The notes under the pieces are model-generated. The model did not search any database. It was given only the letters and a program-made list of their open reading frames with translations, and had not been told where the DNA came from. The position numbers were made by a program, and so were the translations under genes. Positions 1-64,000 of a stretch of DNA of 64,000 bases are shown here, piece after piece. Source of the DNA: Candidatus Zambryskibacteria bacterium RIFCSPHIGHO2_01_FULL_46_25 (GTDB lineage: Bacteria > Patescibacteriota > Minisyncoccia > Phycocordibacterales > Zambryskibacteraceae); contig MHVH01000005.1 in assembly GCA_001825155.1 (NCBI GenBank), forward strand, positions 3,528 through 67,527, in the 5' to 3' direction. Within the stretch, counting starts at the first letter, position 1. Every line of letters begins with the position of its first letter.

Positions 1-2
1 CA

Positions 3-512
3 GATGAGTATCAGCACGGCGCGGAGGAAGCGGGGCACGAGGTAAGGAGGATGAATCTGGGGGAAATGCGATTCGACCCCATCCTTCGGCACGGCTATCG
101 CTCTATCCAGGAACTTGAGCCGGATCTCAAAGCGTTTCAAGAGAACGTGAGTTGGTGCGAACACTTCGTCATCTTCTATCCGACCTGGTGGTCCACTATG
201 CCCGCGCTCCTCAAAGGCATTTTCGACCGGGCATGGCTTCCCGGTTTCGCTTACAAATTTACAAGCAGTTTCAGCTGGAAGAAATTGCACAAAGGCAAGA
301 CTGCGAGAGTCGTCATCACTTCCGACAACATCCCTTTCGCCGCCTACATCCTTTTCGGCGACACATCGAATGAAATCGCGAGAGCCATCCTCTGGTTTGC
401 CGGGTTTAAAGTGAGGATAAAAAAATTCGGCTACCTCAAACATTTCGGCTCCACCGGCCGCCGCGAGCGTATCAAACGCAAGGTTTATAATTTTGGGAAA
501 AAGGCGAAATAA
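3..512 (+). CDS. NAD(P)H-dependent oxidoreductase, flavodoxin-like fold (5' end outside the window)
   Basis: Contains the motif FYPTWWSTMPALLKGIFDR typical of quinone-reductase flavodoxins. The frame stays open back to the window edge. Confidence 0.85.
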   Translation, partial: DEYQHGAEEAGHEVRRMNLGEMRFDPILRHGYRSIQELEPDLKAFQENVSWCEHFVIFYPTWWSTMPALLKGIFDRAWLPGFAYKFTSSFSWKKLHKGKTARVVITSDNIPFAAYILFGDTSNEIARAILWFAGFKVRIKKFGYLKHFGSTGRRERIKRKVYNFGKKAK

Positions 513-712
513 ATGTCAAAGCTATCTGTCGGAACGGGGTGAACACAAGACAACATCCTAGACTAGACAACTCCATTCGTTATATCTCTTCGGCGGAGCG
601 CATCTCGTTTGAATTTAAGGTTAAGATACCTCTTCCAAGGAAGCTGTTTGGGAATCCGTAGATATTTATCGAATTATTAAAAAGACAGCCAACCCACGGA
701 ATGGGCTGGCTA

Positions 713-1396
713 TCATCTGCGAGAAGACTGCCTCTGGATGAAATTTGGGTTTGCTGTTGGATCGATAACCCGCATCTCATCGAGAAGAGAGAATGTTCCG
801 TTCCTATAGGATAGTCGTTTGAGTTCGCAGTGACGTGGATGGGCTAGTGACTCAAAGTATTCTTCTGTCCAGCCGAGCAGGCTCATTAAGAGGACACGAA
901 ACTCGAAGCCGTGGGTAATCACAAGCGTACACCCCTTCGATTTGTCTCGCGCTCTCTTTTGAAGTTTTTCAGCGAACAGACTGAAGCGGTTTAGCATTTC
1001 AGTACCGTTCTCACCACCAGGGAATTGGTAGCGAAGTACTCCCGTCAGATATCGTTGTTTCTCGATAACTGAGCGGTTGTGAATCGTTACGTTACCCCAG
1101 TTCTGTTTTGCGATGAGATGTTCTGTGGTCAGCGACCACTTAATGCGTGTGGGCATTGCCGACACCATAATTCCTGCCGTCTCCAATACCCGTTTACTGG
1201 GTGACAAGATTAGGTGTAGGTGCTTGCACATACCGAGGTGTTCAATCAGGCTCTGCCCCATGGATAAGGCCTGATCTTTCCCTTTGTCGCTGAGCGGCAT
1301 GTCTTCATCCGCGATGCGTTCATATGCGGATTTGTCGATGTCCTCCAGTGATTCGGCATGCCGCATCACGAAGAACATCTTGTCTTGTGTGTTCAT
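713..1396 (-). CDS. Histidine phosphatase (phosphoglycerate mutase family)
   Basis: N-terminal RHAES motif, LSDKGKDQA, SPSKRVLETA and ITHG. A GGAGG ribosome-binding site lies upstream. Confidence 0.85.
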   Translation of the reverse strand: MNTQDKMFFVMRHAESLEDIDKSAYERIADEDMPLSDKGKDQALSMGQSLIEHLGMCKHLHLILSPSKRVLETAGIMVSAMPTRIKWSLTTEHLIAKQNWGNVTIHNRSVIEKQRYLTGVLRYQFPGGENGTEMLNRFSLFAEKLQKRARDKSKGCTLVITHGFEFRVLLMSLLGWTEEYFESLAHPRHCELKRLSYRNGTFSLLDEMRVIDPTANPNFIQRQSSRR

Positions 1397-1466
1397 TCGT
1401 GACCTCCGTCATTGACAGGAAAACGTTTCTTTAGATATAATACCAGCTATGAGTTCAGAAGTCAAT

Positions 1467-2009
1467 ATGTCCAAGTCGCTAGCTACATTTTTTCAAAAAG
1501 ACGTTTTTCCAAGCAAAAATGATAATTGGAAGGATCTTCTTTTTGAAGATCGGCTGACAGGAAAAGCTATTGTGTTTGATAATGAAAATAAAATAGCATT
1601 GGTTGGTACCAAAGTTAATTCTCTCTATCAACTTCCTGGCGGTGGAATAGATAGTAACGAATCTATTGAAGATGGTGTGATTAGAGAATGTTTGGAAGAG
1701 ATTGGGTGTGAAGTTACTCTTATAAAAAAGATTGGGGTGATTGATGATTATAGAAATAGAGATAAAAAACATTGCATTAACCACTGCTATGCAGCTAAAT
1801 TAGTTGGAGAAAAAGGCGCCCCCGCTCTTACAGAAGATGAGGCGAAAAATGGATTGCATGTAGTCTGGGTTTCTCTAGATGAAGCAGTCCAAATATTCGA
1901 TAAAGAAGTTTTACAACTGAAAAAGGGTGAAATACCTTTTTACAATACTGGTTACAATATTTTGCGAGATATATTCTTTCTTAAAGAGATGCAAAAGAAT
2001 ATTCAATGA
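1467..2009 (+). CDS. NUDIX hydrolase
   Basis: Nudix box GGGIDSNESIEDGVIRECLEEIG. An alternative start is at 1449. Confidence 0.9.
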   Translation: MSKSLATFFQKDVFPSKNDNWKDLLFEDRLTGKAIVFDNENKIALVGTKVNSLYQLPGGGIDSNESIEDGVIRECLEEIGCEVTLIKKIGVIDDYRNRDKKHCINHCYAAKLVGEKGAPALTEDEAKNGLHVVWVSLDEAVQIFDKEVLQLKKGEIPFYNTGYNILRDIFFLKEMQKNIQ

Positions 2010-2010
2010 A

Positions 2011-3033
2011 ATGACCAGGATCTTCCTTTTAACTGATTATCGAAGACAATTTTATTCATCAACAAAAAGTAGAGGGGGTGGAATAGACCTTATTCGATTG
2101 GCAGAATATTTTAAAAAATTAAATTTTGATTTAGTGGTGATGCCTTTTTCTGAGGTTGATCTACGAACACAAAATTATAAAAACGAATGGGTTTTATATC
2201 AATCCTCCGAAGATCCCAGTTTGTTTTATAGAAGTTATCTAGACGATATTGTCTTGGGACTATTCCTACAAGGGGCGAGGCTTATTCCTGACATCTATAA
2301 GTTTCGTGCCCACCACAATAAGCATTTTATGGAGATTCTACGAGATGTATCTGATATACCAGAAATAAAAAATATCAAGTCTGATCGCTACGGCACATAC
2401 GAAGATTATCTAAAGAATATAAATAAATTTAAAAACAATTCCTATGTATTGAAATCAAGTAATACATCAAAAAGTCGTGGAGTGTTTTTACTAAATAATA
2501 TAAAAGATAAATTAACTATACCAAGGAAAATATCTAACACTTTTTCTCTCAGAAATATTCAATACTATTTTGAAAGGTTAAGAACGGGTAAAAAACCTTT
2601 ATATATATCAAACAACCGAAAAAAATTCATTCTCCAGCCCTATATTGCCAGTCTTCAGGGGGATTATCGTGTTGTAGTGTATGGCGACAAGTTCTACGTT
2701 CTATATAGATCCAATAGAAAAAATGATTTTCGAGCTAGTGGAAGTATGATGTTTAACTATGAAATCGAATTGCCTCCTAACCTTTTAAATTTCGCCAAGA
2801 AAGTTTTTGATGGTTTTGATGTCCCATATATAGCGCTTGATATTGGTGTAAAAGATAACAATTTCTTTGTGTTTGAATTTCAATTTCTATCTTTTGGTCA
2901 ATACACACTTGAAAAATCAAAGTTCTTCTATCGACTTGAGGATAAGGATTGGATTAAGATATTTGAAGAGCCAGATCTTGAAAGAGAAATTTCTATATCT
3001 GTAATGAAGTTTATTAGTAAGCCAAAAAACTAA
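2011..3033 (+). CDS. ATP-grasp (RimK-like) ligase
   Basis: Motifs YVLK..SRGVFL, FILQPYI, DYRVVV, FRASGS and ALDI..FVFEFQ. The ATG at 2011 directly follows the NUDIX stop. Low GC. Confidence 0.75.
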   Translation: MTRIFLLTDYRRQFYSSTKSRGGGIDLIRLAEYFKKLNFDLVVMPFSEVDLRTQNYKNEWVLYQSSEDPSLFYRSYLDDIVLGLFLQGARLIPDIYKFRAHHNKHFMEILRDVSDIPEIKNIKSDRYGTYEDYLKNINKFKNNSYVLKSSNTSKSRGVFLLNNIKDKLTIPRKISNTFSLRNIQYYFERLRTGKKPLYISNNRKKFILQPYIASLQGDYRVVVYGDKFYVLYRSNRKNDFRASGSMMFNYEIELPPNLLNFAKKVFDGFDVPYIALDIGVKDNNFFVFEFQFLSFGQYTLEKSKFFYRLEDKDWIKIFEEPDLEREISISVMKFISKPKN

Positions 3034-3037
3034 ATAT

Positions 3038-4771
3038 ATGTGCGGAATAGCTGGTTTTATAGATAAAAGTAATAAATATGATATTGCTGAGAGGGAAGAT
3101 CTTCTTCATCGAATGTTGGGCTTGATTGAGCATAGGGGAGGTGACTCTATGGGTATTAAAACTATAGGTTCGGTTACGATGGGTCATACCAGGTTATCAA
3201 TATTAGACGCAGATAAGCGAGCCTATCAGCCTATGGCAAGTGATAACACGGTGCTCTCTTTTAATGGTGAGATATATAATCACTCAAAACTTCGAAGTCA
3301 ATACTGTAAGAGTCAAAAAATAAGTTCTTACTCAGACACCTCAACACTTTTTGCTTTGTTGCAAACACTTTCGTTAAAGAAAGTACTGGCTCTAATTCAC
3401 GGTATGTATGCGTTTAGTTTCTTAGACATGAGAAACAAATCATTAAGCCTTATTTTAGATAAACTAGCAATCAAACCATTGTATTATGTAGACACTCCAG
3501 ATTTTTTTGCTTGGGCTTCAGAAATAAAAGCTTTCAAAGCAATTCCCGGTTTTAAGTTTAAGTTTCGTGATGATGGCTTGGAAGAATTTATGTGTTTTAG
3601 ATATATTGTTGGTGAAAAAACTTTATTTAAGAATATATACAAGATGCAAGCTGGTGAAATCTTAACTTTTTCGCTTAAGACAAATTTTTTTAACAAAAAA
3701 ATATATTACAAACTACAGAAATCAAAAAAACAAAGTGGATCATCCTTGAGCAGACTCTTAAAAGATAGTGTTTATAATCATCTGATGAGTGATATTCCAA
3801 CTGGAATCCAATTGAGTGGCGGGGTAGATTCTAGTCTGGTAGCTTATTTTGCCCAGAAGTTTTCTAAAAAACCACTTCATACATTTTCTATAGGTTTAAA
3901 AAACAATAAGTGGAATGAGTTTATATATTCTGATATGGTGGCGAAACTTTTGAAAACCAACCATCATAAAATAACTTTTTCAAAACGAGACTTTATTAGG
4001 TTGTTTTCAAAGCTCACCTATCATCTAGATGAGCCTATTGTTCATCCAAACACTATTCCTATGTATTTACTAGCAAAAGAAGCAAGAAAATACACAAAAG
4101 TTCTATTAACTGGTGAAGGGGCGGACGAAGTATTTTATGGGTACAACAGATATTTTCAAAAGCTTTTGAAATCAAGTAAAGACATCCTTATTTCCAATTC
4201 ATTTACTGACCCGAAGTTTGTCTCGTCTATCTTAAAAAAGTTTAACCCCGTTTTCTTGAAAAGACTAGCAATCATAAAAAATGTGGAAGGAGCAAGTATA
4301 GTCAATAGGGTGAGCTATTATGACGTTTATAGTTATTTACCACATGTCCTATTGAGGCAAGATAAGGCGGGAATGGTAGCGAATATAGAAAATAGGGTGC
4401 CTTTTCTTTATGATTCTGTTTGTGAGTACGGCTATAATTCAAAAGACAAAGTTGGAAAATATGGTGGTAAGAACTCAATTAAAAAGATCGCACTAAAATA
4501 TCTTCCTAAAGATTTAGTCTTAAGAAAGAAAATAGGTTTTGGCTTACCAATTTCCAACTGGCTGAAAGACAATAGTGGGTTTTTACCACACCTTTCTAAT
4601 TTAAAAAATCATCAAATAATTAAAAGGTATTTTATTAAAAGTGAGATTAATCAGCTTATTAATGAACATGTAGCAGAGGATAATGATCACTCAAGTATAC
4701 TGTTTACTCTCATTAGTTTGATGACATGGTATGACATTTTTATAAACACTTCCTTACCACATAAACCATAA
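3038..4771 (+). CDS. asnB: Asparagine synthase (glutamine-hydrolysing) family amidotransferase, copy 1
   Basis: MCGIAG N-terminus, RLSILD, FNGEIYN, LSGGVDSS, LTGEGADE and ENRVPFL. Confidence 0.9.
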   Translation: MCGIAGFIDKSNKYDIAEREDLLHRMLGLIEHRGGDSMGIKTIGSVTMGHTRLSILDADKRAYQPMASDNTVLSFNGEIYNHSKLRSQYCKSQKISSYSDTSTLFALLQTLSLKKVLALIHGMYAFSFLDMRNKSLSLILDKLAIKPLYYVDTPDFFAWASEIKAFKAIPGFKFKFRDDGLEEFMCFRYIVGEKTLFKNIYKMQAGEILTFSLKTNFFNKKIYYKLQKSKKQSGSSLSRLLKDSVYNHLMSDIPTGIQLSGGVDSSLVAYFAQKFSKKPLHTFSIGLKNNKWNEFIYSDMVAKLLKTNHHKITFSKRDFIRLFSKLTYHLDEPIVHPNTIPMYLLAKEARKYTKVLLTGEGADEVFYGYNRYFQKLLKSSKDILISNSFTDPKFVSSILKKFNPVFLKRLAIIKNVEGASIVNRVSYYDVYSYLPHVLLRQDKAGMVANIENRVPFLYDSVCEYGYNSKDKVGKYGGKNSIKKIALKYLPKDLVLRKKIGFGLPISNWLKDNSGFLPHLSNLKNHQIIKRYFIKSEINQLINEHVAEDNDHSSILFTLISLMTWYDIFINTSLPHKP

Positions 4772-4821
4772 ATAGAGGGTTATTTTATTTCTTGTCATTA
4801 TGAGATACTCTTAATTTCATC

Positions 4822-5637
4822 ATGTCACTCAAAATAGGTATTGTCGGTCTCCCGAACGTTGGTAAATCCACGCTCTTCAACGCGCTCACCAAGCAGTCTG
4901 TGCCGGCGGAGAATTATCCTTTCTGCACCATTGATCCATCTGTTGGCATCGTGCCGGTGCCAGATGAGAGACTAGATAAACTCTCCGTTCTTTCGAAATC
5001 GAAGAAGACTATTCCGGCCGTGGTCGAGTTCGTCGACATCGCGGGCCTCGTGAGAGGCGCTTCGGAAGGGGAAGGTCTGGGCAACAAATTTCTCTCCCAC
5101 ATACGCGAAGTGGACGCCATTATTGAAGTGGTGCGAATTTTCGAAGACAAAGAAATAATCCACGTGCACGACAAGGTCGACCCGCTTTTCGATATCGAAA
5201 TCATCAATCTGGAGTTGAAAGCGGCGGGGATAGATAAACCGATTCTCTACGTTGTAAACACCAGCGAGGCTTCAGAGAACAGACGCGAGATGCTCGACAA
5301 GATTCCCGGGCCCTACATCGAGATAGATCCCATTTTCGGCACGGGCTTGGACAAACTTATCATCGAAGCATACAAGCTTCTCGACCTTATAACTTTTCTT
5401 ACGACTGGGGAGAAAGAAAGCAGAGCGTGGACGACGCATCGCGGGGCCACCGCGCCGGAAGCGGGCAAGTCTATCCACACCGATTTCAAAGACAAATTCA
5501 TCCGCGCCGAAGTCATACACTGGGATAAGCTTCTCGAAGCGGGCTCTTACGTTGCCGCCCGCGCCAAGGGCTGGGTCCGCATCGAAGGCAAAGAGTACAT
5601 CGTCCAAGATGGCGACGTCATGGAGTTTCTTATCTAG
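4822..5637 (+). CDS. ychF: Obg-family ATPase YchF, internally shortened (271 aa)
   Basis: [27 protein letters not shown] and a C-terminal TGS domain ([11 protein letters not shown]). Confidence 0.9.
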
Positions 5638-5655
5638 CCGTCATATAATAGGCAT

Positions 5656-6210
5656 ATGAATACTTCAAATCGCATCGGGAAGTGGTCAGTCATTATCGGC
5701 ATTATGATTGTGCTTAACCTCTTCTTCAATTACGCTCTCTCGCTCGCTTACAAGAGCCCGGAGTACAACAATTTCTGTCCAAACGAGCAGGTTATCAACA
5801 TTCCCGATGATCAGAACGAGTGCGTGGCCCAGGGAGGCCAATGGACGGACAATGGCTACTACGGCAAACCTATGCCGGTCGGAGAAGTCGTTCCCATAGG
5901 TTATTGCGACCTCCAGTATACTTGCCGGCAAGAGTTTGAAGACGCGATGAAGAGCTACAACAGAAACATTTTCATTGTCTTGGTGGTTCTTGGAGCCGTG
6001 AGCGTCCTCGCAGGCAATTTCTTCGTTGGCAATGAGGTGATTGCCGGCGGCCTCTCGCTTGCCGGCGTGCTCTCTTTCCTCGTCGCCTCCGTACGCTACT
6101 GGAGCTCGGCCAATGACCTCATTCGCGTCATCATCCTCGCCATCGCCCTTGGACTCCTCTTCTGGATAGCGATTAAAAAATTCAACCAACGATCGACAAC
6201 CAACAACTAA
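5656..6210 (+). CDS. Hypothetical membrane protein (4 TM segments, Cys-containing external loop)
   Basis: Hydrophobic segments, with TATAAT 6 nt before the ATG. Confidence 0.7.
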   Translation: MNTSNRIGKWSVIIGIMIVLNLFFNYALSLAYKSPEYNNFCPNEQVINIPDDQNECVAQGGQWTDNGYYGKPMPVGEVVPIGYCDLQYTCRQEFEDAMKSYNRNIFIVLVVLGAVSVLAGNFFVGNEVIAGGLSLAGVLSFLVASVRYWSSANDLIRVIILAIALGLLFWIAIKKFNQRSTTNN

Positions 6211-6216
6211 CAATAG

Positions 6217-8985
6217 ATGCAGGAATACGACCCGAAAAATATAGAAGCGAAGTGGCAGAAAGAGTGGGAGAAATCCGGTCTTTATCGTGCAGAGGATTCT
6301 TCCGAAAGGCCCAAGTATTACTCTCTCATTGAGTTTCCTTATCCTTCCGGCGATGGCTTGCATGTCGGTCATCCTCGCCCGTATATCGGCATGGATGTCA
6401 TTTCGAGGAAGAAGAGGATGGACGGCTTCAACGTGCTTTATCCCATAGGCTGGGACGCCTTCGGTTTGCCAACGGAGAATTATGCCATCAAGACCGGCCG
6501 TCCTCCGTCCGAAATTACGAAAGAGAATACCGACACATTCCGCAGACAAATCCAGTCTCTCGGAATATCTTTCGACTGGTCGCGGGAGATAAACACGACC
6601 GACCCGAAATATTACAAATGGACACAGTGGCTCTTCTTGAAATTTCTCGAACATGGTCTGGCGTACAAAGCAAAAATTCCGATTAATTGGTGTCCGCAGG
6701 ACAAAATTGGTTTAGCGAACGAAGAAGTCTTGTCCGTTGGCGGACAAGAAGTCTGCGAACGCTGCGGCACGCCGGTCGAACAGAGGGAGAAAGAGCAATG
6801 GATGCTTGCCATTATTAAGTACGCGGAGAAACTTTTGAGTGACCTGGACACTGTTGATTATCCCGAGCGCGTCAAAGTTCAGCAGAAAAATTGGATTGGA
6901 AAATCTGAAGGAGCGGAGATAGAATTTAAAATCAAAAATCAAAAACCAAAAATCAAAGTTTTTACCACTAGGCCGGATACCATTTTTGGCGCGACTTTTT
7001 TGGTAAAAGCGGGAAAAGAAGACAAATTCACGGGAAAGTATGCCATCAATCCGGCTACTAAAGAAGAGATTCCGATTTGGGAAGCAGAATATGTCATGGG
7101 CGACTACGGCACCGGAGCCATTATGGGCGTACCCGCGCATGATGAAAGGGATTATGATTTTGCTATTAAGCATGATTTGCAGATAAAACACGTAATAATG
7201 CCAGTTTTGCCGGATCCGACCAATCCTCATCGAACCGACAAAGAAGTCATTGTTCGCAAAGTTACTTTAAGCATCATCTATGATCCGAAAGCAAAGAAAT
7301 ATCTGTCTCTAAAATGGAAAAAAGTTCCGTGGAGAACTTTTATCACCGGTGGAATCGAAGAGGGGGAAGATCCGATACTGGCCGCAAGAAGGGAAATAGC
7401 GGAAGAAACAGGATACACGGATATTAATCTGGTTAGAGTCCTGGGAGGCAAGACCCAAGCGGAATTCTACGCGGAACACAAGGGCGTTAATCGCATCGCG
7501 TATGACACTTTGATCCTTTTTGAACTTGTAAGCGATGCGCGTCAGACAGTGGCAGCCGAAGAACTCGATAAACACGAGGTCGAATGGATAACCGAAGACG
7601 AATTTAAGAATGCGCGCATAAATCACTCGGAAATAGACATCATCAGGAAACGCATCGAGACCGGCAAGGATTTTTATATCGGAGAAGGCGTTCTCGTAGA
7701 TTCAGAAGGATTTGACGGTTCATCTAGCGAAGAAGCAAGGGGAAAGATTACCGAGAAATTTGGCAAAAAGGTTGTCAAATACAAACTCCGGGACTGGGTT
7801 TTTTCGAGGCAGAGATACTGGGGCGAGCCAATACCGGTTGTGCATTGCGCTAAGTGCGGCATTGTGCCGGTGCCGGAGAAAGATTTGCCGGTGCTGTTGC
7901 CGAAAGTCAAGAATTACGAGCCTACCGATACGGGCGAATCGCCGCTCGCGGCCATAGAAGAATGGGTCAATACATCGTGCCCTAAGTGCGGTGGCGATGC
8001 CAAGAGAGAGACCGACACCATGCCCAACTGGGCCGGTTCTTCGTGGTATTTCCTCGCTTATCTTTTCGACAAAAAGGGATTTGAGAATCCCGCATCCATT
8101 GAAAATTGGAAATTGCAAATTGAAAATTTCCGGCATTTCATGCCGGTTGACTGGTACAACGGTGGTATGGAGCACACGGTACTTCATCTTCTCTATTCGC
8201 GTTTCTGGAACAAATTCCTGTTTGATATTGGTCTTGTGCCGACAAGCGAGCCGTACAAGAAGCGCACTTCCCACGGTCTGATTCTCGCCGAAGGGGGAGA
8301 GAAGATGAGTAAGTCGAAGGGCAATGTCATTAATCCGGACGCAATCGTCGAGCGCTTCGGCGCGGATACCCTGCGGGTCTATGAGATGTTCATGGGCCCC
8401 TTCGAGCAGGCGATAGGGTGGAGTGAGGCATCGCTTGTCGGACCGAGAAAATTTTTAGAGAGGGTTTGGCGGTTGAAAGATAAAATTCACCAAGGCAAGG
8501 CCTTAGATACCAATTCCCAAGGCCTTGCCTTGGTTCATCGAACTATCAAGAAAGTGACTAATGATATCGAAGCGATGGGATTCAACACCGCAGTATCAAC
8601 CCTGATGATTTTTGCGAATGACTTGGAAAAAAGAAAAGGAATCTCTCAAGAAGAATACGAAACATTGCTAAAGTTGTTAGCGCCATTCGCGCCGCACATG
8701 ACAGAAGAATCGTGGCACCAACTTGGACATTCGATGTCCAAATCGATTCACGAAGAGCTCTGGCCCAAGTTCGATGAAACAAAACTTGTATCTGAGACTG
8801 TTACGATTGTGGTTCAGGTCAACGGCAAGGTACGTGCGAAGTTTACGACCCAGTCTATCGTGGAAGAAAAAGAGGCTATCGACTTGGCAATGAACTTACC
8901 CGAAACGCAAAAGTGGGTTGGGGATAAGAAGGTGGAGAAGACCATTTATGTGCCTGGAAAACTGGTAAATATCGTGGCAACTTGA
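6217..8985 (+). CDS. leuS: Leucine--tRNA ligase with an inserted NUDIX domain
   Basis: FPYPSG..LHVGH, GWDAFGLP, TTRPDT, SRQRYWG and KMSKS. An internal Nudix box reads GGIEEGEDPILAARREIAEETG. Confidence 0.95.
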   Translation: MQEYDPKNIEAKWQKEWEKSGLYRAEDSSERPKYYSLIEFPYPSGDGLHVGHPRPYIGMDVISRKKRMDGFNVLYPIGWDAFGLPTENYAIKTGRPPSEITKENTDTFRRQIQSLGISFDWSREINTTDPKYYKWTQWLFLKFLEHGLAYKAKIPINWCPQDKIGLANEEVLSVGGQEVCERCGTPVEQREKEQWMLAIIKYAEKLLSDLDTVDYPERVKVQQKNWIGKSEGAEIEFKIKNQKPKIKVFTTRPDTIFGATFLVKAGKEDKFTGKYAINPATKEEIPIWEAEYVMGDYGTGAIMGVPAHDERDYDFAIKHDLQIKHVIMPVLPDPTNPHRTDKEVIVRKVTLSIIYDPKAKKYLSLKWKKVPWRTFITGGIEEGEDPILAARREIAEETGYTDINLVRVLGGKTQAEFYAEHKGVNRIAYDTLILFELVSDARQTVAAEELDKHEVEWITEDEFKNARINHSEIDIIRKRIETGKDFYIGEGVLVDSEGFDGSSSEEARGKITEKFGKKVVKYKLRDWVFSRQRYWGEPIPVVHCAKCGIVPVPEKDLPVLLPKVKNYEPTDTGESPLAAIEEWVNTSCPKCGGDAKRETDTMPNWAGSSWYFLAYLFDKKGFENPASIENWKLQIENFRHFMPVDWYNGGMEHTVLHLLYSRFWNKFLFDIGLVPTSEPYKKRTSHGLILAEGGEKMSKSKGNVINPDAIVERFGADTLRVYEMFMGPFEQAIGWSEASLVGPRKFLERVWRLKDKIHQGKALDTNSQGLALVHRTIKKVTNDIEAMGFNTAVSTLMIFANDLEKRKGISQEEYETLLKLLAPFAPHMTEESWHQLGHSMSKSIHEELWPKFDETKLVSETVTIVVQVNGKVRAKFTTQSIVEEKEAIDLAMNLPETQKWVGDKKVEKTIYVPGKLVNIVAT

Positions 8986-9032
8986 CACGGGTTGACATGG
9001 GAGTATGGTAATGATACAAATAACAGAAAGAT

Positions 9033-10067
9033 ATGGAAAAAATAGCAACCAGCTTTAAGCCGAAGGACGCAACCAAGAAGCTTTTGTCGATTCTCACCAA
9101 GCGTGGTCAGGATGTCATCGTCTCGCGCTATGGTCTCAGCGCCAAGGCGCAGAAACTCACACTTGACGCTATCGGCAAGAAATACAACATTACCCGTGAG
9201 CGCGTCCGCCAAATCGAGAATCATTCTCTCGCCGTTGTGCGAAAGTCAAAGGCATACAAAGAGACCCAGCCGGTTTTCGATGAACTCAAGGAAATTGTTT
9301 CCGCTCTCGGCGGAATCGTAGCGGAGAAAGACCTTTTGAAGCACTTGAGCAAGGATCTGGCCATCCAGAACCATTACCACTTTCTCCTGGTTATCGGAGA
9401 AGAATTCAAGCGTGAGAAAGAAGATGAGGAATTCCATCACCGCTGGAATGTGGATCAGGAGCTCGCGCAGAAGATCCAGAATACCTTAAAGAAGCTTTAC
9501 GCCAAGCTTACCGACGACGAGCTCGTGGTCGAGGGCGACCTCATAAGCTCTTTCCTCGAAGAGGTTAAGGATTTGAACGAAAAGTACAAGGACGAAGAGA
9601 TTATCAAGCGATGGCTTGGCATTTCTCACAAGATTGGCAAGAATCCTCTCGGCGAGTGGGGCAGAACCTCGTCTCCCAACGTCAATGCTAAGGGTATGCG
9701 CGACTACGCCTTCCTCGTCATTAGGAAGCACGGTTCGCCTATCCATTTCAAAGAAGTGGCCAAGGCTATTACCCAGTATTTCAATAAGAAGGCTCACGTG
9801 GCCACTACTCACAACGAGCTCATCAAGGACAAGCGCTTTGTTCTCGTTGGACGCGGTCTCTACGCTCTCGCCGAATGGGGCTACATGTCGGGCGTGGTTA
9901 AGGACGTCATCCGCAGCATTCTCACCAAAGAAGGCCCTCTGACCAAAGAAAAAATCGTTGAGAAAGTGCTCAAAGAACGTTACGTCAAAGAGAACACCAT
10001 TCTTGTTAATCTTCAGAATTCGAAATATTTCAAGAAAGACAAAGAGGGGAGGTATTCAAACGTTTAA
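9033..10067 (+). CDS. Sigma-70 region 4 HTH plus C-terminal HARE-HTH (RNA polymerase delta-like) protein
   Basis: TLDAIGKKYNITRERVRQIE at the N-terminus and HNELIKDKRFVLVGRGLYALAEWG near the C-terminus. Confidence 0.7.
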   Translation: MEKIATSFKPKDATKKLLSILTKRGQDVIVSRYGLSAKAQKLTLDAIGKKYNITRERVRQIENHSLAVVRKSKAYKETQPVFDELKEIVSALGGIVAEKDLLKHLSKDLAIQNHYHFLLVIGEEFKREKEDEEFHHRWNVDQELAQKIQNTLKKLYAKLTDDELVVEGDLISSFLEEVKDLNEKYKDEEIIKRWLGISHKIGKNPLGEWGRTSSPNVNAKGMRDYAFLVIRKHGSPIHFKEVAKAITQYFNKKAHVATTHNELIKDKRFVLVGRGLYALAEWGYMSGVVKDVIRSILTKEGPLTKEKIVEKVLKERYVKENTILVNLQNSKYFKKDKEGRYSNV

Positions 10068-10087
10068 TCTCGGGGTAGAATATAAGA

Positions 10088-11338
10088 ATGTTCGAGGAAC
10101 TTGCTACTCTTTTTAACCAAGAGGTTTTCTCCATTGCCCTGCGCTTTCTCTTCTCTTCGTGGCCGGTTTGGGTACCACTTATTCTCATAAATCTCGCCTG
10201 GCGCGTCTGGCTCGATTACGTAAGAAGGGCGTGGATCAGTAAGCAGGGCTACGTATTCCTCGAGATCAGGTTGCCGAAAGATGTGGCCAAGTCTCCGGCT
10301 GCCATGGAGCTCGTTCTCCAGGGTATCTGGGAGAATGCCAACATTTCCACTCCCGCGGACGCTTTCTGGGAGGGGAAACTCCGCGAGTGGTTCTCGCTCG
10401 AAATCGTTTCGATCGGAGGGCAAGTCAGGCTCTTCATTTGGGCCTTCCCGCGGTGGAGGAAGATTATCGAGTCGAGGATTTACGCGCAGTATCCGGAGGC
10501 CGAAGTCTTCGAAGCCAAAGATTATGCTCTCGATCTCAAGTACGATCCGGACAAGACTATGAATGCCTGGGGCGTCAACACCGCTCTCGTCAAGCCCGAT
10601 GCTTATCCGATCAAGACGTACATAGAGTACGAACTCGACAAGAAGACGGGCGACGAACAGGAAGAGATCGTCGATCCCATCACTCCGGTAATCGAATATC
10701 TCGGTGCTCTGAAGCCGGGCGAGGTGGCCGGCATCCAGATTCTAATTCGTGCCCACGCCAAGGAAGGCTATCTCTATGGTCGCCTCATCACCAAGGAGAA
10801 TTGGCAGGGCGATATCAAGAAGGAGATCGAAAAAATGGTCAAGGAGGAGCAGCTGGCCAAACCTGTGGAAGACAGCAAGGGCGTAACCTTCCTCAATCTG
10901 ACAAAAACTCAGACCGAAACTATCGCGGCGATACAAAGGAACGCGGGTAAGCTCGCGTTCGATACCATGATTCGTCTCATGTATGCCGCTCCCAAAGATG
11001 AATTCGAGAAAACGCGAGGCATGGGCATTATCGGCTCCATGCGCCAGTTCGGTTCGGCAAATATGAATGGCATTAAACCGATTTTCTTTACCTTCACTCA
11101 CGCCTGGCAGGACTACAAGGGTATGCGCAAGAGAGTGCGAATGACAAACTTCCTCGATGCATATAAGAGAAGAGCCTTTTTCGGCATCCCTCATTATCAC
11201 TTGTTCGGAAGGCCTTACATCCTCACGACCGAGGAGCTTGCCACTATCTTCCATTTGCCCGGAGCGGTAGCCACCACGCCGTCTCTGGTTCGCGCGCCCT
11301 CGAAGAAAGCCGAAGCGCCCGCCAATCTTCCCATCTAA
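10088..11338 (+). CDS. Conserved membrane-anchored hypothetical protein (CPR type)
   Basis: 416-aa ORF with an N-terminal TM segment, LEIRLP, FSLEIVS, IYAQYP and EELATIFHLP. Confidence 0.65.
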   Translation: MFEELATLFNQEVFSIALRFLFSSWPVWVPLILINLAWRVWLDYVRRAWISKQGYVFLEIRLPKDVAKSPAAMELVLQGIWENANISTPADAFWEGKLREWFSLEIVSIGGQVRLFIWAFPRWRKIIESRIYAQYPEAEVFEAKDYALDLKYDPDKTMNAWGVNTALVKPDAYPIKTYIEYELDKKTGDEQEEIVDPITPVIEYLGALKPGEVAGIQILIRAHAKEGYLYGRLITKENWQGDIKKEIEKMVKEEQLAKPVEDSKGVTFLNLTKTQTETIAAIQRNAGKLAFDTMIRLMYAAPKDEFEKTRGMGIIGSMRQFGSANMNGIKPIFFTFTHAWQDYKGMRKRVRMTNFLDAYKRRAFFGIPHYHLFGRPYILTTEELATIFHLPGAVATTPSLVRAPSKKAEAPANLPI

Positions 11339-12219
11339 TGAAGGATCAATCGCAGGCAGTGAAGGTTTATTTATTTCTTGTGGGGATTATCGTGCTTGTG
11401 GCTGCTGTGAGATATCTTACGCCACCCAGCGATTTTCCAACCGGTTCCATGGTTACAGTAGTGGAAGGTTCAGGACTCTATGTGCTTGCGGAGAACTTAC
11501 AAGAACAAAATGTCATACGCTCTCCCTTTTGGTTTCGCGCTGCCGCTATACTTCTCGGCGGAGAAAGAGATATGAAAGCCGGCCAGTATTATATGGAGCG
11601 ACCCCAAAATCCCTTTTTCGTCGCCTGGCGTATCCATCAGGGTCGGTACGACGTCGAGACGGTCAGGCTTACTGTGCCGGAAGGATTTACAATAAAAAAG
11701 ATTTCCGCGCTTTTTGATGAACGCTTCCCATTTTTTGATAATGCGTATTTCGAGAACTCGGCTCCAGAAGGGTATCTCTTTCCGGACACGTACTTCGTGC
11801 CAGTTACCGCGTCGGCTTCTTCGACGGTAAAGATAATGCGAGACAATTTCATCAGAAAAATTTTCCCCGTAATGCCAGAAGTGGAGGATTCTGGGAAAGA
11901 GCTTGAAGATATCATCATCGTGGCCTCGCTCATAGAAGGGGAGGCGAATAATCAAAAAGATAGGGAAATAGTTTCCGGTATTTTGTGGAAGAGGCTCAAA
12001 ATAGGCATGCCGCTCCAAGTGGACGTGGAAAAGAAGACGTACGAATTCCAGGGCTTGCCAAAAAGCCCGATCAATAATCCCGGTCTCGACAGCATAAGGG
12101 CGGCACTTCATCCCACTTCGACGCCCTATCTCTATTATTTGACCGGTGATGACGGCAACATGTACTATTCCAAGACCTTTGACGAACATGTTGCCAAGAA
12201 GCAAAAATATATCAAGTAA
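11338..12219 (+). CDS. mltG: Endolytic transglycosylase MltG
   Basis: TVPEG, EGYLFPDTY, IVASLIEGEA, MPLQVD and GLPKSPINNPG. Confidence 0.9.
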   Translation: MKDQSQAVKVYLFLVGIIVLVAAVRYLTPPSDFPTGSMVTVVEGSGLYVLAENLQEQNVIRSPFWFRAAAILLGGERDMKAGQYYMERPQNPFFVAWRIHQGRYDVETVRLTVPEGFTIKKISALFDERFPFFDNAYFENSAPEGYLFPDTYFVPVTASASSTVKIMRDNFIRKIFPVMPEVEDSGKELEDIIIVASLIEGEANNQKDREIVSGILWKRLKIGMPLQVDVEKKTYEFQGLPKSPINNPGLDSIRAALHPTSTPYLYYLTGDDGNMYYSKTFDEHVAKKQKYIK

Positions 12220-13327
12220 AAAGGTTTACGTCGGACTCTCCGGCGGGGTTGACTCTGCTGTCTCAGCAGCTTTGCTTAAGGAGCAAGGTTTCGATGTGAC
12301 CGGCGTTTTTATTAAGGCGTGGCAGCCAGAATGGATGGCTTGCATTTGGCGTGAGGAGCGCCGGGACGCCATGAGAGTTGCTCTCGCGCTTGATATTCCA
12401 TTTCTTTTTTTAGATTGCGAGCGTGAGTACAAGCAGGCGGTAGTGGATAAGATGATTGCCGAGTACAAAGCGGGCCGCACACCGAATCCGGACGTGCTCT
12501 GCAATCGGGAAATCAAGTTCAGCGTCTTTTGGGAAAAAGCTCGCGAACTCGGCGCGGACTATATTGCAACCGGGCATTATGCGAGAAATCCCTCCCTGCC
12601 CCTCCCTTTGTCAAGGGAGGGGAATAAAACTGATACCCCCTTGATAAAGAGGGCTGGGGGATTGTGTGAAGGAGTCGACAAAGAAAAAGATCAAAGTTAT
12701 TTTCTCTGGATTCTGACCGAAAAGGACTTGTCCCACGTCATTTTTCCGGTGGGAGATTTGGAGAAGAGGGAAGTGCGAGAACTCGCGCAGAAATTCAAAT
12801 TACCCGTGGCGGAGAAGAAGGATAGCCAGGGTATATGCTTCATGGGTGATGTTTCCATGGAGGAATTTCTCTCCCACTATGTTTCCGCGAAGCCCGGCAA
12901 AGTTATGAACGCCGATGGAGAAGTGATAGGCAGGCACGAAGGTCTTGTCTACTACACTATCGGCGAACGGCGCGGCTTCGAAGTGACAAAAAAGAGCGCC
13001 GCGAGCGGGCCGTTCTATATTGTGGCGAAGGACCCGGACACGAATACTCTTGTCGTATCTGACAAAGAAGAAGAGATTCTGGAATTTTCTCCGACCAAAA
13101 TACTTTTGAAAAATGTTAATTGGATTAATGAGCCAGAGAATTCGGAAATTTCCGGCAGAGTCCGCTATAGGGGAGAGAAATTGCCTCTAAGGCTGTCGGT
13201 TGTGGGTCGTCGGTTGTCTGTTGAATTCAAGAATCCCGTTCCCGGCCTCTCTCTCGGTCAGTCGCTGGTCTTCTACGACGGCGAGAATTGCCTCGGCGGC
13301 GGCATCATGGACAAAGTTTTGGAATAA
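12188..13327 (+). CDS. mnmA: tRNA-specific 2-thiouridylase
   Basis: GLSGGVDS, TPNPDVLCN, ATGHYAR, KDQSYFL and DSQGICF. The exact start is uncertain. Confidence 0.95.
   Translation: MLPRSKNISSKKVYVGLSGGVDSAVSAALLKEQGFDVTGVFIKAWQPEWMACIWREERRDAMRVALALDIPFLFLDCEREYKQAVVDKMIAEYKAGRTPNPDVLCNREIKFSVFWEKARELGADYIATGHYARNPSLPLPLSREGNKTDTPLIKRAGGLCEGVDKEKDQSYFLWILTEKDLSHVIFPVGDLEKREVRELAQKFKLPVAEKKDSQGICFMGDVSMEEFLSHYVSAKPGKVMNADGEVIGRHEGLVYYTIGERRGFEVTKKSAASGPFYIVAKDPDTNTLVVSDKEEEILEFSPTKILLKNVNWINEPENSEISGRVRYRGEKLPLRLSVVGRRLSVEFKNPVPGLSLGQSLVFYDGENCLGGGIMDKVLE
12587..12663. repeat. 77-bp MITE-like element translated in frame within mnmA
   Basis: Reads AATCCCTCCCTGCCCCTCCCTTTGTCAAGGGAGGGG...CCCCCTTGATAAAGAGGGCTGGGGGATT. 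Both ends match the inverted repeats flanking the DUF559 gene at 42242-42673. Confidence 0.8.
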
Positions 13328-13364
13328 TAATTATAGACAGCCCAAAATACATACTGAAGTGCAC

Positions 13365-13412
13365 AAAATCCCATATACGTTATAATTATGCGGTCGCACA
13401 ATAGTAGCGTAT
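13365..13412. repeat. Left direct repeat containing a 36-bp dyad site (13376-13411)
   Basis: About 42/48 identical to 13992-14038. The core is TACGTTA-N7-GCGGTCGC-N7-TAGCGTA, which overlaps a TATAAT and the ATG of the next gene. Confidence 0.85.
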
Positions 13413-13977
13413 GGGTAAATTAGAAGAAAAAAGCGGAAAAAGATCCAAAAGAAAGCATTTGCAATACGCCATATTTCAAACTGTTGCCGCTGTCGGGGTT
13501 TTAAGCGCGGCTGTCATGGCCCCGAACGTACTAATTGCCATGGATAAGCTCGGCTCGATTCCAAACAGAAGACAGAAAGAATATATTAGTTCATCTGCCA
13601 GTAAATTAGTCAAGCGAGGACTGCTTCACTTCGATGGCAAAAGATATCAAATGACCTCAATAGGGGAGAGTCTATTCCGGCGTTGGCAATTTGCAGATTT
13701 CCAGATCCAAAAACCTAAGAGATGGGATAAAAAGTGGCGGGTTATGATTTTTGATATCCCGGAGAAGAAAAGAAAGATCAGAAATGATCTAACCACGTTA
13801 TTTCGCGCGGCCGGCATATACCGTCTCCAAAACAGCGTTTGGGTATATCCGTATGAATGCGAGGATATCATTACTTTGCTCAAAACCGATTTCGGCATCG
13901 GCAAGTATCTTCTATATATGATTGTCGATGAGCTTGAAAATGATAAATATTTGCGTCAGCACTTCGGTCTTATCTAG
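13411..13977 (+). CDS. HTH + Cas2-like (PaaX central domain) protein, stand-alone
   Basis: A winged-helix-like segment (SASKLVKRGLL..YQMTSIG) is followed by WDKKWRVMIFDIPE..R..LQNSVW, the PaaX-central/Cas2-like signature. No cas1 or array is nearby. Confidence 0.75.
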   Translation: MGKLEEKSGKRSKRKHLQYAIFQTVAAVGVLSAAVMAPNVLIAMDKLGSIPNRRQKEYISSSASKLVKRGLLHFDGKRYQMTSIGESLFRRWQFADFQIQKPKRWDKKWRVMIFDIPEKKRKIRNDLTTLFRAAGIYRLQNSVWVYPYECEDIITLLKTDFGIGKYLLYMIVDELENDKYLRQHFGLI

Positions 13978-13991
13978 CTCAATTTAATTAA

Positions 13992-14038
13992 AAAATCCCT
14001 ATACGTTAAAGTCATGCGGTCGCACAAAAGTAACGTAT
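13992..14038. repeat. Right direct repeat containing a 36-bp dyad site (14002-14037)
   Basis: The core is TACGTTA-AAGTCAT-GCGGTCGC-ACAAAAG-TAACGTA. Confidence 0.85.
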
Positions 14039-14095
14039 CTACACAATTGGTGATGATTTAAAAACGATATCTTTTCTATCTGCTATAATATTTCC

Positions 14096-14938
14096 ATGCC
14101 GGAAACAGCGGACACGATAACTATAATCAAGGCTTCGGGGCAAAGAGAGGCTTTCGACCCGGAGAAACTGCGCTTCTCGCTTTTAAACTCCGGCGCGTCG
14201 CAGGAGGAGGCAGAAGAAGTGTTGAAGCATCTAGAGCCGGAGCTCAAGAACGGTATGTCTACGCATGATATTTACCATCATGCGTTCTCCATTCTCACCA
14301 AGATGAGCCGCCCGGTCGCCCGAAGTTATTCGTTGCGCCGCGCCGTCATGGATCTTGGCCCGTCTGGCTTTCCTTTCGAGGATTTCGTTGCCGAGATTTT
14401 GCGGGCTCAAGGTTTCCAGTGCATTACCCGCCAGACAGTTATAGGTGGCTGTGTGCCTCATGAGGTGGATGTCGTGGCTTACAACAACAAGAAACTTATT
14501 ATGGTTGAGGCCAAGTTCCACAACGAACTCGGCACGAAGTCCGATCTCAAGGTGGTGCTCTACGTCAAGGCGCGCTTCGATGACATCAAAGACAATGTAT
14601 ATGACTACGGCGGCAATGATAGAAAAGTTACAGACAGCTGGCTTGTGACCAATACCAAATTTTCCTCGACGGCGATCCACTATGCCGAGTGCAAGAATAT
14701 GACGCTTATCGGCTGGAATTATCCGGAGAAGAATAATCTCCAAGATATGATTGAGAACGAAGGTCTGCATCCCGTCACTTGTCTTACCACGCTTTCGAAC
14801 GATGAGAAAAAACAGCTTCTAGCTGGAGGCGTCGTGCTTTGCTCGAGTATCAAGGAGAGGCCACAGGTGCTTAAGGATCTTCTTGGCTCCGCCTTCGATG
14901 CTGATTCAGTACTTAATGAAATTAACGAACTAAAATAA
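14096..14938 (+). CDS. ATP-cone domain + Mrr-like PD-(D/E)xK restriction endonuclease domain protein
   Basis: IIKASGQREAFDPEKL (ATP cone), followed by GFPFEDFVAEI, EVDVVA, VEAKFH and LVTNTKFS. Confidence 0.8.
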   Translation: MPETADTITIIKASGQREAFDPEKLRFSLLNSGASQEEAEEVLKHLEPELKNGMSTHDIYHHAFSILTKMSRPVARSYSLRRAVMDLGPSGFPFEDFVAEILRAQGFQCITRQTVIGGCVPHEVDVVAYNNKKLIMVEAKFHNELGTKSDLKVVLYVKARFDDIKDNVYDYGGNDRKVTDSWLVTNTKFSSTAIHYAECKNMTLIGWNYPEKNNLQDMIENEGLHPVTCLTTLSNDEKKQLLAGGVVLCSSIKERPQVLKDLLGSAFDADSVLNEINELK

Positions 14939-14957
14939 TTCGACTAACTCACTATAA

Positions 14958-15407
14958 ATGATAAATCTTTTAAATATTTCCCCCGCTTACGAACCATTGG
15001 CCTACCTTGTGCTCGCGCTTGTGCTAGGTTCGCTTCTGGGCATGGAACGCACACTTGCTCACAAGACCGCCGGCGTTCGCACTTATGGGCTGGTTTCCAT
15101 GGGTTCGGCGCTCTTCATCCTAATTGCCAAGTACGTCATACCGACAGTAGAGGCTTATAACTACGACCCTATGCGCATAGCGGCCGGAGTTGTCATGGGC
15201 ATCGGTTTTCTCTGCGGCGGGGTAATCATCTTTAAGGACTCCCAGCTCTCCGGACTTACCACGGCGGCTGGACTCTGGGTGGCCGCGGGTATTGGCATGG
15301 CAGTCGGATATGGGCTAGTCATGCTCGCTGTCTTCGCTACCGCGGCAACGCTTGTCGTCTTTACGTTGTTCTGGTTTATCGAGCATAAAATAATCTCGAG
15401 AACTTAA
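14958..15407 (+). CDS. MgtC/SapB family membrane protein
   Basis: GMERT..AGVRTY, DPMRIAAGVVMGIGFL and GLTTAAGLW. Confidence 0.9.
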   Translation: MINLLNISPAYEPLAYLVLALVLGSLLGMERTLAHKTAGVRTYGLVSMGSALFILIAKYVIPTVEAYNYDPMRIAAGVVMGIGFLCGGVIIFKDSQLSGLTTAAGLWVAAGIGMAVGYGLVMLAVFATAATLVVFTLFWFIEHKIISRT

Positions 15408-15988
15408 TGGAAGAGAGGGAAGCCGAGCTCAAGAAGATTAAGGAAGATGTGTTAAATTTGACCGCCTCTCCGCTCTATGCGTATCGTGTAGAAAATAATT
15501 ACTTTCCGGTAATTGGAGAAGGCAATCACACGGCGAAAATTATGTTCATAGGCGAAGCGCCGGGGCAGAATGAGGCCAAGACTGGCAGACCTTTCTGCGG
15601 CAGGGCTGGAAAAGTGCTGGATACGCTTCTACAGAGTATCGGCATAGACAGGAAAGATGTTTACGTCACCAATATAGTTAAGGATCGACCGCCGGAGAAC
15701 CGCGACCCCTTGCCGGATGAAATCGAACTCTACGCGCCGTTTCTCGACCGGCAGATTGCCGCCATCAAGCCGGCGGTTATCGCCACTCTCGGTCGTTTCT
15801 CCATGCAATATGTCATGAGTCGATACGGGCTTGAGTTCGAGTTTGATAGTATTTCAAAAATTCACGGGCAAGTTTTTACTGCGGACAAATTCAAGGTCAT
15901 TCCTCTCTACCACCCCGCCGCTGCCATTTATAATCAGCACCTACTCGATACCCTGAAGGAAGATTTCAAAAAACTTGCAGATTTGTAG
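15407..15988 (+). CDS. Uracil-DNA glycosylase, family 4 type
   Basis: FIGEAPG..E..GRPF, TNIVKDRPPENRDP and YHPAA. Confidence 0.9.
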   Translation: MEEREAELKKIKEDVLNLTASPLYAYRVENNYFPVIGEGNHTAKIMFIGEAPGQNEAKTGRPFCGRAGKVLDTLLQSIGIDRKDVYVTNIVKDRPPENRDPLPDEIELYAPFLDRQIAAIKPAVIATLGRFSMQYVMSRYGLEFEFDSISKIHGQVFTADKFKVIPLYHPAAAIYNQHLLDTLKEDFKKLADL

Positions 15989-16037
15989 GGGATGTGGGAT
16001 AATAGGGAATAGATTGCTCACACTGATTGGAGTTGAT

Positions 16038-16274
16038 ATGAGTTGCTCTCATCCGATGGCGTCGCTCCACGTGATTTTGTTCGGCTTCGAGAACAGGTAC
16101 TGTTCTCGTTGCAAAAACATCATCAACGCACACGGCGAAGTGGTTCCGGCGCCGCCGGCGCCGGTTCCGAGCTTCGTCGAGAGTTGCGAGACGATCGTCG
16201 ACATGGCGGAGTTGCCGATCAAGCTCTTCCGCCTCGGTCGGTCTCTCCTGAGAGGTCGGCGTTTCGCGAGATAA
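16038..16274 (+). CDS. Small orphan protein with a CxxC motif
   Basis: GGAG ribosome-binding site, MSCSH...YCSRCK, and a strong hairpin directly after the stop. Confidence 0.5.
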   Translation: MSCSHPMASLHVILFGFENRYCSRCKNIINAHGEVVPAPPAPVPSFVESCETIVDMAELPIKLFRLGRSLLRGRRFAR

Positions 16275-16286
16275 TGATCTCGTTCG

Positions 16287-16316
16287 AAAGGCCGGGCGTG
16301 TTCGCCCGGCCTTTTC
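16287..16316 (+). terminator. Intrinsic terminator
   Basis: AAAGGCCGGGCG-TGTT-CGCCCGGCCTTTT. Confidence 0.75.
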
Positions 16317-16337
16317 TATTGTGTTATATTCATTGTA

Positions 16338-17933
16338 ATGGATTCAGCCCAAATCAGGCAGAAATTCTTGAAATTTTTTGAGGAAAGAGGGCATGCCGTG
16401 GTGCCCTCCTCCTCACTCGTGCCGGAGGGGGACTCGTCTGTTCTCTTCACCACCGCGGGCATGCAGCAGTTCAAGCCTTACTATCTCGGTTCGAAAGATC
16501 CTATAAAAGATTTCGGCTCCAAGAATACTGTTTCAATACAGAAGAGCATGCGTACTTCCGACATAGACGAAGTGGGGGATGAGAGCCATCTCACGTTTTT
16601 CGAAATGCTTGGCAACTTCTCCTTCGGCGGCTACTGGAAGAAGGAGGCTATAGAATACGCGCACGAATTCATAACGAAGGAAATGGGTTTGAAAATAGAT
16701 TACGTAACCGTTTTTGAAGGGGAGGAAGGTGTGCCGGAAGATACGGAGTCCGCGGAAATTTGGAAATCAATTGATTCGGAAATTGTTATCAAGAAAGCCG
16801 GCCGAAAAGATAACTTCTGGGGTCCGACAGGGGAAGAAGGTCCGTGTGGACCGACGACAGAAATATATGTAAATGGTCTCGAAATTTGGAATATTGTCTT
16901 CAACGAGTATTACCAAGATAAAGCTAAGAAGCTAACGAAGCTAGAGAAGCTAGGAATAGACACCGGCATGGGTCTCGAGCGCCTTGCCATGGTTTCGCAA
17001 AATGTTTCAACTCTTTTTGAAACGGATCTTTTTGCGAATATAATTTCGCGGTTGCCCGACGAAGTGCCCATAAGAATCAAGAGGATTGTCGCGGATCACA
17101 CTCGCGCTATCGAAGCCATGCTGGGAGAAAATCTCCAACCGTCGAATAAGGACCAGGGTTATGTATTGCGCAGACTGATAAGGCGAGTGCTTATGTATGA
17201 AAATAAATATGTATTTAAATACGTAATTAATTCCGAAGTTTTCGATTCCGAAAGGAAGAAATTCAATGAGACCTTGGGATCTGGCTTAAAGCAGTTCGAA
17301 AGAGGTGTTGACCCGTTCATTCTTTTTACCACCTATGGCTTTCCAATCGAGTTGACCGAAGAGATTGCAAAAGAGAAGGGAGTCGCGGTTGATAGGAAAA
17401 AATTCGATGAGGATTTCAAACAACACCAGGAGATTTCCAAAGCGGGTATGGAGCAGAAATTCAAAGGCGGTTTGGGAGGGCACTCGGACATGGAGGTGAA
17501 GCTTCATACCGCCACGCACCTTTTGCATCAGGCGCTCCATGACGTCTTGGGTGACGAGGTGGGGCAGAAGGGCTCTAACATTACGCCCGAAAGATTGCGT
17601 TTTGACTTCTCTTTCCCCAGAAAGATGACTGAAGAAGAGAAAAAGAGGGTAGAAGAGATAGTAAATAAAAAAATCGCTGCCGCCCTTCCAGTGCAACACT
17701 CGGTGTTGCAGAAAGAGGAGGCGTTAAAGACCGGTGCGCGCCACTTCTTCGACCAGAAATATCCGGACGAAGTATCTATCTACTACATTGGCGAGTCGCT
17801 CGAAAGCGCGTACTCCAAGGAATTCTGTGGCGGGCCACATGTCGCGAATATAGGCGAGTTAGGGCATTTCAGAATTACGAACGAAGAATCGTCATCAGCC
17901 GGTGTTCGCCGGATAAAAGCGGTATTGGAATAG
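16338..17933 (+). CDS. alaS: Alanine--tRNA ligase, compact form lacking the C-Ala domain
   Basis: LFTTAGMQQFK, HLTFFEMLGNFS, IDTGMGLER, HTATHLL and EFCGGPHV. The protein ends at AGVRRIKAV. Confidence 0.95.
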   Translation: MDSAQIRQKFLKFFEERGHAVVPSSSLVPEGDSSVLFTTAGMQQFKPYYLGSKDPIKDFGSKNTVSIQKSMRTSDIDEVGDESHLTFFEMLGNFSFGGYWKKEAIEYAHEFITKEMGLKIDYVTVFEGEEGVPEDTESAEIWKSIDSEIVIKKAGRKDNFWGPTGEEGPCGPTTEIYVNGLEIWNIVFNEYYQDKAKKLTKLEKLGIDTGMGLERLAMVSQNVSTLFETDLFANIISRLPDEVPIRIKRIVADHTRAIEAMLGENLQPSNKDQGYVLRRLIRRVLMYENKYVFKYVINSEVFDSERKKFNETLGSGLKQFERGVDPFILFTTYGFPIELTEEIAKEKGVAVDRKKFDEDFKQHQEISKAGMEQKFKGGLGGHSDMEVKLHTATHLLHQALHDVLGDEVGQKGSNITPERLRFDFSFPRKMTEEEKKRVEEIVNKKIAAALPVQHSVLQKEEALKTGARHFFDQKYPDEVSIYYIGESLESAYSKEFCGGPHVANIGELGHFRITNEESSSAGVRRIKAVLE

Positions 17934-17980
17934 TTCGACTTCGCTCACTATAAATAATAAAATAAGGTATAATTACCAAT

Positions 17981-19285
17981 ATGCCGAAAAAAATTGAGGA
18001 TATAATCGTTTCCGACAGGAGAAGGAGCATTCGGGATATTCCTATTCCAGAAAGCAGGCGCAAGCTTCCTGCCAAAGCGCCGCGCATGGATGCGATAGAA
18101 GACACTTCATCTCTTCCTCCCGTACGCACGCCCATTCCTCGCCATAAGAAAGGTTTCCGCAGGAAAATATGGACTGCCGGTGCCGTTGCAGTTGTTATCC
18201 TGTTGTTCGCCATTCTCTCGCTTATGAATGGCGCGACATTGAGTTATGTGCCGAAATCGGCCGCTCTCGCGTTTGATAACGATGCCTACACCGCTCACAA
18301 GTCCGGCGCGAATGGCCTCTTCTATAGTGTGGTCAAGCTCTCTCGCGATAAAAGTATGAATGCTCCCGCTGGAGCTGAGCAGAATGTGAGCCGGAAGGCT
18401 TCCGGAGTAATAGTAGTCTACAACGATAGCGCCGAGTCCCAGCGCCTGGTTGAGAACACGCGTTTCGAATCTCCGTCCGGCAAGATTTATAGGATAAGCA
18501 AAGCAATAACCACGCCGGCAAGGAGAGCCGTAAGCGGCGTTACCCAACCCGGTTCCGTGGAGGCGACTGTCTATGCCGATGTGGCGGGTGAAGCGTATAA
18601 TTCCGCGCCGACGGATTTTACCGTTCCAGGACTTAAAGGTACTTCGCGCTATAGCACTATTTATGCTCGCTCGAAAACTCCTCTTGCCGGAGGCTTTGTC
18701 GGCATGGAAAAGGTAGTCAAGGCGGAGGACCTTAGCCGGACCAAGACGGAACTGGAAACCGCCTTAAGAGAAGAACTCTACCGCGAGGCGGAAGCGGAGG
18801 TGCCGGAGGACTTCATCCTTTTCCGAACTCTTTCAACATTTGATTTCGAAGATTTGCCCCAGGCTCCAGGTAGTGGCGGTAGCGCGGTTGTGAGTATGAG
18901 AGGCCACCTCTATGGCGTCATGTTCAAGAAGAGCGATTTCGCCGGTTTCCTCGCAGAGAAAAAACTCGGCACGGCTCCTGCTGAAATTATAGAAATTCCT
19001 GATTATTCCGCCCTTGAAATCGCCTTTGCCTCAGTACCTCCGGCGGATCTCCTGGCTTCAAACGATGTGAGTTTCAAAATTAAGGGTAATGCTCAGGCGG
19101 TTTGGGTAACAGACGAAGTTTCTCTCCGCGCCGATTTGGCTGGTCACCACAAGAGGGATGTGCCCGGCGTTCTCAACAATTATCCGACCATCGCTTCCGC
19201 GAGTGTTACCGTGAGACCGTTCTGGAAGTCCTCTGTTCCCGCCGAAGCGGAGAAAATCAAGATAACTAAACTCTCTTCCGAGTAG
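17981..19285 (+). CDS. Hypothetical single-TM protein with a large extracytoplasmic beta-rich region
   Basis: 434-aa ORF with one TM segment and KASGVIVVYN, LVENTRF, GEAYN and FTVPG. Confidence 0.65.
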   Translation: MPKKIEDIIVSDRRRSIRDIPIPESRRKLPAKAPRMDAIEDTSSLPPVRTPIPRHKKGFRRKIWTAGAVAVVILLFAILSLMNGATLSYVPKSAALAFDNDAYTAHKSGANGLFYSVVKLSRDKSMNAPAGAEQNVSRKASGVIVVYNDSAESQRLVENTRFESPSGKIYRISKAITTPARRAVSGVTQPGSVEATVYADVAGEAYNSAPTDFTVPGLKGTSRYSTIYARSKTPLAGGFVGMEKVVKAEDLSRTKTELETALREELYREAEAEVPEDFILFRTLSTFDFEDLPQAPGSGGSAVVSMRGHLYGVMFKKSDFAGFLAEKKLGTAPAEIIEIPDYSALEIAFASVPPADLLASNDVSFKIKGNAQAVWVTDEVSLRADLAGHHKRDVPGVLNNYPTIASASVTVRPFWKSSVPAEAEKIKITKLSSE

Positions 19286-19286
19286 T

Positions 19287-19517
19287 ATGGCAAAAAGCGT
19301 CAATCCTATAGAGAAAACAGGTGTTGTTACGGAATCGCTTCCAAATATCATGTTCAAGGTTAAGCTCGATGATCCGCCAGTTGGCGGAGGTGAAGAAATA
19401 TTGACCTACCTTTCCGGCAAGATGAGACTCCACCGCATTAGGGTACTTGTGGGGGACAAAGTTATTATGGAGATGGAGCCCTATGGCGGCAAAGCCCGCA
19501 TAACCAAGCGTTTATAA
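19287..19517 (+). CDS. infA: Translation initiation factor IF-1
   Basis: GVVTESLPN..F.VKL and LSGKMR..IRVLVGDKV. Confidence 0.95.
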   Translation: MAKSVNPIEKTGVVTESLPNIMFKVKLDDPPVGGGEEILTYLSGKMRLHRIRVLVGDKVIMEMEPYGGKARITKRL

Positions 19518-19565
19518 GAAAAGTCTTGCCAAGAAATCAGGCTTAGGTTACAATGCATTCTTGTC

Positions 19566-19682
19566 ATGAAAGTAAAGGCGGCGGTAAGAAAAATGTGCGC
19601 CAAATGCCAGATAGTCCGCAGGAAGGGCTATGTTTATGTTGTCTGCAAGGCCAATCCCCGTCATAAGCAAAGACAAGGTTAA
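19566..19682 (+). CDS. rpmJ: 50S ribosomal protein L36 (not in the ORF track)
   Basis: Translates as [38 protein letters not shown]. Confidence 0.95.
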
Positions 19683-20065
19683 TGAGAATACTCGGTATCA
19701 CCATTCCAGAAGAAAAGCGTCTTGAAATTGGCTTAACAATCCTTTACGGGGTTGGCCGTTCGCGCGCGCGTAGCATTCTCGACCAAGCCAAGATTCCTTA
19801 CGGCACCAAGTCCAAAGAGGCTACCGTCGAGCAGGAAAACAAGATTCGTTCTGTCATTGAGACCCTTATGCTTGAGGGAGACCTCAAGCGTGAAGTAACC
19901 AGCAACGTCAAGCGTCTCAAAGATATTAAGGCTTACCGGGGTATTCGTCACCAGCGAGGCTTGCCGACTAGGGGCCAGCGCACCAAGTCAAATTCTCGCA
20001 CCACGCGACCTTATCGAGGCAGGAAGACCATGGGCACAGGCAGGAAGATAGCGGAGAAGAAATAA
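19682..20065 (+). CDS. rpsM: 30S ribosomal protein S13
   Basis: YRGIRHQRGLPTRGQRTKSNSRT. Confidence 0.95.
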   Translation: MRILGITIPEEKRLEIGLTILYGVGRSRARSILDQAKIPYGTKSKEATVEQENKIRSVIETLMLEGDLKREVTSNVKRLKDIKAYRGIRHQRGLPTRGQRTKSNSRTTRPYRGRKTMGTGRKIAEKK

Positions 20066-20069
20066 AAAT

Positions 20070-20519
20070 ATGGGAAAGCAGAAAATCGTAACAATCAAAG
20101 ATACGGAGGTGAAAGTGGCGGATGCCGCTGTTGAGGCTGCTCCTGCTCAGCCGGTCAAGTCGTCCAAGAGGCGGGTCGATTCTGGCATTCTATGCGTTGA
20201 ATCTACTTACAACAACACCAAGCTTGTGCTGACCGATAATAAAGGAAACACTCTCGCCTGGTCTTCGAGTGGGAACCTTGGTTTCAAGGGAGCGAAGAAA
20301 GGCACTCCTTTTGCCGCCGCCAAGGTTGGAGAGGCGCTTGCCGTTAAGGCCGGGGATATGGGGGTAAAGGAAGTAAGGGTGGTAGTTAAAGGGGTCGGTT
20401 CCGGACGAGAGTCGGCTATTCGCGGATTTATTTCCAAAGGTATTAATCTTGTCGCCATCCGGGACATGACCCCGGTGCCTCATAATGGGCCGAAACCGCC
20501 TAAGCCGAGAAGGACATAA
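20070..20519 (+). CDS. rpsK: 30S ribosomal protein S11
   Basis: STYNNT, KKGTPFAA and DMTPVPHNG. Confidence 0.95.
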   Translation: MGKQKIVTIKDTEVKVADAAVEAAPAQPVKSSKRRVDSGILCVESTYNNTKLVLTDNKGNTLAWSSSGNLGFKGAKKGTPFAAAKVGEALAVKAGDMGVKEVRVVVKGVGSGRESAIRGFISKGINLVAIRDMTPVPHNGPKPPKPRRT

Positions 20520-20520
20520 C

Positions 20521-21126
20521 ATGAAAATAGGACCGAAATACAAAATAGCAAGGCGTCTTGGAGCACCGATTTTCGAGAAAACCCAAGGACCGAAGTATGC
20601 CCTTTCTCTCGCGCGCAAGGAGAGAACCACAGCCAGGCGCGGTCGCCCAAAGAGCGAATATGGTCTCCAGCTTCTCGAGAAGCAGAAGGCGCGCTACAGC
20701 TACGGCATGACCGAAAGGCAATTCCGCATTTGCGTAGACAAAGCGCTTCGCTCAAGCTCTCCCGTACAGAAGCTCTTTGTCCTGCTTGAAACTCGTCTGG
20801 ACAATACGCTCTTCCGCGCTGGGATTGCCAAGACGCGCTCGGCCGCCAAGCAGATTGCCGGACATGGGCACGCTTTGGTGAATGGCCGTCGAGTGACCAT
20901 ACCATCAATGAGCCTCAAACTTGGCGATAAGGTGTCGATAAGAGAGGCATCTGCTGGAAGTATGCTCTTCTCGGATGCGGCCGATAGGATGAAAACGCTT
21001 GCCGCGCCTGCCTGGGTCAAGGTTGACCCTGAGCAGAGGGTGGCGGAAGTAGTGGGCGAGCCGGTGTACGTGCCAGGCGAACAACTCTTCGATCTCGGAG
21101 TCGTAATTGAATTCTATAACAGATAG
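20521..21126 (+). CDS. rpsD: 30S ribosomal protein S4
   Basis: SEYGLQLLEKQK, LETRLDN and IEFYNR. Confidence 0.95.
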   Translation: MKIGPKYKIARRLGAPIFEKTQGPKYALSLARKERTTARRGRPKSEYGLQLLEKQKARYSYGMTERQFRICVDKALRSSSPVQKLFVLLETRLDNTLFRAGIAKTRSAAKQIAGHGHALVNGRRVTIPSMSLKLGDKVSIREASAGSMLFSDAADRMKTLAAPAWVKVDPEQRVAEVVGEPVYVPGEQLFDLGVVIEFYNR

Positions 21127-21160
21127 TGTTATAATTATTACCTAATTTTTTCATAATATT

Positions 21161-22126
21161 ATGGCCGATTACACAATACATTTGCCTTCGAAGCCAAGAG
21201 TGGTTTCCGAGGAAGGGGATAGTGGAGTCTTCGAGATCGAAGGTCTTTACCCCGGCTACGGTCATACCCTAGGCAATAGCTTGAGACGCATCATCCTCTC
21301 CTCTCTTCCCGGTGTCGCTATTACCTCTGTCAAAATTGCCGGCGTGAGTCACGAGTTTTCGACGATAGAGGGTATTAAAGAGGATGTCGTAACCATCCTT
21401 CTTAACTTGAAGAAAATTCGTATGCGCTTCTCGACGGATGAATCACAAATTCTCTCTCTCAAGACTAAGGGCGAGAAAACTATCACAGCGGCAGATCTCG
21501 ATATTCCGGGCCAGGTGGAGATTCTTACCCCAGATGCTGTCATCGCGACCTTGACCTCCAAGTCGAGCGCTCTTGAGATTGAGATTAAGGCGGAGAAGGG
21601 ACTCGGCTTTATGCCGAAGGAAATGATTGAAAAATCCCGCGTAGACATTGGCTCCATCGCTCTCGATGGTATTTTTACGCCCATTCGTCGCGCCAGCTAC
21701 GAGGTGGAGAACATGCGCGTTGGCGACAGAACCGATTTCAATAAACTACGCCTGTTTATAGAGACGGATGGCACCATTACTCCGACCGAGGCTCTCACGG
21801 TCGCGATTGAGGTCATGATTAACCAGCTCAAGGCCATTGTCGGTTTCAAGGAGGAAATGCCTTTGGAGGAAGAGTTTCCTAAGTCTGCCGGAAGCTCTTC
21901 TGTCACAAGCCGGCCGGAAGTGGATCCGGAAGTGCTCAAGACCAGAATCGAATCTCTCGACATGGGTGCTCGCACACAGCACGCGCTTGCCGATGCCAAT
22001 ATTCGCACCGTCGGTGGCTTGGCCAGAAAGAAGGAAAAAGACCTTCTCGAGATAGAGGGTCTCGGCGCCAAGGGCATTCAGGAAATCAGGAAGGCTCTGG
22101 GAGAATTTGGCATTACTCTCAAGTAA
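21161..22126 (+). CDS. rpoA: RNA polymerase alpha subunit
   Basis: GYGHTLGNSLRRIILSSLPG and VENMRVG. Confidence 0.97.
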   Translation: MADYTIHLPSKPRVVSEEGDSGVFEIEGLYPGYGHTLGNSLRRIILSSLPGVAITSVKIAGVSHEFSTIEGIKEDVVTILLNLKKIRMRFSTDESQILSLKTKGEKTITAADLDIPGQVEILTPDAVIATLTSKSSALEIEIKAEKGLGFMPKEMIEKSRVDIGSIALDGIFTPIRRASYEVENMRVGDRTDFNKLRLFIETDGTITPTEALTVAIEVMINQLKAIVGFKEEMPLEEEFPKSAGSSSVTSRPEVDPEVLKTRIESLDMGARTQHALADANIRTVGGLARKKEKDLLEIEGLGAKGIQEIRKALGEFGITLK

Positions 22127-22127
22127 A

Positions 22128-22475
22128 ATGCGGCACGGTAACAGCAACAGAAAATTCGGTAGGAAAACCGACCAGAGAAGGGCTCTGATGAAGTCCTTGG
22201 CGTACTCACTCGCGCTTAAGGGCAAGATCAAGACTACGGAAGCCAAGGCCAAGGAGCTCCGCCCATTTATGGAGAAGCTGGTTACTCTCGGCAAGAAGGA
22301 GACTCCCGCTTCCAAGAGGCTTCTCGTAAGTCGAGTAGGGGCGCCCGCCGCCAAGAAAATTTTCAACGATCTCGCGCCTACCTACAAGGAGAGAGCCGGT
22401 GGCTATCTTCGCATTACCAAGATGGTTCGCAGAAAGTCCGACGGCGCTCCCCAGGCGGTAATAGAATTTGTATAA
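22128..22475 (+). CDS. rplQ: 50S ribosomal protein L17
   Basis: MRHG..RKFGR, IKTTEAKAKELR and RAGGYLRI. Confidence 0.95.
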   Translation: MRHGNSNRKFGRKTDQRRALMKSLAYSLALKGKIKTTEAKAKELRPFMEKLVTLGKKETPASKRLLVSRVGAPAAKKIFNDLAPTYKERAGGYLRITKMVRRKSDGAPQAVIEFV

Positions 22476-22476
22476 C

Positions 22477-22827
22477 ATGAACATGAAGCACACTATTGAT
22501 GCCAAAGGAAAAGTGCCCGGACGAATAGCGACGCAGGTAGCGGTTATTCTCATGGGGAAGAACAGAACAGACTTCGCCCGAAACAAAATTCCTGATGTCG
22601 AAGTCGAGGTCACTTCCGCCGGAGGTATGGTTCTAAACCAGAAGAAACTTACGGACAAGAAGTACGCTCGCCACTCACTCTATCCGGGAGGTCTTACGCT
22701 GGAATCGATGGCGCATGTCGTCGAGAAGAAGGGCGCCAAGGAAGTGCTCCGTCGCGCGGTTTATGGCATGCTCCCGAAGAACAAATTGCGCCCGCGCATG
22801 ATGAAGAATTTGAAAATCCATGAGTAA
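22477..22827 (+). CDS. rplM: 50S ribosomal protein L13
   Basis: IDAKGKVPGRIAT, HSLYPGGL and AVYGMLPKNKL. Confidence 0.95.
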   Translation: MNMKHTIDAKGKVPGRIATQVAVILMGKNRTDFARNKIPDVEVEVTSAGGMVLNQKKLTDKKYARHSLYPGGLTLESMAHVVEKKGAKEVLRRAVYGMLPKNKLRPRMMKNLKIHE

Positions 22828-23212
22828 AGAAAAATATTTAGAAGCAGTAGGGAGAAGGAAGACCGCGATTGCCCGCGTGCGCATCACGCCTGCGACGAAG
22901 TCCACCGTAGTCGTAAACGGGGGAGAATTCGAAAAATATTTCCCGACTCAAGAACTTCGCAGGACAATCCTTTCCGCCTTTAACGACGTGCCGGGCAAGT
23001 TCGAAGTCTCGGCCAAGCTTATCGGCGGTGGCATTTCTTCGCAAGCAGACGCCTTCCGCCACGGTATTGCCAGAGCTCTCCTCGTCCACGATGTGAACCT
23101 TCGCTCAATGCTCAAGCTCAAGGGCTTCCTCAAGCGCGACCCTCGCGCCAAGGAACGTCGCAAATTCGGTCTCAAGAAAGCCCGCAAAGCCCCGCAGTGG
23201 TCGAAGAGATAG
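22820..23212 (+). CDS. rpsI: 30S ribosomal protein S9
   Basis: GRRKTAIARV and ERRKFGLKKARKAPQWSKR. Confidence 0.97.
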   Translation: MSKEKYLEAVGRRKTAIARVRITPATKSTVVVNGGEFEKYFPTQELRRTILSAFNDVPGKFEVSAKLIGGGISSQADAFRHGIARALLVHDVNLRSMLKLKGFLKRDPRAKERRKFGLKKARKAPQWSKR

Positions 23213-23214
23213 TC

Positions 23215-23237
23215 ACTTAGCTGTCCGACAGCTAAGT
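23215..23237. repeat. 23-bp palindrome ACTTAGCTGTC-C-GACAGCTAAGT, copy 1
   Basis: Perfect 11-bp arms. It recurs at 23579-23605 and 63372-63394. Confidence 0.85.
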
Positions 23238-23318
23238 TGTGTGAATTTTTGCAAAACGAAACCCCGTACCAGAGCCGAAGCTTAGTACGGGGCGTGGGAT
23301 AGGTGTCGGCGGCGGGTT

Positions 23319-23501
23319 TCAGTCGGGGATGACACAGGCGGAAAACGAAACGATGTTCTTGCTACGTGCCAGTGCCATTTCTTCCGCGGCCTGCCGAATC
23401 TCCAGAGAGATGTTATCTCCCTCCTTGATTTCGATTTCCGTCGAATCGAGTTTGTTGTCGTGTATCTCGTCTTCTAAAACAACCATTACTAGCAACTTCA
23501 T
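23319..23501 (-). CDS. Small acidic orphan protein
   Basis: AAGGAGG precedes the ATG at 23501, and a hairpin lies downstream at about 23260-23294. Confidence 0.55.
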   Translation of the reverse strand: MKLLVMVVLEDEIHDNKLDSTEIEIKEGDNISLEIRQAAEEMALARSKNIVSFSACVIPD

Positions 23502-23578
23502 AGACAGCCTCCTTTTACTACCATACGCCAAATAAGTATTTTGTCAAATCTAAACTTGATTTATGCGGTTTTTATAAT

Positions 23579-23605
23579 GCACTTAGCTGTCGGACAGCTA
23601 AGTGC
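23579..23605. repeat. Palindrome GCACTTAGCTGTC-G-GACAGCTAAGTGC, copy 2 (inverted)
   Basis: Perfect 13-bp arms. The central base is complementary to that of copy 1. Confidence 0.85.
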
Positions 23606-23667
23606 TGAAGTGGAGGAATTCCAGTGGTTGAAGTTGCATATTATTTTGCCTAGAGCATACTAACATT

Positions 23668-24186
23668 ATGGTGAATATCTTTTGGGGAGTTCTTAGTGGT
23701 GTAATTACTTCAGCCATTCTTTTTCTTCTTTTTCTTTTGAAAGAAAAAGTTTTCAATCCTTGGTTAGAAAATAGGCTGTATAAGGGAGTGATGTTGGATG
23801 GGTCATGGACAGGCAAAAGATCACGCTCTCTCGCAAGTGTAAATCCTAAAACCGCCTCAACACATGAACTAAACATACAAATGGATCTTAAACAGAGTGG
23901 TTATAAAATCCAAGGCATTTTTTCGGCGGATTCAGGAATAACAATTCAGAAGGATAAAACGAGACAATATAGTAATGTATATAGAATACATGGGCATATT
24001 CAAGATAATTTTGTTGTTCTTGAATACTATCCATTTTCCAGAAAAAGAGTTGGTATAGGGACATTCTTACTTGAGGTTAGGGAGGGTGGCAAAAAGTTAG
24101 TGGGACACGCAACCTTTGTTTCTGAAGGGGCTATGAATATCGTAACTATGCAAGACATTACTCTCGATAGGGTTAGTGAGAATTAA
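23668..24186 (+). CDS. TM + beta-barrel protein resembling the Cap15/S-2TMbeta effector domain
   Basis: N-terminal TM segment, then LDGSWTG, LKQSGYKIQG and alternating beta strands. Low GC. The family call is by resemblance only. Confidence 0.5.
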   Translation: MVNIFWGVLSGVITSAILFLLFLLKEKVFNPWLENRLYKGVMLDGSWTGKRSRSLASVNPKTASTHELNIQMDLKQSGYKIQGIFSADSGITIQKDKTRQYSNVYRIHGHIQDNFVVLEYYPFSRKRVGIGTFLLEVREGGKKLVGHATFVSEGAMNIVTMQDITLDRVSEN

Positions 24187-24229
24187 GCCCTTGATTTTTT
24201 TTATAAATTAGATATTCTATAACCCACCT

Positions 24230-24763
24230 ATGGATCCAAAAAACGACGATTTTTCTATTGAAAGTACTGATCTTGACGACTCGGTGATAGCCGAGGAGCA
24301 TGCTAGTGAGTCCATACAGAAACTCAGGGCGAAGCTCAAGGAGGCGGAAGGGAAAGCCAAGGAGTATCTCGACGGTTGGCAGAGAGCGCAGGCCGACTTT
24401 GTTAATATAAGAAAGAGGGATGACGAAGCGAAGAATGAGTTCCTGAAGTTCGCCAATTCCGACCTCATATATCAGCTCATGCCGGTGCTCGACAGCCTGG
24501 AGCTCTCATTGCCGCATGACAACAAAGAACTTGAAGCCGTCTATAAGCAGCTTCTCTCTATCCTCAAGTCGAATGGTTTGGAAGAATCAAATCCCATGGG
24601 AATGGAATTTGATCCGCGCCTTCACGAATCCATTGGCACTCTTCCGGCCGAGACTGGCGAGGATGACCACAAAATTCTTGAAGTTGCGCAAAAAGGTTAT
24701 ATACTATCGGGGAAAATTATCAGACCCGCCAAAGTAAAGATTGGCGAATTTAACGGAAAATAA
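24230..24763 (+). CDS. grpE: Nucleotide exchange factor GrpE
   Basis: [17 protein letters not shown] and KGY..IIRPAKV. Confidence 0.95.
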
Positions 24764-24764
24764 A

Positions 24765-26648
24765 ATGGCTAAAATAATTGGAATCGATCTTGGAACAACT
24801 TTTTCCGCGGTGGCGGTAGTGGAAGCGGGCAACCCGAAGATTCTTGAGAACGCGGAGGGCGCGCGCACCACTCCTTCCATAGTCGCTATTTCGAAAACGG
24901 GTGAGCGTCTCGTTGGCCTTCTTGCCAAACGTCAGGCCGTTACCAATCCGAAGAATACTATCTTCGGCATCAAGCGCTTTATCGGTCACACTTATGCCGA
25001 CCCTGCCGTGCAGAAGGACAAGGTTACCGTGCCATTTGAGCTCAAGGAGGGTGCCAATGGCGGCGTAATGGTGAAGATAGGTGATAAAGACAATCGTCCG
25101 GAAGAAATTTCCGCCATGATTCTACAGAAACTTAAGGTCGATGCCGAAACCAGATTGGGCGAGAAGGTGACTGAAGCTGTCATCACCGTGCCAGCCTACT
25201 TCAACGACTCTCAGCGCCAGGCTACCAAGGATGCCGGTCAGATAGCCGGATTAAACGTATTACGCATTATCAATGAGCCCACGGCCGCCGCTCTGGCATA
25301 CGGCTTCAACAAGAAGAAGAATGAGCAGATTGCGGTCTTCGACTTCGGTGGAGGTACTTTCGACATCTCCATCCTCGAGGTTGGCGATGACGTGGTGGAG
25401 GTTAAGAGCACCGACGGCGACAGTCATCTCGGAGGCAAGGATATCGACCAGAAGGTTTTAAACTTCATCGCAGACGAGTTTAAGAAAGAATCAGGAATTG
25501 ATGTAAGAAGCGACGCTCTCGCTCTCCAGCGTCTCGATGAAGCGGCTGAGAAGGCAAAGATTGAACTCTCAACTGCAACCGAAACAGAAATAAATATTCC
25601 CTTCGTTACTTCCGATGCTTCCGGTCCAAGACACCTCCTCATGAAGCTTTCTCGTGCCAAACTCGAGGAACTCTCGAGAGAATTTGTGGACCGCGCCATG
25701 GAGATAACCAAGCGGGCCGTAGAGGCATCACCCTTCAAAATAAATGAGATTGAAGAAGTAATTCTTGTCGGCGGTCAGACTAGGATGCCTATGATTGCCG
25801 AAGCGGTGAAGGTCTTCTTCGGCAAGGAGCCGAACAAATCCATCAATCCGGACGAAGTGGTCGCCCTCGGCGCCGCCATCCAGGGAGGTATTCTCGCCGG
25901 AGATGTCAAAGACGTTTTGCTTCTTGATGTTATCCCGCTTTCTCTCGGCATCGAGACCATGGGCGGAGTGGCTACCAAGCTTATCGAGAAGAACACCACC
26001 ATCCCTTCCGCGAGGTCGCAGATATTCTCCACCGCGGCTGACAACCAGACCAGCGTGGAGATTCATATCGTCCAAGGCGAGCGCGCCATGGCCGCCGACA
26101 ACAAGAGTCTCGGCCGATTTATTCTCGACGGCATACCGCCGTCGCCCAGAGGCATGCCCCAAGTTGAGGTGACCTTCGACATCGACGCCAATGGCATATT
26201 GAACGTGAAGGCCAAGGACAAGACCACCAACAAAGAACAATCGATAAGAATCGAGGCCTCCTCCGGACTCTCGAAGGAAGATATCGAGAAGATGCAGAAA
26301 GACGCCGAAACGAATGCTGCCGAAGACCAGAAGAAGAAGGAGTTAGTTGACGCCAAGAATACCGCCGAACAACTTGCCTACACCGCTGAGAAATCTCTTA
26401 AAGATGCTCCATCTGTGCCGGAAGACATCAAGTCAGGAGTTAATGGCAAAATTGACGCATTGAAAAAAGAAAAAGAAAGCGGCACTTTGGAATCCATCAA
26501 GTCCGCCACCGAGGCACTCTCGGCGGAGATGCAGAAGATAGGGGAGTACCTCAACAAACAATCAACAACTGACAATAAACAAGAAGGTCCGGAAGTGAAG
26601 GACGCTGAGGTTAAGGAAGAGCCCAAGAAAGAAGAGGAGAATAAATAA
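24765..26648 (+). CDS. dnaK: Chaperone DnaK
   Basis: [17 protein letters not shown] and DFGGGTFD. Confidence 0.98.
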
Positions 26649-26670
26649 TGGTTCGACAGCCTCACCATAA

Positions 26671-27546
26671 ATGAAGGATTACTACAAGATTCTGGGTGTT
26701 AATAAGGACGCAAGCCAGGACGAGATTAAGAAGGCGTTCAGGAAGCTTGCGCACGCGCACCATCCGGACAAGTCTGGCGGCGACGAAGCCAAGTTCAAGG
26801 AAGCCAACGAAGCTTACTCCGTGCTCTCGGACAAGAAGAAACGCACGCAATATGACCAGTTTGGTTCGGCTACTGGACCAGCCGGGGGCTGGTCCAGCAC
26901 CAACGGTTTCAATCCATCGGATTTCGGCTTCTCCGCCGATTTTGGCGGATTCTCCGGATTTGGCCAGCAGGGATTCGATGCCGGAGATTTGGGTGATATT
27001 CTCTCATCTATTTTCGGCGGTAGACGAGTGCGCCGCGGCAGGGATATCGCGGTTGATATAGAATTATCTTTCCAAGAATCAATCTTTGGCGCACAACGCA
27101 AAGTGGTTATTAATTCCAAATTTGTGAAGCAGAAAGAGGTTTCCATCTCCGTGCCGCCCGGTATCGACGACGGACAGATGATAAGACTCTCCGGCATGGG
27201 CGAGACGCTTGATGGCGGGCTGCCGGGCGACCTGTATGTCAAGGTTCACGTGCGAAGGCATCCGTATCTTCGTAAGGACGGATACAATCTCGCCATGGAC
27301 TTACGAGTACTTCTCTCGGATTCGCTTCTCGGCGCCGAGAAGAAGATTGCCACGCTTGATGGCGAAATTACCTTGAAGGTTCCTTCCGGCACCAAGCATG
27401 GCACAATTCTCCGGGTGAAGGGCAGGGGCGTGCCGAGCGAGCGCGGCAGAGGCGACCTTTATATCCGCATTCTCATAGACATCCCCGAGAAGCTCTCCAA
27501 AGAACAAAAGAAACTCGTTGAGGAATTAAAGAAACAGGGGTTATAA
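26671..27546 (+). CDS. dnaJ: J-domain chaperone without a zinc finger (class B / CbpA-like)
   Basis: HPD motif, G/F-rich region and C-terminal domain, with no CxxCxGxG repeats. It follows dnaK. Confidence 0.85.
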   Translation: MKDYYKILGVNKDASQDEIKKAFRKLAHAHHPDKSGGDEAKFKEANEAYSVLSDKKKRTQYDQFGSATGPAGGWSSTNGFNPSDFGFSADFGGFSGFGQQGFDAGDLGDILSSIFGGRRVRRGRDIAVDIELSFQESIFGAQRKVVINSKFVKQKEVSISVPPGIDDGQMIRLSGMGETLDGGLPGDLYVKVHVRRHPYLRKDGYNLAMDLRVLLSDSLLGAEKKIATLDGEITLKVPSGTKHGTILRVKGRGVPSERGRGDLYIRILIDIPEKLSKEQKKLVEELKKQGL

Positions 27547-27553
27547 TTACATA

Positions 27554-28504
27554 ATGTCTAAAAAGATACTATTATCCGGGGTAAAGCCGACGGGGAGGCC
27601 GCATGTCGGCAACTATTTCGGCGCCATGAAGCAGTTCGTCGAGCTCCAGAGTCAATACGAGAGTTACATCTTCATCGCGGACCTGCACGCCCTAACTACC
27701 GTCCAGAACAGGCAAGAGCTTGAGGAGAACACGACGGGCGTGCTTCTCGACTACATGGCCATAGGCCTCGATCCAAAGTCGGTAACGATTTACAAACAAT
27801 CTGACGTGCCACAGGTGGCGGAGCTTGCATGGATTTTCAACTGTCTTACAACTGTGCCCTACCTCGAGCGTGCTCACGCTTACAAGGACGCTGTTGCCAA
27901 CAAGAAGGAGCCGAATGTGGGCCTATTTGACTACCCCATGCTCATGGCGGCGGATATCTTGATACAAGATGCGGATGTTGTACCTGTGGGTCAGGACCAG
28001 AAGCAACATGTAGAGATTGCTCGCGACACGGCAGAAAAATTCGACAGAATTTTTCAAAAATGCTTCAAACTACCAGAACCTCTTATACTCGATACTGTGG
28101 CGACCGTTCCCGGCACAGATGGCAGGAAGATGAGCAAGAGTTATAACAACACCATTCCGCTTTTCGCGAGCGATGAAGAGATAGAAAAAGCGGTGATGGG
28201 TATTGTAACCGACTCTGGCGCTGATGTTCCGGAAAATGTTTACGCTATCCACGCGCTCCTTCGTGACAGAGTTTCGCTTGACGCTCTTTATGCCGAGAAC
28301 AAGGGTCAGTACAAGAAGCTCAAGGAATTGCTTATCGAGGACTTGAAAGCCATGATTACCCCCATGCGCGAGAGGCGCCAGGCGCTCGAAGAAGATAAGT
28401 CTGCCGTGCTCGAAGTGCTCAAAGCCGGCGGCCTCGTTGCCCACGAGAGAGCCGAGAAGAAGATGGAGGAGGTGAGAAAAGCAGTGGGATTAAAATTATA
28501 CTGA
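27554..28504 (+). CDS. trpS: Tryptophan--tRNA ligase
   Basis: PTGRPHVGNY, YPMLMAADIL, VPVGQDQ and KMSKS. Confidence 0.97.
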   Translation: MSKKILLSGVKPTGRPHVGNYFGAMKQFVELQSQYESYIFIADLHALTTVQNRQELEENTTGVLLDYMAIGLDPKSVTIYKQSDVPQVAELAWIFNCLTTVPYLERAHAYKDAVANKKEPNVGLFDYPMLMAADILIQDADVVPVGQDQKQHVEIARDTAEKFDRIFQKCFKLPEPLILDTVATVPGTDGRKMSKSYNNTIPLFASDEEIEKAVMGIVTDSGADVPENVYAIHALLRDRVSLDALYAENKGQYKKLKELLIEDLKAMITPMRERRQALEEDKSAVLEVLKAGGLVAHERAEKKMEEVRKAVGLKLY

Positions 28505-28505
28505 A

Positions 28506-29747
28506 ATGATACAAGGATTCATACACGCATTAAGAATTCAGTCGAAGATTATTTTTGTCGTGGTAAGAAATCTCAAGGGCCTGACACAAGTTGTGGTCAC
28601 GGCGGATAATCCGGAATTTGATAAAGCGAAGAATCTTACTCTTGAATCAGTCATACGATGCACAGGGGAGATGAAGGATGCTCCACAAGCGCCTGGAGGG
28701 TCAGAAATGCATCCTTCTAGAATTGAGGTTCTTAGCGCCGCTGAGCCAGAACTGCCAATCCCTGTCGTAGTTAAGGGCAGTGACGAAGAAACGGAGGCAC
28801 CGACCCGTTTCGACTACCGCTGGCTTGACTTGCGAAAGCCCGAGAAGACAAAAATTTTTAAAGTCTGGACGGAATTCGAGAAAGGCTGGCGCAAATACTG
28901 GGACGAAAACGGATACATCCAGCTCTATCCGCCAGCATTCATGTCCATTCCGTCGGAGACGGGGGCAGATGTTTTTGAGGTGAAGTACTTCGACCGCAAG
29001 GCTTATCTGGCCCAGTCGCCGCAATTCTACAAGCAGATGGCTATGGCCGCGGGTATGGAGAAGGTTTTCATGGTTGGACCGGTTTTCCGCGCCGAACAGT
29101 CGTTTACCACACGCCACGTAACGGAGTTCACCGGCTGGGACTTCGAAATCTCATACATCAACGACCACAACGATGTCATGGATGCCGAAGAGGGGATGAT
29201 TGTGGCTGGCTTCGAGCAACTCAAGAAAGCTTTTCCTGACCTCGACATAACGATTCCCAAAAGACCCTTCCCGAGAATTACCATGGTTGAGGCAAAAAAG
29301 ATTCTCTCCGGCATGGGTATTCCGTCGCCCGAAGAGCACGACCTTGCGCCCGAGGAAGAGAGAGCCATTTCGGAATATGTAGAGAAGGAAATGGGACACG
29401 AATTTGTTTTTATCACCGAGTATCACAAATCCAAGAGCGCTTTCTACCACATGCGCCTCGACGAGAACTCCGACAGAAGCCGCCGGGCGGACTTGCTTTA
29501 CCGTGGCATAGAAGTGACGACCATGGCTCAGCGCGAACACAGAGTGGAAATTTTGGAAAAGCAGGCACTGGAGAAGGGTATGAATCTTGAGCCACTCAAG
29601 GATTACATCAACTTCTTCCGCTGGGGTTGTCCGCCGCATGGCGGCGCCGGTATCGGTCCGGCTCGCTTTATCATGAGAATTCTCGACTTGCCCAACGTTC
29701 GCGAAGCAACGTATTTGCCAAGAGACGTGAAGAGATTGAATCCATAA
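28506..29747 (+). CDS. aspS: Aspartate--tRNA ligase, archaeal/non-discriminating type
   Basis: YLAQSPQFYKQM, VFRAEQS, GCPPHGGAGIG and LPRD. It is short and has no GAD insertion. Confidence 0.9.
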   Translation: MIQGFIHALRIQSKIIFVVVRNLKGLTQVVVTADNPEFDKAKNLTLESVIRCTGEMKDAPQAPGGSEMHPSRIEVLSAAEPELPIPVVVKGSDEETEAPTRFDYRWLDLRKPEKTKIFKVWTEFEKGWRKYWDENGYIQLYPPAFMSIPSETGADVFEVKYFDRKAYLAQSPQFYKQMAMAAGMEKVFMVGPVFRAEQSFTTRHVTEFTGWDFEISYINDHNDVMDAEEGMIVAGFEQLKKAFPDLDITIPKRPFPRITMVEAKKILSGMGIPSPEEHDLAPEEERAISEYVEKEMGHEFVFITEYHKSKSAFYHMRLDENSDRSRRADLLYRGIEVTTMAQREHRVEILEKQALEKGMNLEPLKDYINFFRWGCPPHGGAGIGPARFIMRILDLPNVREATYLPRDVKRLNP

Positions 29748-29804
29748 ATAAAAGAAACCCGCCACCGATCGCGATGGCGGGTTTCGCCGTGATCGGGGCG
29801 GGTA

Positions 29805-30110
29805 TTACTCGATGGCCCAGAATCCGTTCGTGATGTCCCAGTTGACCTCACGACCGAACCGTCGGAGCAGTTTGTCGGTCATCTTGTACATGATCTCTTC
29901 GCTGCTCTTCTTCATGCCATCGTATTCGTACGTGAAGGCGATGCCGAACTGGTTCGTGCCACACGAGCGCACAACCATGAATTTGAACTTGGTTCCCTCG
30001 TCGCCCTGCTTGACCTCCAGGGCGAAGCTCTTCACTTCGTCCAAGGAAATCATCCGGGAAAACTTGATTTGGCCGTTGATGAGGAAGCCTTCGTAACGAA
30101 ACTGAGCCAT
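29805..30110 (-). CDS. Orphan hypothetical protein
   Basis: GGAGG ribosome-binding site, its own TTGACA-type promoter (about 30165-30197) and a shared hairpin at 29754-29785. Confidence 0.65.
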   Translation of the reverse strand: MAQFRYEGFLINGQIKFSRMISLDEVKSFALEVKQGDEGTKFKFMVVRSCGTNQFGIAFTYEYDGMKKSSEEIMYKMTDKLLRRFGREVNWDITNGFWAIE

Positions 30111-30233
30111 CTGATACCTCCGTAAGGAGTGAAAGGAACATAAGTACGCGACATTGCGTACTTCTTAATCCTATCATACTTCACTCTAAATGTCAAGCTT
30201 TTGCGAGGAAATGGCTCAAATGCGAGGTTTTAG

Positions 30234-30256
30234 CCCTTCGACAAGCTCAGGGTAAA
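30234..30256. repeat. CCCTTCGACAAGCTCAGGGTAAA element
   Basis: Relatives occur at 14936, 17931 and 26648, and a reverse copy lies inside recR at 57669. Confidence 0.7.
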
Positions 30257-30276
30257 GGATATATAATGTTATTTAA

Positions 30277-30972
30277 ATGACTGCCGGATTTTCTGTAAAA
30301 ACCGAAGTGTTTGAAGGACCCTTGGATCTCCTGCTTGAGCTTGTGAGCAAGCGGAAGCTCTTCGTCAATGATGTATCGCTTTCCGAAGTGGCGGACGACT
30401 TCATCCGCCACATCTCGGAAATGGAGGAATACTCCCTTTCTCTCTCCGCGGAATTTATCCTCGTCGCCTCGACTCTGATGCTTATCAAATCGCGCTCGCT
30501 CCTGCCGACACTCGAGTTTACCGAGGAGGAAGAAGAAAGCATCCACGACCTTGAGAATAGGCTGTTAGCCTATTCTCACACCCAAGAGCTGGCAGCAAAA
30601 CTCAAAGCAATTTTCGGCAAGAGCATCATTTTCGAGAAGACGCCCTCAAAGAATCCTCTCATAGTCTTCTCTCCGGATGCCGAAACCAATCCGGAGAGCC
30701 TTCTCTCCGCTCTCGAGCGAGTTATAGAAGCGCTGCCGAAGAAAGAGGTTCTCTCCAAGGTTACGGTCAAGAAGGTTATTAGCCTTGAAGAGATGATCGA
30801 AAAGCTCACGGAACGGATATCAAAGTCCGGGAAATTGTATTTCAAAGATCTCAAACATAAAGACAAGATCTCGATGATCGTGGGTTTTCTCGCCATGCTC
30901 GAGCTTGTGAAGCGCGGCATTATCAGCGTGAAGCAGCACAGTCGGAACGAAATTGAAATCGAACATGCTTGA
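30277..30972 (+). CDS. scpA: Segregation and condensation protein A
   Basis: FEGPLDLLL, IKSRSLLP and FLAMLEL. Confidence 0.93.
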   Translation: MTAGFSVKTEVFEGPLDLLLELVSKRKLFVNDVSLSEVADDFIRHISEMEEYSLSLSAEFILVASTLMLIKSRSLLPTLEFTEEEEESIHDLENRLLAYSHTQELAAKLKAIFGKSIIFEKTPSKNPLIVFSPDAETNPESLLSALERVIEALPKKEVLSKVTVKKVISLEEMIEKLTERISKSGKLYFKDLKHKDKISMIVGFLAMLELVKRGIISVKQHSRNEIEIEHA

Positions 30973-31507
30973 ACAAAAAATAGAATCAATACTGTTGTTC
31001 AAAAACGAGCCGGTCACTCTCGCGGAGCTTTCCAAGATACTTAATGTCCCGCGAGAGAATTTACAATTTGCAATTTCCAATTTACAAAAAAAATATGAGA
31101 ATTCGGGAATAGTTATCATCACGGATGGAGAGAATTACAGCCTCGGCACGCATCCAGACAATTCGGAACTGATAGAAGAAATTCAGAAAGAGGAGCTCAA
31201 CCGCGACATCGGGCGGGCGGGGCTCGAAACTCTGGCGATTATCCTGTATCGTGGGCCGGTATCGAGGAGAGAGATTGACTACATCAGAGGCGTCAATTCG
31301 AGCTTCATCCTGCGTTCGCTCCTCATCCGCGGTCTTGTCGAGCGAACCGATATTCCAGGCGAACGAAGCTACAGTTACAAGCCGACGCTGAAGCTCCTTG
31401 AACATCTCGGAGTGTCGCGCCGAGAGGATTTGCCGGAGTATGGCGCGGCGGAGAAGAAGGTGGAAGAATTTATCCAAAGCGGCATAGATGGAGAGAAAGA
31501 TGATTAA
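30965..31507 (+). CDS. scpB: Segregation and condensation protein B
   Basis: IESILL and LETLAIILYRGPVSRREIDYIRGV. Confidence 0.93.
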   Translation: MLEQKIESILLFKNEPVTLAELSKILNVPRENLQFAISNLQKKYENSGIVIITDGENYSLGTHPDNSELIEEIQKEELNRDIGRAGLETLAIILYRGPVSRREIDYIRGVNSSFILRSLLIRGLVERTDIPGERSYSYKPTLKLLEHLGVSRREDLPEYGAAEKKVEEFIQSGIDGEKDD

Positions 31508-32447
31508 AAAATTTTTTAAAAACAGGGAGCTCGAGATTAAATTTTTTGTATTTTTGGCAATGGGATTGTCACTCCTTTTACTCGTATCGTATGTCTTGGG
31601 TTCGAAGATTGAGAGAGGGGACAATTCTGTAGGGACGGGACTTGTCCAGAGCCGATTCCCGGAAATGATGCTTAAGGCTAAGGCCGCTTATGTCTACGAT
31701 GCTCGCACCAAGACTGTTCTTTATGCCAAAAACGAGAATACTCGCATGCCGCTCGCCTCGCTTACCAAGGTCATGTCGGCTCTCGTGGCAAAAGAGCTTA
31801 GTCCGGACTATTCCACCGTAACGATTAGTCGTAGCGCTCTCGATACGGATGGCGACAGCGGTCTTCGTCCGGGAGAGAAATGGAGGCTCAAAGATATTCT
31901 CGACTTTTCCCTCGTGGCTTCTTCGAACGACGGCATGCGCGCGGTGGCTCTTGCTCTGGGTGCGCTTGAGCAATCCGATGCCTCCGATGAAGAAATTATC
32001 GGAGAGTTCGTCTCTCGCATGAACAGGAAGGCGGCGGAGATTGACCTCAAGAATACTTATTTCCGCAATGAGACGGGGCTCGATGAGACGGAATTCAAGG
32101 GCGGAGCCTACGGCACGGCAAGGGACATGTCTTCTCTCATGGAGTATATTCTCCTTTATCATCCCGACTTGCTTGAGGCTACGCAAGAGGTTTCCATGTT
32201 CGCCTTGTCTCTTGACGACTATCGCCACGAAGCAAAGAATACCAATCCTCTGGCCGGGAGGATTCCCGGTCTTGTGGCATCGAAGACCGGCTTCACCAAT
32301 ACTGCCGGAGGCAATCTGGCTCTCATATTCGACCCGGAGCTTGGTCGGCCGATTGTCGTTACCATTCTCGGTTCGACCGAAGAGGGCCGATTCGAAGACG
32401 CACAAACACTCATTAATGCTACTCTCAAGCATCTCAATGAAAATTGA
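31500..32447 (+). CDS. D-alanyl-D-alanine carboxypeptidase (peptidase S11)
   Basis: ASLTK (SxxK), SSN (SxN) and KTGFT, with an N-terminal TM segment. Confidence 0.9.
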   Translation: MIKKFFKNRELEIKFFVFLAMGLSLLLLVSYVLGSKIERGDNSVGTGLVQSRFPEMMLKAKAAYVYDARTKTVLYAKNENTRMPLASLTKVMSALVAKELSPDYSTVTISRSALDTDGDSGLRPGEKWRLKDILDFSLVASSNDGMRAVALALGALEQSDASDEEIIGEFVSRMNRKAAEIDLKNTYFRNETGLDETEFKGGAYGTARDMSSLMEYILLYHPDLLEATQEVSMFALSLDDYRHEAKNTNPLAGRIPGLVASKTGFTNTAGGNLALIFDPELGRPIVVTILGSTEEGRFEDAQTLINATLKHLNEN

Positions 32448-32474
32448 AAATTATAAATTGAAAATTTTACCCCT

Positions 32475-34319
32475 ATGTGCGGAATAACAGGGATCACAGA
32501 CAAAAACCTAGCGAAGAAAGAGTTCATCGAGAAGATGACCACTGTTATCGCCCACAGAGGCCCTGATGACGACGGTTTTCTCGTCGACGAACATGTCGCG
32601 CTTGGCATGAGGCGACTTTCAATTATTGATTTAGTCCACGGGGAACAGCCTATTGCGACGCCTGACGGTCGATATAAAATTTTCTTCAACGGTGAGATTT
32701 ACAACTATAAAGAATTAAAGAAAGAGTTGAATAATTATCAATATAAAACCGAGAGTGACACGGAAGTAATACTGGCAGGATTTGTGAAGTGGGGTCCGGA
32801 AGTTCTGAAAAAGCTCCGCGGAATGTTTGCCTTTTGTATTTATGATACGCAGGAGAAGAAAATTTTCTTGGCTCGGGATTTCTTCGGCATAAAACCCTTA
32901 TATTACTGGACACAGGCAAGGCCTATGGGTCCCATAGGCCTTGCCTGTGTAGCGTTTTCTTCCGAGATAAAAAGTTTCTTTGAGTTACCCGGATTCAAGC
33001 CGGAGGTGAATGATGCCGCCGTCTACAACTATCTTTCATACCAATACAATCCGCTGGAAGAAACTTTTTTCAAAAATGTTTTCAAGCTTCCTCCCGCGCA
33101 CTATCTGACGATCGATCTCAAGACTGGCAAGTGGGAGAAGAAGCGCTATTGGCAGTTCAAGTTCTCTCCAGAAGAAGCTCTGGACGAGGAGAATACGCGC
33201 AAAGAGATTCTAAATACGATGGAGGATTCGGTGGCGCATCATATGATTGCCGATGTGCCGGTGGGTTCCTTCTTGTCGGGTGGTATAGATTCCTCTATCA
33301 TCGCAACCTTGATGCAGAAAGTTCGTGGCGAGAAAAAAATAAAAACCTTTACCGTCGGTTTCAACTCTGTAAGCGAAGGTAGGGAAGCGAAAGAGACTTC
33401 AGAGCCGCTTGGTACAGACCATACGGAAATCAGTGTCGGGGCCGAAGAATACTTTGCCACCTTACCCAAGGCGGTGTGGCACTTCGACGAGCCGGTGGCG
33501 GACCCGTCGGCCATCGGGCTTTATTTCCTGGCTCGCGAGGCGAGAAAACACGTCAAGGTGGTGCTCTCGGGAGAAGGCGCCGACGAGCTCTTCGGTGGAT
33601 ACAACATTTATCTCGCGCCCATTGCCGCCGAGAGATTGCGCAAGTTTCCGAAATTCATTTTGAAATTAATCAGTGTACTGCCATTCCGCGGTAGAAACTA
33701 TGCTCAAAGAGCTCTCTTGAAGCTCGAAGACTGGTACATAGGCAATGCCTTAGTATTTAAGCCAGAAGAGATTAGGTCTCTCTGGCGAGACAACCCTATG
33801 TCAAGGGGCATCCTTGACACTCTATATCGAGAAGCGGCTGGGCTCAGCGATTCGACCAAGATGCAATACATAGACATAAACACTTGGCTAGTGGGTGACA
33901 TCCTCGCCAAGGCGGACAAGATGACTATGGCACATTCGCTCGAGCTCCGAGTGCCGTTTTTGGACAGCTCCGTAGCGACACTTGCTTCAAAGCTTCCGAA
34001 TAAATTTAAGTGGCATAATGGTGTAACGAAGTATCTCTTGCGGGAAGCTTTCAAAAATGTTTTGCCGGAATCCACGCGTAAGCGCAAGAAGCTCGGTTTC
34101 CCGACGCCGGTGCGTGAATGGATTACGAAAGAGAGAACGAATGTCATTCTCGAAAATCCATATATCAAATCGCATTTCGATGTTGCAAAAATCGAAGAAT
34201 TGATTAGCGACCATATCTCAAAAAGAACCGACAACTCGCGCAAAATCTACCTCCTCCTCATGCTCGCCCTCTGGTACAATGTATTTATTGAAAATTCTAA
34301 ATTGAAAATTGAAAATTAA
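32475..34319 (+). CDS. asnB: Asparagine synthase (glutamine-hydrolysing) family amidotransferase, copy 2
   Basis: MCGITG, HRGPD, FNGEIYN, LSGGIDSS, LSGEGADELFGGY and LELRVPFLD. Confidence 0.93.
   Translation: MCGITGITDKNLAKKEFIEKMTTVIAHRGPDDDGFLVDEHVALGMRRLSIIDLVHGEQPIATPDGRYKIFFNGEIYNYKELKKELNNYQYKTESDTEVILAGFVKWGPEVLKKLRGMFAFCIYDTQEKKIFLARDFFGIKPLYYWTQARPMGPIGLACVAFSSEIKSFFELPGFKPEVNDAAVYNYLSYQYNPLEETFFKNVFKLPPAHYLTIDLKTGKWEKKRYWQFKFSPEEALDEENTRKEILNTMEDSVAHHMIADVPVGSFLSGGIDSSIIATLMQKVRGEKKIKTFTVGFNSVSEGREAKETSEPLGTDHTEISVGAEEYFATLPKAVWHFDEPVADPSAIGLYFLAREARKHVKVVLSGEGADELFGGYNIYLAPIAAERLRKFPKFILKLISVLPFRGRNYAQRALLKLEDWYIGNALVFKPEEIRSLWRDNPMSRGILDTLYREAAGLSDSTKMQYIDINTWLVGDILAKADKMTMAHSLELRVPFLDSSVATLASKLPNKFKWHNGVTKYLLREAFKNVLPESTRKRKKLGFPTPVREWITKERTNVILENPYIKSHFDVAKIEELISDHISKRTDNSRKIYLLLMLALWYNVFIENSKLKIEN
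32910..32950. repeat. Perfect 41-bp palindrome in frame inside asnB
   Basis: ACACAGGCAAGGCCTATGGG-T-CCCATAGGCCTTGCCTGTGT. Confidence 0.85.
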
Positions 34320-34324
34320 TCCCC

Positions 34325-35377
34325 ATGGACATCTTAAAAATTATTAGTCCGACGGTTATGGCATTCTTTATCGGCATTTTCATCACGCCGTTCTTCACTA
34401 AGTATTTCTACAAATACAAAATGTGGAAGAAGTCTCCTCGCACCGAAGCGGGGGACATTACTTCCGACCACTTCAAGAAAATTCACAATACCGACTTGGA
34501 AATTTCAACTCCGCGCGTCGGTGGCATTATCATCTGGGCATCCGTATTTATCACAGTCGCGGTTATTTACATCCTCTCGATTGTTTTCCCATATGACGCG
34601 ATAGGGGAGCTGTCCTTCTTCAGCCGCTCGCAGACCGTGGTGCCTCTGGGAGCCTTCTTCCTCGCGGCACTCATCGGCCTCTTGGACGACTTACTGCAAA
34701 TATTCGGCCAGGGGAGTTATGCCAAAGATGCCTTGGTTTATCGCAAGGTAAAAATTGTTTTCGTCACGCTCATCGGCCTTGCTATCGCTACCTGGTTTTA
34801 CTTCAAGCTTGATTTCACTTCCATCCACATACCATTTGATGGGCCGTGGGAGCTCGGAATCTGGTTTATACCGTTTTTCGCTCTGGTAATGCTCGCCACC
34901 TTCTCCACTTCGGTCATAGACGGCCTCGACGGCCTGGCCGGGGGGGTGATGGCCTCTTGCTTCACCGCTTTTGCCGCCATCGCCTTCCTCGGAAGCCAGT
35001 ACGACATCTCGGCGCTCTCTGGGGCCATCGCCGGCGGCATATTGGCCTTCCTCTGGTTCAATGTGCCGCCGGCGAGATTCTACATGGGCGAGACCGGCAT
35101 GCTCGCGCTTACTGTGGCGCTCTCGGTTATCGCCTTTCTCACCGATTCTGTTCTCCTCTTGCCGGTAATCGCCTTACCGCTGGTGCTTACCACTCTCTCG
35201 GTTATTATCCAGATTGGTGTTTACAAAGTCTTCAATCATCGTCGGGTTTTCCTCGTCGCTCCGCTTCATCATCATTTCCAAGCTCTTGGTTGGCCGCGCG
35301 AGAAAGTGGTTATGCGCTACTGGATTGTTTCCGTTGTCTGCGCCATTACCGGAGTAATACTCTATCTTGTCAGCTAA
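34325..35377 (+). CDS. mraY: Phospho-N-acetylmuramoyl-pentapeptide transferase
   Basis: TPRVGG, GLLDD, DGLDGL, FYMGETG and APLHHHF. Confidence 0.93.
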   Translation: MDILKIISPTVMAFFIGIFITPFFTKYFYKYKMWKKSPRTEAGDITSDHFKKIHNTDLEISTPRVGGIIIWASVFITVAVIYILSIVFPYDAIGELSFFSRSQTVVPLGAFFLAALIGLLDDLLQIFGQGSYAKDALVYRKVKIVFVTLIGLAIATWFYFKLDFTSIHIPFDGPWELGIWFIPFFALVMLATFSTSVIDGLDGLAGGVMASCFTAFAAIAFLGSQYDISALSGAIAGGILAFLWFNVPPARFYMGETGMLALTVALSVIAFLTDSVLLLPVIALPLVLTTLSVIIQIGVYKVFNHRRVFLVAPLHHHFQALGWPREKVVMRYWIVSVVCAITGVILYLVS

Positions 35378-36461
35378 AATCGCTCAGCTTAAAGAATGGT
35401 ATGAAGAGCACGAAAGAAGGCTGGCAACCTTCTCGCTCCTGTTCGGCTTCGTATTCGACTCACTCACTCTTACGCGCATTGATGCCTTGCAAGACAATCT
35501 CTGGCTTTTCGGCAACTTGGTGGTAATAGGTGTCTGCATAATCCTTCTTAACCGGCAGGAAAATGATGGCATACAAGACAAAGAAGTTTCGAAGCACTTC
35601 TGGCTGTATAACCTGCTCCAGTTCGGCTTCGGAAACATACTCGGCGGATTCTTTGTCCTCTACTTCAGAAGTGGCACGCTTGCCGTATCTTGGCCGTTTC
35701 TTCTCATCTTACTTGTCGCCATGGTGGCAAACGAGCTTTTCCAGAAGCGCTACGCTCGACTCGTTCTGCAAATCTCGTTTCTCTATCTCACTATTTACGC
35801 CTTCCTAATCTTTATTGTGCCTATAGCTCTTCACAGGATTGGGGCATGGATTTTCCTCGCGAGCGGGCTTGTAAGTCTCCTTGCCGTATGGCTCTTCCTC
35901 ATCGCTTTACATCAGTTCTCGAGAGAGAGGTTCAGGGAGAGCCGGGTCTCCATTGTCCGCTCGGTAGCCGCGATTTTCGCGGTTATGAACATTCTCTACT
36001 TCACCAATCTTATCCCGCCCATCCCACTCTCGCTCAAGGATGCCGGCATTTATCATAATGTGGAAAAATTACCGAGCGGCAGATACAGCGTGCTCGAAGA
36101 AGAGGAGAAGGGGATTATGAGTTTCTTCGACTTCCGCAAAGACATTCACCTGGTCTCCGGCAATACACTCTTTGCTTACAGCGCCATTTATTCTCCGTCC
36201 GACCTTGATACCCAGATTGTCCACGAATGGCAGCATTACGACGAGAAGCAGGGCGAGTGGCTTACAAGCACCACTATTCCACTCCGCCTCTCCGGCGGCA
36301 GGGTAGAGGGCTTCCGCACGTATTCGAGCAAATCGAGCCTTGCTCCAGGCCCATGGCGCGTAAACGTCTCGACTCCCAGGGGCCAACTATTGGGCCGCAT
36401 AAATTTCGAAATAGTTTCTGTCAATTCCTATCCGGCAATAAAAGCCGTTGTGAAGGATTAA
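35367..36461 (+). CDS. Multi-TM protein with a C-terminal DUF2914-like domain
   Basis: IPPIPLSLK and GGRVEGFRTYSSK..GPWRVNV. TTG start. Confidence 0.7.
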   Translation: MSAKIAQLKEWYEEHERRLATFSLLFGFVFDSLTLTRIDALQDNLWLFGNLVVIGVCIILLNRQENDGIQDKEVSKHFWLYNLLQFGFGNILGGFFVLYFRSGTLAVSWPFLLILLVAMVANELFQKRYARLVLQISFLYLTIYAFLIFIVPIALHRIGAWIFLASGLVSLLAVWLFLIALHQFSRERFRESRVSIVRSVAAIFAVMNILYFTNLIPPIPLSLKDAGIYHNVEKLPSGRYSVLEEEEKGIMSFFDFRKDIHLVSGNTLFAYSAIYSPSDLDTQIVHEWQHYDEKQGEWLTSTTIPLRLSGGRVEGFRTYSSKSSLAPGPWRVNVSTPRGQLLGRINFEIVSVNSYPAIKAVVKD

Positions 36462-36602
36462 CGGCTGACTCAAGGGTGGTTTTGTTATCCACAAGTTGAG
36501 AACATATTATCCCCACATGTCAAGTTGACATACTAACCACTAGGCGTAGGGTTTAAGACATTCTATATTTAGAAGTTTGTATTACACAATAAAATTAAAA
36601 AT

Positions 36603-38985
36603 ATGACAAAATTGCTGCGGGGGGGGGGCTTTACTAGGTAATTCATTCAAACTTCTACTTGTTTTCACAGTTGCCTTCGGCGGCTTTTTTGTTGCTAATT
36701 CGGCACAGGCGGCTACGATAAATGTCCCGGCTGAGCAGGCGACCATTCAAGCAGCAATTACTGCTGCGAATCCTGGCGACATAATTAATGTCGCGGCGGG
36801 GACATATCCCGAAAATGTTTCAATAAGTGGCAAGACAAATCTCACAATTCAGGGCGCTGGAATTTCAACCATCGTTGAACCAGCAAGCGGAATCGGTTTT
36901 GCAATCACGAATTCTAGCAACATAACAATCAAGAATCTCAAAATTCACACCGTCGGCACCGATGCACACGGCGTCTGGGTTGCTGGAACCCCTAGCGGTA
37001 GTGCGGTGACCGGTCTTACAGTGCAGGATGACACAATCGTTGTGGATGGCTACTCCAGCGGTATTTACGCTGGGTGGGTAGATACGACACCTCACTCGGG
37101 GTGGCTTATCGGTGGGTCAGGACACGGGAACACTATAGAAGTGAACTCTGGCGCAGGAGTTACAGGCGATGGAATGGATCTCTATGACGTATCTGACTCG
37201 GAAGTAAGTTACAACACGATTACGCTTACAAACCCGACTGATAGTACGCCCGTTATTTGGTCAAGTGAACTCTCCAATCTGAACAATCTAAAATTCGAGC
37301 ACAATACGATGAGCGGTTCTACCGGTAGCGAAGTATGGATTGGTACGGATTTCAGTAGCCAATCACCTGATACATCTATCTCGACCGTCTCCGTGTTGGG
37401 CAACACGTTCGGCAACTGGGGTGTGCGCGCGTTGAAACTCGAAGGATCTGTTACGGGGGTGTCCGTAAATGCCAACATCTTCCAGATGACTGCGGATACG
37501 ACTCAAGTAATCGGTGGTACCGCTGCGCCTAGTGCAACAGGGACGGGAAATACGTTTAATATTTCTCTCCCGGCAAAAATTCAAAAAGCGGTAGACGCGG
37601 CATTTGCCGGCGACACTATTAATGTTGCCGCAGGGACGTATGACGAACAGCTAACTGTAGATAAGGATGTAACGATCAGTGGCGTTTCCGGTGCGATTCT
37701 CCAGCCGACGGGAAACGATGATGCTTGGGACATCCAATTTGCCAGTGGCGGAAGCGGCGCGACCTTAGAGGGATTCACTCTCGACTTTAACGGTTCTGCT
37801 AATGATAGGGATGGAAGAGGTATAGGAATTAGCGATTCCGGCGGTCCGACAGTCACAAATGTCACGATTCAGAATAACGACATTACTATGGGTGTGGGTG
37901 TAGGTGCAGCGACGGGTGGACTGGAGGGCGTGGGTATTCAGACTGGCCTTAATGCCGATATAGGCGGTTTGCAAATACTGGATAACGACTTTCATGCCGG
38001 CAGTACTGTAATAACTGATGGCAATTCACAGGGTGAGGAAGGAATCTATGTAAATCCGAGCTCCGGTACCGGAGAGATAACCATATCCGGCAACACATTC
38101 GACGGAGAGTTGTTTACTGGCATCTCAATCGAGTCGGATAACGTCACAGTAAGCAACAATACCGTGACTCGTACGAGTATCGTCCAGAACACTAACGGCA
38201 TAAGAGTCAATGAATTCTACGGAAGTAAGACTTACAGCATAACCATAAGTGATAACGTTGTCAGCGGATTCGATAACGGCTTGCGTCTTGGTAGCGGAAG
38301 CGATGGGGGGTCGACATTAGCAGTAACCGTGGAGAATAACACGATTACTGACAACACCCGTGGTATTTGGGTCAGAAACGATGCAGTAGTAACCGCTTCA
38401 GGCAATACATTCTCAGGTAATACATCGAATCCCGAAATTCTTGCCGGAAGTGACGGAACTGTCAACGGAGTAAATGTCTGGGGAAATCCAGTCGTCACAA
38501 TCAACGGTGATGTAAATATGGGGGTTTGGGATAGAAACGGTTTCAGTGATCCTGGCGCTTCTGCTACAGACAGCTCTGGCGCTTCAGTTGATGTGGTTGT
38601 TACTGGCTCAGTAAACATATCCATAGCAGGCACATACACCTTGACTTATACGGCTACTGATATGTTTGGGAATACGGCATCTGCTGATCGCACAGTTACT
38701 GTAAGAATCGCAAGTGGCGGAGGCGGGGGGTCTTCGAACGGCGGAGGCGGCAGGAGTTCCGGAGCAGCTTCGCCTAGAGCTCTTCAGGCGGTGAATGCGG
38801 CCGGAGTAACTCTGCCCGTTCCCGCGGCCGGAGTCATAGGACAGGTTCTCGGTGCTTCTACTGTTAGTCCGGAGATACAGGCCCAAATTGATTCCATCAA
38901 ACTAACTCTAAGAGGTCTCATCTCACAACTCATTGCTCTGCTTCAACAGCAGCTTGCAGCCGCTATCGCGTCTCAGGGAAATTAG
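36603..38985 (+). CDS. Large secreted beta-helix/Ig-like surface protein, frameshifted at the G10 tract (36619-36628)
   Basis: The long frame is open from 36607 to 38985 but has no start codon before 37006. Deleting one G joins the ATG at 36603 to a signal peptide ending in AQA. It has two TIQAAI..GD.INVAAGTY modules, parallel beta-helix repeats and a DPGASATD..GTYTLTYTATD Ig-like domain. Confidence 0.8.
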
Positions 38986-39006
38986 CAATTAATTCTGGTG
39001 CTTGGC

Positions 39007-39040
39007 CCAAAAAACCGCCTTGACTTAGGCGGTTTTTTGG
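39007..39040 (+). terminator. Bidirectional-type intrinsic terminator
   Basis: CCAAAAAACCGCCT-TGACTT-AGGCGGTTTTTTGG. Confidence 0.8.
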
Positions 39041-39055
39041 TTAATAGTTAATCTT

Positions 39056-39958
39056 ATGATTTCTTGGCTCAAGAGGCACTTCATACCGCACGAGGGGAAT
39101 GGTCACAGACCTCATATTCTGCATAGGAAGAATGCCGCCCAACTCGTGGGAGTGGTGCTACTTTTCGAACTTGCGCTATTTATCTTGCCAGGGCTCAACT
39201 TCGCCGGCTTCGTCAATAGTCTCAATCTTGGCGCGGTCTTGCCCGGAGTGCTCTCGACGCTTACCAATGAGAAGAGGCTGGCGGAGAACATGCCACAGCT
39301 TCTCGAGAATCCTTTGCTTATGCAATCGGCCCAGCTCAAGGCGGAAGACATGGCGACAAAAAGTTATTTCGCTCACACTTCTCCGGAAGGGAAGACTCCG
39401 TGGTATTGGCTCAAGCAAGTTGGTTACTCGTATGCCTATGCCGGAGAGAACTTGGCGGTGAACTTCGTTGATTCCGAAGATGTGACGGAAGCTTGGATGA
39501 ATTCTCCAACTCATCGCGCCAATATCGTAAGCGGTGCTTACACTGAGATAGGGACAGGCATCGCGACGGGCGTGTACAAGGGCAATAATGCCGTTTTTGT
39601 CGCCCAGGTTTACGGCCGTCCGGCATTGTTTAACCCCTCGCTTCTACCGGCTGCGGCGCAGAAGTCTGCCGGTTTGAACCGAGTGGTGCAAGAAACGACA
39701 AGGTTTTTCCAAGAAGCGGCCGCATCGCCCAGGCGCACGACAGACGCCGTGCTCTTTAGTGTCATGGGCATCATTACTCTCGCGCTCCTTTTCAATATCT
39801 TTATCAAAATCAGGCACCAACATCCGGATCTTATATTAAACGGCGCGGTGGTCATGGTGGTAATTCTCGCTCTCCACATCGGCAACGGATATGTTTCAAA
39901 AGATCATGGCTTGGAAACGTCTTTTATCGCCTACAACGCCTCAGAAGTAGAAGAATAG
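39056..39958 (+). CDS. CAP (SCP) domain membrane protein
   Basis: KAEDM..YFAHTSP, AGENLA and WMNSPTHRANI. Confidence 0.9.
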   Translation: MISWLKRHFIPHEGNGHRPHILHRKNAAQLVGVVLLFELALFILPGLNFAGFVNSLNLGAVLPGVLSTLTNEKRLAENMPQLLENPLLMQSAQLKAEDMATKSYFAHTSPEGKTPWYWLKQVGYSYAYAGENLAVNFVDSEDVTEAWMNSPTHRANIVSGAYTEIGTGIATGVYKGNNAVFVAQVYGRPALFNPSLLPAAAQKSAGLNRVVQETTRFFQEAAASPRRTTDAVLFSVMGIITLALLFNIFIKIRHQHPDLILNGAVVMVVILALHIGNGYVSKDHGLETSFIAYNASEVEE

Positions 39959-39977
39959 TGTTATAATTTCGCACAAG

Positions 39978-41078
39978 ATGCGAAGCAGGATAAAAGTCGA
40001 TAAGCCTTTTTTGGTCATCACGATTATACTCATCGTGGCGGGCTTTTTTATTTTCTCCTCCGCTTCTTTGGGCCTCTTGGCGAAGGAGAGTTCAAACTAT
40101 TCGAGTGTCGCGTTCTCGCAAACCGTCCTCGGCCTTTTCCTCGGCACGATTGCCATGATTCTGGCGGCCAGGCTCGATTACAAAATATGGAAAAAATGGG
40201 CTTTCTATCTCCTCATCCTGGCGGTAATTTTAAATATCATTGTTCTCATTCCTGACATCGGTTTCGAGCATGGCGGCGCGCGAAGATGGCTACGGGTAGG
40301 AGAGCTTTCTCTCCAGCCGGCCGAGGTACTCAAGTTCGCCTTCATCATCTACTTTGCCGCCTGGGCGGCGGGAGTTAAGGAAAAGATATCTACCTTCTCC
40401 ATGGGCCTCTTGCCCCTCATGACTCTCCTTGGCCTCTGTGGCATTCTCCTTCTTCTCCAGCCGGACACGGACAACTACATGGTCATCGTCGCGACCGGCA
40501 TGGGCATGTTCATAGCGGCGGGCGGTCGATGGCGGCACGTGTTAATACTGGGACTTATAGGACTTATAGGACTTATAGGACTTGCGGTAGCAAGGCCGTA
40601 TGTCATGCAGAGGATTACGACTTTTCTCAATCCGACATTGGACTCTCTTGGCTCCGGTTATCAGATACAGCAAAGCCTTATCGCTATCGGTTCCGGAGGT
40701 CTCTTCGGCACCGGTTTTGGTCAGAGTATTCAGAAATTTACCTATCTCCCGGAGCCGGTGGGCGATTCTATCTTTGCCGTGGCCGGAGAAGAGTTCGGCT
40801 TCGTGGGTTCGGTTTTGCTTATCGCGATATTCACCCTTTTTGCCGTGCGAGGGCTCAAAATCGCCGGCAATATGGAAGATAGGTTCGGTAGACTGGTGGT
40901 TGCTGGAATTGTTATAATGATTATCTCCCAGGCATTCGTCAATATAGGCGCCATGCTAGGAGTAATACCGCTTTCAGGCATTACCTTGCCCTTCGTCTCG
41001 CATGGCGGCACCTCTCTTTTCTTGAGCCTGTTTGAGATTGGCGTAATCCTTTCAGTATCCAAATCGCAAAAATCATGA
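39978..41078 (+). CDS. ftsW: SEDS peptidoglycan glycosyltransferase FtsW
   Basis: GARRW, QPAE, GYQIQQSLIAIGSGG and GITLPFVSHGGTS. It precedes murG. Confidence 0.92.
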   Translation: MRSRIKVDKPFLVITIILIVAGFFIFSSASLGLLAKESSNYSSVAFSQTVLGLFLGTIAMILAARLDYKIWKKWAFYLLILAVILNIIVLIPDIGFEHGGARRWLRVGELSLQPAEVLKFAFIIYFAAWAAGVKEKISTFSMGLLPLMTLLGLCGILLLLQPDTDNYMVIVATGMGMFIAAGGRWRHVLILGLIGLIGLIGLAVARPYVMQRITTFLNPTLDSLGSGYQIQQSLIAIGSGGLFGTGFGQSIQKFTYLPEPVGDSIFAVAGEEFGFVGSVLLIAIFTLFAVRGLKIAGNMEDRFGRLVVAGIVIMIISQAFVNIGAMLGVIPLSGITLPFVSHGGTSLFLSLFEIGVILSVSKSQKS

Positions 41079-42220
41079 GAATTTTATTTACCGGCGGAGG
41101 CACAGGAGGACACTTCTACCCGATTATCTCCATTGCCGATGAGCTCAAAGCTCTCGCCAAGGACAAGAGGCTTCTTGAGCTCGAGCTCTTCTACATGTCG
41201 CCTACGCCATATGATGCAGGAACGCTCTTCGAGCACGGCCTCGAATACAGGAAGAATAGCGCCGGCAAATTGCGCCGCTCGAAATCCGGCTTGAACCTTT
41301 TCCGCAATTTCTTCGACTTATTTAAAACAGGGTGGGGGATTATCACGTCGGTTGTGCAGGTCTTCAATCTCTATCCAGACGTGGTCTTTGGCAAGGGCGG
41401 GTACGCGAGTTTCCCGGCGCTTCTGGCGGCAAGAATCTTGCGCATACCGGTCGTCATCCACGAATCCGACAGCGTGCCGGGCAAGGTTAACTTATGGGCG
41501 GGCAAATTCGCCCAAAAGGTCGCCGTTTCCTACAAAGAAGCTGGGCAGTTTTTTCCCCCGGAAAAAACTGCCTATACCGGCCAGCCTGTGCGCCGAGAAA
41601 TCGCTTCGCCGCTTCTCGAGGGAGCGAGAGAATTTCTGGGCCTCAAGGAGGATGTGCCGGTCGTCCTCATCCTTGGTGGCTCTCAAGGCTCGCAGAAAAT
41701 CAATGCCGCCGTTCTCGAAGCTTTGAAAGAACTTTTGGAGAAATACGCCGTCATCCATCAGACGGGAGGCAATAACTTCGCCGAGGTCAAAGCGACAGCC
41801 GAGGCGGTGCTCTACGGCTCAACGCACAAAGACCGCTACAAGCCATTCGATTATCTCAACACTCTGGCCATGCGCATGGCGGCCGGCCTCGCCACCATAG
41901 TGGTTTCCCGCGCCGGCTCCGCCATATTCGAAATTGCTTCGTGGGGCGCGCCATCGATTATCATCCCCATTAACGAGAAGGTGAGCCACGACCAGCACTC
42001 TAACGCCTTCGCCTATGCTCGCTCCGGTGCCTGTACCGTGGTGGAAGAAATTAATCTCTCTCCCAACATCCTCATATCCGAGATCGACAGGCTTATAGGA
42101 GACAAAATACTTACGGAAAACATGAAGGCGGCCGCTAAAGTATTCTACAAACCCGACGCCGCCAAGCTCGTGGCGGAAGAGATACTAAAGATAGCATTGG
42201 AGCATGAGATAGAGAAATAG
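41075..42220 (+). CDS. murG: Undecaprenyl-PP-MurNAc-pentapeptide GlcNAc transferase
   Basis: GGGTGGHFYP, GKGGYAS, GGSQGS and SRAG. Confidence 0.95.
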   Translation: MRILFTGGGTGGHFYPIISIADELKALAKDKRLLELELFYMSPTPYDAGTLFEHGLEYRKNSAGKLRRSKSGLNLFRNFFDLFKTGWGIITSVVQVFNLYPDVVFGKGGYASFPALLAARILRIPVVIHESDSVPGKVNLWAGKFAQKVAVSYKEAGQFFPPEKTAYTGQPVRREIASPLLEGAREFLGLKEDVPVVLILGGSQGSQKINAAVLEALKELLEKYAVIHQTGGNNFAEVKATAEAVLYGSTHKDRYKPFDYLNTLAMRMAAGLATIVVSRAGSAIFEIASWGAPSIIIPINEKVSHDQHSNAFAYARSGACTVVEEINLSPNILISEIDRLIGDKILTENMKAAAKVFYKPDAAKLVAEEILKIALEHEIEK

Positions 42221-42241
42221 ATAAATAAATCCTCCCCCATA

Positions 42242-42673
42242 AATCCCTCCAACCCCCCTTTATCAAGGGAGGTGAATCATGAAATACAATTTTATTCCAT
42301 ATGATAAAAATCTGGTACTCCGGGCCAGAGAATTAAGAAATAATCAAACGGAAGCAGAGAAATACTTTTGGACCAATGTTCTTAAAAGTAAAAAATTCAA
42401 GACTTTCATATTTTTGAGACAAAAACCGGTTGGAAATTTCATTGTCGATTTCTACTGCTCGCGTTTGTTACTCGGCATAGAAATTGACGGCCATATCCAT
42501 GACAAGAATAGGGATAAAGAAAGAGATAATATATTAAAAGAGAAATTCGGGATTACGGTCCTTAGGTATAGAAACGAAGATGTTATGGATAATCCTGAAA
42601 AAATTGTGAAAGACCTATTGCGACAAATGAAAGGTTGATCCCTCCCTTGATAAAGGGAGGGCAGGGAGGGATT
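42242..42673. mobile_element. Candidate DUF559-nuclease element with terminal inverted repeats of about 32 bp
   Basis: The left end is AATCCCTCCAACCCCCCTTTATCAAGGGAGG (42242-42272). The reverse complement of the right end is AATCCCTCCCTGCCCTCCCTTTATCAAGGGAGG (42641-42673). The interior is AT-rich. Confidence 0.65.
42279..42638 (+). CDS. DUF559 / Vsr-like endonuclease domain protein
   Basis: ARELRNNQTEAE..W, FLRQKP..FIVDFYC, IEIDG.IH, D.ERD and VLRY.N. Confidence 0.9.
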   Translation: MKYNFIPYDKNLVLRARELRNNQTEAEKYFWTNVLKSKKFKTFIFLRQKPVGNFIVDFYCSRLLLGIEIDGHIHDKNRDKERDNILKEKFGITVLRYRNEDVMDNPEKIVKDLLRQMKG

Positions 42674-42689
42674 GTGTTAAAATGAGCCC

Positions 42690-43913
42690 ATGCAACAGAA
42701 AACTAGTGAAAAAGTGGTAGTCCGTATCCCGCCGTCGCCAACGGGCTTTTTCCACATTGGCCGAGCGCGTATGGCGTTGTTTAATTATCTCTTTGCCAAA
42801 AAACATGGCGGAGAAATCGTTTTTCGACTTGAGGACACAGACAAGGAGCGTTCCAAAAAAGAATTTGAAGAAGACATTATCGAATCGTTAAAATGGCTCG
42901 GCATTTCGTATGACCAAGGTCCATTCAGACAGTCGGAGAGGGGAGAGATATACAAAAAATATATTCAGAAGATGCTCGATAACGGCACGGCCTATGTTTC
43001 GCACGAGACGGAAGGGGAAAACAAGGAAGTCATCAGATTCAAGAATCCAAACAAGACCGTAACTTTTTCCGATGAGATACGAGGCGAAATATCTTTCGAT
43101 ACGACCGAACTGAAAGATTTTGTAGTGGCAAGAAATATAGATGATCCTTTGTATCACCTAACGGTTGTTATAGATGACCATGAGTCAGGTATTACGCATG
43201 TTATACGCGGAGAGGACCATATCTCCAACACTCCTCGTCAGATTCTTCTACAAGAAGCGATTGGCGCGAATAGGCCTGTGTATGCTCACCTACCCATGAT
43301 TCTTGCCCCCGACAGGTCGAAGATGTCTGCGAGGCATGGGGCCGTGTCCGTTCGCGAATACCGTGCCATGGGTTATTTGCCTCATGCCTTCAACAATTAC
43401 CTCGCGTTACTCGGCTGGAATCCGGGTACGGAGCAGGAAATATTTACCATGGAGGAGCTTATCGAGCAGTTCGATTTGAAAAAAATTCAGAAAGGCGGGG
43501 CCATATTTGACCAAAAAAAGCTCGACTGGGTAAACAAAGAGCATATCAAACTTCTGCCCGAAGCCGAGCAGAAAAAATTATTGTTGAAAAGCATCGAAAA
43601 CGAACCCTACATGACGGGTGAGCCAGAGCTTGATGTGGAGAAAATTTGCTGGAGGTATATAAATCAGGGAGAAACCATACGTCATTTAGAAAAAGTTAAG
43701 GAGCTTCTGAAAGAAGAATGGACTATATATAAAAGAGAAATAATGGCTTATTCAGAACAAGAGGGAAGAGGCAACGTTCTCTGGCCCGTGCGCTACGCGC
43801 TTACCGGTGCAGAAGCTTCCCCGGACCCGTTTATCATGCTGGAATTCCTGGGCAAAGAGAAGTCCCTTAAGCGTATCGAAAAAGCTATAATGGCTCTAAA
43901 GAATGCCAAATAG
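42690..43913 (+). CDS. gltX: Glutamate--tRNA ligase (compact)
   Basis: PSPTGFFHIG, RLEDTD, ITHVIRGEDH and KMSAR. Confidence 0.95.
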   Translation: MQQKTSEKVVVRIPPSPTGFFHIGRARMALFNYLFAKKHGGEIVFRLEDTDKERSKKEFEEDIIESLKWLGISYDQGPFRQSERGEIYKKYIQKMLDNGTAYVSHETEGENKEVIRFKNPNKTVTFSDEIRGEISFDTTELKDFVVARNIDDPLYHLTVVIDDHESGITHVIRGEDHISNTPRQILLQEAIGANRPVYAHLPMILAPDRSKMSARHGAVSVREYRAMGYLPHAFNNYLALLGWNPGTEQEIFTMEELIEQFDLKKIQKGGAIFDQKKLDWVNKEHIKLLPEAEQKKLLLKSIENEPYMTGEPELDVEKICWRYINQGETIRHLEKVKELLKEEWTIYKREIMAYSEQEGRGNVLWPVRYALTGAEASPDPFIMLEFLGKEKSLKRIEKAIMALKNAK

Positions 43914-45192
43914 ATTTTTCATTGTTTTATTTGTGTTCTGTGTTCTGGGTTTTTCATCTCTTGCTCTAGCGGTTAGTCCGGCCGAGCTATCGACGCAGAT
44001 TGAGAGCGTGCGCCGCGAGCGTGAGGCTCTGGTCGAAGAGCAGACACGCCTGCAGGCGGAACTTGAGGCGATCAATCGTGAGAGCCAGTCGCTTGGTACG
44101 GCGGTCAAGTCTCTTGACGCCACAAAGAAGAAGATTGCCGCCGACATCAAGGTAACGCAGTCGAAAATTTCTTCCACCGACCTATCCATTCGCTCGCTTG
44201 AGAACAATATGGCGGACAAGGAGGAGAAGATTGGCGCGCATGAGAAGGCGATTGCTCTTGCTCTGCAATCCGTCTCGATTTACGATACGCGTCCACTCTG
44301 GGTTGATATGCTTGCCGCAACGAGTTTCTCGGATGCGTGGCGGGACAGGACTCAGCTTGAAGGCTTGAGTGCTTCTCTCAATGATGAAGTGACGAGCCTG
44401 AGAGAAACGAAAAATATTTTAAGCGAAGAGAAGAAGAAAAAGGAGGCCGCGAAGAAGCAGATTGTCTCGCTCCAAGGAGAGCTTACCGGACAGAAGACCG
44501 TTGTCGAAGAAAGCCAGAAAGCGAAGGAACGCTTGCTCGCCGAGACCAAGAACAAGGAAGCGGTTTACCAGCAGATGATCAAGGAGAATCTCGAGAGGCA
44601 GGCGCGGTTCGAGAAGGATATCTATGAACTCGAGTCCCAGCTCAAAATAGCTCTCGACCCATCACTCATCCCTGACCAACGGCACGGCTTGCTCTCCTGG
44701 CCTCTGGACAAAATTTTTGTCACCAACTTTTTCGGCAAAGTAAGCGGTGCCGCGCTTCGTATCTATGCCTCCGGCTCGCACAATGGCGTGGATTTGCGCG
44801 CTTCCCAAGGTACGAGAGTCTTGGCGATGCTTGGTGGGGTAGTAGAGGGCACCGGTAATACCGACAACCAAAGAGGTTGTTATTCTTACGGTCGCTGGGT
44901 GCTTATAAAACACGGCAACGGTCTCACTTCGATTTATGCGCACCTCTCGGCCTCTCTCGTCTCAACCGGGCAAGAGATTAAAACTGGACAGCTTATAGGC
45001 TACTCCGGCGGCACGCCGCGCACCTCTGGTGCCGGCTACTCGACCGGTCCGCATCTCCATGTTGGTCTCTTCGCGAGCCAGGGAGTCTCAGTGCGCCAAT
45101 TTACTCAGAGCATTGGTTGCAAGCAGATTGTCCTGCCCATCGCCGACATCAAGGCCTATCTCGACCCCCTTGCGTATCTGCCTTCTCTCTAA
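43903..45192 (+). CDS. Coiled-coil + M23 peptidase (EnvC/MepM-like)
   Basis: Signal peptide, a long coiled coil, HNGVD, YAHL and STGPHLH. Confidence 0.9.
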   Translation: MPNRFFIVLFVFCVLGFSSLALAVSPAELSTQIESVRREREALVEEQTRLQAELEAINRESQSLGTAVKSLDATKKKIAADIKVTQSKISSTDLSIRSLENNMADKEEKIGAHEKAIALALQSVSIYDTRPLWVDMLAATSFSDAWRDRTQLEGLSASLNDEVTSLRETKNILSEEKKKKEAAKKQIVSLQGELTGQKTVVEESQKAKERLLAETKNKEAVYQQMIKENLERQARFEKDIYELESQLKIALDPSLIPDQRHGLLSWPLDKIFVTNFFGKVSGAALRIYASGSHNGVDLRASQGTRVLAMLGGVVEGTGNTDNQRGCYSYGRWVLIKHGNGLTSIYAHLSASLVSTGQEIKTGQLIGYSGGTPRTSGAGYSTGPHLHVGLFASQGVSVRQFTQSIGCKQIVLPIADIKAYLDPLAYLPSL

Positions 45193-45204
45193 TATGCTTA
45201 ATTT

Positions 45205-45483
45205 ATGAGTAAGAAAAAAGGATTCATTTCGACACTCCTCATCATCATAGCGGCTTTGGCGGCGCTAAAATATTTTTTGAACTGGTCCATCTTCGACGCG
45301 GCGGCTTCCGACCAGGGGCAGGGGACTATCGCTTATGTCAGAGATGTCTTGAACACGGTTTGGGCTTACATTGGTTCTCCGGTTACTTACGCTTGGTATG
45401 AAGTGGTGGTACCTCTCTTCAGCTTCGCCTTCGATTCCCTAAGGCAGCTCATAGGAGAAGGAAGAAGCGCTCTAGGACAATAA
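45205..45483 (+). CDS. Small membrane protein with a prepilin-like N-terminus
   Basis: MSKKKG|FISTLLIII, a basic leader followed by GF and a hydrophobic stretch. Confidence 0.55.
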   Translation: MSKKKGFISTLLIIIAALAALKYFLNWSIFDAAASDQGQGTIAYVRDVLNTVWAYIGSPVTYAWYEVVVPLFSFAFDSLRQLIGEGRSALGQ

Positions 45484-45489
45484 CTTATT

Positions 45490-45606
45490 ATGCTGAAGCC
45501 TTTTAAAATAATTTTATTCTTTTTTCTTGCAGTCATATATGTTCCGGCGTATTTGCTTATGCAGTTCACTTTCTCATGGTGGTCTGGACTTCTGGGAGGG
45601 GATTGA
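45490..45606 (+). CDS. Putative 38-aa membrane peptide
   Basis: MLKPFKIILFFFLAVIYVPAYLLMQFTFSWWSGLLGGD, starting just after the previous stop. Confidence 0.4.
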   Translation: MLKPFKIILFFFLAVIYVPAYLLMQFTFSWWSGLLGGD

Positions 45607-45692
45607 AGCGAATACTTGGAGCTTCAATCGGCCGGAAGCTGACGAGCTGAGGCGGGGTCGCGGAAATTTCTAGCAAGAAATTATCCGTGACT
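45601..45692. repeat. Structured multi-hairpin element, copy 1
   Basis: Shares the linkers GGCCGGAA, GAGGCGGGGTCGCG and CGTGACT, and covarying stems, with 47622-47718. Confidence 0.75.
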
Positions 45693-45757
45693 TGATTTTA
45701 ATAATAGAAAGGGCCGGCAGCGCATGCGCTGCCGGCCCTCGTTCGTTCGAAACCGCA

Positions 45758-46474
45758 CTACACGGAGAACTGGTGCGCCTTGATCTCCTCCTCGACGGCG
45801 GCCACTGCTGTCTTGGACCACATGCCCAACTCGCCGTACGCGTACGTGATGTCGAGGAGGTTGTAGACGACCACGATCTTCTGGAAGCCTGCCGCAGTCA
45901 GGCGTGGCACGGCACCCTGCTGGCGATCGATCCAGATGAGGCATGGCATCTCGTGCCCGGGGTAGCCGTCTTCGATACCTCGCTCCGCTGCGACGACTTT
46001 CGAACGTCCGTCGGTCACGACGTTATCGATCCACCAGTACTGATGGCGGGCCAGGTCCGGCCGACCGTTGATCCAGACTTTTTTGTGCGCGCCGTGCTGC
46101 TTCGGCTGCTCGCGCATCACTCGGTGCCCGATCGGCTGCGCCGTCCACGCCATCTCTTTCAGGAGGCTGAGGCTGCTAAGGGAGGCCGCCTGGGCGAGGG
46201 TGTTGCCGGCCACCGGCACGCCGATGAGACATTGCTGGCGGCTCTCATCGAGGTCGGTGTTGTCGTAGACGACCCGCGCCAGCTTCAGGCCGATGAGGCT
46301 CGCCAGCTGAGGGTTGTCGGTGAGATCTTCGCGACCGAAGACGTAGACGTGCGACATGATGCCGGATGCGAGCTTGAACGGCTCATCGCTGCGTCGCACG
46401 AATCCGCACTTACTCATCATGGCGAGGATGTCAAGATCCTCATTGGTATACTTAGCGCCGGATGGGACTTGCAT
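45758..46474 (-). CDS. pyrE: Orotate phosphoribosyltransferase-like protein
   Basis: FKLASG..S..Y, REQPKQHG and a PRPP-loop variant WIDNVVTDGRS. It is next to pyrF. Confidence 0.8.
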   Translation of the reverse strand: MQVPSGAKYTNEDLDILAMMSKCGFVRRSDEPFKLASGIMSHVYVFGREDLTDNPQLASLIGLKLARVVYDNTDLDESRQQCLIGVPVAGNTLAQAASLSSLSLLKEMAWTAQPIGHRVMREQPKQHGAHKKVWINGRPDLARHQYWWIDNVVTDGRSKVVAAERGIEDGYPGHEMPCLIWIDRQQGAVPRLTAAGFQKIVVVYNLLDITYAYGELGMWSKTAVAAVEEEIKAHQFSV

Positions 46475-46597
46475 GACAGATCTCCTCTCGAAACAGGATT
46501 AAACGATACGATCTAGGGCTAGACTATCAGATAAGGAAGGGAAGTCAAAAGGGCCGACAGCTACGCTGCCGGCCCTCGATTGTTGTTCTTGCTCGTT

Positions 46598-47503
46598 CTA
46601 CGCTGCCACGAGATAGTAGGGGATGTAGAGGTTGATCTCGTCGCGCGTCTTCTTCGCCGCAGCTCCCGGATCATCCGCGAAGATGATGCCGGAAGACGAG
46701 TTGATGGCGATGGAGCCTGCACCCATGTAGGCGGCCTTGACGGTTTCCTCGACGAAGCCGCTCTGTGTGCCAATGCCGGGGATGAGGAACCACAACTGGT
46801 TGCCGACGATTTCACGCCCCTTGACGAGATGTCGCGAGTAGATCGGTTCCGATGTGTACGGGCTCTTGTGTGCGGCGCCCATGACCACGCCGGCGTTCTC
46901 GAGAACGCCAAACTCGGTCGACCAGTCGAGGATGTCCCGAACCATCGCTTCCCAGACTATGCGCACGTCGGCAAGCAGTCGGTCTTGAACTCGCCACGCC
47001 GCAGGATTGCTGGTGCGGCCGAGGCCGACCAGCGCCCGGCCGGGGTACTTCGGGTCCACAAGGGCCTTGAGCGTGTCGGAGCCCATGTAACCGTTGTAGT
47101 TCATCCCGTCGACGCCGTCGAGAAGGAAGTGAGCGTCACGGTACTGACGCTGGGTGCGGTCGATGTCACCGCGCTTGCAGTCGAGGAAGACGGGGATGTC
47201 CGGGTACTTCTCGTGGATGTAGGCGACGATGGAGCGGAGTGCTTCCGCTCCTCCCACCAGTGCCTCCCAGTGGGCGCGCTGAGGCTTGAACATGCTGGCG
47301 TAGAGAGCGGTCGCATCGACGACACCCTTCATCCAGTAGAGCACCACGGTGCCTTGCAACTCCTCCGTGATGTCTTCCCAGGTACGGCAGCCGAAGTGGT
47401 CCAGAACTGTCTGGGGCACCTTCTCGAGAAGTGGGTCGAGGCCGACGCAGAGGAGGCTGTTGACGGCGATTTGACGAGCGGTCAGTGCGGCACGGAAGTT
47501 CAT
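46598..47503 (-). CDS. pyrF: Orotidine-5'-phosphate decarboxylase
   Basis: LCVGLDP, FKPQ, LDCKRGDI, RTSNP, GVVMGA, LIPGIGTQ and INSSSGIIFA. Confidence 0.92.
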   Translation of the reverse strand: MNFRAALTARQIAVNSLLCVGLDPLLEKVPQTVLDHFGCRTWEDITEELQGTVVLYWMKGVVDATALYASMFKPQRAHWEALVGGAEALRSIVAYIHEKYPDIPVFLDCKRGDIDRTQRQYRDAHFLLDGVDGMNYNGYMGSDTLKALVDPKYPGRALVGLGRTSNPAAWRVQDRLLADVRIVWEAMVRDILDWSTEFGVLENAGVVMGAAHKSPYTSEPIYSRHLVKGREIVGNQLWFLIPGIGTQSGFVEETVKAAYMGAGSIAINSSSGIIFADDPGAAAKKTRDEINLYIPYYLVAA

Positions 47504-47621
47504 ATCTAGGCTCCTTATTGATTGTGTGCGTTTCCTGCCCGCTACATTAGCAGAATGGACGAAAATAGGGAAGTGTGGTGCTTTTCGAAAAATGGGCATA
47601 TTCCCCTACCGCTGCGGTGGG

Positions 47622-47718
47622 GGAGAGGAGCGAGTGCTCGCAGCTCCTCTCGGCCGGAACTCACGCCGGTGAGTGAGGCGGGGTCGCGCAAAAACTCAGC
47701 AGAGTTTTATGCGTGACT
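47622..47718. repeat. Structured multi-hairpin element, copy 2
   Basis: Same architecture as 45601-45692, with compensatory stem changes. Confidence 0.75.
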
Positions 47719-47782
47719 AGTGCAAAAGAGCGCATATGGTGTAATTCGCCAAGCTTTATCCAAAAGCCTTCTTATCCCCATA

Positions 47783-47810
47783 AGTTCGTTTTACATATAT
47801 TGTGCGAACC
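47783..47810 (-). other. Candidate dif-like Xer recombination site
   Basis: The minus strand reads GGTTCGCACAA-TATATG-TAAAACGAACT (11-6-11). The left arm matches the E. coli dif XerC arm GGTGCGCATAA at 9/11. It lies 15 bp before the recombinase ATG. Confidence 0.55.
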
Positions 47811-47825
47811 TATACAATATAGAAT

Positions 47826-48788
47826 ATGAGCCGTCCCCTGCCAATAAAAGACTACATCCTCCCCTTCCTCGATTACTGCGAGATTGAAAAAGGTTTGTCG
47901 AACAATACGCAGAAAAATTATAAGCAGTATCTCCTACTCTTCATTCGCTGGCTCGAAAAAATTAGCGAATCGGATTTAAAGCCCGAGGACCTTACCCCCA
48001 AGCATATCTGGGATTATCGGCTCTATCTGGCTCGCGGCTATAAGGCTCCAGGAGGCTCGTTTCTCGGTAAGAAGAGCCAAAACTATTACCTCATAGCGGT
48101 TAGAAGCCTTTTAAACTATTTTGCCGAACATGATATCGTTTCGCTCCCCTCTTCGAAAATAAAATTGGCGAAGCAGAAATCTGAGGAAACAATTTCTTTT
48201 CTCGACACGAGCGACGTGGAGAAAATGCTCAAGATTCCGGACGTCTCAACTTTGGGCGGTTTGCGCGACAGGGCTATAATGGAACTCTTTTTCTCATCCG
48301 GAATGCGCATCTCCGAGCTTGTGGCTTTAAACGCCGATCAACTCTCCTTTCTCTCCGACAAGAAGACTGACAAGACCTATGAGCTCTCAATCATAGGCAA
48401 AGGCAAACACATGAGAACCATCTTCATCTCTCCTCGCGCGGCCGGGTGGCTAAGACAGTATCTTAATAAGCGTCACGACGTGCATAAGCCACTATTCCTT
48501 AACTCGCGACCGGATGATGAGGACAACAATCGCCTCTCTCCCCGCTCGATACAGAAAATGATTTCGCGTTGCGCCATGCTCGCCGGACTTTCTAAAAAAG
48601 TTACGCCTCACACTCTGCGTCATAGCTATGCGACTGATCTACTCTCCCACGGAGCGGACCTCCGAAGCGTCCAGGAGCTTTTGGGTCACAAGAATGTGGC
48701 CACCACTCAGATATATACCCACGTTACCAACAAACAACTCCGCGATATCCACGAGAAGTTCCATGGTGGACAAGATATGAAGAAATAA
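47826..48788 (+). CDS. Xer-type tyrosine recombinase
   Basis: RDRAIMELFFSSGMRISEL, IGKG, TPHTLRHSYAT and VQELLGH..TTQIYTHV. Confidence 0.93.
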   Translation: MSRPLPIKDYILPFLDYCEIEKGLSNNTQKNYKQYLLLFIRWLEKISESDLKPEDLTPKHIWDYRLYLARGYKAPGGSFLGKKSQNYYLIAVRSLLNYFAEHDIVSLPSSKIKLAKQKSEETISFLDTSDVEKMLKIPDVSTLGGLRDRAIMELFFSSGMRISELVALNADQLSFLSDKKTDKTYELSIIGKGKHMRTIFISPRAAGWLRQYLNKRHDVHKPLFLNSRPDDEDNNRLSPRSIQKMISRCAMLAGLSKKVTPHTLRHSYATDLLSHGADLRSVQELLGHKNVATTQIYTHVTNKQLRDIHEKFHGGQDMKK

Positions 48789-48991
48789 AGCCCGCCCGCC
48801 GAGCGCAATGCTCGGCGGGCGGTAATCGTGATGCCATGACATAAATGTCTCAAAGTTTTACTTTGATTTCGGTCAGCGCATGTGTCTTCCTCCATTTACC
48901 AGATTATCCTGATTTGAACCGATTGTCCAGAAATTCTAAAACAACAAACCCCGCCGGATTGGCGGGGTTTGTTGTTCCGCCAGTTGGCGGA

Positions 48992-49498
48992 TTATTTCTT
49001 AGCGACTTCGTCCGACTCGCTAAATTTGCCAACGGCAAATTTAGACCAGCAGGCCGAGGACGACATCCAGGGCTTGGCGCCTTGCTTCTCGTAGAGATAG
49101 CGGGCGTAGGCCACGTTGTCATCAATGTTGTGTAGGTCGAGACCTAGCTTTACGGCATCCTTCTCGTGATAAAGGAGGTTAATTTGCATTACCCCTCTGT
49201 CATAGGTGTTCTTCTCGCCGCGGAGCACCTCTCCCTTGGAGTTGTAGTGCCTGTTGCGGGATTCGCACTTGCCGATCTTGGCGAGAATTGGAGTGGCCGC
49301 GAAGTAATCGTTAAGGAATTTCTCAACGTTCTTCGGATCAGTAAGCGGCATATAGTCTTCTGATTTGACCTCAAGAGAGATCTGCTGAACTTCGATTCCA
49401 TTGTCAGTAGCAGTCACCGGAGATGTAATCGCCGGGAGGACTGACAGAGCGCCGGAAGAAAAAGTCATGAGAAGACTAATGGTAGTAAGCTGAATAAT
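48992..49498 (-). CDS. Secreted lytic transglycosylase-like (lysozyme fold) protein
   Basis: CES, GVMQIN and NVAYARYLY..G..PW. The first ATG is at 49468, but the hydrophobic leader extends to ATT codons at 49495/49498. Confidence 0.75.
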   Translation of the reverse strand: MIQLTTISLLMTFSSGALSVLPAITSPVTATDNGIEVQQISLEVKSEDYMPLTDPKNVEKFLNDYFAATPILAKIGKCESRNRHYNSKGEVLRGEKNTYDRGVMQINLLYHEKDAVKLGLDLHNIDDNVAYARYLYEKQGAKPWMSSSACWSKFAVGKFSESDEVAKK

Positions 49499-49604
49499 AA
49501 CAGTAGGATAAATTGGTAATCTTGAGTGGCAGTTTCCGTGAGGTCCCTAGAGACCCGCTCTCTCAAGCGAAAAGCCAGCTCTTCGCTGACTTACCTACAT
49601 ACTA

Positions 49605-49628
49605 GCATACTTCAATCTTGCTGTCAAG
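49605..49628 (-). promoter_or_regulatory. Sigma-70 promoter upstream of the transglycosylase leader (approximate bounds)
   Basis: TTGACA-17 nt-TAGTAT with an extended TG on the minus strand. Confidence 0.6.
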
Positions 49629-49676
49629 CATTTTGTGTGGTCCAGTATATAATAAGTGGCTCTGTTAAGCCATATA

Positions 49677-50051
49677 TTATCTAGGTTTGCAGTTAGATGC
49701 CAGGGTATAACCGGATGTCTCTGCTACCTCCGAGGAAACAAAGACGATTTTATTGGTTTCCGATATCTGTTTGGTGCCTGGACAGTGTAAATAATGGTAT
49801 TTCTTGCCATTTTTCGAAGCTACCACCTGGGTGGAATTTTCAATGGCATTCAGGACTGAGGCAGAATTGGAAATTTCCGGATTGTATTCAATTTGGATAC
49901 CTTCCCTCTCCCCTCCTCCGTATAGCAGACCCAGACCGAAGGAGAGCCCGGCGATAAGCAGTATAACCAGAGCCAAGAAGAACTTCTTGAACATAGGAAA
50001 ACGCTCTATGTGTCCCCTATTGTCAAACTCAACTTCTTCTGATAAACTCAT
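49677..50051 (-). CDS. Membrane-anchored protein with an Ada-type metal-binding-like C-terminal domain
   Basis: One TM segment, then VASKNGKKYH..C....I...N..F...A...GY....C. Confidence 0.7.
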   Translation of the reverse strand: MSLSEEVEFDNRGHIERFPMFKKFFLALVILLIAGLSFGLGLLYGGGEREGIQIEYNPEISNSASVLNAIENSTQVVASKNGKKYHYLHCPGTKQISETNKIVFVSSEVAETSGYTLASNCKPR

Positions 50052-50072
50052 TGGGCTTAATTATACCAGGCC

Positions 50073-50351
50073 ATGGCACATAAGAAATCAGCTGGCAAGA
50101 CAAAAAACGGCCGAGATTCCAATGCGAAATACTTGGGAATCAAGGTTACTCCGGGAGCAATGGCTCGCGTCGGCTCTGTTCTTGTGCGTCAGCGAGGCAC
50201 CGACGTGCTCCCAGGTCAGAATGTCTCCATGGGCAAGGACCATACCCTCTTCGCTTCAAAGGACGGCAAGGTATCTCTTACCTACAAACGCAAGATCCAT
50301 TTCGACAACACGATTATGAAGAAGAAGGTTATGAACGTTCTTCCCGCCTAA
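50073..50351 (+). CDS. rpmA: 50S ribosomal protein L27
   Basis: [21 protein letters not shown] and GKDHTLFA. Confidence 0.97.
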
Positions 50352-50607
50352 GCTTCTCCAAAGCTTCTTCTTTCTCCCTCCTCTTCTCTTCTCTCTTGGC
50401 TTGTTTTTCCTGAATCCTTTTATCCTCGGCTTCCCTATACTTCTCTTCCTGTGCCTTGAGCTGTCTGACCGCCGCCAGTCCCGGGCCGTCCGCCACGACA
50501 GCAAGTTTGTTGGGTATAAGGAAATTTATGGCATAACCGTCGGAAACCTGACGCTCCTCAAACTTCCTTCCTGTTCCTTTAACGTCTTTTAGAAAAATGA
50601 CTTTCAT
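50329..50607 (-). CDS. rplI: 50S ribosomal protein L9, N-terminal domain and helix only
   Basis: [25 protein letters not shown]. It ends after a charged helix. Confidence 0.85.
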
Positions 50608-50703
50608 GGGCATTAATGATAGCGCGTAACGGTTTTTCTAAATATTGACACCTAATAAAATTTGGCGTATTTTTGTGCCAGGAAGTTCAGATTGGAGGGT
50701 GTG

Positions 50704-51123
50704 ATGCAGCAGCGCGTAGGTCTTTTTTTTGTGCCGGGACCGTCGATTACGGTTGATATGTTTTATGTCAACCTTAAGGAGTGGATCAAGGAGTTCAAGG
50801 TTTCGCTCATGGTTGTCGTCACTTACGACCGCGTTTACGACCGCGTTGGTCTCGCTTTTGCCTGGGACTTTTCCCAGGGTGTGGGGCTTTCAGAGTTGCT
50901 TGACCAGATGAAAGCTCACATGGAGCGAACCTTCGAGACTAGAGGAGAGGTGTTTGTTGCCGAAACCGAATCGGCAGAATTCAGCCCTCTGATGGAAGCA
51001 TTCATCGATCTCAAGAATGCTTACAAAGCCCAAGCCGAAGCTCTGCTCAATGAACGTGAACAAACGAAGCGATATCGGGAGGAACTGGCAATTCTTCAAG
51101 GAGCGGTCAAGAATCTTCGCTGA
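50704..51123 (+). CDS. Orphan protein with a C-terminal coiled coil
   Basis: GGAGG site, TTGACA upstream and a hairpin at about 51127-51154. Confidence 0.6.
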   Translation: MQQRVGLFFVPGPSITVDMFYVNLKEWIKEFKVSLMVVVTYDRVYDRVGLAFAWDFSQGVGLSELLDQMKAHMERTFETRGEVFVAETESAEFSPLMEAFIDLKNAYKAQAEALLNEREQTKRYREELAILQGAVKNLR

Positions 51124-51205
51124 TCCGCGGCAGCCCCTACTCTGGGGCTGCCGTCTCGTTTTGACAACTTTCGCAGATTGCGCCATATTATTGAGCGGAG
51201 GCTGT

Positions 51206-51595
51206 ATGAGATTAGCGGTACTTTACGAAGGTCCGAAAGACGAGGTTCTGAGAGTTCATGCTGACGAACTCAACGAATCGTGCGGAAGGGAGTACTCCCG
51301 AGAGATAGCGGAAGATGGGAGTTCGATCCTAGTCCTGCCAAAGGACTACACCAGGTATGGCGACGGGCTGAAGGAGCTGGAAGAGCTGTGGCAGCTCTCT
51401 TGGAAGGTCACACGGGCTCCTTTCGTGCCGTACGTGAAGCTCCCTGGCGCCGAGTATTTCGTGGCGCTGGCATACGCCGTTGTGGAGCTCGAGAAGCAGA
51501 GCTGGCTCAGACTAGCCTTCGTGCTCGGCGAGCCTGGCTTCGACGACCTGTCCTCTCATCCGATGTCCGGCAGTCTCGGCGTCGAACGGGATTAG
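51206..51595 (+). CDS. Orphan hypothetical protein
   Basis: GGAGG site, a TTGACA..CATATT promoter and a perfect hairpin at 51610-51637. Confidence 0.6.
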   Translation: MRLAVLYEGPKDEVLRVHADELNESCGREYSREIAEDGSSILVLPKDYTRYGDGLKELEELWQLSWKVTRAPFVPYVKLPGAEYFVALAYAVVELEKQSWLRLAFVLGEPGFDDLSSHPMSGSLGVERD

Positions 51596-51647
51596 TGCGA
51601 CACAACAAGCCCGGCGGCAGGAATTCCTGCCGCCGGGTTCTTCGTTT

Positions 51648-52871
51648 TTATTTATTCAAAATCTCAAGCGCTTTGTTCATCTGCGGATCGCGGCCGGCCT
51701 GGAAGTCCGCTGGAGTGCGGATGATTTGATAATCCGGTTCTATCCCCCTCTCCGATATTGAAAGGCCGTTTGGCGTAAGCCATCTTGCCACCGTGACCTT
51801 GAGCGAGGTCTCTGAAGTGATGTCCACGAGTTCTTGCACCGACCCCTTGCCGAAAGTTGTTTCCCCGACGAGTATGGCCCGTCCATGTTCGGCCAAGGCG
51901 CCAGCCAAAATTTCCGAAGCGGAGGCGGAACCCTTGTCTATAAGAATTACGAAATCAAGTTTCCTGTTAGCGAAGATATCATATCCCCTGCTTCTATATG
52001 CCCGCTCCTCCCTTCTGTCGCCGAAGTCCTCCCGCACGATTACCTTGCTTGCCGGCAGAAACCGACTTGCCATGTCTATGGCCGCTTCAAGATAACCGCC
52101 CGGATTGCCACGCAAGTCGAGAATGAGTTTGTCCGAGCCGGAGAGGATAAATTCGCGCAAGGCTCCGCGGAAAAGATTTGGCGATTGTTCCGAGAAGCTG
52201 TATAACTCGATAACGAAGATTCCTCCCGGAAGCGTTTTGGTATTGATAACCGGTATATTGATGACATCGCGAATAATTTTTACTTCGAAAGGCTCTTTCG
52301 TTCCGTTTCTAAAGACCGTAAGCGCCACGGTTGTGCCTCGGGGTCCGCGAATGAGCTGGACGGCATCTTCCGTAGTAAGGCCGTTCGTGTCTTTGTCACC
52401 AATTTTTATAATTCTGTCTCCCGCCAGCATACCGGCGCCGGAAGCTGGACTGCCCTTCAGAGGTGCTATCACCGTAATCGCTCCCTCTTGAGCCAAGACT
52501 TCCATACCCACTCCTTCGAAGTTGCCACGGATATCAGAGGCGAAGAGCTCTGACTCCACCGGCGGGAAGAAGACGGTATACGGGTCGCCGAGTGATGCTG
52601 CCAAGCCCTCGATAGCCCCATAGAGCTTATCTTCGTCCCCCACTGTTGCCACGGTGGTGCTTGCGGGCACGTACTTCTCATTGATGATATTCCACGTTTT
52701 CCAGAAAGGGCTGAAGTCGATGTTATCGACTTCAGCAGATTCGGCATTCTCGACGCTTGAAACGGCGCCGGAAATCCGGTTTTCACCGGAGCGGAATCCC
52801 ATGCTGTAGAAAACGAAAGCGATAATCACTCCGAGTCCGATGATAGCCCCGTGTCTTTTTAAGAATTCCAT
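51648..52871 (-). CDS. Carboxyl-terminal processing protease (S41, PDZ)
   Basis: DPYT, LDLRGNPGG, SASASEI, TFGKGSVQ and GIEPD. Confidence 0.93.
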   Translation of the reverse strand: MEFLKRHGAIIGLGVIIAFVFYSMGFRSGENRISGAVSSVENAESAEVDNIDFSPFWKTWNIINEKYVPASTTVATVGDEDKLYGAIEGLAASLGDPYTVFFPPVESELFASDIRGNFEGVGMEVLAQEGAITVIAPLKGSPASGAGMLAGDRIIKIGDKDTNGLTTEDAVQLIRGPRGTTVALTVFRNGTKEPFEVKIIRDVINIPVINTKTLPGGIFVIELYSFSEQSPNLFRGALREFILSGSDKLILDLRGNPGGYLEAAIDMASRFLPASKVIVREDFGDRREERAYRSRGYDIFANRKLDFVILIDKGSASASEILAGALAEHGRAILVGETTFGKGSVQELVDITSETSLKVTVARWLTPNGLSISERGIEPDYQIIRTPADFQAGRDPQMNKALEILNK

Positions 52872-52899
52872 TCGAAGTATTTTAACATATAATGGTGAT

Positions 52900-54261
52900 A
52901 TGACACTCAAGCTTCACAATACTTTGACGGGCAAGGAGGAGGAATTCCACCCGATAGAGAAAAGCAAGACAAAGATGTTTGTCTGTGGGCCTACCGTTTA
53001 CGACTATTCCCATCTGGGCCACGGCAAGACCTATACCCAGTTTGACGTAATCGCCCGGGCACTAAGGTATCTGGGCCATGAATTGACTTACGTCGTGAAT
53101 ATTACCGATATAGACGACAAGATAATAAAACGCGCCACCGAACGAGGGGTGGATCCGGCCGCACTTGCGCAGGAATACGAAAAGGCCTATGTCGAAGATA
53201 TGCGGGCTCTTAATGTAGTGAATATAGATAAATACGCTCGCGCCCATGATTATGTGCCGGAAATAGTAAGTCAGGTAAAGCGTTTGATTGAGAATGGTTT
53301 GGCGTACAAAATCTCCGACGGTTATTACTTCGACGTAAAGAAATTCGATGATTACGGGAAGCTGTCCAGGAGAAATATTTTGAAACCCAATGACGCGGTT
53401 TCGCGCATAGACGAGAATCCGGAGAAGAGAAATCCGGGCGATTTTTGCTTGTGGAAATTACGCAAGAAAGGCGAACCATTCTGGTCATCGGAGTTGGGCG
53501 AGGGCCGTCCAGGCTGGCACATAGAGGACACCGCCATTACCGAGAAAGAGTTCGGAGCGCAATACGATATTCACGGCGGCGCCGTGGATCTCATTTTCCC
53601 GCACCATGAAGCGGAAATCGCCCAGATGGAATCAATCTCGGGCAAGAAGCCCTTGGTTCGTTATTGGCTCCATACGGGTTTTTTAAACATCAGTTCCGAA
53701 AAAATGTCTAAGAGTCTCGGCAACTTCCTCACCATCCGAGATGTATTGGCGAAGGGCGTTTCTCCCCTGGCTTTGCGCTATTACTTCCTCACCGCGCATT
53801 ACCGCACGCCCATGGATTTCTCGTGGGAAGCGCTCGAAGCGGCGCAGAACGCATACCGCAAACTCAAGGAGTTTGTTTCCACCCCCACCAGCCTCCCCCT
53901 TACCAAGGGGGAGGTGCCAGAGGCGGAGGGGGTGTATTTGGATGAATTTAAATCTGCGCTTGAAAACGATTTAAATACTCCAGAAGCGCTAGGGGTGGTG
54001 TGGAATCTTATCAAAGATGAATCAATCTTCCCCGCCAACAAGCGCGCGACGCTTCTTGAATTCGACAAAGTACTCGGCCTCGACCTGGAACACAATGAAT
54101 TTTTGAATGTGCCGCCGGAAGTCGTTGAGCTGGGTGAACAAAGACAGAAGGCAAAGGAGAATAAAAATTTTGCCGAAGCGGATAAGATAAGGCAAGAGAT
54201 CGAGAACAAGGGCTTCGAAATCCGCGACACCGAAGGCACGTTTATTATAATGAAGAAATAG
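52900..54261 (+). CDS. cysS: Cysteine--tRNA ligase
   Basis: CGPTVY..HLGH, GRPGWHIE, DLIFPHHE and KMSKSLGN. Confidence 0.97.
   Translation: MTLKLHNTLTGKEEEFHPIEKSKTKMFVCGPTVYDYSHLGHGKTYTQFDVIARALRYLGHELTYVVNITDIDDKIIKRATERGVDPAALAQEYEKAYVEDMRALNVVNIDKYARAHDYVPEIVSQVKRLIENGLAYKISDGYYFDVKKFDDYGKLSRRNILKPNDAVSRIDENPEKRNPGDFCLWKLRKKGEPFWSSELGEGRPGWHIEDTAITEKEFGAQYDIHGGAVDLIFPHHEAEIAQMESISGKKPLVRYWLHTGFLNISSEKMSKSLGNFLTIRDVLAKGVSPLALRYYFLTAHYRTPMDFSWEALEAAQNAYRKLKEFVSTPTSLPLTKGEVPEAEGVYLDEFKSALENDLNTPEALGVVWNLIKDESIFPANKRATLLEFDKVLGLDLEHNEFLNVPPEVVELGEQRQKAKENKNFAEADKIRQEIENKGFEIRDTEGTFIIMKK
53881..53933. repeat. DUF559-type palindromic element in frame inside cysS
   Basis: ACCCCCACCAG-CCTCCCCCTT-ACC-AAGGGGGAGG-TGCCAGAGGCGGAGGGGGT, which translates as TPTSLPLTKGEVPEAEG. 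Confidence 0.7.
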
Positions 54262-54300
54262 AAAAGGTTCGACGTTGACAACGTCGAACCTGCACGGCGG

Positions 54301-54558
54301 TTACTTGGTCGGGATAGGACAGGAGCAGTACTTCACTTTTTTGCTTGGCGCTCCCATCTTGATGCCGTGGCAGTGCGGACAGAATATCCGCTTGCACCTG
54401 TTGCACTCATGATCTTCAACTTCCCCGAGAATGCATGATGGACATGATCCCTCGCAGCCACAGCGATTGTTGGGATTTACCCCGTCCCACTCTCCGACGA
54501 CGACAGGGAATCTGTCTGTAGGATACTCGTATGTCAGCTCATCAATCTTAGGATTCAT
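54301..54558 (-). CDS. Small Cys-rich putative zinc-binding orphan
   Basis: CGC..SCPSC..CNRC..FCPHCH..CSC, with an AAGGAG site upstream. Confidence 0.65.
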   Translation of the reverse strand: MNPKIDELTYEYPTDRFPVVVGEWDGVNPNNRCGCEGSCPSCILGEVEDHECNRCKRIFCPHCHGIKMGAPSKKVKYCSCPIPTK

Positions 54559-54579
54559 TAGGAACTCCTTCCGCGGAAT

Positions 54580-54645
54580 ACTCTACAATAATATTTAAAC
54601 TTCCGCAACTACATAATAACAATACGACCGTCGGCTTATTATGTA
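54580..54645 (-). promoter_or_regulatory. 66-bp promoter + 36-bp dyad module, copy 1
   Basis: TTGCGG-17-TAGAGT on the minus strand, with dyad 54610-54645. It is a direct repeat of 55306-55371. Confidence 0.75.
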
Positions 54646-54734
54646 TACGATTTAAAAACGCTATAGCGTAGTTATTTCGTAATAAAACGAATCGCCGGAC
54701 GTCCCATCGGGACGTCCGGCGTGAAAAGAACAGA

Positions 54735-55235
54735 CTAGAGAAGTTGCTCCAGGCGGCTTGTCAATTCTCTCTCGACCTCGCAGAGCCCCCCGACTTCTTC
54801 ACGAATTTTCCTGGCGGCCATGTCGTCCATGACGTGAAAGTCGACGATTGTCCCAATCATCGTCGCCACGTTATGGACCTTCATCAACAAGTCCTCGACG
54901 TCTTCTGGTAGTTCGCCCGAAATCGGGAAGACCCCGAGGAAATCGAAGAGCTTGTTGACCATGCTGCGGTTGATCTTCGACACGATGCCGGTCATCGCCC
55001 GGTCAATATCCGTGTCCTGGTACGTTTCCAGGAGCTCGAGGGAAATCTCGATGTTTTCCCCGTCGAACTTGCGCTCGCCGGGCAGAACTCTCACGAAGTT
55101 CCTTCGTACTCCTGGACCGTTCGGGTCTGTTTCCTCCGGCCATTCCGTAATCTGGAGCTGATTCGGTATCTTCCCCAGTTCTTCCAACAGCCGGGCCAGC
55201 GCCTGAATCGGAACCCTTGTCTTGAAAAGAGCCAT
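54735..55235 (-). CDS. Orphan hypothetical protein
   Basis: AGGAGG site, GC-rich codons and a hairpin at 54693-54721. Confidence 0.7.
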   Translation of the reverse strand: MALFKTRVPIQALARLLEELGKIPNQLQITEWPEETDPNGPGVRRNFVRVLPGERKFDGENIEISLELLETYQDTDIDRAMTGIVSKINRSMVNKLFDFLGVFPISGELPEDVEDLLMKVHNVATMIGTIVDFHVMDDMAARKIREEVGGLCEVERELTSRLEQLL

Positions 55236-55305
55236 GCTGTCCTCCTGTAGGCAAAGCCTACCTGGAAACTTCGAGTGCGGAATTGCTCTCGAATGGACAA
55301 CCTAA

Positions 55306-55371
55306 ACTCTACAATAATATTTAAATATACGCAACTACATAATAAGCCGACGACCGTTTGCTTATTATGTA
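55306..55371 (-). promoter_or_regulatory. 66-bp promoter + 36-bp dyad module, copy 2
   Basis: TTGCGT-17-TAGAGT on the minus strand, with dyad 55336-55371. Confidence 0.75.
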
Positions 55372-55457
55372 GTTGTGGCTAGGGAGTTACAAAATAAAAG
55401 ACCGCGCCCCTCGATGTTACTCGGGGCGCGGCTGAGGACTTCTTTGGCTTTTTCGCT

Positions 55458-55700
55458 CTACCTCCGGCGGGGAGAGCTGGTCAGTTGACGAACGAGCTCG
55501 CCGAAGGTGAAAGTTCCTGGCGAGTTGACCACCACCTCTTTGTCGAAAGTGATGTGGCAGATTTGGGCGACGCCAATCGCTCTTGAGCTGCCGAAGACAT
55601 ACCCGTCTTCTGTCAGCGTTTCTCGTGGGATGTGGAGCCAGCGGCTGACGTAGCTGGCTATCTCTTCTCGAGACGGGGTTCTTGTTGCATAATCGCGCAT
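55458..55700 (-). CDS. Small orphan protein
   Basis: AGGAGG precedes the ATG at 55700, and a hairpin lies at about 55402-55431. Confidence 0.6.
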   Translation of the reverse strand: MRDYATRTPSREEIASYVSRWLHIPRETLTEDGYVFGSSRAIGVAQICHITFDKEVVVNSPGTFTFGELVRQLTSSPRRR

Positions 55701-55787
55701 CAATACCTCCTGTTTTGCACCATGCCTTTTCTTACAATACTGCATTTTTATAATAAGTCAAATATAAAAAGGAAAAGAGCGAGCGCG

Positions 55788-55925
55788 TTAGCGCTCGCTC
55801 CTCTGCCGGCTTCCCCTCGGGATCCGCTGGACGGGCGGGTTGTCGAGCCCGTCGAAGCGGCTCCCGCTTCCCGGCCAGGTTGGCGCGGGACGTTTGGGAG
55901 GGGCCGGCTTTCTGGTGGTCTTCAT
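55788..55925 (-). CDS. Putative 45-aa Pro/Arg-rich peptide
   Basis: GAGAGG site and TTGACA upstream. A terminator-like hairpin overlaps the stop. Confidence 0.4.
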   Translation of the reverse strand: MKTTRKPAPPKRPAPTWPGSGSRFDGLDNPPVQRIPRGSRQRSER

Positions 55926-56056
55926 ACATGCCTCTCTTTTTATATCATACACCCAAATACTTAATTTGTCAAGTGTTATCTTATTCACAACTTAAACACC
56001 GTTTTCTGCCCATTTCTAGATTGTTTCTATAAGACTCGAACTGATACGATGTGTTC

Positions 56057-57481
56057 ATGCAAATTGTCGGCACCTCCACCCTAAACAGCGCCGGGCTGCG
56101 CATCCCTCCCCACTCGGCTGAAGCCGAGATGGCTCTCTTGGGTTCTATCATGCTTCGTCCGGACGCCATTTACGAAATCTTGGACATCGTTACACCTACC
56201 TCATTTTATTTCGAGAAACATCGAACGATTTTCGAAGCGATGCTCGAACTTTTTGGCAAACACAGTCCGATAGATATTCTCTCTCTTTCCTCACGCTTGA
56301 AGGAGAAGGACCAGCTCGAGCGTCTTGGCGGCACGACTTATCTTACGGAACTTTCTAACACGGTTCCCTCATCCGCGAACGTCAAGCACTACGCCGAGAT
56401 TGTGATGAAGAAATATATGATGAGGCAACTTATAGAAGCCTCCGAGCATCTCTCGCATTTAGGCTTCAACGAAGCTGGTGATCTTGAGGAAATTCTGGAC
56501 GCGGCGGAGAAAAAAGTTTTTGACATCACCCAGCACTTCGCCGGTTCGGCGCGCTTCAAAGATCTCACTCCCCTTCTCACGGAAGCGTTCGAAAGATTTG
56601 AGAAGCTCTCAAGCGCTGAGCACGAGCTCCGCGGCGTGCCAACCGGGTTCAAATCACTTGACGACATTCTCGGCGGCTTCCAGAATTCCGACCTCATCAT
56701 CATTGCCGCCAGGCCCTCGGTCGGCAAGACAGCTCTCGCTCTCGATATCGCCAGGAGAACCGCAAGCGAGCATCAGACTCCCGTCGGCGTTTTCTCGCTC
56801 GAGATGAGCGCTGACCAGCTTGTTGACAGAATTGTCGCTGCCCAATCGAAGACCGACTCCTCTATCATCAGGAAAGGCATAAGGACACAGGCGGGCACTT
56901 GGCGCGAAGACGTGTTCAAGAATATTCGCGACGCCCTCGACGATCTTTCTCGTACTCCTATCTTCATAGACGACCAACCGGGCAATACCATTATGAAAAT
57001 GAGAAGTGCCGCGAGGAAGCTCAAGATTGAAAAGGGTCTCAAGCTCCTTGTCGTCGATTACCTCCAGCTCATGGTGCCATCTACCACCCGCACCAACGAC
57101 TCGATGGTCCAGCAAGTGACCGAGATCTCCCGCTCCCTAAAGCATCTAGCCCGCGAGCTCAACATTCCGGTCATCGCACTCTCGCAAATGTCGCGCGCCA
57201 TCGAGACCCGCGGTGGCAAGCCTAAGCTCTCCGACCTGCGCGACTCTGGCTCTCTCGAGCAGGACGCGGACGCGGTTATCTTCATCCACAGTAACGAAGA
57301 GGATTTGCGCGATGAGAGCGGCCACATGAAAGATGTGCAGAGGAAAGAGCTTATCATAGCCAAACACAGGAACGGTCCCTTAGGCTCGGTCATTCTAGAC
57401 TTTCACACTCGCTTCAACACCTTCGTCGAGATAGATTTCTCGAACTATGGCAAAGCGGAAGAAGATTTTAAGAGCTTCTAA
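56057..57481 (+). CDS. dnaB: Replicative DNA helicase
   Basis: PPHSAEAE, AARPSVGKT, VDYLQL and LSDLRDSGSLEQDAD. Confidence 0.97.
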   Translation: MQIVGTSTLNSAGLRIPPHSAEAEMALLGSIMLRPDAIYEILDIVTPTSFYFEKHRTIFEAMLELFGKHSPIDILSLSSRLKEKDQLERLGGTTYLTELSNTVPSSANVKHYAEIVMKKYMMRQLIEASEHLSHLGFNEAGDLEEILDAAEKKVFDITQHFAGSARFKDLTPLLTEAFERFEKLSSAEHELRGVPTGFKSLDDILGGFQNSDLIIIAARPSVGKTALALDIARRTASEHQTPVGVFSLEMSADQLVDRIVAAQSKTDSSIIRKGIRTQAGTWREDVFKNIRDALDDLSRTPIFIDDQPGNTIMKMRSAARKLKIEKGLKLLVVDYLQLMVPSTTRTNDSMVQQVTEISRSLKHLARELNIPVIALSQMSRAIETRGGKPKLSDLRDSGSLEQDADAVIFIHSNEEDLRDESGHMKDVQRKELIIAKHRNGPLGSVILDFHTRFNTFVEIDFSNYGKAEEDFKSF

Positions 57482-57484
57482 AAC

Positions 57485-58105
57485 ATGAATTCCATCGACA
57501 AACTTACGGAAATATTTTCGAAATTTCCGGGCATTGGGCCTAGGCAGGCGAAACGTTTTGTCTACTATATTCTCTCAAGGAATGGCAGTTTCTCGAGTGA
57601 GCTTGTCACGGCGGTTGAGAATTTGAAGAAAGAGATAACACAGTGTGCCGAATGCCAGAGGTTTTTCGTTTACCCCGAGCGGAGTCGGGGGGCGAAACTT
57701 TGTTCTATCTGTGCCGATGATACTCGCGACAGTTCAATGTTAATGCTCGTGCCACGCGATATTGACCTTGAAGCGGTGGAGAGAAGCGGAGGCTACAAGG
57801 GCTACTACTTTGTCCTTGGTGGAGTGGTGCCGATTCTTGAGAAAGAGCCGGAGAAAAAGATAAGAATAAATAAGTTACAAGAAACAATTTCCAAAAGAAA
57901 AAATTTGAAAGAAGTGATTCTTGCCATGAATGCCAATGCCGACGGCGAGCATACGGCCGATTACATAAAAGAGCAGTTATCCACAGCTTACCAAGGCAAG
58001 GCCTTGGCGTTTTCGATTCTTGGGCGCGGGCTATCGACTGGCATCGAACTTGAATACGCCGACCCGGAAACCCTCAAAAACGCCTTTTTGCATAGGACGA
58101 AATAA
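57485..58105 (+). CDS. recR: Recombination protein RecR
   Basis: PGIGPRQAKR, a C4 zinc finger and a TOPRIM region (YFVLGG, DGEHTA, ELEYAD). Confidence 0.95.
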   Translation: MNSIDKLTEIFSKFPGIGPRQAKRFVYYILSRNGSFSSELVTAVENLKKEITQCAECQRFFVYPERSRGAKLCSICADDTRDSSMLMLVPRDIDLEAVERSGGYKGYYFVLGGVVPILEKEPEKKIRINKLQETISKRKNLKEVILAMNANADGEHTADYIKEQLSTAYQGKALAFSILGRGLSTGIELEYADPETLKNAFLHRTK

Positions 58106-58501
58106 CTATTTTATCGAATCGATTACGACCTCGAAGTAAGGTTGACGGTGGCCGTATTTCTTGAAATAGCGGGACTTCTGCTTGTATTTGATAACATCGA
58201 CTGTCTTGTATCGGGCAATTTTATTTAAAGTGGCGGAGACGTAGGAACCTTTGATGAAAGGGTTGCCGAGAGTAACCTCAGATGCGCCGTTGTCGGTCAT
58301 GAGAACATTGTCGAAGGTGATGGAGTCACCCTCTTTGTACTCTCCAACTATCTTCTCAATCTTGACCCTATCCCCAACCCTCGCTCTGTACTGCTTGCCT
58401 CCGGTGGCGAAGACGGCAAATAACCCTGAGGTGCTAGGGGCTAGGGGCTTGGTTCTAGCTTTGGAGACGGGCTTTTTGGGAGCTTTTACAGCTTCTGTCA
58501 T
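58106..58501 (-). CDS. rplU: 50S ribosomal protein L21 with an N-terminal extension
   Basis: AVFATGGKQYR and GHRQPY. Confidence 0.95.
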   Translation of the reverse strand: MTEAVKAPKKPVSKARTKPLAPSTSGLFAVFATGGKQYRARVGDRVKIEKIVGEYKEGDSITFDNVLMTDNGASEVTLGNPFIKGSYVSATLNKIARYKTVDVIKYKQKSRYFKKYGHRQPYFEVVIDSIK

Positions 58502-58507
58502 AGCGCT

Positions 58508-59548
58508 TTATTCTACTGATGGTTTGTCCAAAGTCAACGCCTCGACCTCCATGCCGGTACCGGTAATGCGAAGCACGTCTTTATCAATCTTTTTGAACTC
58601 TTTGCCAGCGGAATTGTAGTGGTTGACGGTGGTCGAGAGGGCGTTTCCCAGCTTGCCGTAATACTCCTCGTATGCCGAAAGGTGCTTCTGGAGGTCGCCG
58701 ACATTCTTGATGATGGTCTTGACCGACTCTTCTATCTGCATGCCCTTAAGGCCCTGGAGCACGGTCTGGAGGTATGCTAGGAATGATGTCGGGGAAACGA
58801 TGAGTACGTGGTATTTGGAAGCGGCGCGCTGGATGAGAGACTCGGAATCTTCCTTCAAGGCGCCGATTTTGTTTACAATAAGGTCGTAGTAAATCGCTTC
58901 GTGCGGTATGAACATGAAAGCGAAGTCCATGGTCCCTTGTCCCGGTTGAATATATTTTGCCGTCTCGGCAATTCTGTTCTTGAGGTCGGCGACGAAGACC
59001 TTCTCGAGACTTTCTCTCTGCATCGAGTCCTTCTCCTCCACGATGCGGTTGTAATTTTCAAGCGAGAACTTGGAATCAATCGGAATAATTTTATCCTTCA
59101 CGAATACTGCCGCATCAACTATGGTGCCGTCCGGGAACGGATACTGCATTTGGTAGCTCCCTGGTGGCAAAACATTTTTGAGCAGCGTTTCGAGATAATA
59201 CTCGCCGAGCACTCCGCGCTGCTTCGGATTCTTCAAAATATCCTGGAGACTTTGCAGCTGGTCGGCGAAGGAGATAACCTGCTTATTGGTCTCATCGAGC
59301 TTGGTCAGTCCTTGCGTTACTTCTCTTATGAGTTTGGCCGACTCGCCGAACTGGGTGCGCACGGACTCGTTCATCATCTTGGTGCTCTCCGCCATTTTGT
59401 GGTCCACAGTTCTCGAAAGTTCGTTAAGTTGGGTTAAGAGCAAGTTCAATCCTTCCCCACCCCCTTCTTTCTTTTTCCCGGCAAGTTGGAAAACAAGCCA
59501 CACATTGACTAAAAGGAGCGCTGCTACGATAATGAGTGTCCAATCCAT
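58508..59548 (-). CDS. rmuC: DNA recombination protein RmuC
   Basis: KQRGVLGE, PIDSKF, DFAFMFIP and VSPT. Confidence 0.92.
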   Translation of the reverse strand: MDWTLIIVAALLLVNVWLVFQLAGKKKEGGGEGLNLLLTQLNELSRTVDHKMAESTKMMNESVRTQFGESAKLIREVTQGLTKLDETNKQVISFADQLQSLQDILKNPKQRGVLGEYYLETLLKNVLPPGSYQMQYPFPDGTIVDAAVFVKDKIIPIDSKFSLENYNRIVEEKDSMQRESLEKVFVADLKNRIAETAKYIQPGQGTMDFAFMFIPHEAIYYDLIVNKIGALKEDSESLIQRAASKYHVLIVSPTSFLAYLQTVLQGLKGMQIEESVKTIIKNVGDLQKHLSAYEEYYGKLGNALSTTVNHYNSAGKEFKKIDKDVLRITGTGMEVEALTLDKPSVE

Positions 59549-59562
59549 AACCAGATTATAAC

Positions 59563-60015
59563 ATGTCACTCCACCAAGATATAAAAGTGCAGATGGTCGA
59601 AGCTATGAAAGCTAGAGAAGCTACGAAGCTTTCCGTTTTGCGCGGGCTTATGGCTTCTTTCACCAACGAGCTTGTGGCGAAGAAGAGGAAGCCGGACGAA
59701 GAACTTGGGGATGAAGATGCTCTCTCCGTTATCTCTCGCGCCGTCAAGCAGAGGAAGGATTCTATAGAACAATTCGAGAAAGGCAATCGCCAGGACCTCG
59801 CGGATGTCGAGAAGGCGGAAATGGCAATCCTCGAAACGTATCTCCCCGCCCAGATGTCTCAGGAAGAAGTGGAATCGTTCATCAATGATAAGATAACGAA
59901 AGAGAATCCAGAGAAAGATAAGAAGAATCAGTTCATGGGTCTGGTGATGAAAGAACTCAAGGGCCGAACTGACGGAAGCGTGGTCAAAGAAGCCCTTGAC
60001 AAAGTCTGGGGTTAG
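59563..60015 (+). CDS. GatB/YqeY domain protein
   Basis: AMKAR, KQRKDSIEQF and YLPAQMS. Confidence 0.92.
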   Translation: MSLHQDIKVQMVEAMKAREATKLSVLRGLMASFTNELVAKKRKPDEELGDEDALSVISRAVKQRKDSIEQFEKGNRQDLADVEKAEMAILETYLPAQMSQEEVESFINDKITKENPEKDKKNQFMGLVMKELKGRTDGSVVKEALDKVWG

Positions 60016-60049
60016 TGCTAAGATAGAAAATAGAAATGGAGGTTCTCTC

Positions 60050-60190
60050 ATGAGAAAAGTGCATTTGGGATGCCGTCGTGGCCGCAAGGGTCGTCGGACG
60101 CGCAAGCCGGCGGCGACCCTCAGCAAGCTCATGCGAAAAATGAAGGCGACGGGCGTGCAACCCGACCCGCCGCACTGGCAGGACAGGTAA
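60050..60190 (+). CDS. Putative 46-aa basic peptide
   Basis: GGAGG site and a hairpin terminator at 60198-60230. Confidence 0.5.
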   Translation: MRKVHLGCRRGRKGRRTRKPAATLSKLMRKMKATGVQPDPPHWQDR

Positions 60191-60325
60191 GGTTTCAAAA
60201 AGGGCAGGCGCCCGTTGCGCCTGCCCTTTTCCTATCCCCCACTTTTCATTGACGCTGTACCGCGCTTATAAGAGAATTGGGCTAGAAATCTAGTCGTTCA
60301 CAACTCACAATCGGAGGTCTCGCCC

Positions 60326-60517
60326 ATGTTTCCAGTCTCGCCTCGCCAGTGGTGCCAGGATCGTCGCAGATATACCAGACGCAGTACCCACCGTATCGAC
60401 AGGACGGGCAAGCGAGCGCACGAGCTCAACCGCGCGTCAGAGTCCGGACCACTCGCGAATCACCAAGCGCAAGTTGCCGCTGAGAAGAGAGCCGAGTCAA
60501 GCGACGACGAGGAGTAG
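60326..60517 (+). CDS. Putative small Arg-rich orphan
   Basis: TTGACG promoter, GGAGG site and a hairpin with T-run at about 60546-60574. Confidence 0.45.
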   Translation: MFPVSPRQWCQDRRRYTRRSTHRIDRTGKRAHELNRASESGPLANHQAQVAAEKRAESSDDEE

Positions 60518-60656
60518 ATTCCGTGTTAGTTTTCATCTAAAACCGTGGCCGGCACTTGCGTGCCGGTCATTTTTGTCCCACAACCTTGCTATCCACACTT
60601 TTGGCAGCCGAAATGTATTAAAATAGTTTAACAATTATCAATTAGCGAGAAGTCTA

Positions 60657-62954
60657 ATGAAGCCAAAATTCGCCACCAGCAAGAACGCCAATCTAAAAAC
60701 TATTATCAAGCGAGACGGAAGCAAAGTCCCTCTCAATCCAAAGAAGATTACGAATGCGGTCACGAGGGCTTTGCAAGAGACGAAGGAGTACCGTCCGGGC
60801 GTGGCGGAGAAGATTACTGACGCGGTGGTGAGGAAGCTTGCTTTGCGAAAGTCCTACGACAAGAAGTATGTGCCAATGGTTGAGGGCATCCAGGATCTCG
60901 TGGAGATGGAGCTCATGCTTCAAAAATTTACGGCTACGGCCAAGGCCTACATTCTCTACCGGGCCGAGCGCACCAAGTCTAGAGAGCAGAACGCCATGAT
61001 TCCTCAGGAGGTCAAAGACAAAATTGCCGAGAGCAGTAAGTACTTTAAAGCTCCATATCAAGAATTTATTTTCTACCAGTTCTATTCCAAGTGGAGGCCG
61101 GAGTTCGGACGCCGAGAAACTTGGGTTGAGGCGATAGACCGCTTCATGGATTATATGAAAGTGAAGATGGGCAGCATGCTCACTACTGGTGAATACTCGG
61201 AAGTGCGCGAAGCGATTTTGAAGCAGGACATCTGTCCTTCCATGCGCCTCTTGTGGTCGGCGGGCAAAGCATGCGATGCATCAAACGTTTGCGCTTACAA
61301 CTGCGCCTATATCGCCCCGGTTTCCTGGCGAGACCTTTCCGAGATTATGTATGTCTCAATGTGTGGCGCCGGGTGCGGCTTCTCCGTTGAACCGGAGAAC
61401 GTGGGCAAGTTCCCACAGATTAAAAAGCAGACCGGTCATATGGCGCCAAAAATTGTGATTGAAGACAGCAAGGAAGGATGGTGCAAGGCCTTTGTGGAGG
61501 CCTGCACCGCATGGGAGAAGGGCAAGGACGTGGAACTCGATTATTCTCTCATTCGTCCGGCTGGGGCTAAACTAGCGACCATGGGTGGTCGCGCTTCGGG
61601 CCCCGCTCCCCTTCAGGAACTTATGCAATTTACGAAGAGGAAGATGCTCGCCAAGCAGGGCCGCAGGCTCACCACTCTCGATTTGCATGACATCATCTGC
61701 CAAATAGGGCTTATTGTCGTTGCTGGCGGCGTGCGTCGCTCAGCGCTCATCTCCCTCTCTTCTCTTGATGACACCGATATTCGCGATGCCAAGAAGGGCA
61801 CCTTCTGGCAGACGGAGGGCCAGCGCTCGATGGCCAATAATTCCGCGGTCTATGAAGCCAAACCAACGGCCGAGGAATTCATGCAGGAGTGGACATCCCT
61901 TGTCACTTCGCACTCAGGCGAGCGAGGTATCTTCAATCGCGGAGGCTTGCAGTTCCAGGTGCCCAAGAGGCGCTGGGAAGTGCTCAAGAAGGCAAAATTG
62001 CCGGGAGTCAATCCTTGCGGCGAGATTTATCTCCAATCCAAACAATTCTGCAATCTGACTTCTATTGTGGTTAGGCCGGCGGACGATATGGAAAATCTGA
62101 AGAAGAAAATGCGTCTTGCGACTCTTCTCGGCACCTACCAGGCGACACTTACCGACTTCGGTTATCTTTCGAAAGAGTGGAAGAAAAATTGCGAGAAGGA
62201 ACAATTGCTCGGTGTTTCTATCACAGGCTATTACGACAACGAACTCATAAGGGATGATAAAAACCTGCAAGCCTTGCGCGAAGAATCGATAAAAACGAAC
62301 AAGAAGTACGCCAAGCGTTTCGGCAAGAACGAATCGACAGCCATCACTTGCGTGAAGCCGCACGGCAACTCCGGCCAGCTTCTGGGCGTGGGCTCCGGCA
62401 TGCACACTTGGTACTCCCACTACTACATCCGCCGCGTGAGAATCTCCGCCAATGACCCACTTTTGAAGCTCGCCAGAAACCAGGGCGTGCCTGTATTTCC
62501 GGAAGTTGGTTACTCAACTTCGAATGCCGCGACCATGGTTATGGAATTCCCTTGCAAGGCTCCCGAAGGCGCTTTGGTCAATAAGGACGTGACCGCTCTT
62601 GAGATGCTTGAGGAGTGGAAGAGACTCAAGGTAAACTTCACCGAGCATAATCCTTCTGTCACCATATACATTGGCGATGACGAATGGATCTCGGTGGCGA
62701 ACTTCGTTTACAAGAACTGGGATATCGTGGGCGGACTCTCCTTCCTTCCAAGGTCGAACCATGTCTACCAACTCGCCCCGTATGAGGAGATAACGAAAGA
62801 AGAATACGAAAGAAGGGTCAAGGAGCTTCGCCATCTGGACTTCTCGAAACTCGTTGTTTATGAGCAAGAAGACAATACTGTTGGTGCCAGAGAATTGGCC
62901 TGCGCCGGTGGAGTTTGCGAAATTGATGTGGTGCCGGCAGAAGCAGCGGCGTAA
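60657..62954 (+). CDS. nrdJ: Class II (adenosylcobalamin-dependent) ribonucleotide reductase with ATP cone
   Basis: ATP cone, YNC, GGVRRSA, NPCGEI, TCVKP and C-terminal CAGGVC. No beta-subunit gene is adjacent. Confidence 0.88.
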   Translation: MKPKFATSKNANLKTIIKRDGSKVPLNPKKITNAVTRALQETKEYRPGVAEKITDAVVRKLALRKSYDKKYVPMVEGIQDLVEMELMLQKFTATAKAYILYRAERTKSREQNAMIPQEVKDKIAESSKYFKAPYQEFIFYQFYSKWRPEFGRRETWVEAIDRFMDYMKVKMGSMLTTGEYSEVREAILKQDICPSMRLLWSAGKACDASNVCAYNCAYIAPVSWRDLSEIMYVSMCGAGCGFSVEPENVGKFPQIKKQTGHMAPKIVIEDSKEGWCKAFVEACTAWEKGKDVELDYSLIRPAGAKLATMGGRASGPAPLQELMQFTKRKMLAKQGRRLTTLDLHDIICQIGLIVVAGGVRRSALISLSSLDDTDIRDAKKGTFWQTEGQRSMANNSAVYEAKPTAEEFMQEWTSLVTSHSGERGIFNRGGLQFQVPKRRWEVLKKAKLPGVNPCGEIYLQSKQFCNLTSIVVRPADDMENLKKKMRLATLLGTYQATLTDFGYLSKEWKKNCEKEQLLGVSITGYYDNELIRDDKNLQALREESIKTNKKYAKRFGKNESTAITCVKPHGNSGQLLGVGSGMHTWYSHYYIRRVRISANDPLLKLARNQGVPVFPEVGYSTSNAATMVMEFPCKAPEGALVNKDVTALEMLEEWKRLKVNFTEHNPSVTIYIGDDEWISVANFVYKNWDIVGGLSFLPRSNHVYQLAPYEEITKEEYERRVKELRHLDFSKLVVYEQEDNTVGARELACAGGVCEIDVVPAEAAA

Positions 62955-63020
62955 ACTTATACCAAGCTAGACCCCTCACACAGCCTTCCCCTTCGCAGGG
63001 GCGGGTTTTTGCATACAAAC

Positions 63021-63140
63021 AAAAAGGCCCACGCGCGGTGCGGGCCAGTGGTTGTAGCGGGAGGGCTGGCTGGACTTATGGAGCCAAGTGGGAAGGACAG
63101 GACAGTCCTCCATGCCTGGCGGGAACCAACCCTACCCGCA
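63021..63140 (-). ncRNA. Candidate ~120-nt structured ncRNA
   Basis: Promoter TTGAAT(63174-63169)-17-TATAAT(63151-63146), a long closing stem GCGGGTAGGGTTGGTT/AGCCAGCCCTCCCGC, and its own terminator GGCCC..GGGCC-TTTTT. Confidence 0.55.
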
Positions 63141-63228
63141 CCCATATTATAAGACGTATGATTCTTGAATTCAAGTCAGAATTGTGTCTTGAAAAGAGCC
63201 CAAATTTCCGCTAGAGTATGCGGGTTAG

Positions 63229-63300
63229 GGCCCTATCGTCTATCGGCTAGGACACAGCCTTCTCAAGGCTGGAAGCGGAGTTCGATTCTCCGTAGGGTCA
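63229..63300 (+). tRNA. tRNA-Glu (anticodon CTC), CCA not encoded
   Basis: Acceptor stem GGCCCTA/TAGGGTC, anticodon arm CAGCC-TTCTCAA-GGCTG and T arm CGGAG-TTCGATT-CTCCG. Confidence 0.95.
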
Positions 63301-63482
63301 TAAAAACATGTTATGTTTTTATGAGTCGCAGGCACGACGGTGCCGAGGCGTGACCACACAAGATTTGCCTTACTTAGCTGTCCAACAGCTAAGTTGTGAC
63401 ACACTATGATATATCATAGTGTCCTACGTTATCTTTTAGCTATAGCAGAATTGTAACGTATGTGAATTTTTGCAAACGCGAA
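63301..63482. repeat. Stack of different palindromic elements downstream of the tRNA
   Basis: Hairpins or dyads at 63301-63321, 63323-63355, 63372-63394, 63401-63422 and 63425-63460. Confidence 0.75.
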
Positions 63483-63483
63483 G

Positions 63484-63621
63484 CTATTTCTTTATCTGTT
63501 TCCAGAGCCAGATGCCGGCGAGGATGAGGTCAATGACGATAATCAAGCAGACAATCGAGCCGAAGATTCCCCATCCGTCCCCTACCCCAGCTCCATCGAA
63601 TCCATAGCCAAATCTCATCAT
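63484..63621 (-). CDS. Small single-TM protein (45 aa)
   Basis: MMRFGYGFDGAGVGDGWGIFGSIVCLIIVIDLILAGIWLWKQIKK. Confidence 0.6.
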   Translation of the reverse strand: MMRFGYGFDGAGVGDGWGIFGSIVCLIIVIDLILAGIWLWKQIKK

Positions 63622-63656
63622 AGTATTTTTTGTTAATTATACCTCTCAATTATACT

Positions 63657-63998
63657 CTACTTAAACTCCACCGCGAAGCGGTACATGCCCATGGAGCAGA
63701 AGCCGTCGAGGGTACCGGCTTCCGGGGTGCCGAGGTCTATATCGGTGGTACCCGTTTGCGGTAGAAACATGCTTACGTTCCTCTTCGGTATGCGGAGCGA
63801 TAGTGAGCAATCGAAGGTACCGCCGGTCTTCATGCGGAGAATAGTCGGCAAGCCGGCTTCCGCAACCGAATTCTTGGGCCTATAGCCGCCCTTGGCGGAG
63901 ATTTCGATTATCTGAACTCCGTCTACGATACTTACGTTGTTGGCAGGCAAGCTGTCTTGAGCGGGCACGCTTCGCCAAAGGAAGATTATTCCTGCCGC
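63657..63998 (-). CDS. Cupredoxin-like domain protein (5' end outside the window)
   Basis: GGYRP, DCS and FCSMGMY. The frame is open to the window edge. Confidence 0.75.
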   Translation of the reverse strand, partial: AAGIIFLWRSVPAQDSLPANNVSIVDGVQIIEISAKGGYRPKNSVAEAGLPTILRMKTGGTFDCSLSLRIPKRNVSMFLPQTGTTDIDLGTPEAGTLDGFCSMGMYRFAVEFK

Positions 63999-64000
63999 CA

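Follow-up and report, generated by a model that had tools for sequence, protein, structure and literature searches.

A DUF559 gene between inverted three-block repeats in a patescibacterial genome, and its likely link to the BoxC class of bacterial repeats

The window, that is, the whole 64,000-nucleotide stretch of Candidatus Zambryskibacteria DNA analysed here, contains a 432-bp cassette (42242-42673, as read from the sequence) that lies between murG and gltX and consists of a DUF559 gene flanked by inverted arms. Related repeats are found without a gene within mnmA and, from another arm family, within cysS. The features concerned are the following.

12146 to 13327, + strand: mnmA (tRNA 2-thiouridylase), the sole mnmA match of the genome, with an intact reading frame.
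12587 to 12663 (77 bp), + strand: gene-less doublet in mnmA, in frame, made of a long arm (12587-12622), a 13-bp spacer and a short inverted arm (12636-12663).
41075 to 42220, + strand: upstream host gene with GT28 N- and C-terminal domains, recognised as what we take to be murG.
42242 to 42272 (31 bp), − strand: left arm in three blocks, with C/T stem, GATA loop, purine stem and mirror tail; mirror match 7/8.
42279 to 42638, + strand: DUF559 gene (PF04480), YcjD-like, encoding a putative Vsr-fold endonuclease of 119 aa.
42640 to 42673 (34 bp), + strand: right arm, a 9-bp hairpin and a mirror tail immediately 3′ of the stop codon; perfect mirror.
42674 to 42683, + strand: GTGTTAAAAT ahead of gltX, host sequence outside the cassette.
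42690 to 43913, + strand: gltX, the downstream host gene, from a profile match.
53883 to 53931, no strand assigned: two-faced copy of another arm family, in frame in a gene that is presumably cysS (recognised from its translation), with one hairpin and a mirror tail on either strand.

The initial annotation had described an AT-rich DUF559 gene bounded by inverted repeats of about 32 bp, and this description was confirmed: the GC content of the ORF is 33% (murG, 54%; gltX, 45%), and the left and right arms, when aligned, are identical in 28 of 33 columns, indicating that terminal inverted repeats are present. The arm termini read AATCC and GGATT and carry neither a GTAG nor a CGTC tag. The left arm does supply the ribosome-binding site of the gene, as had been proposed, since a GGAGG on its + strand ends 6 nt upstream of the DUF559 ATG. 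The proposal that each end folds into its own hairpin stood for the right arm, which folds strongly compared with shuffles (z -3.6), but less well for the left arm, whose fold is weak on the + strand (z -0.96, equalled by 34 of 200 shuffles) and stronger on the − strand (z -2.2). Neither a terminator nor a full sigma-70 site was called in 42150-42750, and an Rfam search of the window had one tRNA as its sole match; terminators, promoters and known RNAs were therefore rejected as identities of the arms.

A common GGGATTGTGT had also been taken as the signature of the element and mnmA ends. We rejected it, because the left arm in mnmA is the homologue of the right arm of the cassette, so that the ends reading GGGATTGTGT are non-homologous and the motif belongs to the host. 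GTGTTAAAAT precedes gltX in G013 as well, a relative without the cassette, and is therefore host sequence; TGTTAAAAT is found there in G003 and G014. GTGTTAAAAT is likely to be an extended -10 promoter.

The cassette protein matches PF04480 with an E value of 1.6e-28 and, besides this, gives one weak REase match. No profile of a known transposase type (DDE, HUH, serine, DEDD) was found in the gene, in agreement with the earlier statement that the enzyme is Vsr-like and not a known transposase. The confident structure model (pLDDT 92) predicts a fold that matches 3hrl and the homing endonuclease I-Bth0305I (TM 0.61). Residues E27, D57, D70 and H74 are invariant across 52 sequences, and D79 is present in at least 90% of them. 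The gene is patchy, with a match in 26 of the 251 genomes of the order and up to 5 matches per genome. Among DUF559 proteins, Caulobacter VsrA is the one for which genetics exist, and it was interpreted as a mismatch-repair enzyme (PMC12907096), which counts against a role of the protein in spreading repeats.

The left arm of the mnmA doublet is a perfect three-block mirror and matches the right arm of the cassette in 33 of 35 columns, which upholds the claim that it differs from an element end by about one substitution and one indel. The mnmA loop that contains the doublet has 35 residues here; of 28 relatives, 10 have a loop of 15 residues and the others one of 18-43, a baseline that fits the earlier estimate of about 9 aa for the normal loop. 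The further claim that the 77-bp segment is the two cassette ends joined together was correct as to its two arms, its reading frame and the homology of its left arm, but not as to its right arm, which resembles the short arm of another doublet, located at C5:157806 (26/29), more than it does either cassette arm (26/32 and 25/33). The spacer does not match the cassette interior either. An origin by internal deletion of this cassette is thus unsupported, and the miniature is a member of a doublet family. A search of the genome for the repeat, as the initial annotation had suggested, returned 23 perfect three-block motifs, many of them in frame, whereas four shuffled genomes gave none; free repeats, about two dozen in number, occur both as single copies and as doublets.

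Since genomes and arms are related, statistics on the mirror and on the gene-repeat pairing overstate, and the following counts are to be read in this light: the outer block perfectly mirrors the purine strand of the hairpin in 51 of 101 automatically picked arms, versus 6.4 after tail swapping (maximum 14 in 500), and 18.0 of 51 versus 2.1 when one arm is taken per distinct stem. The other 50 arms lack a perfect mirror. A direct copy instead of a mirror fits 4 of 100 asymmetric stems. Long linkers in perfect-mirror arms fold as hairpins of their own in 21 of 21 cases, a count made without a null comparison. Judged by this layout, the arms are three-block repeats of the BoxC/PIT/triplex-motif class, and interpreting them as motifs of the triplex type fits better than taking them for transposon ends. 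The covariation of the mirror over divergent arm families provides comparative evidence for selection on DNA triplex geometry in bacteria.

BoxC/PIT/TM intrastrand triplex repeats occur in E. coli and other bacteria; in E. coli they have been recognised since the 1990s, yet neither a function nor an enzyme that spreads them has been assigned (PMC4666352). Holder et al. 2015 did not detect a stable triplex, either in duplex DNA or when footprinting in vivo, named no partner enzyme and reported no transposase or integrase remnants near the TMECO repeats (PMC4666352). Like the arms described here, TMECO repeats combine a C-rich stem, a purine stem and a second purine block (class II, antiparallel), occur as single copies and inverted pairs, and are patchy in close relatives (PMC4666352). 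In contrast, the arms in the window fail the strict TMECO pattern, which recovers 23 copies in K-12: their stems contain more A/T and have a terminal TT at the place of the CC of the consensus. Many copies here also lie in frame within genes.

The pairing of gene and repeat was assessed in the flanks of DUF559 genes, and it was found throughout the order and also in E. coli and other phyla. Among 53 related DUF559 genes, hairpins flank both sides in 35, versus 0 of 516 control ORFs, and are undetected on at least one side in 18. For 42 of the 53, a comparison with the upstream arm places the gene's own downstream arm among the three best matches, and arm types change along with the branches of the protein tree. 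Six of six sampled plasmid-collection matches, from Deinococcota, Cyanobacteriota and Alphaproteobacteria, carry repeats of this kind on one or both sides when inspected by eye; no inverted flanks were seen in a Capnocytophaga match (L082). Within the genus, the motif is present in 9 of 11 genomes having the full-length gene (7 of 11 without counting cassette arms) versus 1 of 26 without it. Exceptions are G003 and G042, in which the gene is present although nothing matches the genus pattern, and G045 (78% complete), which has pattern matches but in which the gene was not found. Free copies of a third arm family in the genome studied here, which has no gene matching them, also count against the model.

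In E. coli, TMECO copies number 23 and 29 in two ycjD+ strains versus 1 and 7 in two ycjD- strains, a contrast between four strains that may reflect one or two lineage events. A TMECO/BoxC copy lies 168 bp past the ycjD stop, and ycjD alternates with eefRABCD according to phylogroup (PMC12817139). RAYT-like genes were rejected as the partner of the repeats, as the five (Y1) in this genome all carry other palindromes, which makes DUF559 the best candidate. A phage vector was also rejected: the arm pattern had 0 matches in viral contigs, and a search of 50,697 phages for the protein gave 2 records. The exact right-arm pattern was found at 1 metagenome locus, and a single-protein scan of genome contigs gave only 5 loci. 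The position of the gene between repeats of predicted triplex type, together with the gene-less copies in housekeeping genes, suggests that the DUF559 enzyme is likely the missing partner of this long-known repeat class. The finding thereby names a candidate spreading enzyme for BoxC/PIT/TM repeats, ycjD, and as this gene is carried by E. coli K-12, the question of the partner is directly testable.

The cassette is old, and its gene and arms are under purifying selection. Compared with four carriers at the same locus, synonymous sites of the DUF559 gene are saturated (pS 0.71-0.92, pN 0.12-0.25, similar to murG and gltX); the cassette therefore shows no recent jump. The arms are 29/31 (left) and 33/34 (right) identical to those of the same-locus relative L187, 3 of 65 positions being different.

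We considered the possibility that the protein serves the host as a Vsr-like repair nuclease, or that its binding to the arms does no more than regulate its own expression, and that these oddly structured repeats are spread by host slippage or recombination. Purifying selection equal to that on the housekeeping neighbours would fit this, as would the fact that triplex motifs are tied to local instability in E. coli (PMC4666352). Furthermore, VsrA has a DUF559 domain in which the spacing of the five proposed catalytic residues is almost that of the cassette protein, and it causes DNA damage in Caulobacter cells that lack a cytosine methylase (PMC12907096). Yet, no C5 cytosine methylase (PF00145) was found in this genome (96% complete) or among the scanned neighbours of DUF559 genes in relatives, the gene is patchy and occurs at many loci, arm sequences shift with the protein lineage, and free copies track the presence of the gene. 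This explanation therefore seems unlikely.

A free-standing homing cassette, in which the nuclease would cut empty alleles or free repeats and the cassette would be copied by homologous repair through its flanks or arms, has the fold in its favour: the closest characterised one is that of the EDxHD homing endonuclease I-Bth0305I, which has the same E...D...DGxxH...D residue set (PMC3239194). The four carriers at the murG locus are scattered over the murG tree (4 changes), and the metG-tatD junction hosts cassettes from different protein branches. However, the cassette protein is a single domain of 119 aa that, unlike I-Bth0305I, lacks an N-terminal DNA-binding domain, and its gene sits between two genes, flanked by hairpin arms, and not in an intron or intein. 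In the gltX tree, the carriers fall within one weakly supported 10-row branch, which permits one gain and later losses, and no pair of carriers has the low divergence expected of recent homing. Homing, which also leaves the origin of the gene-less copies unexplained, is in our opinion quite improbable.

Some observations favour a mobile cassette. As the initial annotation had anticipated, relatives show empty sites, at murG-gltX (22 of 36 murG junctions) and in mnmA. A scan of 62 of the 103 flank ORFs placed cassettes in over 20 distinct gene neighbourhoods, and in leuS and tgt they lie in frame; G020 contains two cassettes at different loci that are 89% identical, the homology stopping at the arm ends. 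In contrast, there is no near-identical second copy in the genome studied here, ycjD has a median of one copy in E. coli and, across 3378 genomes of the species, never occupies more than 2 places in any of them, and the net gain falls short of the insert length in four cases, including mnmA, prfB and rpoC. A target-site duplication was not seen, though the relatives are distant, at 65-86% identity in protein, so that clean junctions are not definable and an old duplication could have eroded. The earlier reading of an autonomous element was thus overstated: a true transposon with terminal inverted repeats, excised and inserted by DUF559 and with the mnmA piece as a MITE-like deletion derivative, is the least probable of the three alternatives in view of the synonymous saturation at murG-gltX, the unrelated mnmA spacer and a lone 119-aa nuclease that presumably has no joining activity.

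Instead, gene and inverted arms together probably make up an ancient unit of the REPtron type. In it, a predicted Vsr-fold nickase would read the folded, probably three-stranded arms and seed gene-less copies such as the in-frame doublet of mnmA. Age, saturation, purifying selection and the failure to see a target duplication make it more similar to a REPtron with a Vsr-fold nuclease than to a jumping transposon. As in REPtrons and TIRtrons, an old and conserved gene is flanked by inverted hairpin repeats (PMC3733652; bioRxiv 10.1101/2021.07.10.451892), gene-less doublets with a variable spacer occur, and repeat families follow the gene lineage. As to whether the gene is a single-copy, non-jumping one passed on vertically, the signs are mixed: its age and conservation between murG and gltX and its copy number in E. 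coli speak for it, its many loci in the order and the scatter of carriers over the murG tree against it. It differs in that the protein is of the Vsr-fold PD-(D/E)XK type and not an HUH/Y1 transposase, that the arms have a mirror tail in place of a GTAG or CGTC tag, that copies are often coding, and that cassettes are found at many loci and on plasmid-collection records.

We infer that the nuclease acts on the repeat. An arm made single-stranded on the lagging strand, during transcription or in incoming transforming DNA would fold into its hairpin, and the outer block would fold back onto it as a purine-motif third strand. The putative nuclease would then nick at or beside this structure, and host repair would join the released arm or doublet to another location, with a few bases being replaced and not duplicated. 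In gene-dense genomes, survivors would mostly be in-frame insertions in tolerant loops, and the whole cassette would move only rarely. The left hairpin may hide the ribosome-binding site and so keep DUF559 expression low.

More broadly, and tentatively, DUF559/YcjD proteins might be structure-specific nucleases that read an intrastrand triplex and propagate BoxC-type repeats and, rarely, their own cassette. They would then represent a second, independently evolved system of the REP/RAYT kind with a restriction-fold nickase, found in organisms as far apart as E. coli and Patescibacteria, which would steadily supply essential proteins with new loops. This would give a function to DUF559, a widespread domain of unknown function. 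We found no paper linking DUF559 to BoxC-type repeats; the supplement of PMC4666352 may list ycjD near TMECO sites. Such a system would also account for the unusual loops, rich in P/G/L, that essential proteins of small-genome bacteria contain. In-frame translation of palindromic repeats within housekeeping proteins has been described for Rickettsia palindromic elements and intragenic REPs (PMC3733652); the Rickettsia elements differ in sequence design, and what they have in common with the copies described here is the in-frame habit.

The cassette (42242-42673, 432 bp), a DUF559 gene between inverted arms, and a gene-less two-arm miniature in frame within mnmA are real features of G000, the genome of the window (582 kb, 96% complete; the window is C5:3528-67527). 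The features are as follows, in window positions unless a contig is named:

12587-12663, in-frame mnmA insert, 77 bp
41075-42220, murG, upstream neighbour of the DUF559 gene
42242-42272, left arm of the cassette
42279-42638, DUF559 ORF, 119 aa (PF04480, E 1.6e-28)
42640-42673, right arm of the cassette
42690-43913, gltX, downstream neighbour
53883-53931, in-frame copy in cysS
C5:199111-199500, second DUF559 gene, between rseP and proS
C5:218899, C1:7306, C3:5845, C6:41899 and C4:43351, five RAYT-like genes, each accompanied by a different palindrome

The initial annotation described a DUF559 gene bounded by inverted repeats, the left one supplying its SD. This was confirmed: the two arms are identical in 28 of 33 aligned columns, and the GGAGG of the left arm stops 6 nt ahead of the ATG. 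The ORF has 33% GC (murG, 54%; gltX, 45%). The claim that each end folds into its own hairpin stood for the right arm, which folded far better than shuffles (z -3.6), and less well for the left arm, where folding was weak on the plus strand (z -0.96) and stronger on the minus strand (z -2.2). A partial additional C-rich block immediately 5' of the left arm (42228-42238), present in altered form in the metagenome contig L187, is possibly a decayed second tail.

The mnmA insert had been read as the two cassette ends joined. Its left arm is indeed a near copy of the cassette right arm (33 of 35 columns). Its right arm, however, resembles neither cassette arm as closely as it does the short arm of another doublet, likewise in frame (C5:157806-157883; 26 of 29), and its spacer has no correspondence to the cassette interior. 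Therefore, the miniature is a member of a doublet family, as REPINs are. Nor is GGGATTGTGT a shared end of cassette and miniature: because the left arm in mnmA is homologous to the cassette's right arm, the ends reading GGGATTGTGT do not correspond by descent. The bases 3' of the cassette belong to the host, being found also ahead of gltX in the cassette-free relative G013 and, in shorter form, in G003 and G014; they are likely a promoter element.

The mnmA loop is an insertion-tolerant hot spot. Its motif was located in 29 of 30 loci, and the loop is 35 residues long in G000; of 28 relatives, 10 have 15 residues there and the remainder 18-43. The G000-type doublet was absent from all 28 relatives in which the motif was found. 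Three of four further genomes had loops of 31, 19 and 4 residues. Unrelated palindromic inserts occupy this loop at five loci of other species (L006, L010, L013, L017 and L144), and it is nearly all deleted in G042.

The search of the genome for the repeat that had been proposed gave 22 sites with a C/T-first hairpin scan (0-3 in five shuffles) and, with a stricter three-block scan, 23 motifs, one apparently spurious (0 in four shuffles). Many copies are in frame, in mnmA, cysS, prfB, rpsP, rpoC, rseP, tsaD, tatD, polA and a membrane TPR-type gene; all of these names but mnmA and rseP come from recognising the translated products. The second DUF559 gene has its own arms, from another sequence family. 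One rpoC loop holds three different in-frame repeats in three species (L218, L220, L221), two of them triplex-type and from different arm families. The prfB loop has further short in-frame inserts at four loci (L149, L152, L166, L167), with a similar proline/glycine-rich palindrome in three of them.

We considered two structures for the outer block of the arms. In a second Watson-Crick hairpin it should be a direct copy of the purine stem, which fitted just 4 of 100 arms. In a purine-motif triplex it should mirror that stem, T being permitted for A. A perfect mirror was found in 51 of 101 automatically picked arms, spanning 23 different stems, versus 6.4 with tails swapped (maximum 14 in 500 swaps), a count lowered because the arm picker sometimes chose wrongly oriented hairpins. 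Counting each distinct stem once gave 18.0 of 51 versus 2.1. Linkers of at least 8 nt among the perfect arms formed a small hairpin in 21 of 21 cases, counted without a null run. BoxC/PIT/TM repeats are class II intrastrand triplexes (Holder et al. 2015, PMC4666352), demonstrated in single-stranded oligonucleotides and not in duplex or in vivo; that paper reports finding no transposase or integrase remnants nearby, and its main text does not contain 'ycjD' or 'endonuclease'.

The 53 DUF559 genes on which the pairing of gene and arms was assessed came from the genus, from a survey of the order in which 26 of 251 genomes had a match, and from a single-protein scan of genome contigs; partial matches, three loci of Bacteroidota and a duplicate were left out. 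Inverted matches with a score of 30 or more flanked 44 of the 53 versus 14 of 516 control ORFs, and hairpins lay on both sides of 35 versus none. The best match of the upstream arm was the gene's own downstream arm in 23 of 53 cases (among the top three in 42), and arm types track the DUF559 protein tree. Within the genus, 11 genomes have a full-length gene, and 9 of them contain the three-block pattern (7 of 11 with cassette arms uncounted) versus 1 of 26 without it; for free copies of the second arm family, the mean was 4.1 among 7 carriers and 0.37 among the other 30; p-values for this association overstate it, because kin are not independent. Six hits were sampled from 37 records of a plasmid collection, representing three other phyla (Deinococcota, Cyanobacteriota and Alphaproteobacteria), and all six had such repeats on at least one side, as judged by eye. 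No such repeats were seen at a Capnocytophaga locus (L082).

In E. coli, ycjD, a DUF559 gene adjoining fabI, has a degenerate arm across its stop codon, and 168 bp beyond lies a complete BoxC-type copy. In K-12 (L188), a long A/T-richer hairpin over the start codon and ribosome-binding site replaces the typical left arm. The gene is present in 3378 of 5426 genomes, at a median of one place and a maximum of two. Copies of the strict E. coli pattern numbered 23 in K-12 and 29 in 55989, which carry ycjD, versus 1 in IHE3034 and 7 in SMS-3-5, which have no DUF559 match. This four-strain contrast may represent few events, because ycjD and eefRABCD alternate by phylogroup (PMC12817139).

Empty sites, expected if the element moves, were found in relatives. 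Among 36 murG junctions of the genus, 22 were empty (genes abutting, overlapping or at most about 45 bp apart), 4 had the cassette, 9 had other DNA and 1 was an assembly gap; L187 is a fifth murG-gltX carrier. The gap (L074 in G051), of about 100 N, lies directly after murG, and a sister species has the cassette at the same junction. The distribution of carriers required 4 changes on the murG tree (35 rows) and 3 on the gltX tree (a quick tree of 32 rows), in which all carriers fall inside one 10-row branch with support of 86; the history may be one of repeated gain, or of one gain with losses. Among carriers, DUF559 had a pS of 0.71-0.92 and a pN of 0.12-0.25, similar to murG and gltX, and the arms of G000 and L187 differed at just 3 of 65 positions. 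The saturated pS, low pN and near-identical arms thus indicate an old unit under constraint.

On longer timescales the cassette does move. More than 20 gene neighbourhoods hold cassettes (62 of 103 flank ORFs scanned), and whole cassettes lie in frame within host proteins at L091, L101 (leuS), L112 (tgt) and L099, in open frames of 889, 881, 556 and 381 aa, respectively. G020 has two cassettes at different loci (L037, L045), 89% identical, with homology stopping at the arms; they are identical for the first ~190 bp and divergent beyond, which suggests gene conversion between copies. Wherever empty orthologues exist, the net gain was smaller than the insert (60 of 77 bp in mnmA, 24 of 32 in prfB, 21 of ~45 in rpoC, and 18 of 32 for a copy that G003 holds independently in that rpoC loop), and no target duplication was seen in these comparisons. 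Both element ends in rpoC resemble the native codons replaced, which hints at microhomology or could reflect selection on the protein.

The DUF559 protein is predicted to be a nuclease. Its structure was modelled with high confidence (pLDDT 92), and the fold search paired the model with 3hrl, a Neisseria protein (E 1.4e-5), and with the catalytic domain of I-Bth0305I (E 7e-4); the rank of E. coli Vsr was much lower. R20, E27, W31, Q48, D57, F58, E68, D70, H74 and R82 are invariant in 52 aligned sequences, and D79 nearly so; the Vsr-type catalytic residue set is described in PMC3239194. Catalytic spacing is nearly equal to that of another DUF559 protein, VsrA of Caulobacter, which damages DNA when cells lack the methylase (PMC12907096). 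No C5 methylase was found in G000 at its 96% completeness. PMC3424549 classes DUF559 together with Vsr, and its text on this grouping mentions no repeats; among the sources consulted, with the original BoxC and PIT reports represented through Holder et al., no paper links DUF559 or ycjD to these repeats.

We consider it somewhat probable that the cassette is a unit of the REPtron kind that differs in both its enzyme and the structure recognised. RAYT genes occur as single copies and do not jump, but duplicate REPINs (bioRxiv 10.1101/2021.07.10.451892; for REPtrons, TIRtrons and intragenic REPs, see PMC3733652). The cassette would work in a similar way; yet it has neither an HUH enzyme nor a GTAG/CGTC tag and is thus not a REPtron itself. 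We infer every step of such a route, from folding of the arms to insertion at new sites. A homing endonuclease is disfavoured, as the protein lacks a DNA-binding domain, and an IS/MITE pair is disfavoured by the lack of a transposase and of any target duplication seen. The five Y1-transposase matches of G000, all RAYT-like, were rejected as partner enzymes, each having palindromes unlike the arms. The palindrome of one of them directly adjoins a triplex-type doublet at C7:5863-5941.

Follow-up and report, generated by a model that had tools for sequence, protein, structure and literature searches.

The stretch of DNA analysed here (the window) comprises 64,000 nucleotides from Candidatus Zambryskibacteria bacterium RIFCSPHIGHO2_01_FULL_46_25 (GCA_001825155.1, MHVH01000005.1:3528-67527) and contains six 36-bp dyads, of which two bracket a gene for a 188-aa protein and four are free copies. 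The gene (13411..13977, + strand; PF20803, E=1.5e-18) encodes a winged helix and a PaaX_M/Cas2-like domain, and has mnmA on one side and an ATP-cone nuclease gene on the other; no paa genes, the phenylacetate genes that PaaX controls in response to phenylacetyl-CoA, are adjacent. Its upstream site, U (13376..13411, + strand), is of the TACGTTA / GCGGTCGC type, contains a TATAAT hexamer (13381-13386) and ends on the A of the start codon. The downstream site, D (14002..14037, + strand), is a direct repeat of U located 24 bp past the stop codon. A fragment at 14055..14070 (+ strand), originally described as a partial relative of the sites, equals 54649-54664 at 15/16 bases; its right half is absent, the best in-register profile score is -32.8, and it is a half-site remnant at best.

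The first free site (54610..54645) is of the TACATAA / ACGACCGT type and agrees at 30/36 positions with the U site that precedes the paralogue at C5:190898. It forms the left half of an abutting pair whose right half (54646..54681), of the TACGATT / GCTATAGC type, follows with zero gap, is identical to its partner at only 19/36 positions and has no close resident gene (best 28/36). On the minus strand, this doublet occupies the gap between an intrinsic-terminator-like hairpin (54693..54721), which follows a 166-aa ORF (54735..55235, - strand), and the -35 box of the next promoter. The latter is a sigma-70-like element identified by consensus match only (TTGCGG-17-TAGAGT; 54580..54608, - strand), located 1 bp from the site and directed towards an 85-aa ORF (54301-54558). 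The 166-aa ORF is an orphan, with no match to any Pfam or NCBIfam family and no homolog among the relatives' loci compared, and it separates the doublet from another free site of the TACATAA / ACGACCGT type (55336..55371; 32/36 with the same U site). This one also has a promoter-like element 1 bp away (TTGCGT-17-TAGAGT, a consensus match; 55306..55334, - strand), and site and promoter together are a direct repeat, of ca. 66 bp and 86% identity, of 54580-54645. The last free site (63425..63460; TACGTTA / GCTATAGC type) lies 124 bp past a tRNA-Glu, which it separates from oppositely oriented genes, and likewise has no close resident gene (best 26/36).

All six 36-mers had been described in the original prediction, and we found each of them at these coordinates with the arms and cores then proposed, as well as the exact abutment of the sites at 54610 and 54646. 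Symmetry is imperfect in two of them, the right arm of the site at 13376 being TAGCGTA (6/7) and the arms of that at 54646 matching at 5/7 positions. In the window, a scan for TAC-N30-GTA with arms of at least 5/7 and a core of 3/3 retrieved six matches, where 200 Markov resamples gave a mean of 0.055 and never more than one; in the whole genome (582 kb) it retrieved 25, where 15 resamples gave 0.2. A profile built from 16 gene-bracketing sites detected 34 sites above 15 bits in the genome, seeds included, and none in three shuffles. We consider an assembly artefact excluded because the site sequences recur in contigs of public runs on groundwater and soil: those of one run (X10) match 12941-14374, across the sites at 13376 and 14002, with no differences, and those of another (X3, possibly the source sample) match 53511-58074, across 54610-55371, with one. 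None of the public data sets listed as containing the sequence was of RNA. The 7-7-8-7-7 subdivision initially given to the dyads is a drawing convention, since symmetry extends into the spacers (0.48–0.79, against 0.32–0.44 when permuted) and there is a 34-bp variant (contig C3, after 26213). Nor do all sites lie beside accessory genes or the tRNA, as had been stated: most relatives have the gene that follows 14037 next to mnmA, and one further site pair occupies the trmD-rpoB gap.

The 188-aa protein is laid out as N-terminal helices, a winged helix (ca. 51–93) and the PaaX_M/Cas2-like domain (103–174). Its AlphaFold model, a winged helix plus a ferredoxin-like domain, is modest (mean pLDDT 63.9, with residues 1–55 below 50 and unreliable). 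The top Foldseek rows were Rv0674 and PaaX, followed by Cas2 proteins, all of them weak and none with E<=0.001, and phmmer against PDB sequences retrieved nothing useful. As in PaaX from E. coli (PDB 8A39) and Rv0674 (PDB 3KFW), the winged helix precedes a Cas2-like domain, and the upstream site resembles that of an autorepressor. Unlike PaaX, the protein has 188 instead of 316 amino acids, lacks the C-terminal part, reaches 25.2 bits with TIGR02277 (cut-off 264.55), has up to nine paralogues with private sites in a genome, and is accompanied by a second site past the stop codon.

Residues D115, R124 and S142 are present in 104/104 family proteins and Q140 in 103/104; among 150 distant cluster representatives, D115 occurs in 150, R124 in 149 and Q140 and S142 in 148 each. 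The corresponding positions are E/(A or L)/A/S in E. coli PaaX and T/R/R/G in Rv0674. According to two reports on VapD, its dimer cleft holds a catalytic Asp, from strand 1, and the Ser of a Q-x-S motif (PMC11980593, PMC3351183). By motif and fold, and not by superposition, our family shares with Cas2 and VapD a ferredoxin-like domain, an Asp after the first strand and the Q-x-S, and D115/S142 are a possible catalytic pair as in VapD. It differs from both in the fused winged helix, in having neither Cas1 nor an array, in a unit that holds no antitoxin gene, and in a cleft whose residues vary together with a DNA site. The family is neither PaaX nor CRISPR Cas2. It comprises 2218 clusters at 50% identity (E<=1e-10), although PaaX-like proteins from outside the family may be counted among them; its members are labelled in databases as 'Cas2', 'PaaX' or hypothetical. 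The close relatives carry Zambryskibacteria/Patescibacteria names. A phage collection contained no homolog, and plasmid records yielded one distant PaaX-like match. In published literature covering few subscription journals, we found no account of PaaX in Patescibacteria or of PaaX together with Cas2 and structure; likewise, titles and the opening lines of abstracts revealed no description of such a site/gene system.

The original prediction associated the sites with the HTH-Cas2-like protein and its paralogues, and this association is well borne out. The genome contains nine paralogues, including a distant copy of 165 aa, and all nine are bracketed by a direct pair with its own sequence. Matched pairs also occur at 84 of 104 full-length family genes, which comprise the nine own copies and 95 that come from relatives, almost all of them within the genus. 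Across the genus, genomes contain zero to nine copies of the gene, and gene and site numbers are correlated (Spearman 0.83, for genomes that are not independent by kinship and of which several are only 72–85% complete). Sites were present in 24/26 gene-bearing genomes and in 2/11 gene-less genomes, with the same dependence among kin. In a quick protein tree, with many open forks and with 6/110 genes omitted by length, site type tracks the protein clade and genomic locations shift between clades. The nearest neighbour of a protein was found at the same locus in 61/87 cases and the highest identity between paralogues inside any one genome was 79%, which suggests that the unit of gene plus sites moves rarely.

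The position of U is -35 relative to the ATG in 57/84 pairs, and that of D ranges from -9 to +63 bp relative to the stop codon. Because the -10 box of the genes in the -35 class is found at -30 in 39/58 cases (and at -12 in nine), U covers the promoter, and a protein bound there, over the -10 box and the start codon, would repress its own gene. Spacers of U are more similar to those of the own D site (9.5/14) than to those of the D sites of orthologues (7.7/14; of 63 comparisons, 45 favoured the own D and 10 the orthologues'), indicating that both sites evolve together in each genome. As would suit the target of a recombinase, the two central bases of U and D match in 74/84 pairs and asymmetric centres are mostly in direct orientation (22 direct, two inverted, three other); however, centres differ in 10/84 pairs, and the sole tyrosine recombinase gene of the genome is single-copy and beside no unit.

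Sequence co-variation in 73 genes, uncorrected for phylogeny, relates the protein to its site at the level of single bases. Y58 occurs with G at arm base 4 in 39/40 cases and I/V58 with A in 25/25, core bases 14–15 vary with residues 125 and 121, and the centre varies with residues 141 and 118. Residue 58 lies in the recognition helix, and residues 118, 121, 125 and 141 flank the near-invariant D115, R124, Q140 and S142. The protein would probably bind the 36-bp dyad as a predicted dimer, with its winged helices reading the arms, residue 58 facing arm base 4, and its Cas2-like cleft sitting on the core, where residues 118, 121, 125 and 141 would meet core bases. The retention of D/R/Q/S next to residues that co-vary with the core points to a possible nuclease cleft kept over it, although these four residues could instead be contacts to the invariant C/G of the core. 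Recognition of double-stranded DNA is favoured because five of the six window sites fold weakly, at -3 to -5.7 kcal/mol. We rejected selection for hairpins, as the excess of G-T (132 vs 98) does not go beyond the general strand bias.

For the free sites we compared 151 sites without an adjacent family gene, including a few mis-scored gene-bracketing ones (L053, L013, L029), with 160 gene-adjacent sites; the free sites were gathered from loci around known sites in about 11 genomes, with a whole-genome scan for this genome alone. Free sites resemble the sites of resident genes more closely than those of genes in other genomes, with a mean best identity of 28.0 out of 36 compared with 26.6 after permutation (maximum 27.2), and near-identical pairs (>=34/36) are found in 29/2336 comparisons within genomes and in 48/33149 between genomes. 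This likeness within genomes could also stem from selection by the resident protein, and many free sites lack a close resident gene; in this genome, for example, 11/20 free sites have at most 30/36 identity with the site of any resident gene. The free copies have sharp ends at 36 bp, with flank identity of 0.74 at the first outside base and of 0.24–0.44 from the second on. Four of the 151 have discordant arms and none is clearly a chimera joining two types. Direct target duplications were absent from 80 isolated sites; on this ground, and given the maximum of 79% identity between paralogues, we rejected an insertion sequence or MITE.

The sites are extragenic, dispersed and flank their partner gene; only 3/108 clusters with flanking calls scored inside an ORF, one of them a mis-scored D site. 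As judged from crude ORF calls, the 99 free clusters are distributed over 29 convergent, eight divergent and 62 co-directional gaps, while the background has 55 convergent and 66 divergent gaps (p=6e-4); this is a REP-like placement that avoids divergent promoter regions. Clusters in co-directional gaps are nearer to the upstream stop 40 times and to the downstream start 22 times. The stops of the convergent recR and rplU touch each other in the window (58105/58106), and in one relative (G013) they are separated by an insert of ca. 60 bp consisting of one site and about 25 bp.

These placements bear directly on the possibility that the sites are plain operators, that is, that PaaX-like autorepressors act through U and D, with a loop of ca. 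630 bp, and control a small regulon through the free sites, with activation at -35 boxes and cooperativity at doublets. This fits the position of U over the -10 box and the ATG, the structural likeness to Rv0674 and PaaX, and a residue-base code suited to reading double-stranded DNA in sites that are weak hairpins. It also accounts for the free sites with a -35 box 1–2 bp away and a correctly spaced -10 box, which are 15 of 226 free flanks; at that distance, 15/35 TTG starts had such a promoter, compared with 21/251 elsewhere. Among these cases are the window sites at 54610 and 55336 and a site at rpsA in a single genome. At rpsP the arrangement recurs in two genomes whose sites differ in type, as would be expected of activators or of conserved regulation. 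Three loci (rpsP, cysS-dnaB and rpsA) carry sites in several genomes. This geometry is either activator-like or the result of insertion at the last tolerated position before the promoter. Nevertheless, the excess of convergent (29) over divergent (8) gaps is at odds with operators, and D faces a convergent gene in 54/83 units, so that it is mostly no operator for a downstream gene. Moreover, the same locus usually contains other site types or none in relatives, as in 15/22 cysS-dnaB loci and all 19 tRNA-Glu loci, which lack a site. The regulon originally proposed fits only a minority of the free sites, those with promoter-adjacent flanks. A copying process would be needed even with operators, because exact copies of 36 bp are implausible by point mutation. 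We regard operators as a full explanation as possible, though rather unlikely.

The proposal that the sites are cassette ends leads to a further alternative, in which a unit of U, gene and D (or other cargo) inserts at hot spots and collapses through its direct repeats to a single site, a footprint, with doublets arising by deletion helped by A/TAC...GTA/T microhomology. Three states coexist at mnmA, where, of 30 loci, six hold the gene with site(s), two more are cut at contig ends, two hold a lone site, 16 hold neither and four are other arrangements. Also, two relatives (L061 and L069) carry a full unit where the window carries free sites. The cysS-dnaB gap contains three free sites in the window; of 22 loci from relatives, two hold a full unit, five hold free sites of other types and 15 hold no site. 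Overall, for 17/89 anchored free clusters another genome has a unit at the corresponding locus, and direct, near-identical pairs bracket cargo in two genomes (36/36 in G003 and 35/36 in G006). Cassette ends describe the pair around the gene itself and a small number of cargo pairs, but many free sites border no cargo, and no unit was seen at the loci of the other 72/89 clusters. Additionally, among TACGTTA-type sites the TATAAT of U is present in only 10/72 free sites, like D (4/33) and unlike U (30/33). The 10/84 pairs with unequal centres and the lone, unlinked tyrosine recombinase also speak against it. We consider it quite unlikely that footprints explain the free sites in general.

Among 29 pairs of neighbouring sites, with gaps of 0–30 bp allowed, from 10 genomes of the genus, the gap was 0 in 24 and 1 in three (all in one genome), with single cases of 8 and 13. 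A zero-gap neighbour is present at 60/302 free-site flanks, corresponding to 60/151 free sites in exactly abutting pairs, and at 0/320 gene-bracketing flanks, where footprints would predict abutting intermediates. All 30 doublets examined are heterotypic, with 13–25 of 36 identical positions, while 19% of random pairs from the same genome reach 26; doublets with TACA-TACA ends were not observed, against 5.5 expected. Collapse between repeats would remove same-type doublets, and in footprints this would be the cause of their absence. Outside the genus, we found one Adlerbacteria record with the same arrangement and no TAC-type doublets elsewhere in the class (400 further genomes) or in the other genera of the family (49 genomes), although other lineages may differ in site sequence. 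A strict scan of contigs for the doublet pattern retrieved eight loci, two of which resemble unrelated tandem repeats. Doublets may originate by targeted insertion, by microhomology-helped deletion between neighbouring sites, or by selection for touching dimers; none of the three explains why gene-bracketing sites are free of neighbours.

The length of the dyads, typical of CRISPR repeats, the location of some genes between direct copies, and a score of 25.0 with the cas2 model TIGR01573 (cut-off 24.5) might also suggest Cas1-independent CRISPR-like repeats or integron-like attachment sites, used by a recombinase of the host, the Cas2-like gene being carried along passively. This is highly improbable, because Cas1 (PF01867) was not found in the genome, which is 96% complete, there are no repeat-spacer arrays, doublets are of the form A-B and not A-x-A, site sequence follows the protein, and the only Rfam match in the window is the tRNA.

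A better parallel is offered by REP sequences, whose partner, RAYT, carries the HUH motif of an IS200-related tyrosine transposase. In both systems, dispersed short extragenic palindromes flank their own partner gene, the partner itself is rarely duplicated, repeats form higher-order clusters, and several types of partner and repeat coexist in one genome (PMC3116915, PMC3337134, bioRxiv 119735). Here, however, the partner is a winged helix with a Cas2/VapD fold (PF20803), in which no column exceeds 60% His across 104 proteins. Its sites form weak hairpins and are probably read as double-stranded DNA, and copies number tens instead of hundreds. Likewise, the doublets have gap 0 and are always heterotypic, whereas REPINs, the replicative units that depend on RAYT (TnpA-REP), are inverted pairs of the same type with a spacer, which form a hairpin. 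The elements described here are REP/RAYT-like in their working and do not belong to REP/RAYT.

We propose, with a probability of about 0.5, that the 36-bp dyads are a REP/RAYT-like family of repeats. Their Cas2/VapD-fold partner would bind the double-stranded site, and would probably repress its own gene and drive the copying of the site. This reading builds on features directly visible in the genomes compared: genes are bracketed, each paralogue has its own site sequence, some free copies are nearly identical, their placement is uneven, and sites of different types abut exactly. As a mechanism, the retained Asp/Ser cleft might nick or cut the DNA at the core or close to it, and repair templated by a further copy might keep the two bracketing sites alike and write new copies into tolerated gaps, such as after stops, between a terminator and a -35 box, or against the site of another paralogue; these are the weakest steps of the model. 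The sequence data showed no instance of cutting, excision or new insertion, and no U-to-D joint was among those listed for the public-run contigs, beyond which there are 190 and 67 further joints. The whole unit of gene plus sites would relocate only rarely. REP/RAYT-like copying, a regulon and footprints can each be partly true together. A bolder version, a new minimal selfish element in which a winged-helix-guided Cas2/VapD-fold nuclease cuts its own 36-bp site and writes precise copies into the chromosome, preferentially flush against the sites of other paralogues, building heterotypic arrays, seems to us unlikely.

The free sites are what this finding adds. If sites are indeed spread by the partner protein, these bacteria would have reached the REP/RAYT design a second time, from unrelated components, and the protein would be a small site-specific nuclease whose specificity varies naturally; this would also bear on the roles of the Cas2 fold outside CRISPR. 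Should the selfish element be real, a Cas2-fold protein would move DNA repeats without Cas1 and with a readable residue-to-base code. If the protein is a regulator only, the exact heterotypic doublets, together with as many as nine protein-site pairs that are orthogonal within one 0.6-Mb genome, would still provide compact, testable operators in an ultra-small groundwater bacterium, from a phylum whose regulation is little known.

Elsewhere in the source genome, on contig C3 (26142-26247), three sites lie end to end, the third being a 34-bp version with 6-bp spacers, and a fourth lies 39 bp beyond this third one. In two relatives, direct pairs of sites enclose cargo of around 430-500 bp that does not belong to the winged-helix family; the paired sites are identical (36/36) at locus L240 of G003 (880-1382) and nearly so (35/36) at L221 of G006 (2029-2603). 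The gap between cysS and dnaB in the window contains three small orphan ORFs (54301-54558, 54735-55235 and 55458-55745), of which a Cys-rich one of 85 aa has a homolog in G003, immediately after the downstream site of a full unit.

A conserved structured module follows tRNA-Glu (window 63301-63400) and is found in several relatives (L269, L271, L280 and L281); Rfam searches of the window yielded no match to it at the gathering threshold. The window also has a perfect 20-bp palindrome (63402-63421), of a family distinct from the 36-bp sites, with three copies in the source genome (the others at C5:215455 and C5:223166). Two of these three are 3-6 bp from a 36-bp site, an arrangement repeated after rpsA in G014 (L225:1956). 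Further palindromes in relatives are directly flush with 36-bp sites.

As for other genes in the window, the one encoding an ATP-cone and Mrr-like nuclease (14096-14938) usually adjoins mnmA across the genus, whether or not a unit is inserted, and a stretch of low GC content (32-35%; 1927-4771) carries a 368-aa unassigned ORF besides an asparagine-synthase-like gene.

Loci L115, L117 and L122 encode family members of only 127-131 aa, also with paired sites. In these sites the core is retained together with the inner spacers (GCCATGGC), but the outer arms are not, and they look as though the shorter proteins had lost the reading of the arms.

Follow-up and report, generated by a model that had tools for sequence, protein, structure and literature searches.

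Two directly repeated multi-hairpin sequences lie on either side of the pyrE-pyrF block in a 64,000-nucleotide stretch of a Candidatus Zambryskibacteria contig (hereafter the window), and a tyrosine recombinase gene stands next to the second of them. This arrangement raises the question of whether the repeats are the paired boundaries of a mobile cassette, as the first-pass annotation had supposed, or copies of an independent element.

Element copies and the pyrE-pyrF slot

The first copy (45603..45691, plus strand) is an 89-bp insert whose left junction, GA|TTGA, falls in the last codon of a 38-codon ORF (45490..45606, plus strand) that is conserved in relatives. The present stop of this ORF is supplied by the element, and TTGA recurs as a four-base repeat after the core (45692-45695). 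Three hairpins were recognised on the plus strand. In hairpin A (45601..45629, stem 45601-45609/45621-45629) the carried target end is paired with an arm, the last two bases of which pair with the two bases preceding the junction. Hairpin B (45631..45653) has a GCC/GGC foot, a GGA/GA internal loop, a variable upper stem and a GACG loop, and hairpin C (45657..45691) a G.T pair near the foot, a bulged A, an A/T-rich upper stem and an AGCA loop. The second copy (47625..47717, plus strand, 93 bp, junction GA|GAG) is folded in the same way, with hairpins at 47623-47651 (A, stem 47623-47631/47643-47651), 47653-47679 (B) and 47683-47717 (C). Its target is the G-rich 3' side of a further hairpin (47603..47623, plus strand), which is element-free in five relatives, and its right side shows no clear direct repeat.

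The stems that had been described as exchanged between the copies, and the linkers kept between them, were all recovered in place. The third stem is equally real, but the final T assigned to it belongs to the flank, since both copies end at GTGAC (45691 and 47717). The partial relative noticed after a tRNA (63323-63355) proved to be a truncated copy of the same element (63299..63354, plus strand), which consists of hairpins A and B, has lost hairpin C and overlaps the 3' end of tRNA-Glu(CTC); its full counterpart is located behind a tRNA-Glu at locus L016.

The genes between the two copies are a divergent pyrE-like gene (45758..46474, minus strand), whose match to TIGR00336 (E 5.5e-08) lies below the cut-off and which gave no Pfam or PDB match, and pyrF of subfamily 2 (46598..47503, minus strand; TIGR02127, 140.8 bits, above the cut-off; PF00215). 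Beyond the second copy lie a putative dif-like site (47783..47810, plus strand), a palindrome that occurs once in the genome and lies roughly 45 bp away from the point where the GC skew of the contig peaks (on a broad plateau), and the gene for an XerC/D-like tyrosine recombinase (47826..48788, plus strand), likely a chromosome-dimer resolvase. The best models for this protein were XerC and XerD, all below cut-off, and the best stretch of the integron model covered only 233-306. The recombinase was matched in 31 of the 37 genomes of the genus, mostly once, and of 29 xer loci in relatives just 1 contains the element. For XerS, linkage of a lone recombinase to its dif site has been described (PMC2731167). 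We infer from these sequence features that the enzyme is probably a housekeeping chromosomal Xer.

The slot between a 92-aa gene and xer is variable: comparison with eight relatives revealed pyrE- and/or pyrF-like genes, in either orientation, in six of them and murF-like genes in two (one of which also carries pyr genes), while the slot of G044 is empty. This variability, the direct orientation of the repeats and the GC content of the block between them (61%, against 49% for the window) would suit a mobile pyrE-pyrF cassette bounded by the two copies and served by the adjacent tyrosine recombinase. However, five of the six pyr-bearing relatives (five of the eight) have no element and the remaining one has a single element; the site of the first copy is empty in all eight, and that of the second is occupied in one. 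A relative without pyrEF might have been expected to retain one copy, and the cargo-free G044 has none. Moreover, similarity between the copies reaches only 73-75% even where they match best, and they belong to separate repeat-finder families (D10 and D12) and occupy different targets; three more full copies reside elsewhere in the genome, and the neighbouring enzyme behaves as a chromosomal Xer with its dif-like site. The cassette interpretation is thus largely refuted, and we find it scarcely credible. As an alternative, we propose that the copies flank pyrE-pyrF because a GGGGA target is available in each of the two spacers, which lie next to the replication terminus.

Structure, targets and junctions of the element

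Folding of the plus strand gave z-scores of -4.74 and -4.65 for the two copies, and none of 200 shuffled sequences folded as well. The reverse strand also scored low (z -5.55 and -4.74), but it loses the G.T pair of hairpin C; this pair and the conserved bulged A are features of one strand only, as in strand-specific hairpins with a mismatch or bulge. The GCC and GGC linkers pair with each other. The core alignment comprised 99 sequences; the 97 distinct ones among them are the short-core members of a set of 130 distinct elements. In this alignment, 98.9% of the cells were paired and 12 of the 22 base pairs had changed on both sides; none of 500 shuffles reached this level, and slid controls were 30-49% paired. 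The structure of the element is under selection, as had been concluded earlier from the compensatory differences between the two copies. Invariant columns of the alignment are uninformative in this respect, because they were largely imposed by the search pattern. The core comprises 63 positions, and an AGCCG-led hairpin is present in about half of the copies. In the diverged members recovered with a covariance model, the GTCG/GTGAC foot is kept and the bulged A usually so, while the stem above them has changed. Paired C-GNA-G mini-hairpins, the loops of which are specially stable in DNA, occurred 92 times on the element strand and 10 times in reverse; CTTCGG was seen twice.

The description of the element as unannotated was borne out by a search of Rfam 15, in which the window gave only tRNA (tRNA-Glu) at the gathering threshold and the best score of the second copy was 14 bits. 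Among 20 homologous loci only tRNAs passed; there was no family for the core, and none of the ribozyme or intron families appeared in E-value scans. The Rfam family sX4 (RF02223), modelled as tRNA-Ser plus a trailer complementary to the 3' part of the tRNA, was considered and rejected: its match (37 bits, cut-off 70) came from the tRNA-Ser and stopped short of hairpins B and C.

The unit is arranged in a constant order, namely the junction N1N2|N3, a carried copy of the downstream part of the target, a hairpin, the complementary arm, one spacer base, hairpins B and C, and GTGAC, directly after which the displaced target end follows. More than half of the matches (71/138) lie at most 400 nt behind a tRNA or tmRNA gene of the same strand, with 22 too close to the locus edge to judge. 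The tRNA-associated copies sit behind the T-loop, and further matches lie at the ends of 5S rRNA, rplL, polA and other genes or in intergenic DNA. The seven 5S rRNA loci comprise five insertions in antisense orientation near the 5' end and two in sense orientation near the 3' end; the antisense insertions argue for DNA as the target.

Matching of the arm to the right flank was confined to a single offset, at which 50 of 119 elements agreed at five or more of six positions (11 elements without a recognisable core start having been dropped), compared with 0-1 at seven other offsets; the corresponding figure for an independent set was 21/34 (16 of 50 dropped for lack of a core start). Among the 74 elements for which an upstream partner was found, the arm was complementary to the host base at -1, -2, -3 and -4 in 64, 65, 3 and 4 cases, respectively, and in the independent set in 25, 24, 0 and 1 of 26. 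In both sets, the predicted pairing of the arm crosses the junction into the host by two bases and no further. This rule is dominated by tRNA T-loops (TT in 37/74). Outside them, G was present at -3 in 32 and a purine at -5 in all of 34 elements, and nine different N1N2 pairs were recorded overall. The targets, including both of those in the window, share the pattern R-N-G-N1-N2, which is also that of the element's own right end.

Pairing reaches up to 30 bp into the carried target copy, and where the carried and displaced copies disagree the arm sides with the carried one (36/37 positions). The displaced end resembles the carried one at six or more of eight positions in only 39/74 elements, and a direct repeat was scored in 39/74; the inserts bounded by direct repeats are 84-352 bp long. 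Tandem stacks were identified at loci L008, L076, L121 and L127. Members of a TG|AG subfamily (L021, L071, L091 and L116) duplicate the 5' part of the gene or a site further upstream; these duplications lie outside a simple circle model of movement, and count against the reading that we prefer below.

Occurrence, evidence of movement and search for a partner enzyme

The 582-kb host genome contains five full copies at unrelated places, two in the window and three on another contig, two of the latter behind tRNA-Ser and tRNA-Ile; the covariance model adds two weak relatives. A strict pattern matched 11 of 41 genomes and at least 119 stretches in GTDB, and of the 80 titles listed for these, 69 refer to a Patescibacteria/CPR group and the other 11 say no more than 'bacterium'. 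A looser pattern was run on 201 genomes from the order, one of ultra-small Patescibacteria; 144 of them had matches (1 to 28 per genome; a control pattern gave 1 match), leaving 57 without any. The scan of CPR genomes with a covariance model, which had been suggested at the outset, yielded matches in at least 6 of 151 genomes of the phylum, an undercount because only 35 candidates per genome were scored. The exact pattern had no match in IMG/VR, and the element was not found in 50,697 phage records. A second, unrelated core is present behind two tRNA-Ser genes of the host genome, and the hairpin-plus-arm design seems to be common to several unrelated cores.

This distribution bears on the idea that the element is a structured 3' trailer or small RNA with a function for the host (in termination, processing or tRNA maturation), the copies at gene ends having arisen by template switching. 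The strong covariation and the location at the 3' ends of highly expressed genes are in keeping with such a role, for which the sX4 model, with its complementary trailer behind tRNA-Ser, offers a parallel. Yet more than a quarter of the order's genomes manage without a match while others have as many as 28, the targets are varied and include antisense 5S rRNA and intergenic DNA, the junction obeys a precise rule, and no run of T follows hairpin C. We therefore consider a host function of this kind very unlikely.

Evidence of insertion comes from the first copy, the site of which is empty in the relatives: in G020 and G042, the end of the ORF is directly followed by the spacer that is found here 3' of the core, and it is these empty sites that identify the copy as an insert, 89 bp long and bounded by a repeat of four bases. 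The one relative with an element at the site of the second copy, G020, differs from it in all stems. This may reflect a single early insertion that G000 and G020 have both retained, with compensatory changes, which would suit the host-RNA reading too, or two separate insertions. Contigs of other organisms in four metagenomes depart from the window right after 45691 and 47717 (among the contig ends listed), which confirms the right end independently. No excised or empty form, and no joint of a circular one, was detected in the contigs of 4 of the 20 listed DNA runs; such contigs drop rare variants. The sequencing runs listed as containing the sequence included no RNA data set, which carries no information on expression.

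Comparison of the carried and displaced ends at 10 rplL loci revealed 26 synonymous and 6 non-synonymous differences and 28 identical codons, which suggests that the two ends come from two different genomes. Alternatively, both ends may still be in use; synonymous differences are also expected in that case, a point against our preferred reading. The element is real and likely mobile.

The 124 ORFs nearest to the elements include no transposase, integrase or reverse transcriptase (RT); a single gene each was found for Vsr, GIY-YIG and PD-(D/E)XK proteins, and the recurrent neighbour families are only host genes around recurrent targets. The core was absent from the best-scoring Y1 loci among 313 matches (0/34 by pattern, 0/29 by covariance model) and from 30 GIY-YIG loci, and it was not seen beside the five Y1 genes of the host genome, where other palindromes are present. 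Across genomes, Y1_Tnp was only weakly associated with the element (92/119 against 52/82, p=0.04, kin not corrected) and RVT_1 was not (62/81 against 82/120, p=0.26); GIY-YIG is uninformative, because it is present in 198 of 201 genomes. Seven of the 19 element-rich genomes have no Y1 match, and six have neither a Y1 nor an RT match. A search for longer, gene-carrying versions among 196 elements revealed seven spans exceeding 300 bp, none of them convincing and none with a recognisable recombinase-like ORF. That no enzyme is linked to the element also counts against the reading preferred here.

Comparison with known systems and proposed mechanism

The attC sites of integrons carry RYYYAAC and GTTRRRY boxes and form a folded single strand with an extrahelical base and covarying stems. 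The element shares the folded strand, the extrahelical base and the covariation; unlike attC, it has three hairpins, lacks both boxes on either strand of both copies, and is associated with neither a cassette array nor IntI. The original comparison with attC holds in so far as a folded single-stranded DNA substrate is probably the best reading, but not with respect to these boxes. Elements with tyrosine integrases that target tRNA, tmRNA or rplL genes, and their cis-mobilisable remnants, enter the T-loop or the last codons, rebuild the gene from an end that they bring along and form stacks; insertion in T-loops and rplL 3' ends, together with the supply of a replacement end, is classic integrase behaviour. 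In the same manner, the replacement 3' end of our element restores the target gene, and tandem stacks occur. The element could accordingly be viewed as a minimal att-type cassette, an attC-like strand or the remnant end of a tRNA island, moved by a tyrosine recombinase in trans and accreting at gene ends; its bulged base and strand-specific fold, as well as its stacking, would fit. This is decidedly unlikely, in our opinion: no identical overlap is shared across the junction, where differences often fall at +1 to +3, an inverted arm exists besides the direct repeat, and the xer loci of relatives are almost free of the element. Besides, integrase-driven elements differ from these units of about 85-350 bp, with no integrase inside them or among the neighbouring ORFs (0/124) and no recombinase-like ORF recognisable in the longer spans.

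Group II introns have domains I-IV, a 5' GUGYG and a length of over 400 nt, with a bulged A in the last hairpin and a terminal AY. The element has the bulged A and the terminal AY, but with eight bases beyond the A and a stem that is paired right up to its last base; unlike these introns, it has a core of 63 positions, a 5' end that varies with the target, and no Rfam intron match. An RNA-level process is conceivable, in which the 3' end of a tiny intron- or ribozyme-like unit attacks the junction held by the arm and the product is fixed in DNA by an RT of the host or of an element. Apart from the AC end, this would account for the AGCCG-led hairpin that precedes the bulged-A hairpin in about half of the copies (the two presumably resemble domains V-VI), the mostly sense orientation to host genes and the G.U pairs, which fold well as RNA, and the protein-level conservation of the displaced rplL ends fits their continued use. 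A spliced intron, however, has no need of a spare gene end, and the displaced end agrees with the carried one in only about half of the elements. The antisense 5S rRNA insertions, the missing RT association, the scarcity of UUCG loops and the lack of any ribozyme or intron family in the Rfam scans also oppose it, so that we regard an RNA-level process as unlikely.

Non-autonomous derivatives of IS200/IS605 elements are known as PATEs. IS200/IS605 elements and their derivatives (PMC8266576, PMC6006769) resemble the present element in having hairpins at both ends that are strand-specific and contain a mismatch or bulge, one active strand, a precise right end and a target apparently chosen by DNA-DNA pairing. 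Unlike them, it contains no transposase gene, its target is R-N-G-N-N and not one fixed 4-5-mer, its pairing extends far into the carried target copy, and it leaves a direct repeat in about half of the cases. REP/BIME sequences and TnpAREP (RAYT) offer a further parallel, being described in parts of PMC8266576, PMC3733652 and PMC6006769 as short, multicopy, strand-specific folded elements with a bulged stem. A dinucleotide by the foot of the REP hairpin is complementary to the dinucleotide preceding the junction (PMC8266576), and the sequence geometry of the element would fit the same guide arrangement. The differences from REP/RAYT are that the element has no fixed tag (GTAG or CGTC) marking the hairpin foot (as loops, GACG and GTAG do occur), that its two guide bases, located before hairpin B, vary with the target, that it has a carried gene end, three hairpins and few copies per genome, and that no tnpA gene is flanked by it among the best-scoring Y1 loci. 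The element thus lacks the defining features of attC sites, REP/RAYT, IS200/IS605, integrase islands and group II introns, and shares features with each. Targeted literature searches did not find it. Searches by terms in the text of 2026 preprints and Breaker-type surveys returned no CPR or tRNA-trailer motif like it; the supplements of these works, with many unnamed clusters and mobile or repeat candidates, may include it.

We favour, with slightly better than even confidence, the interpretation that this is a miniature, gene-less element moved in trans as folded single-stranded DNA by HUH-like chemistry, its site being found by base pairing. As reported in PMC8266576, cleavage of single-stranded REP substrates by TnpAREP occurs at CT, and this CT can be selected through complementarity to A3G4 in the GTAG guide, which lies 5' of the hairpin. 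In that study, altering the guide shifted the site with one enzyme but not with two others, and a bulge in the stem was needed in the E. coli type. The trans-mobilised reading is preferred because the element has the guide geometry of TnpAREP with a variable dinucleotide. The sequences themselves establish the boundaries of the element, its junction rule, the covariation and the empty sites; from these we infer a single-stranded intermediate, a guide role of the arm, this class of enzyme and transfer between genomes. A nicking and strand-transfer enzyme, most likely of the HUH (TnpA/RAYT) type, would bind hairpins B and C, cut after GTGAC and after N1N2, and swap the ends to give a small circle or a one-ended transfer, with the two arm bases acting like the AG of the REP GTAG guide in the selection of CT. 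Variants with a spare gene end would enter tRNA, rRNA and rplL ends harmlessly and move between genomes, which would explain where they persist.

A bolder proposal, which we consider rather unlikely, is that these are selfish nucleic acids of about 90 nt that re-aim by swapping the arm, the constant two-hairpin core catalysing strand transfer or recruiting a housekeeping enzyme at any R-N-G-N-N site that the arm specifies, with no dedicated transposase. If it is true that the core needs none, this would be the smallest programmable insertion system known.

Direct tests were made here of the two-base guide rule, which was replicated, as well as of the R-N-G target pattern, the count of synonymous changes, the antisense 5S rRNA targets and the empty sites at the locus. 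Roughly seven in ten of the genomes searched in the order carry the element, although these are counted among the most streamlined of known genomes. Through it, tRNA, rRNA and ribosomal-protein genes acquire new ends, with alleles that seemingly come from other genomes. The element also accounts for tRNA tails present in duplicate and for breaks in the assemblies of these genomes, features that can be taken for prophage att sites or non-coding RNAs. The junction rule (two paired bases, G at -3, a purine at -5 and the GTGAC end) makes the mechanism testable with short oligonucleotides, and if the arm is a true guide, the element would represent a very small re-targetable insertion system.

Sibling and variant forms of the element

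Two tRNA-Ser genes of the genome under study (G000:C5:227200-227520 and 97500-97820; loci L302 and L303) share the design of the three-hairpin element, i.e. a carried end, an arm that stops two bases beyond the junction and a displaced end. The core at both loci is shorter than, and different from, that of the element, and the two constitute a sibling family. The Rfam model RF02223 (the sX4 'sRNA') resembles a tRNA-Ser followed by a trailer complementary to the 3' part of the tRNA; the arm design may be present outside Patescibacteria.

A further form has no tRNA target. In these variants, found at G000:C6:146-201 and 86201-86256 (L187 and L188) as well as at L192, L197 and L207, a long outer stem encloses hairpins B and C as a three-way junction. 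Three further insertions of the element (L021, L071 and L091) lie towards the 5' end of a gene for a family 1 glycoside hydrolase, in each case with the start of the gene duplicated 3' of the core.

Other repeats and nuclease genes

The window contains a family of 27-bp palindromes (23215-23241, 23581-23607 and 63372-63398), members of which also border the RAYT-like (TnpAREP-type) gene of locus L179; they are REP-like repeats belonging to that gene. Short palindromic repeats lie on both sides of a DUF559 nuclease gene (42253-42665), and a third copy of this repeat is located at 12601. Among the loci with a small GIY-YIG gene (L272-L301), a tRNA-Gln gene was present in approximately 10 of 30, directly adjoining the nuclease gene in several of them, and at one such locus the 5' flank of the tRNA is duplicated. 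Two AT-rich direct-repeat pairs (54580-54645/55306-55371 and 13365-13412/13991-14038; repeats of 48–66 bp, 83–86% alike, spaced by 600–700 bp) may serve small gene units as shared promoters. The former pair is found a short way past the start points of ORFs on the minus strand.

The terminus and the variable slot before xer

The Xer gene (47826-48788) is directly preceded by a dif-like palindrome (47783-47810), which occurs once in the genome, at the GC-skew maximum, and is kept in the seven closest relatives. Together they probably form an XerS-style single-recombinase terminus system of the lineage.

A C-rich/G-rich hairpin 5' of xer (47603-47623) was detected in the window and in all 7 of the relatives whose cargo is GC-rich or pyr, but is absent from the relatives G044 and G016; it may mark the cargo boundary. 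The slot itself (45700-47600; L169-L176) is repeatedly occupied by pyrE- and pyrF-like genes of differing kind (pyrF subfamilies 1 and 2 and two pyrE types, in both orientations), several of which are followed by a GC-rich terminator-like hairpin, and it is empty in one relative. One step of the pathway has been replaced repeatedly here, at the terminus.
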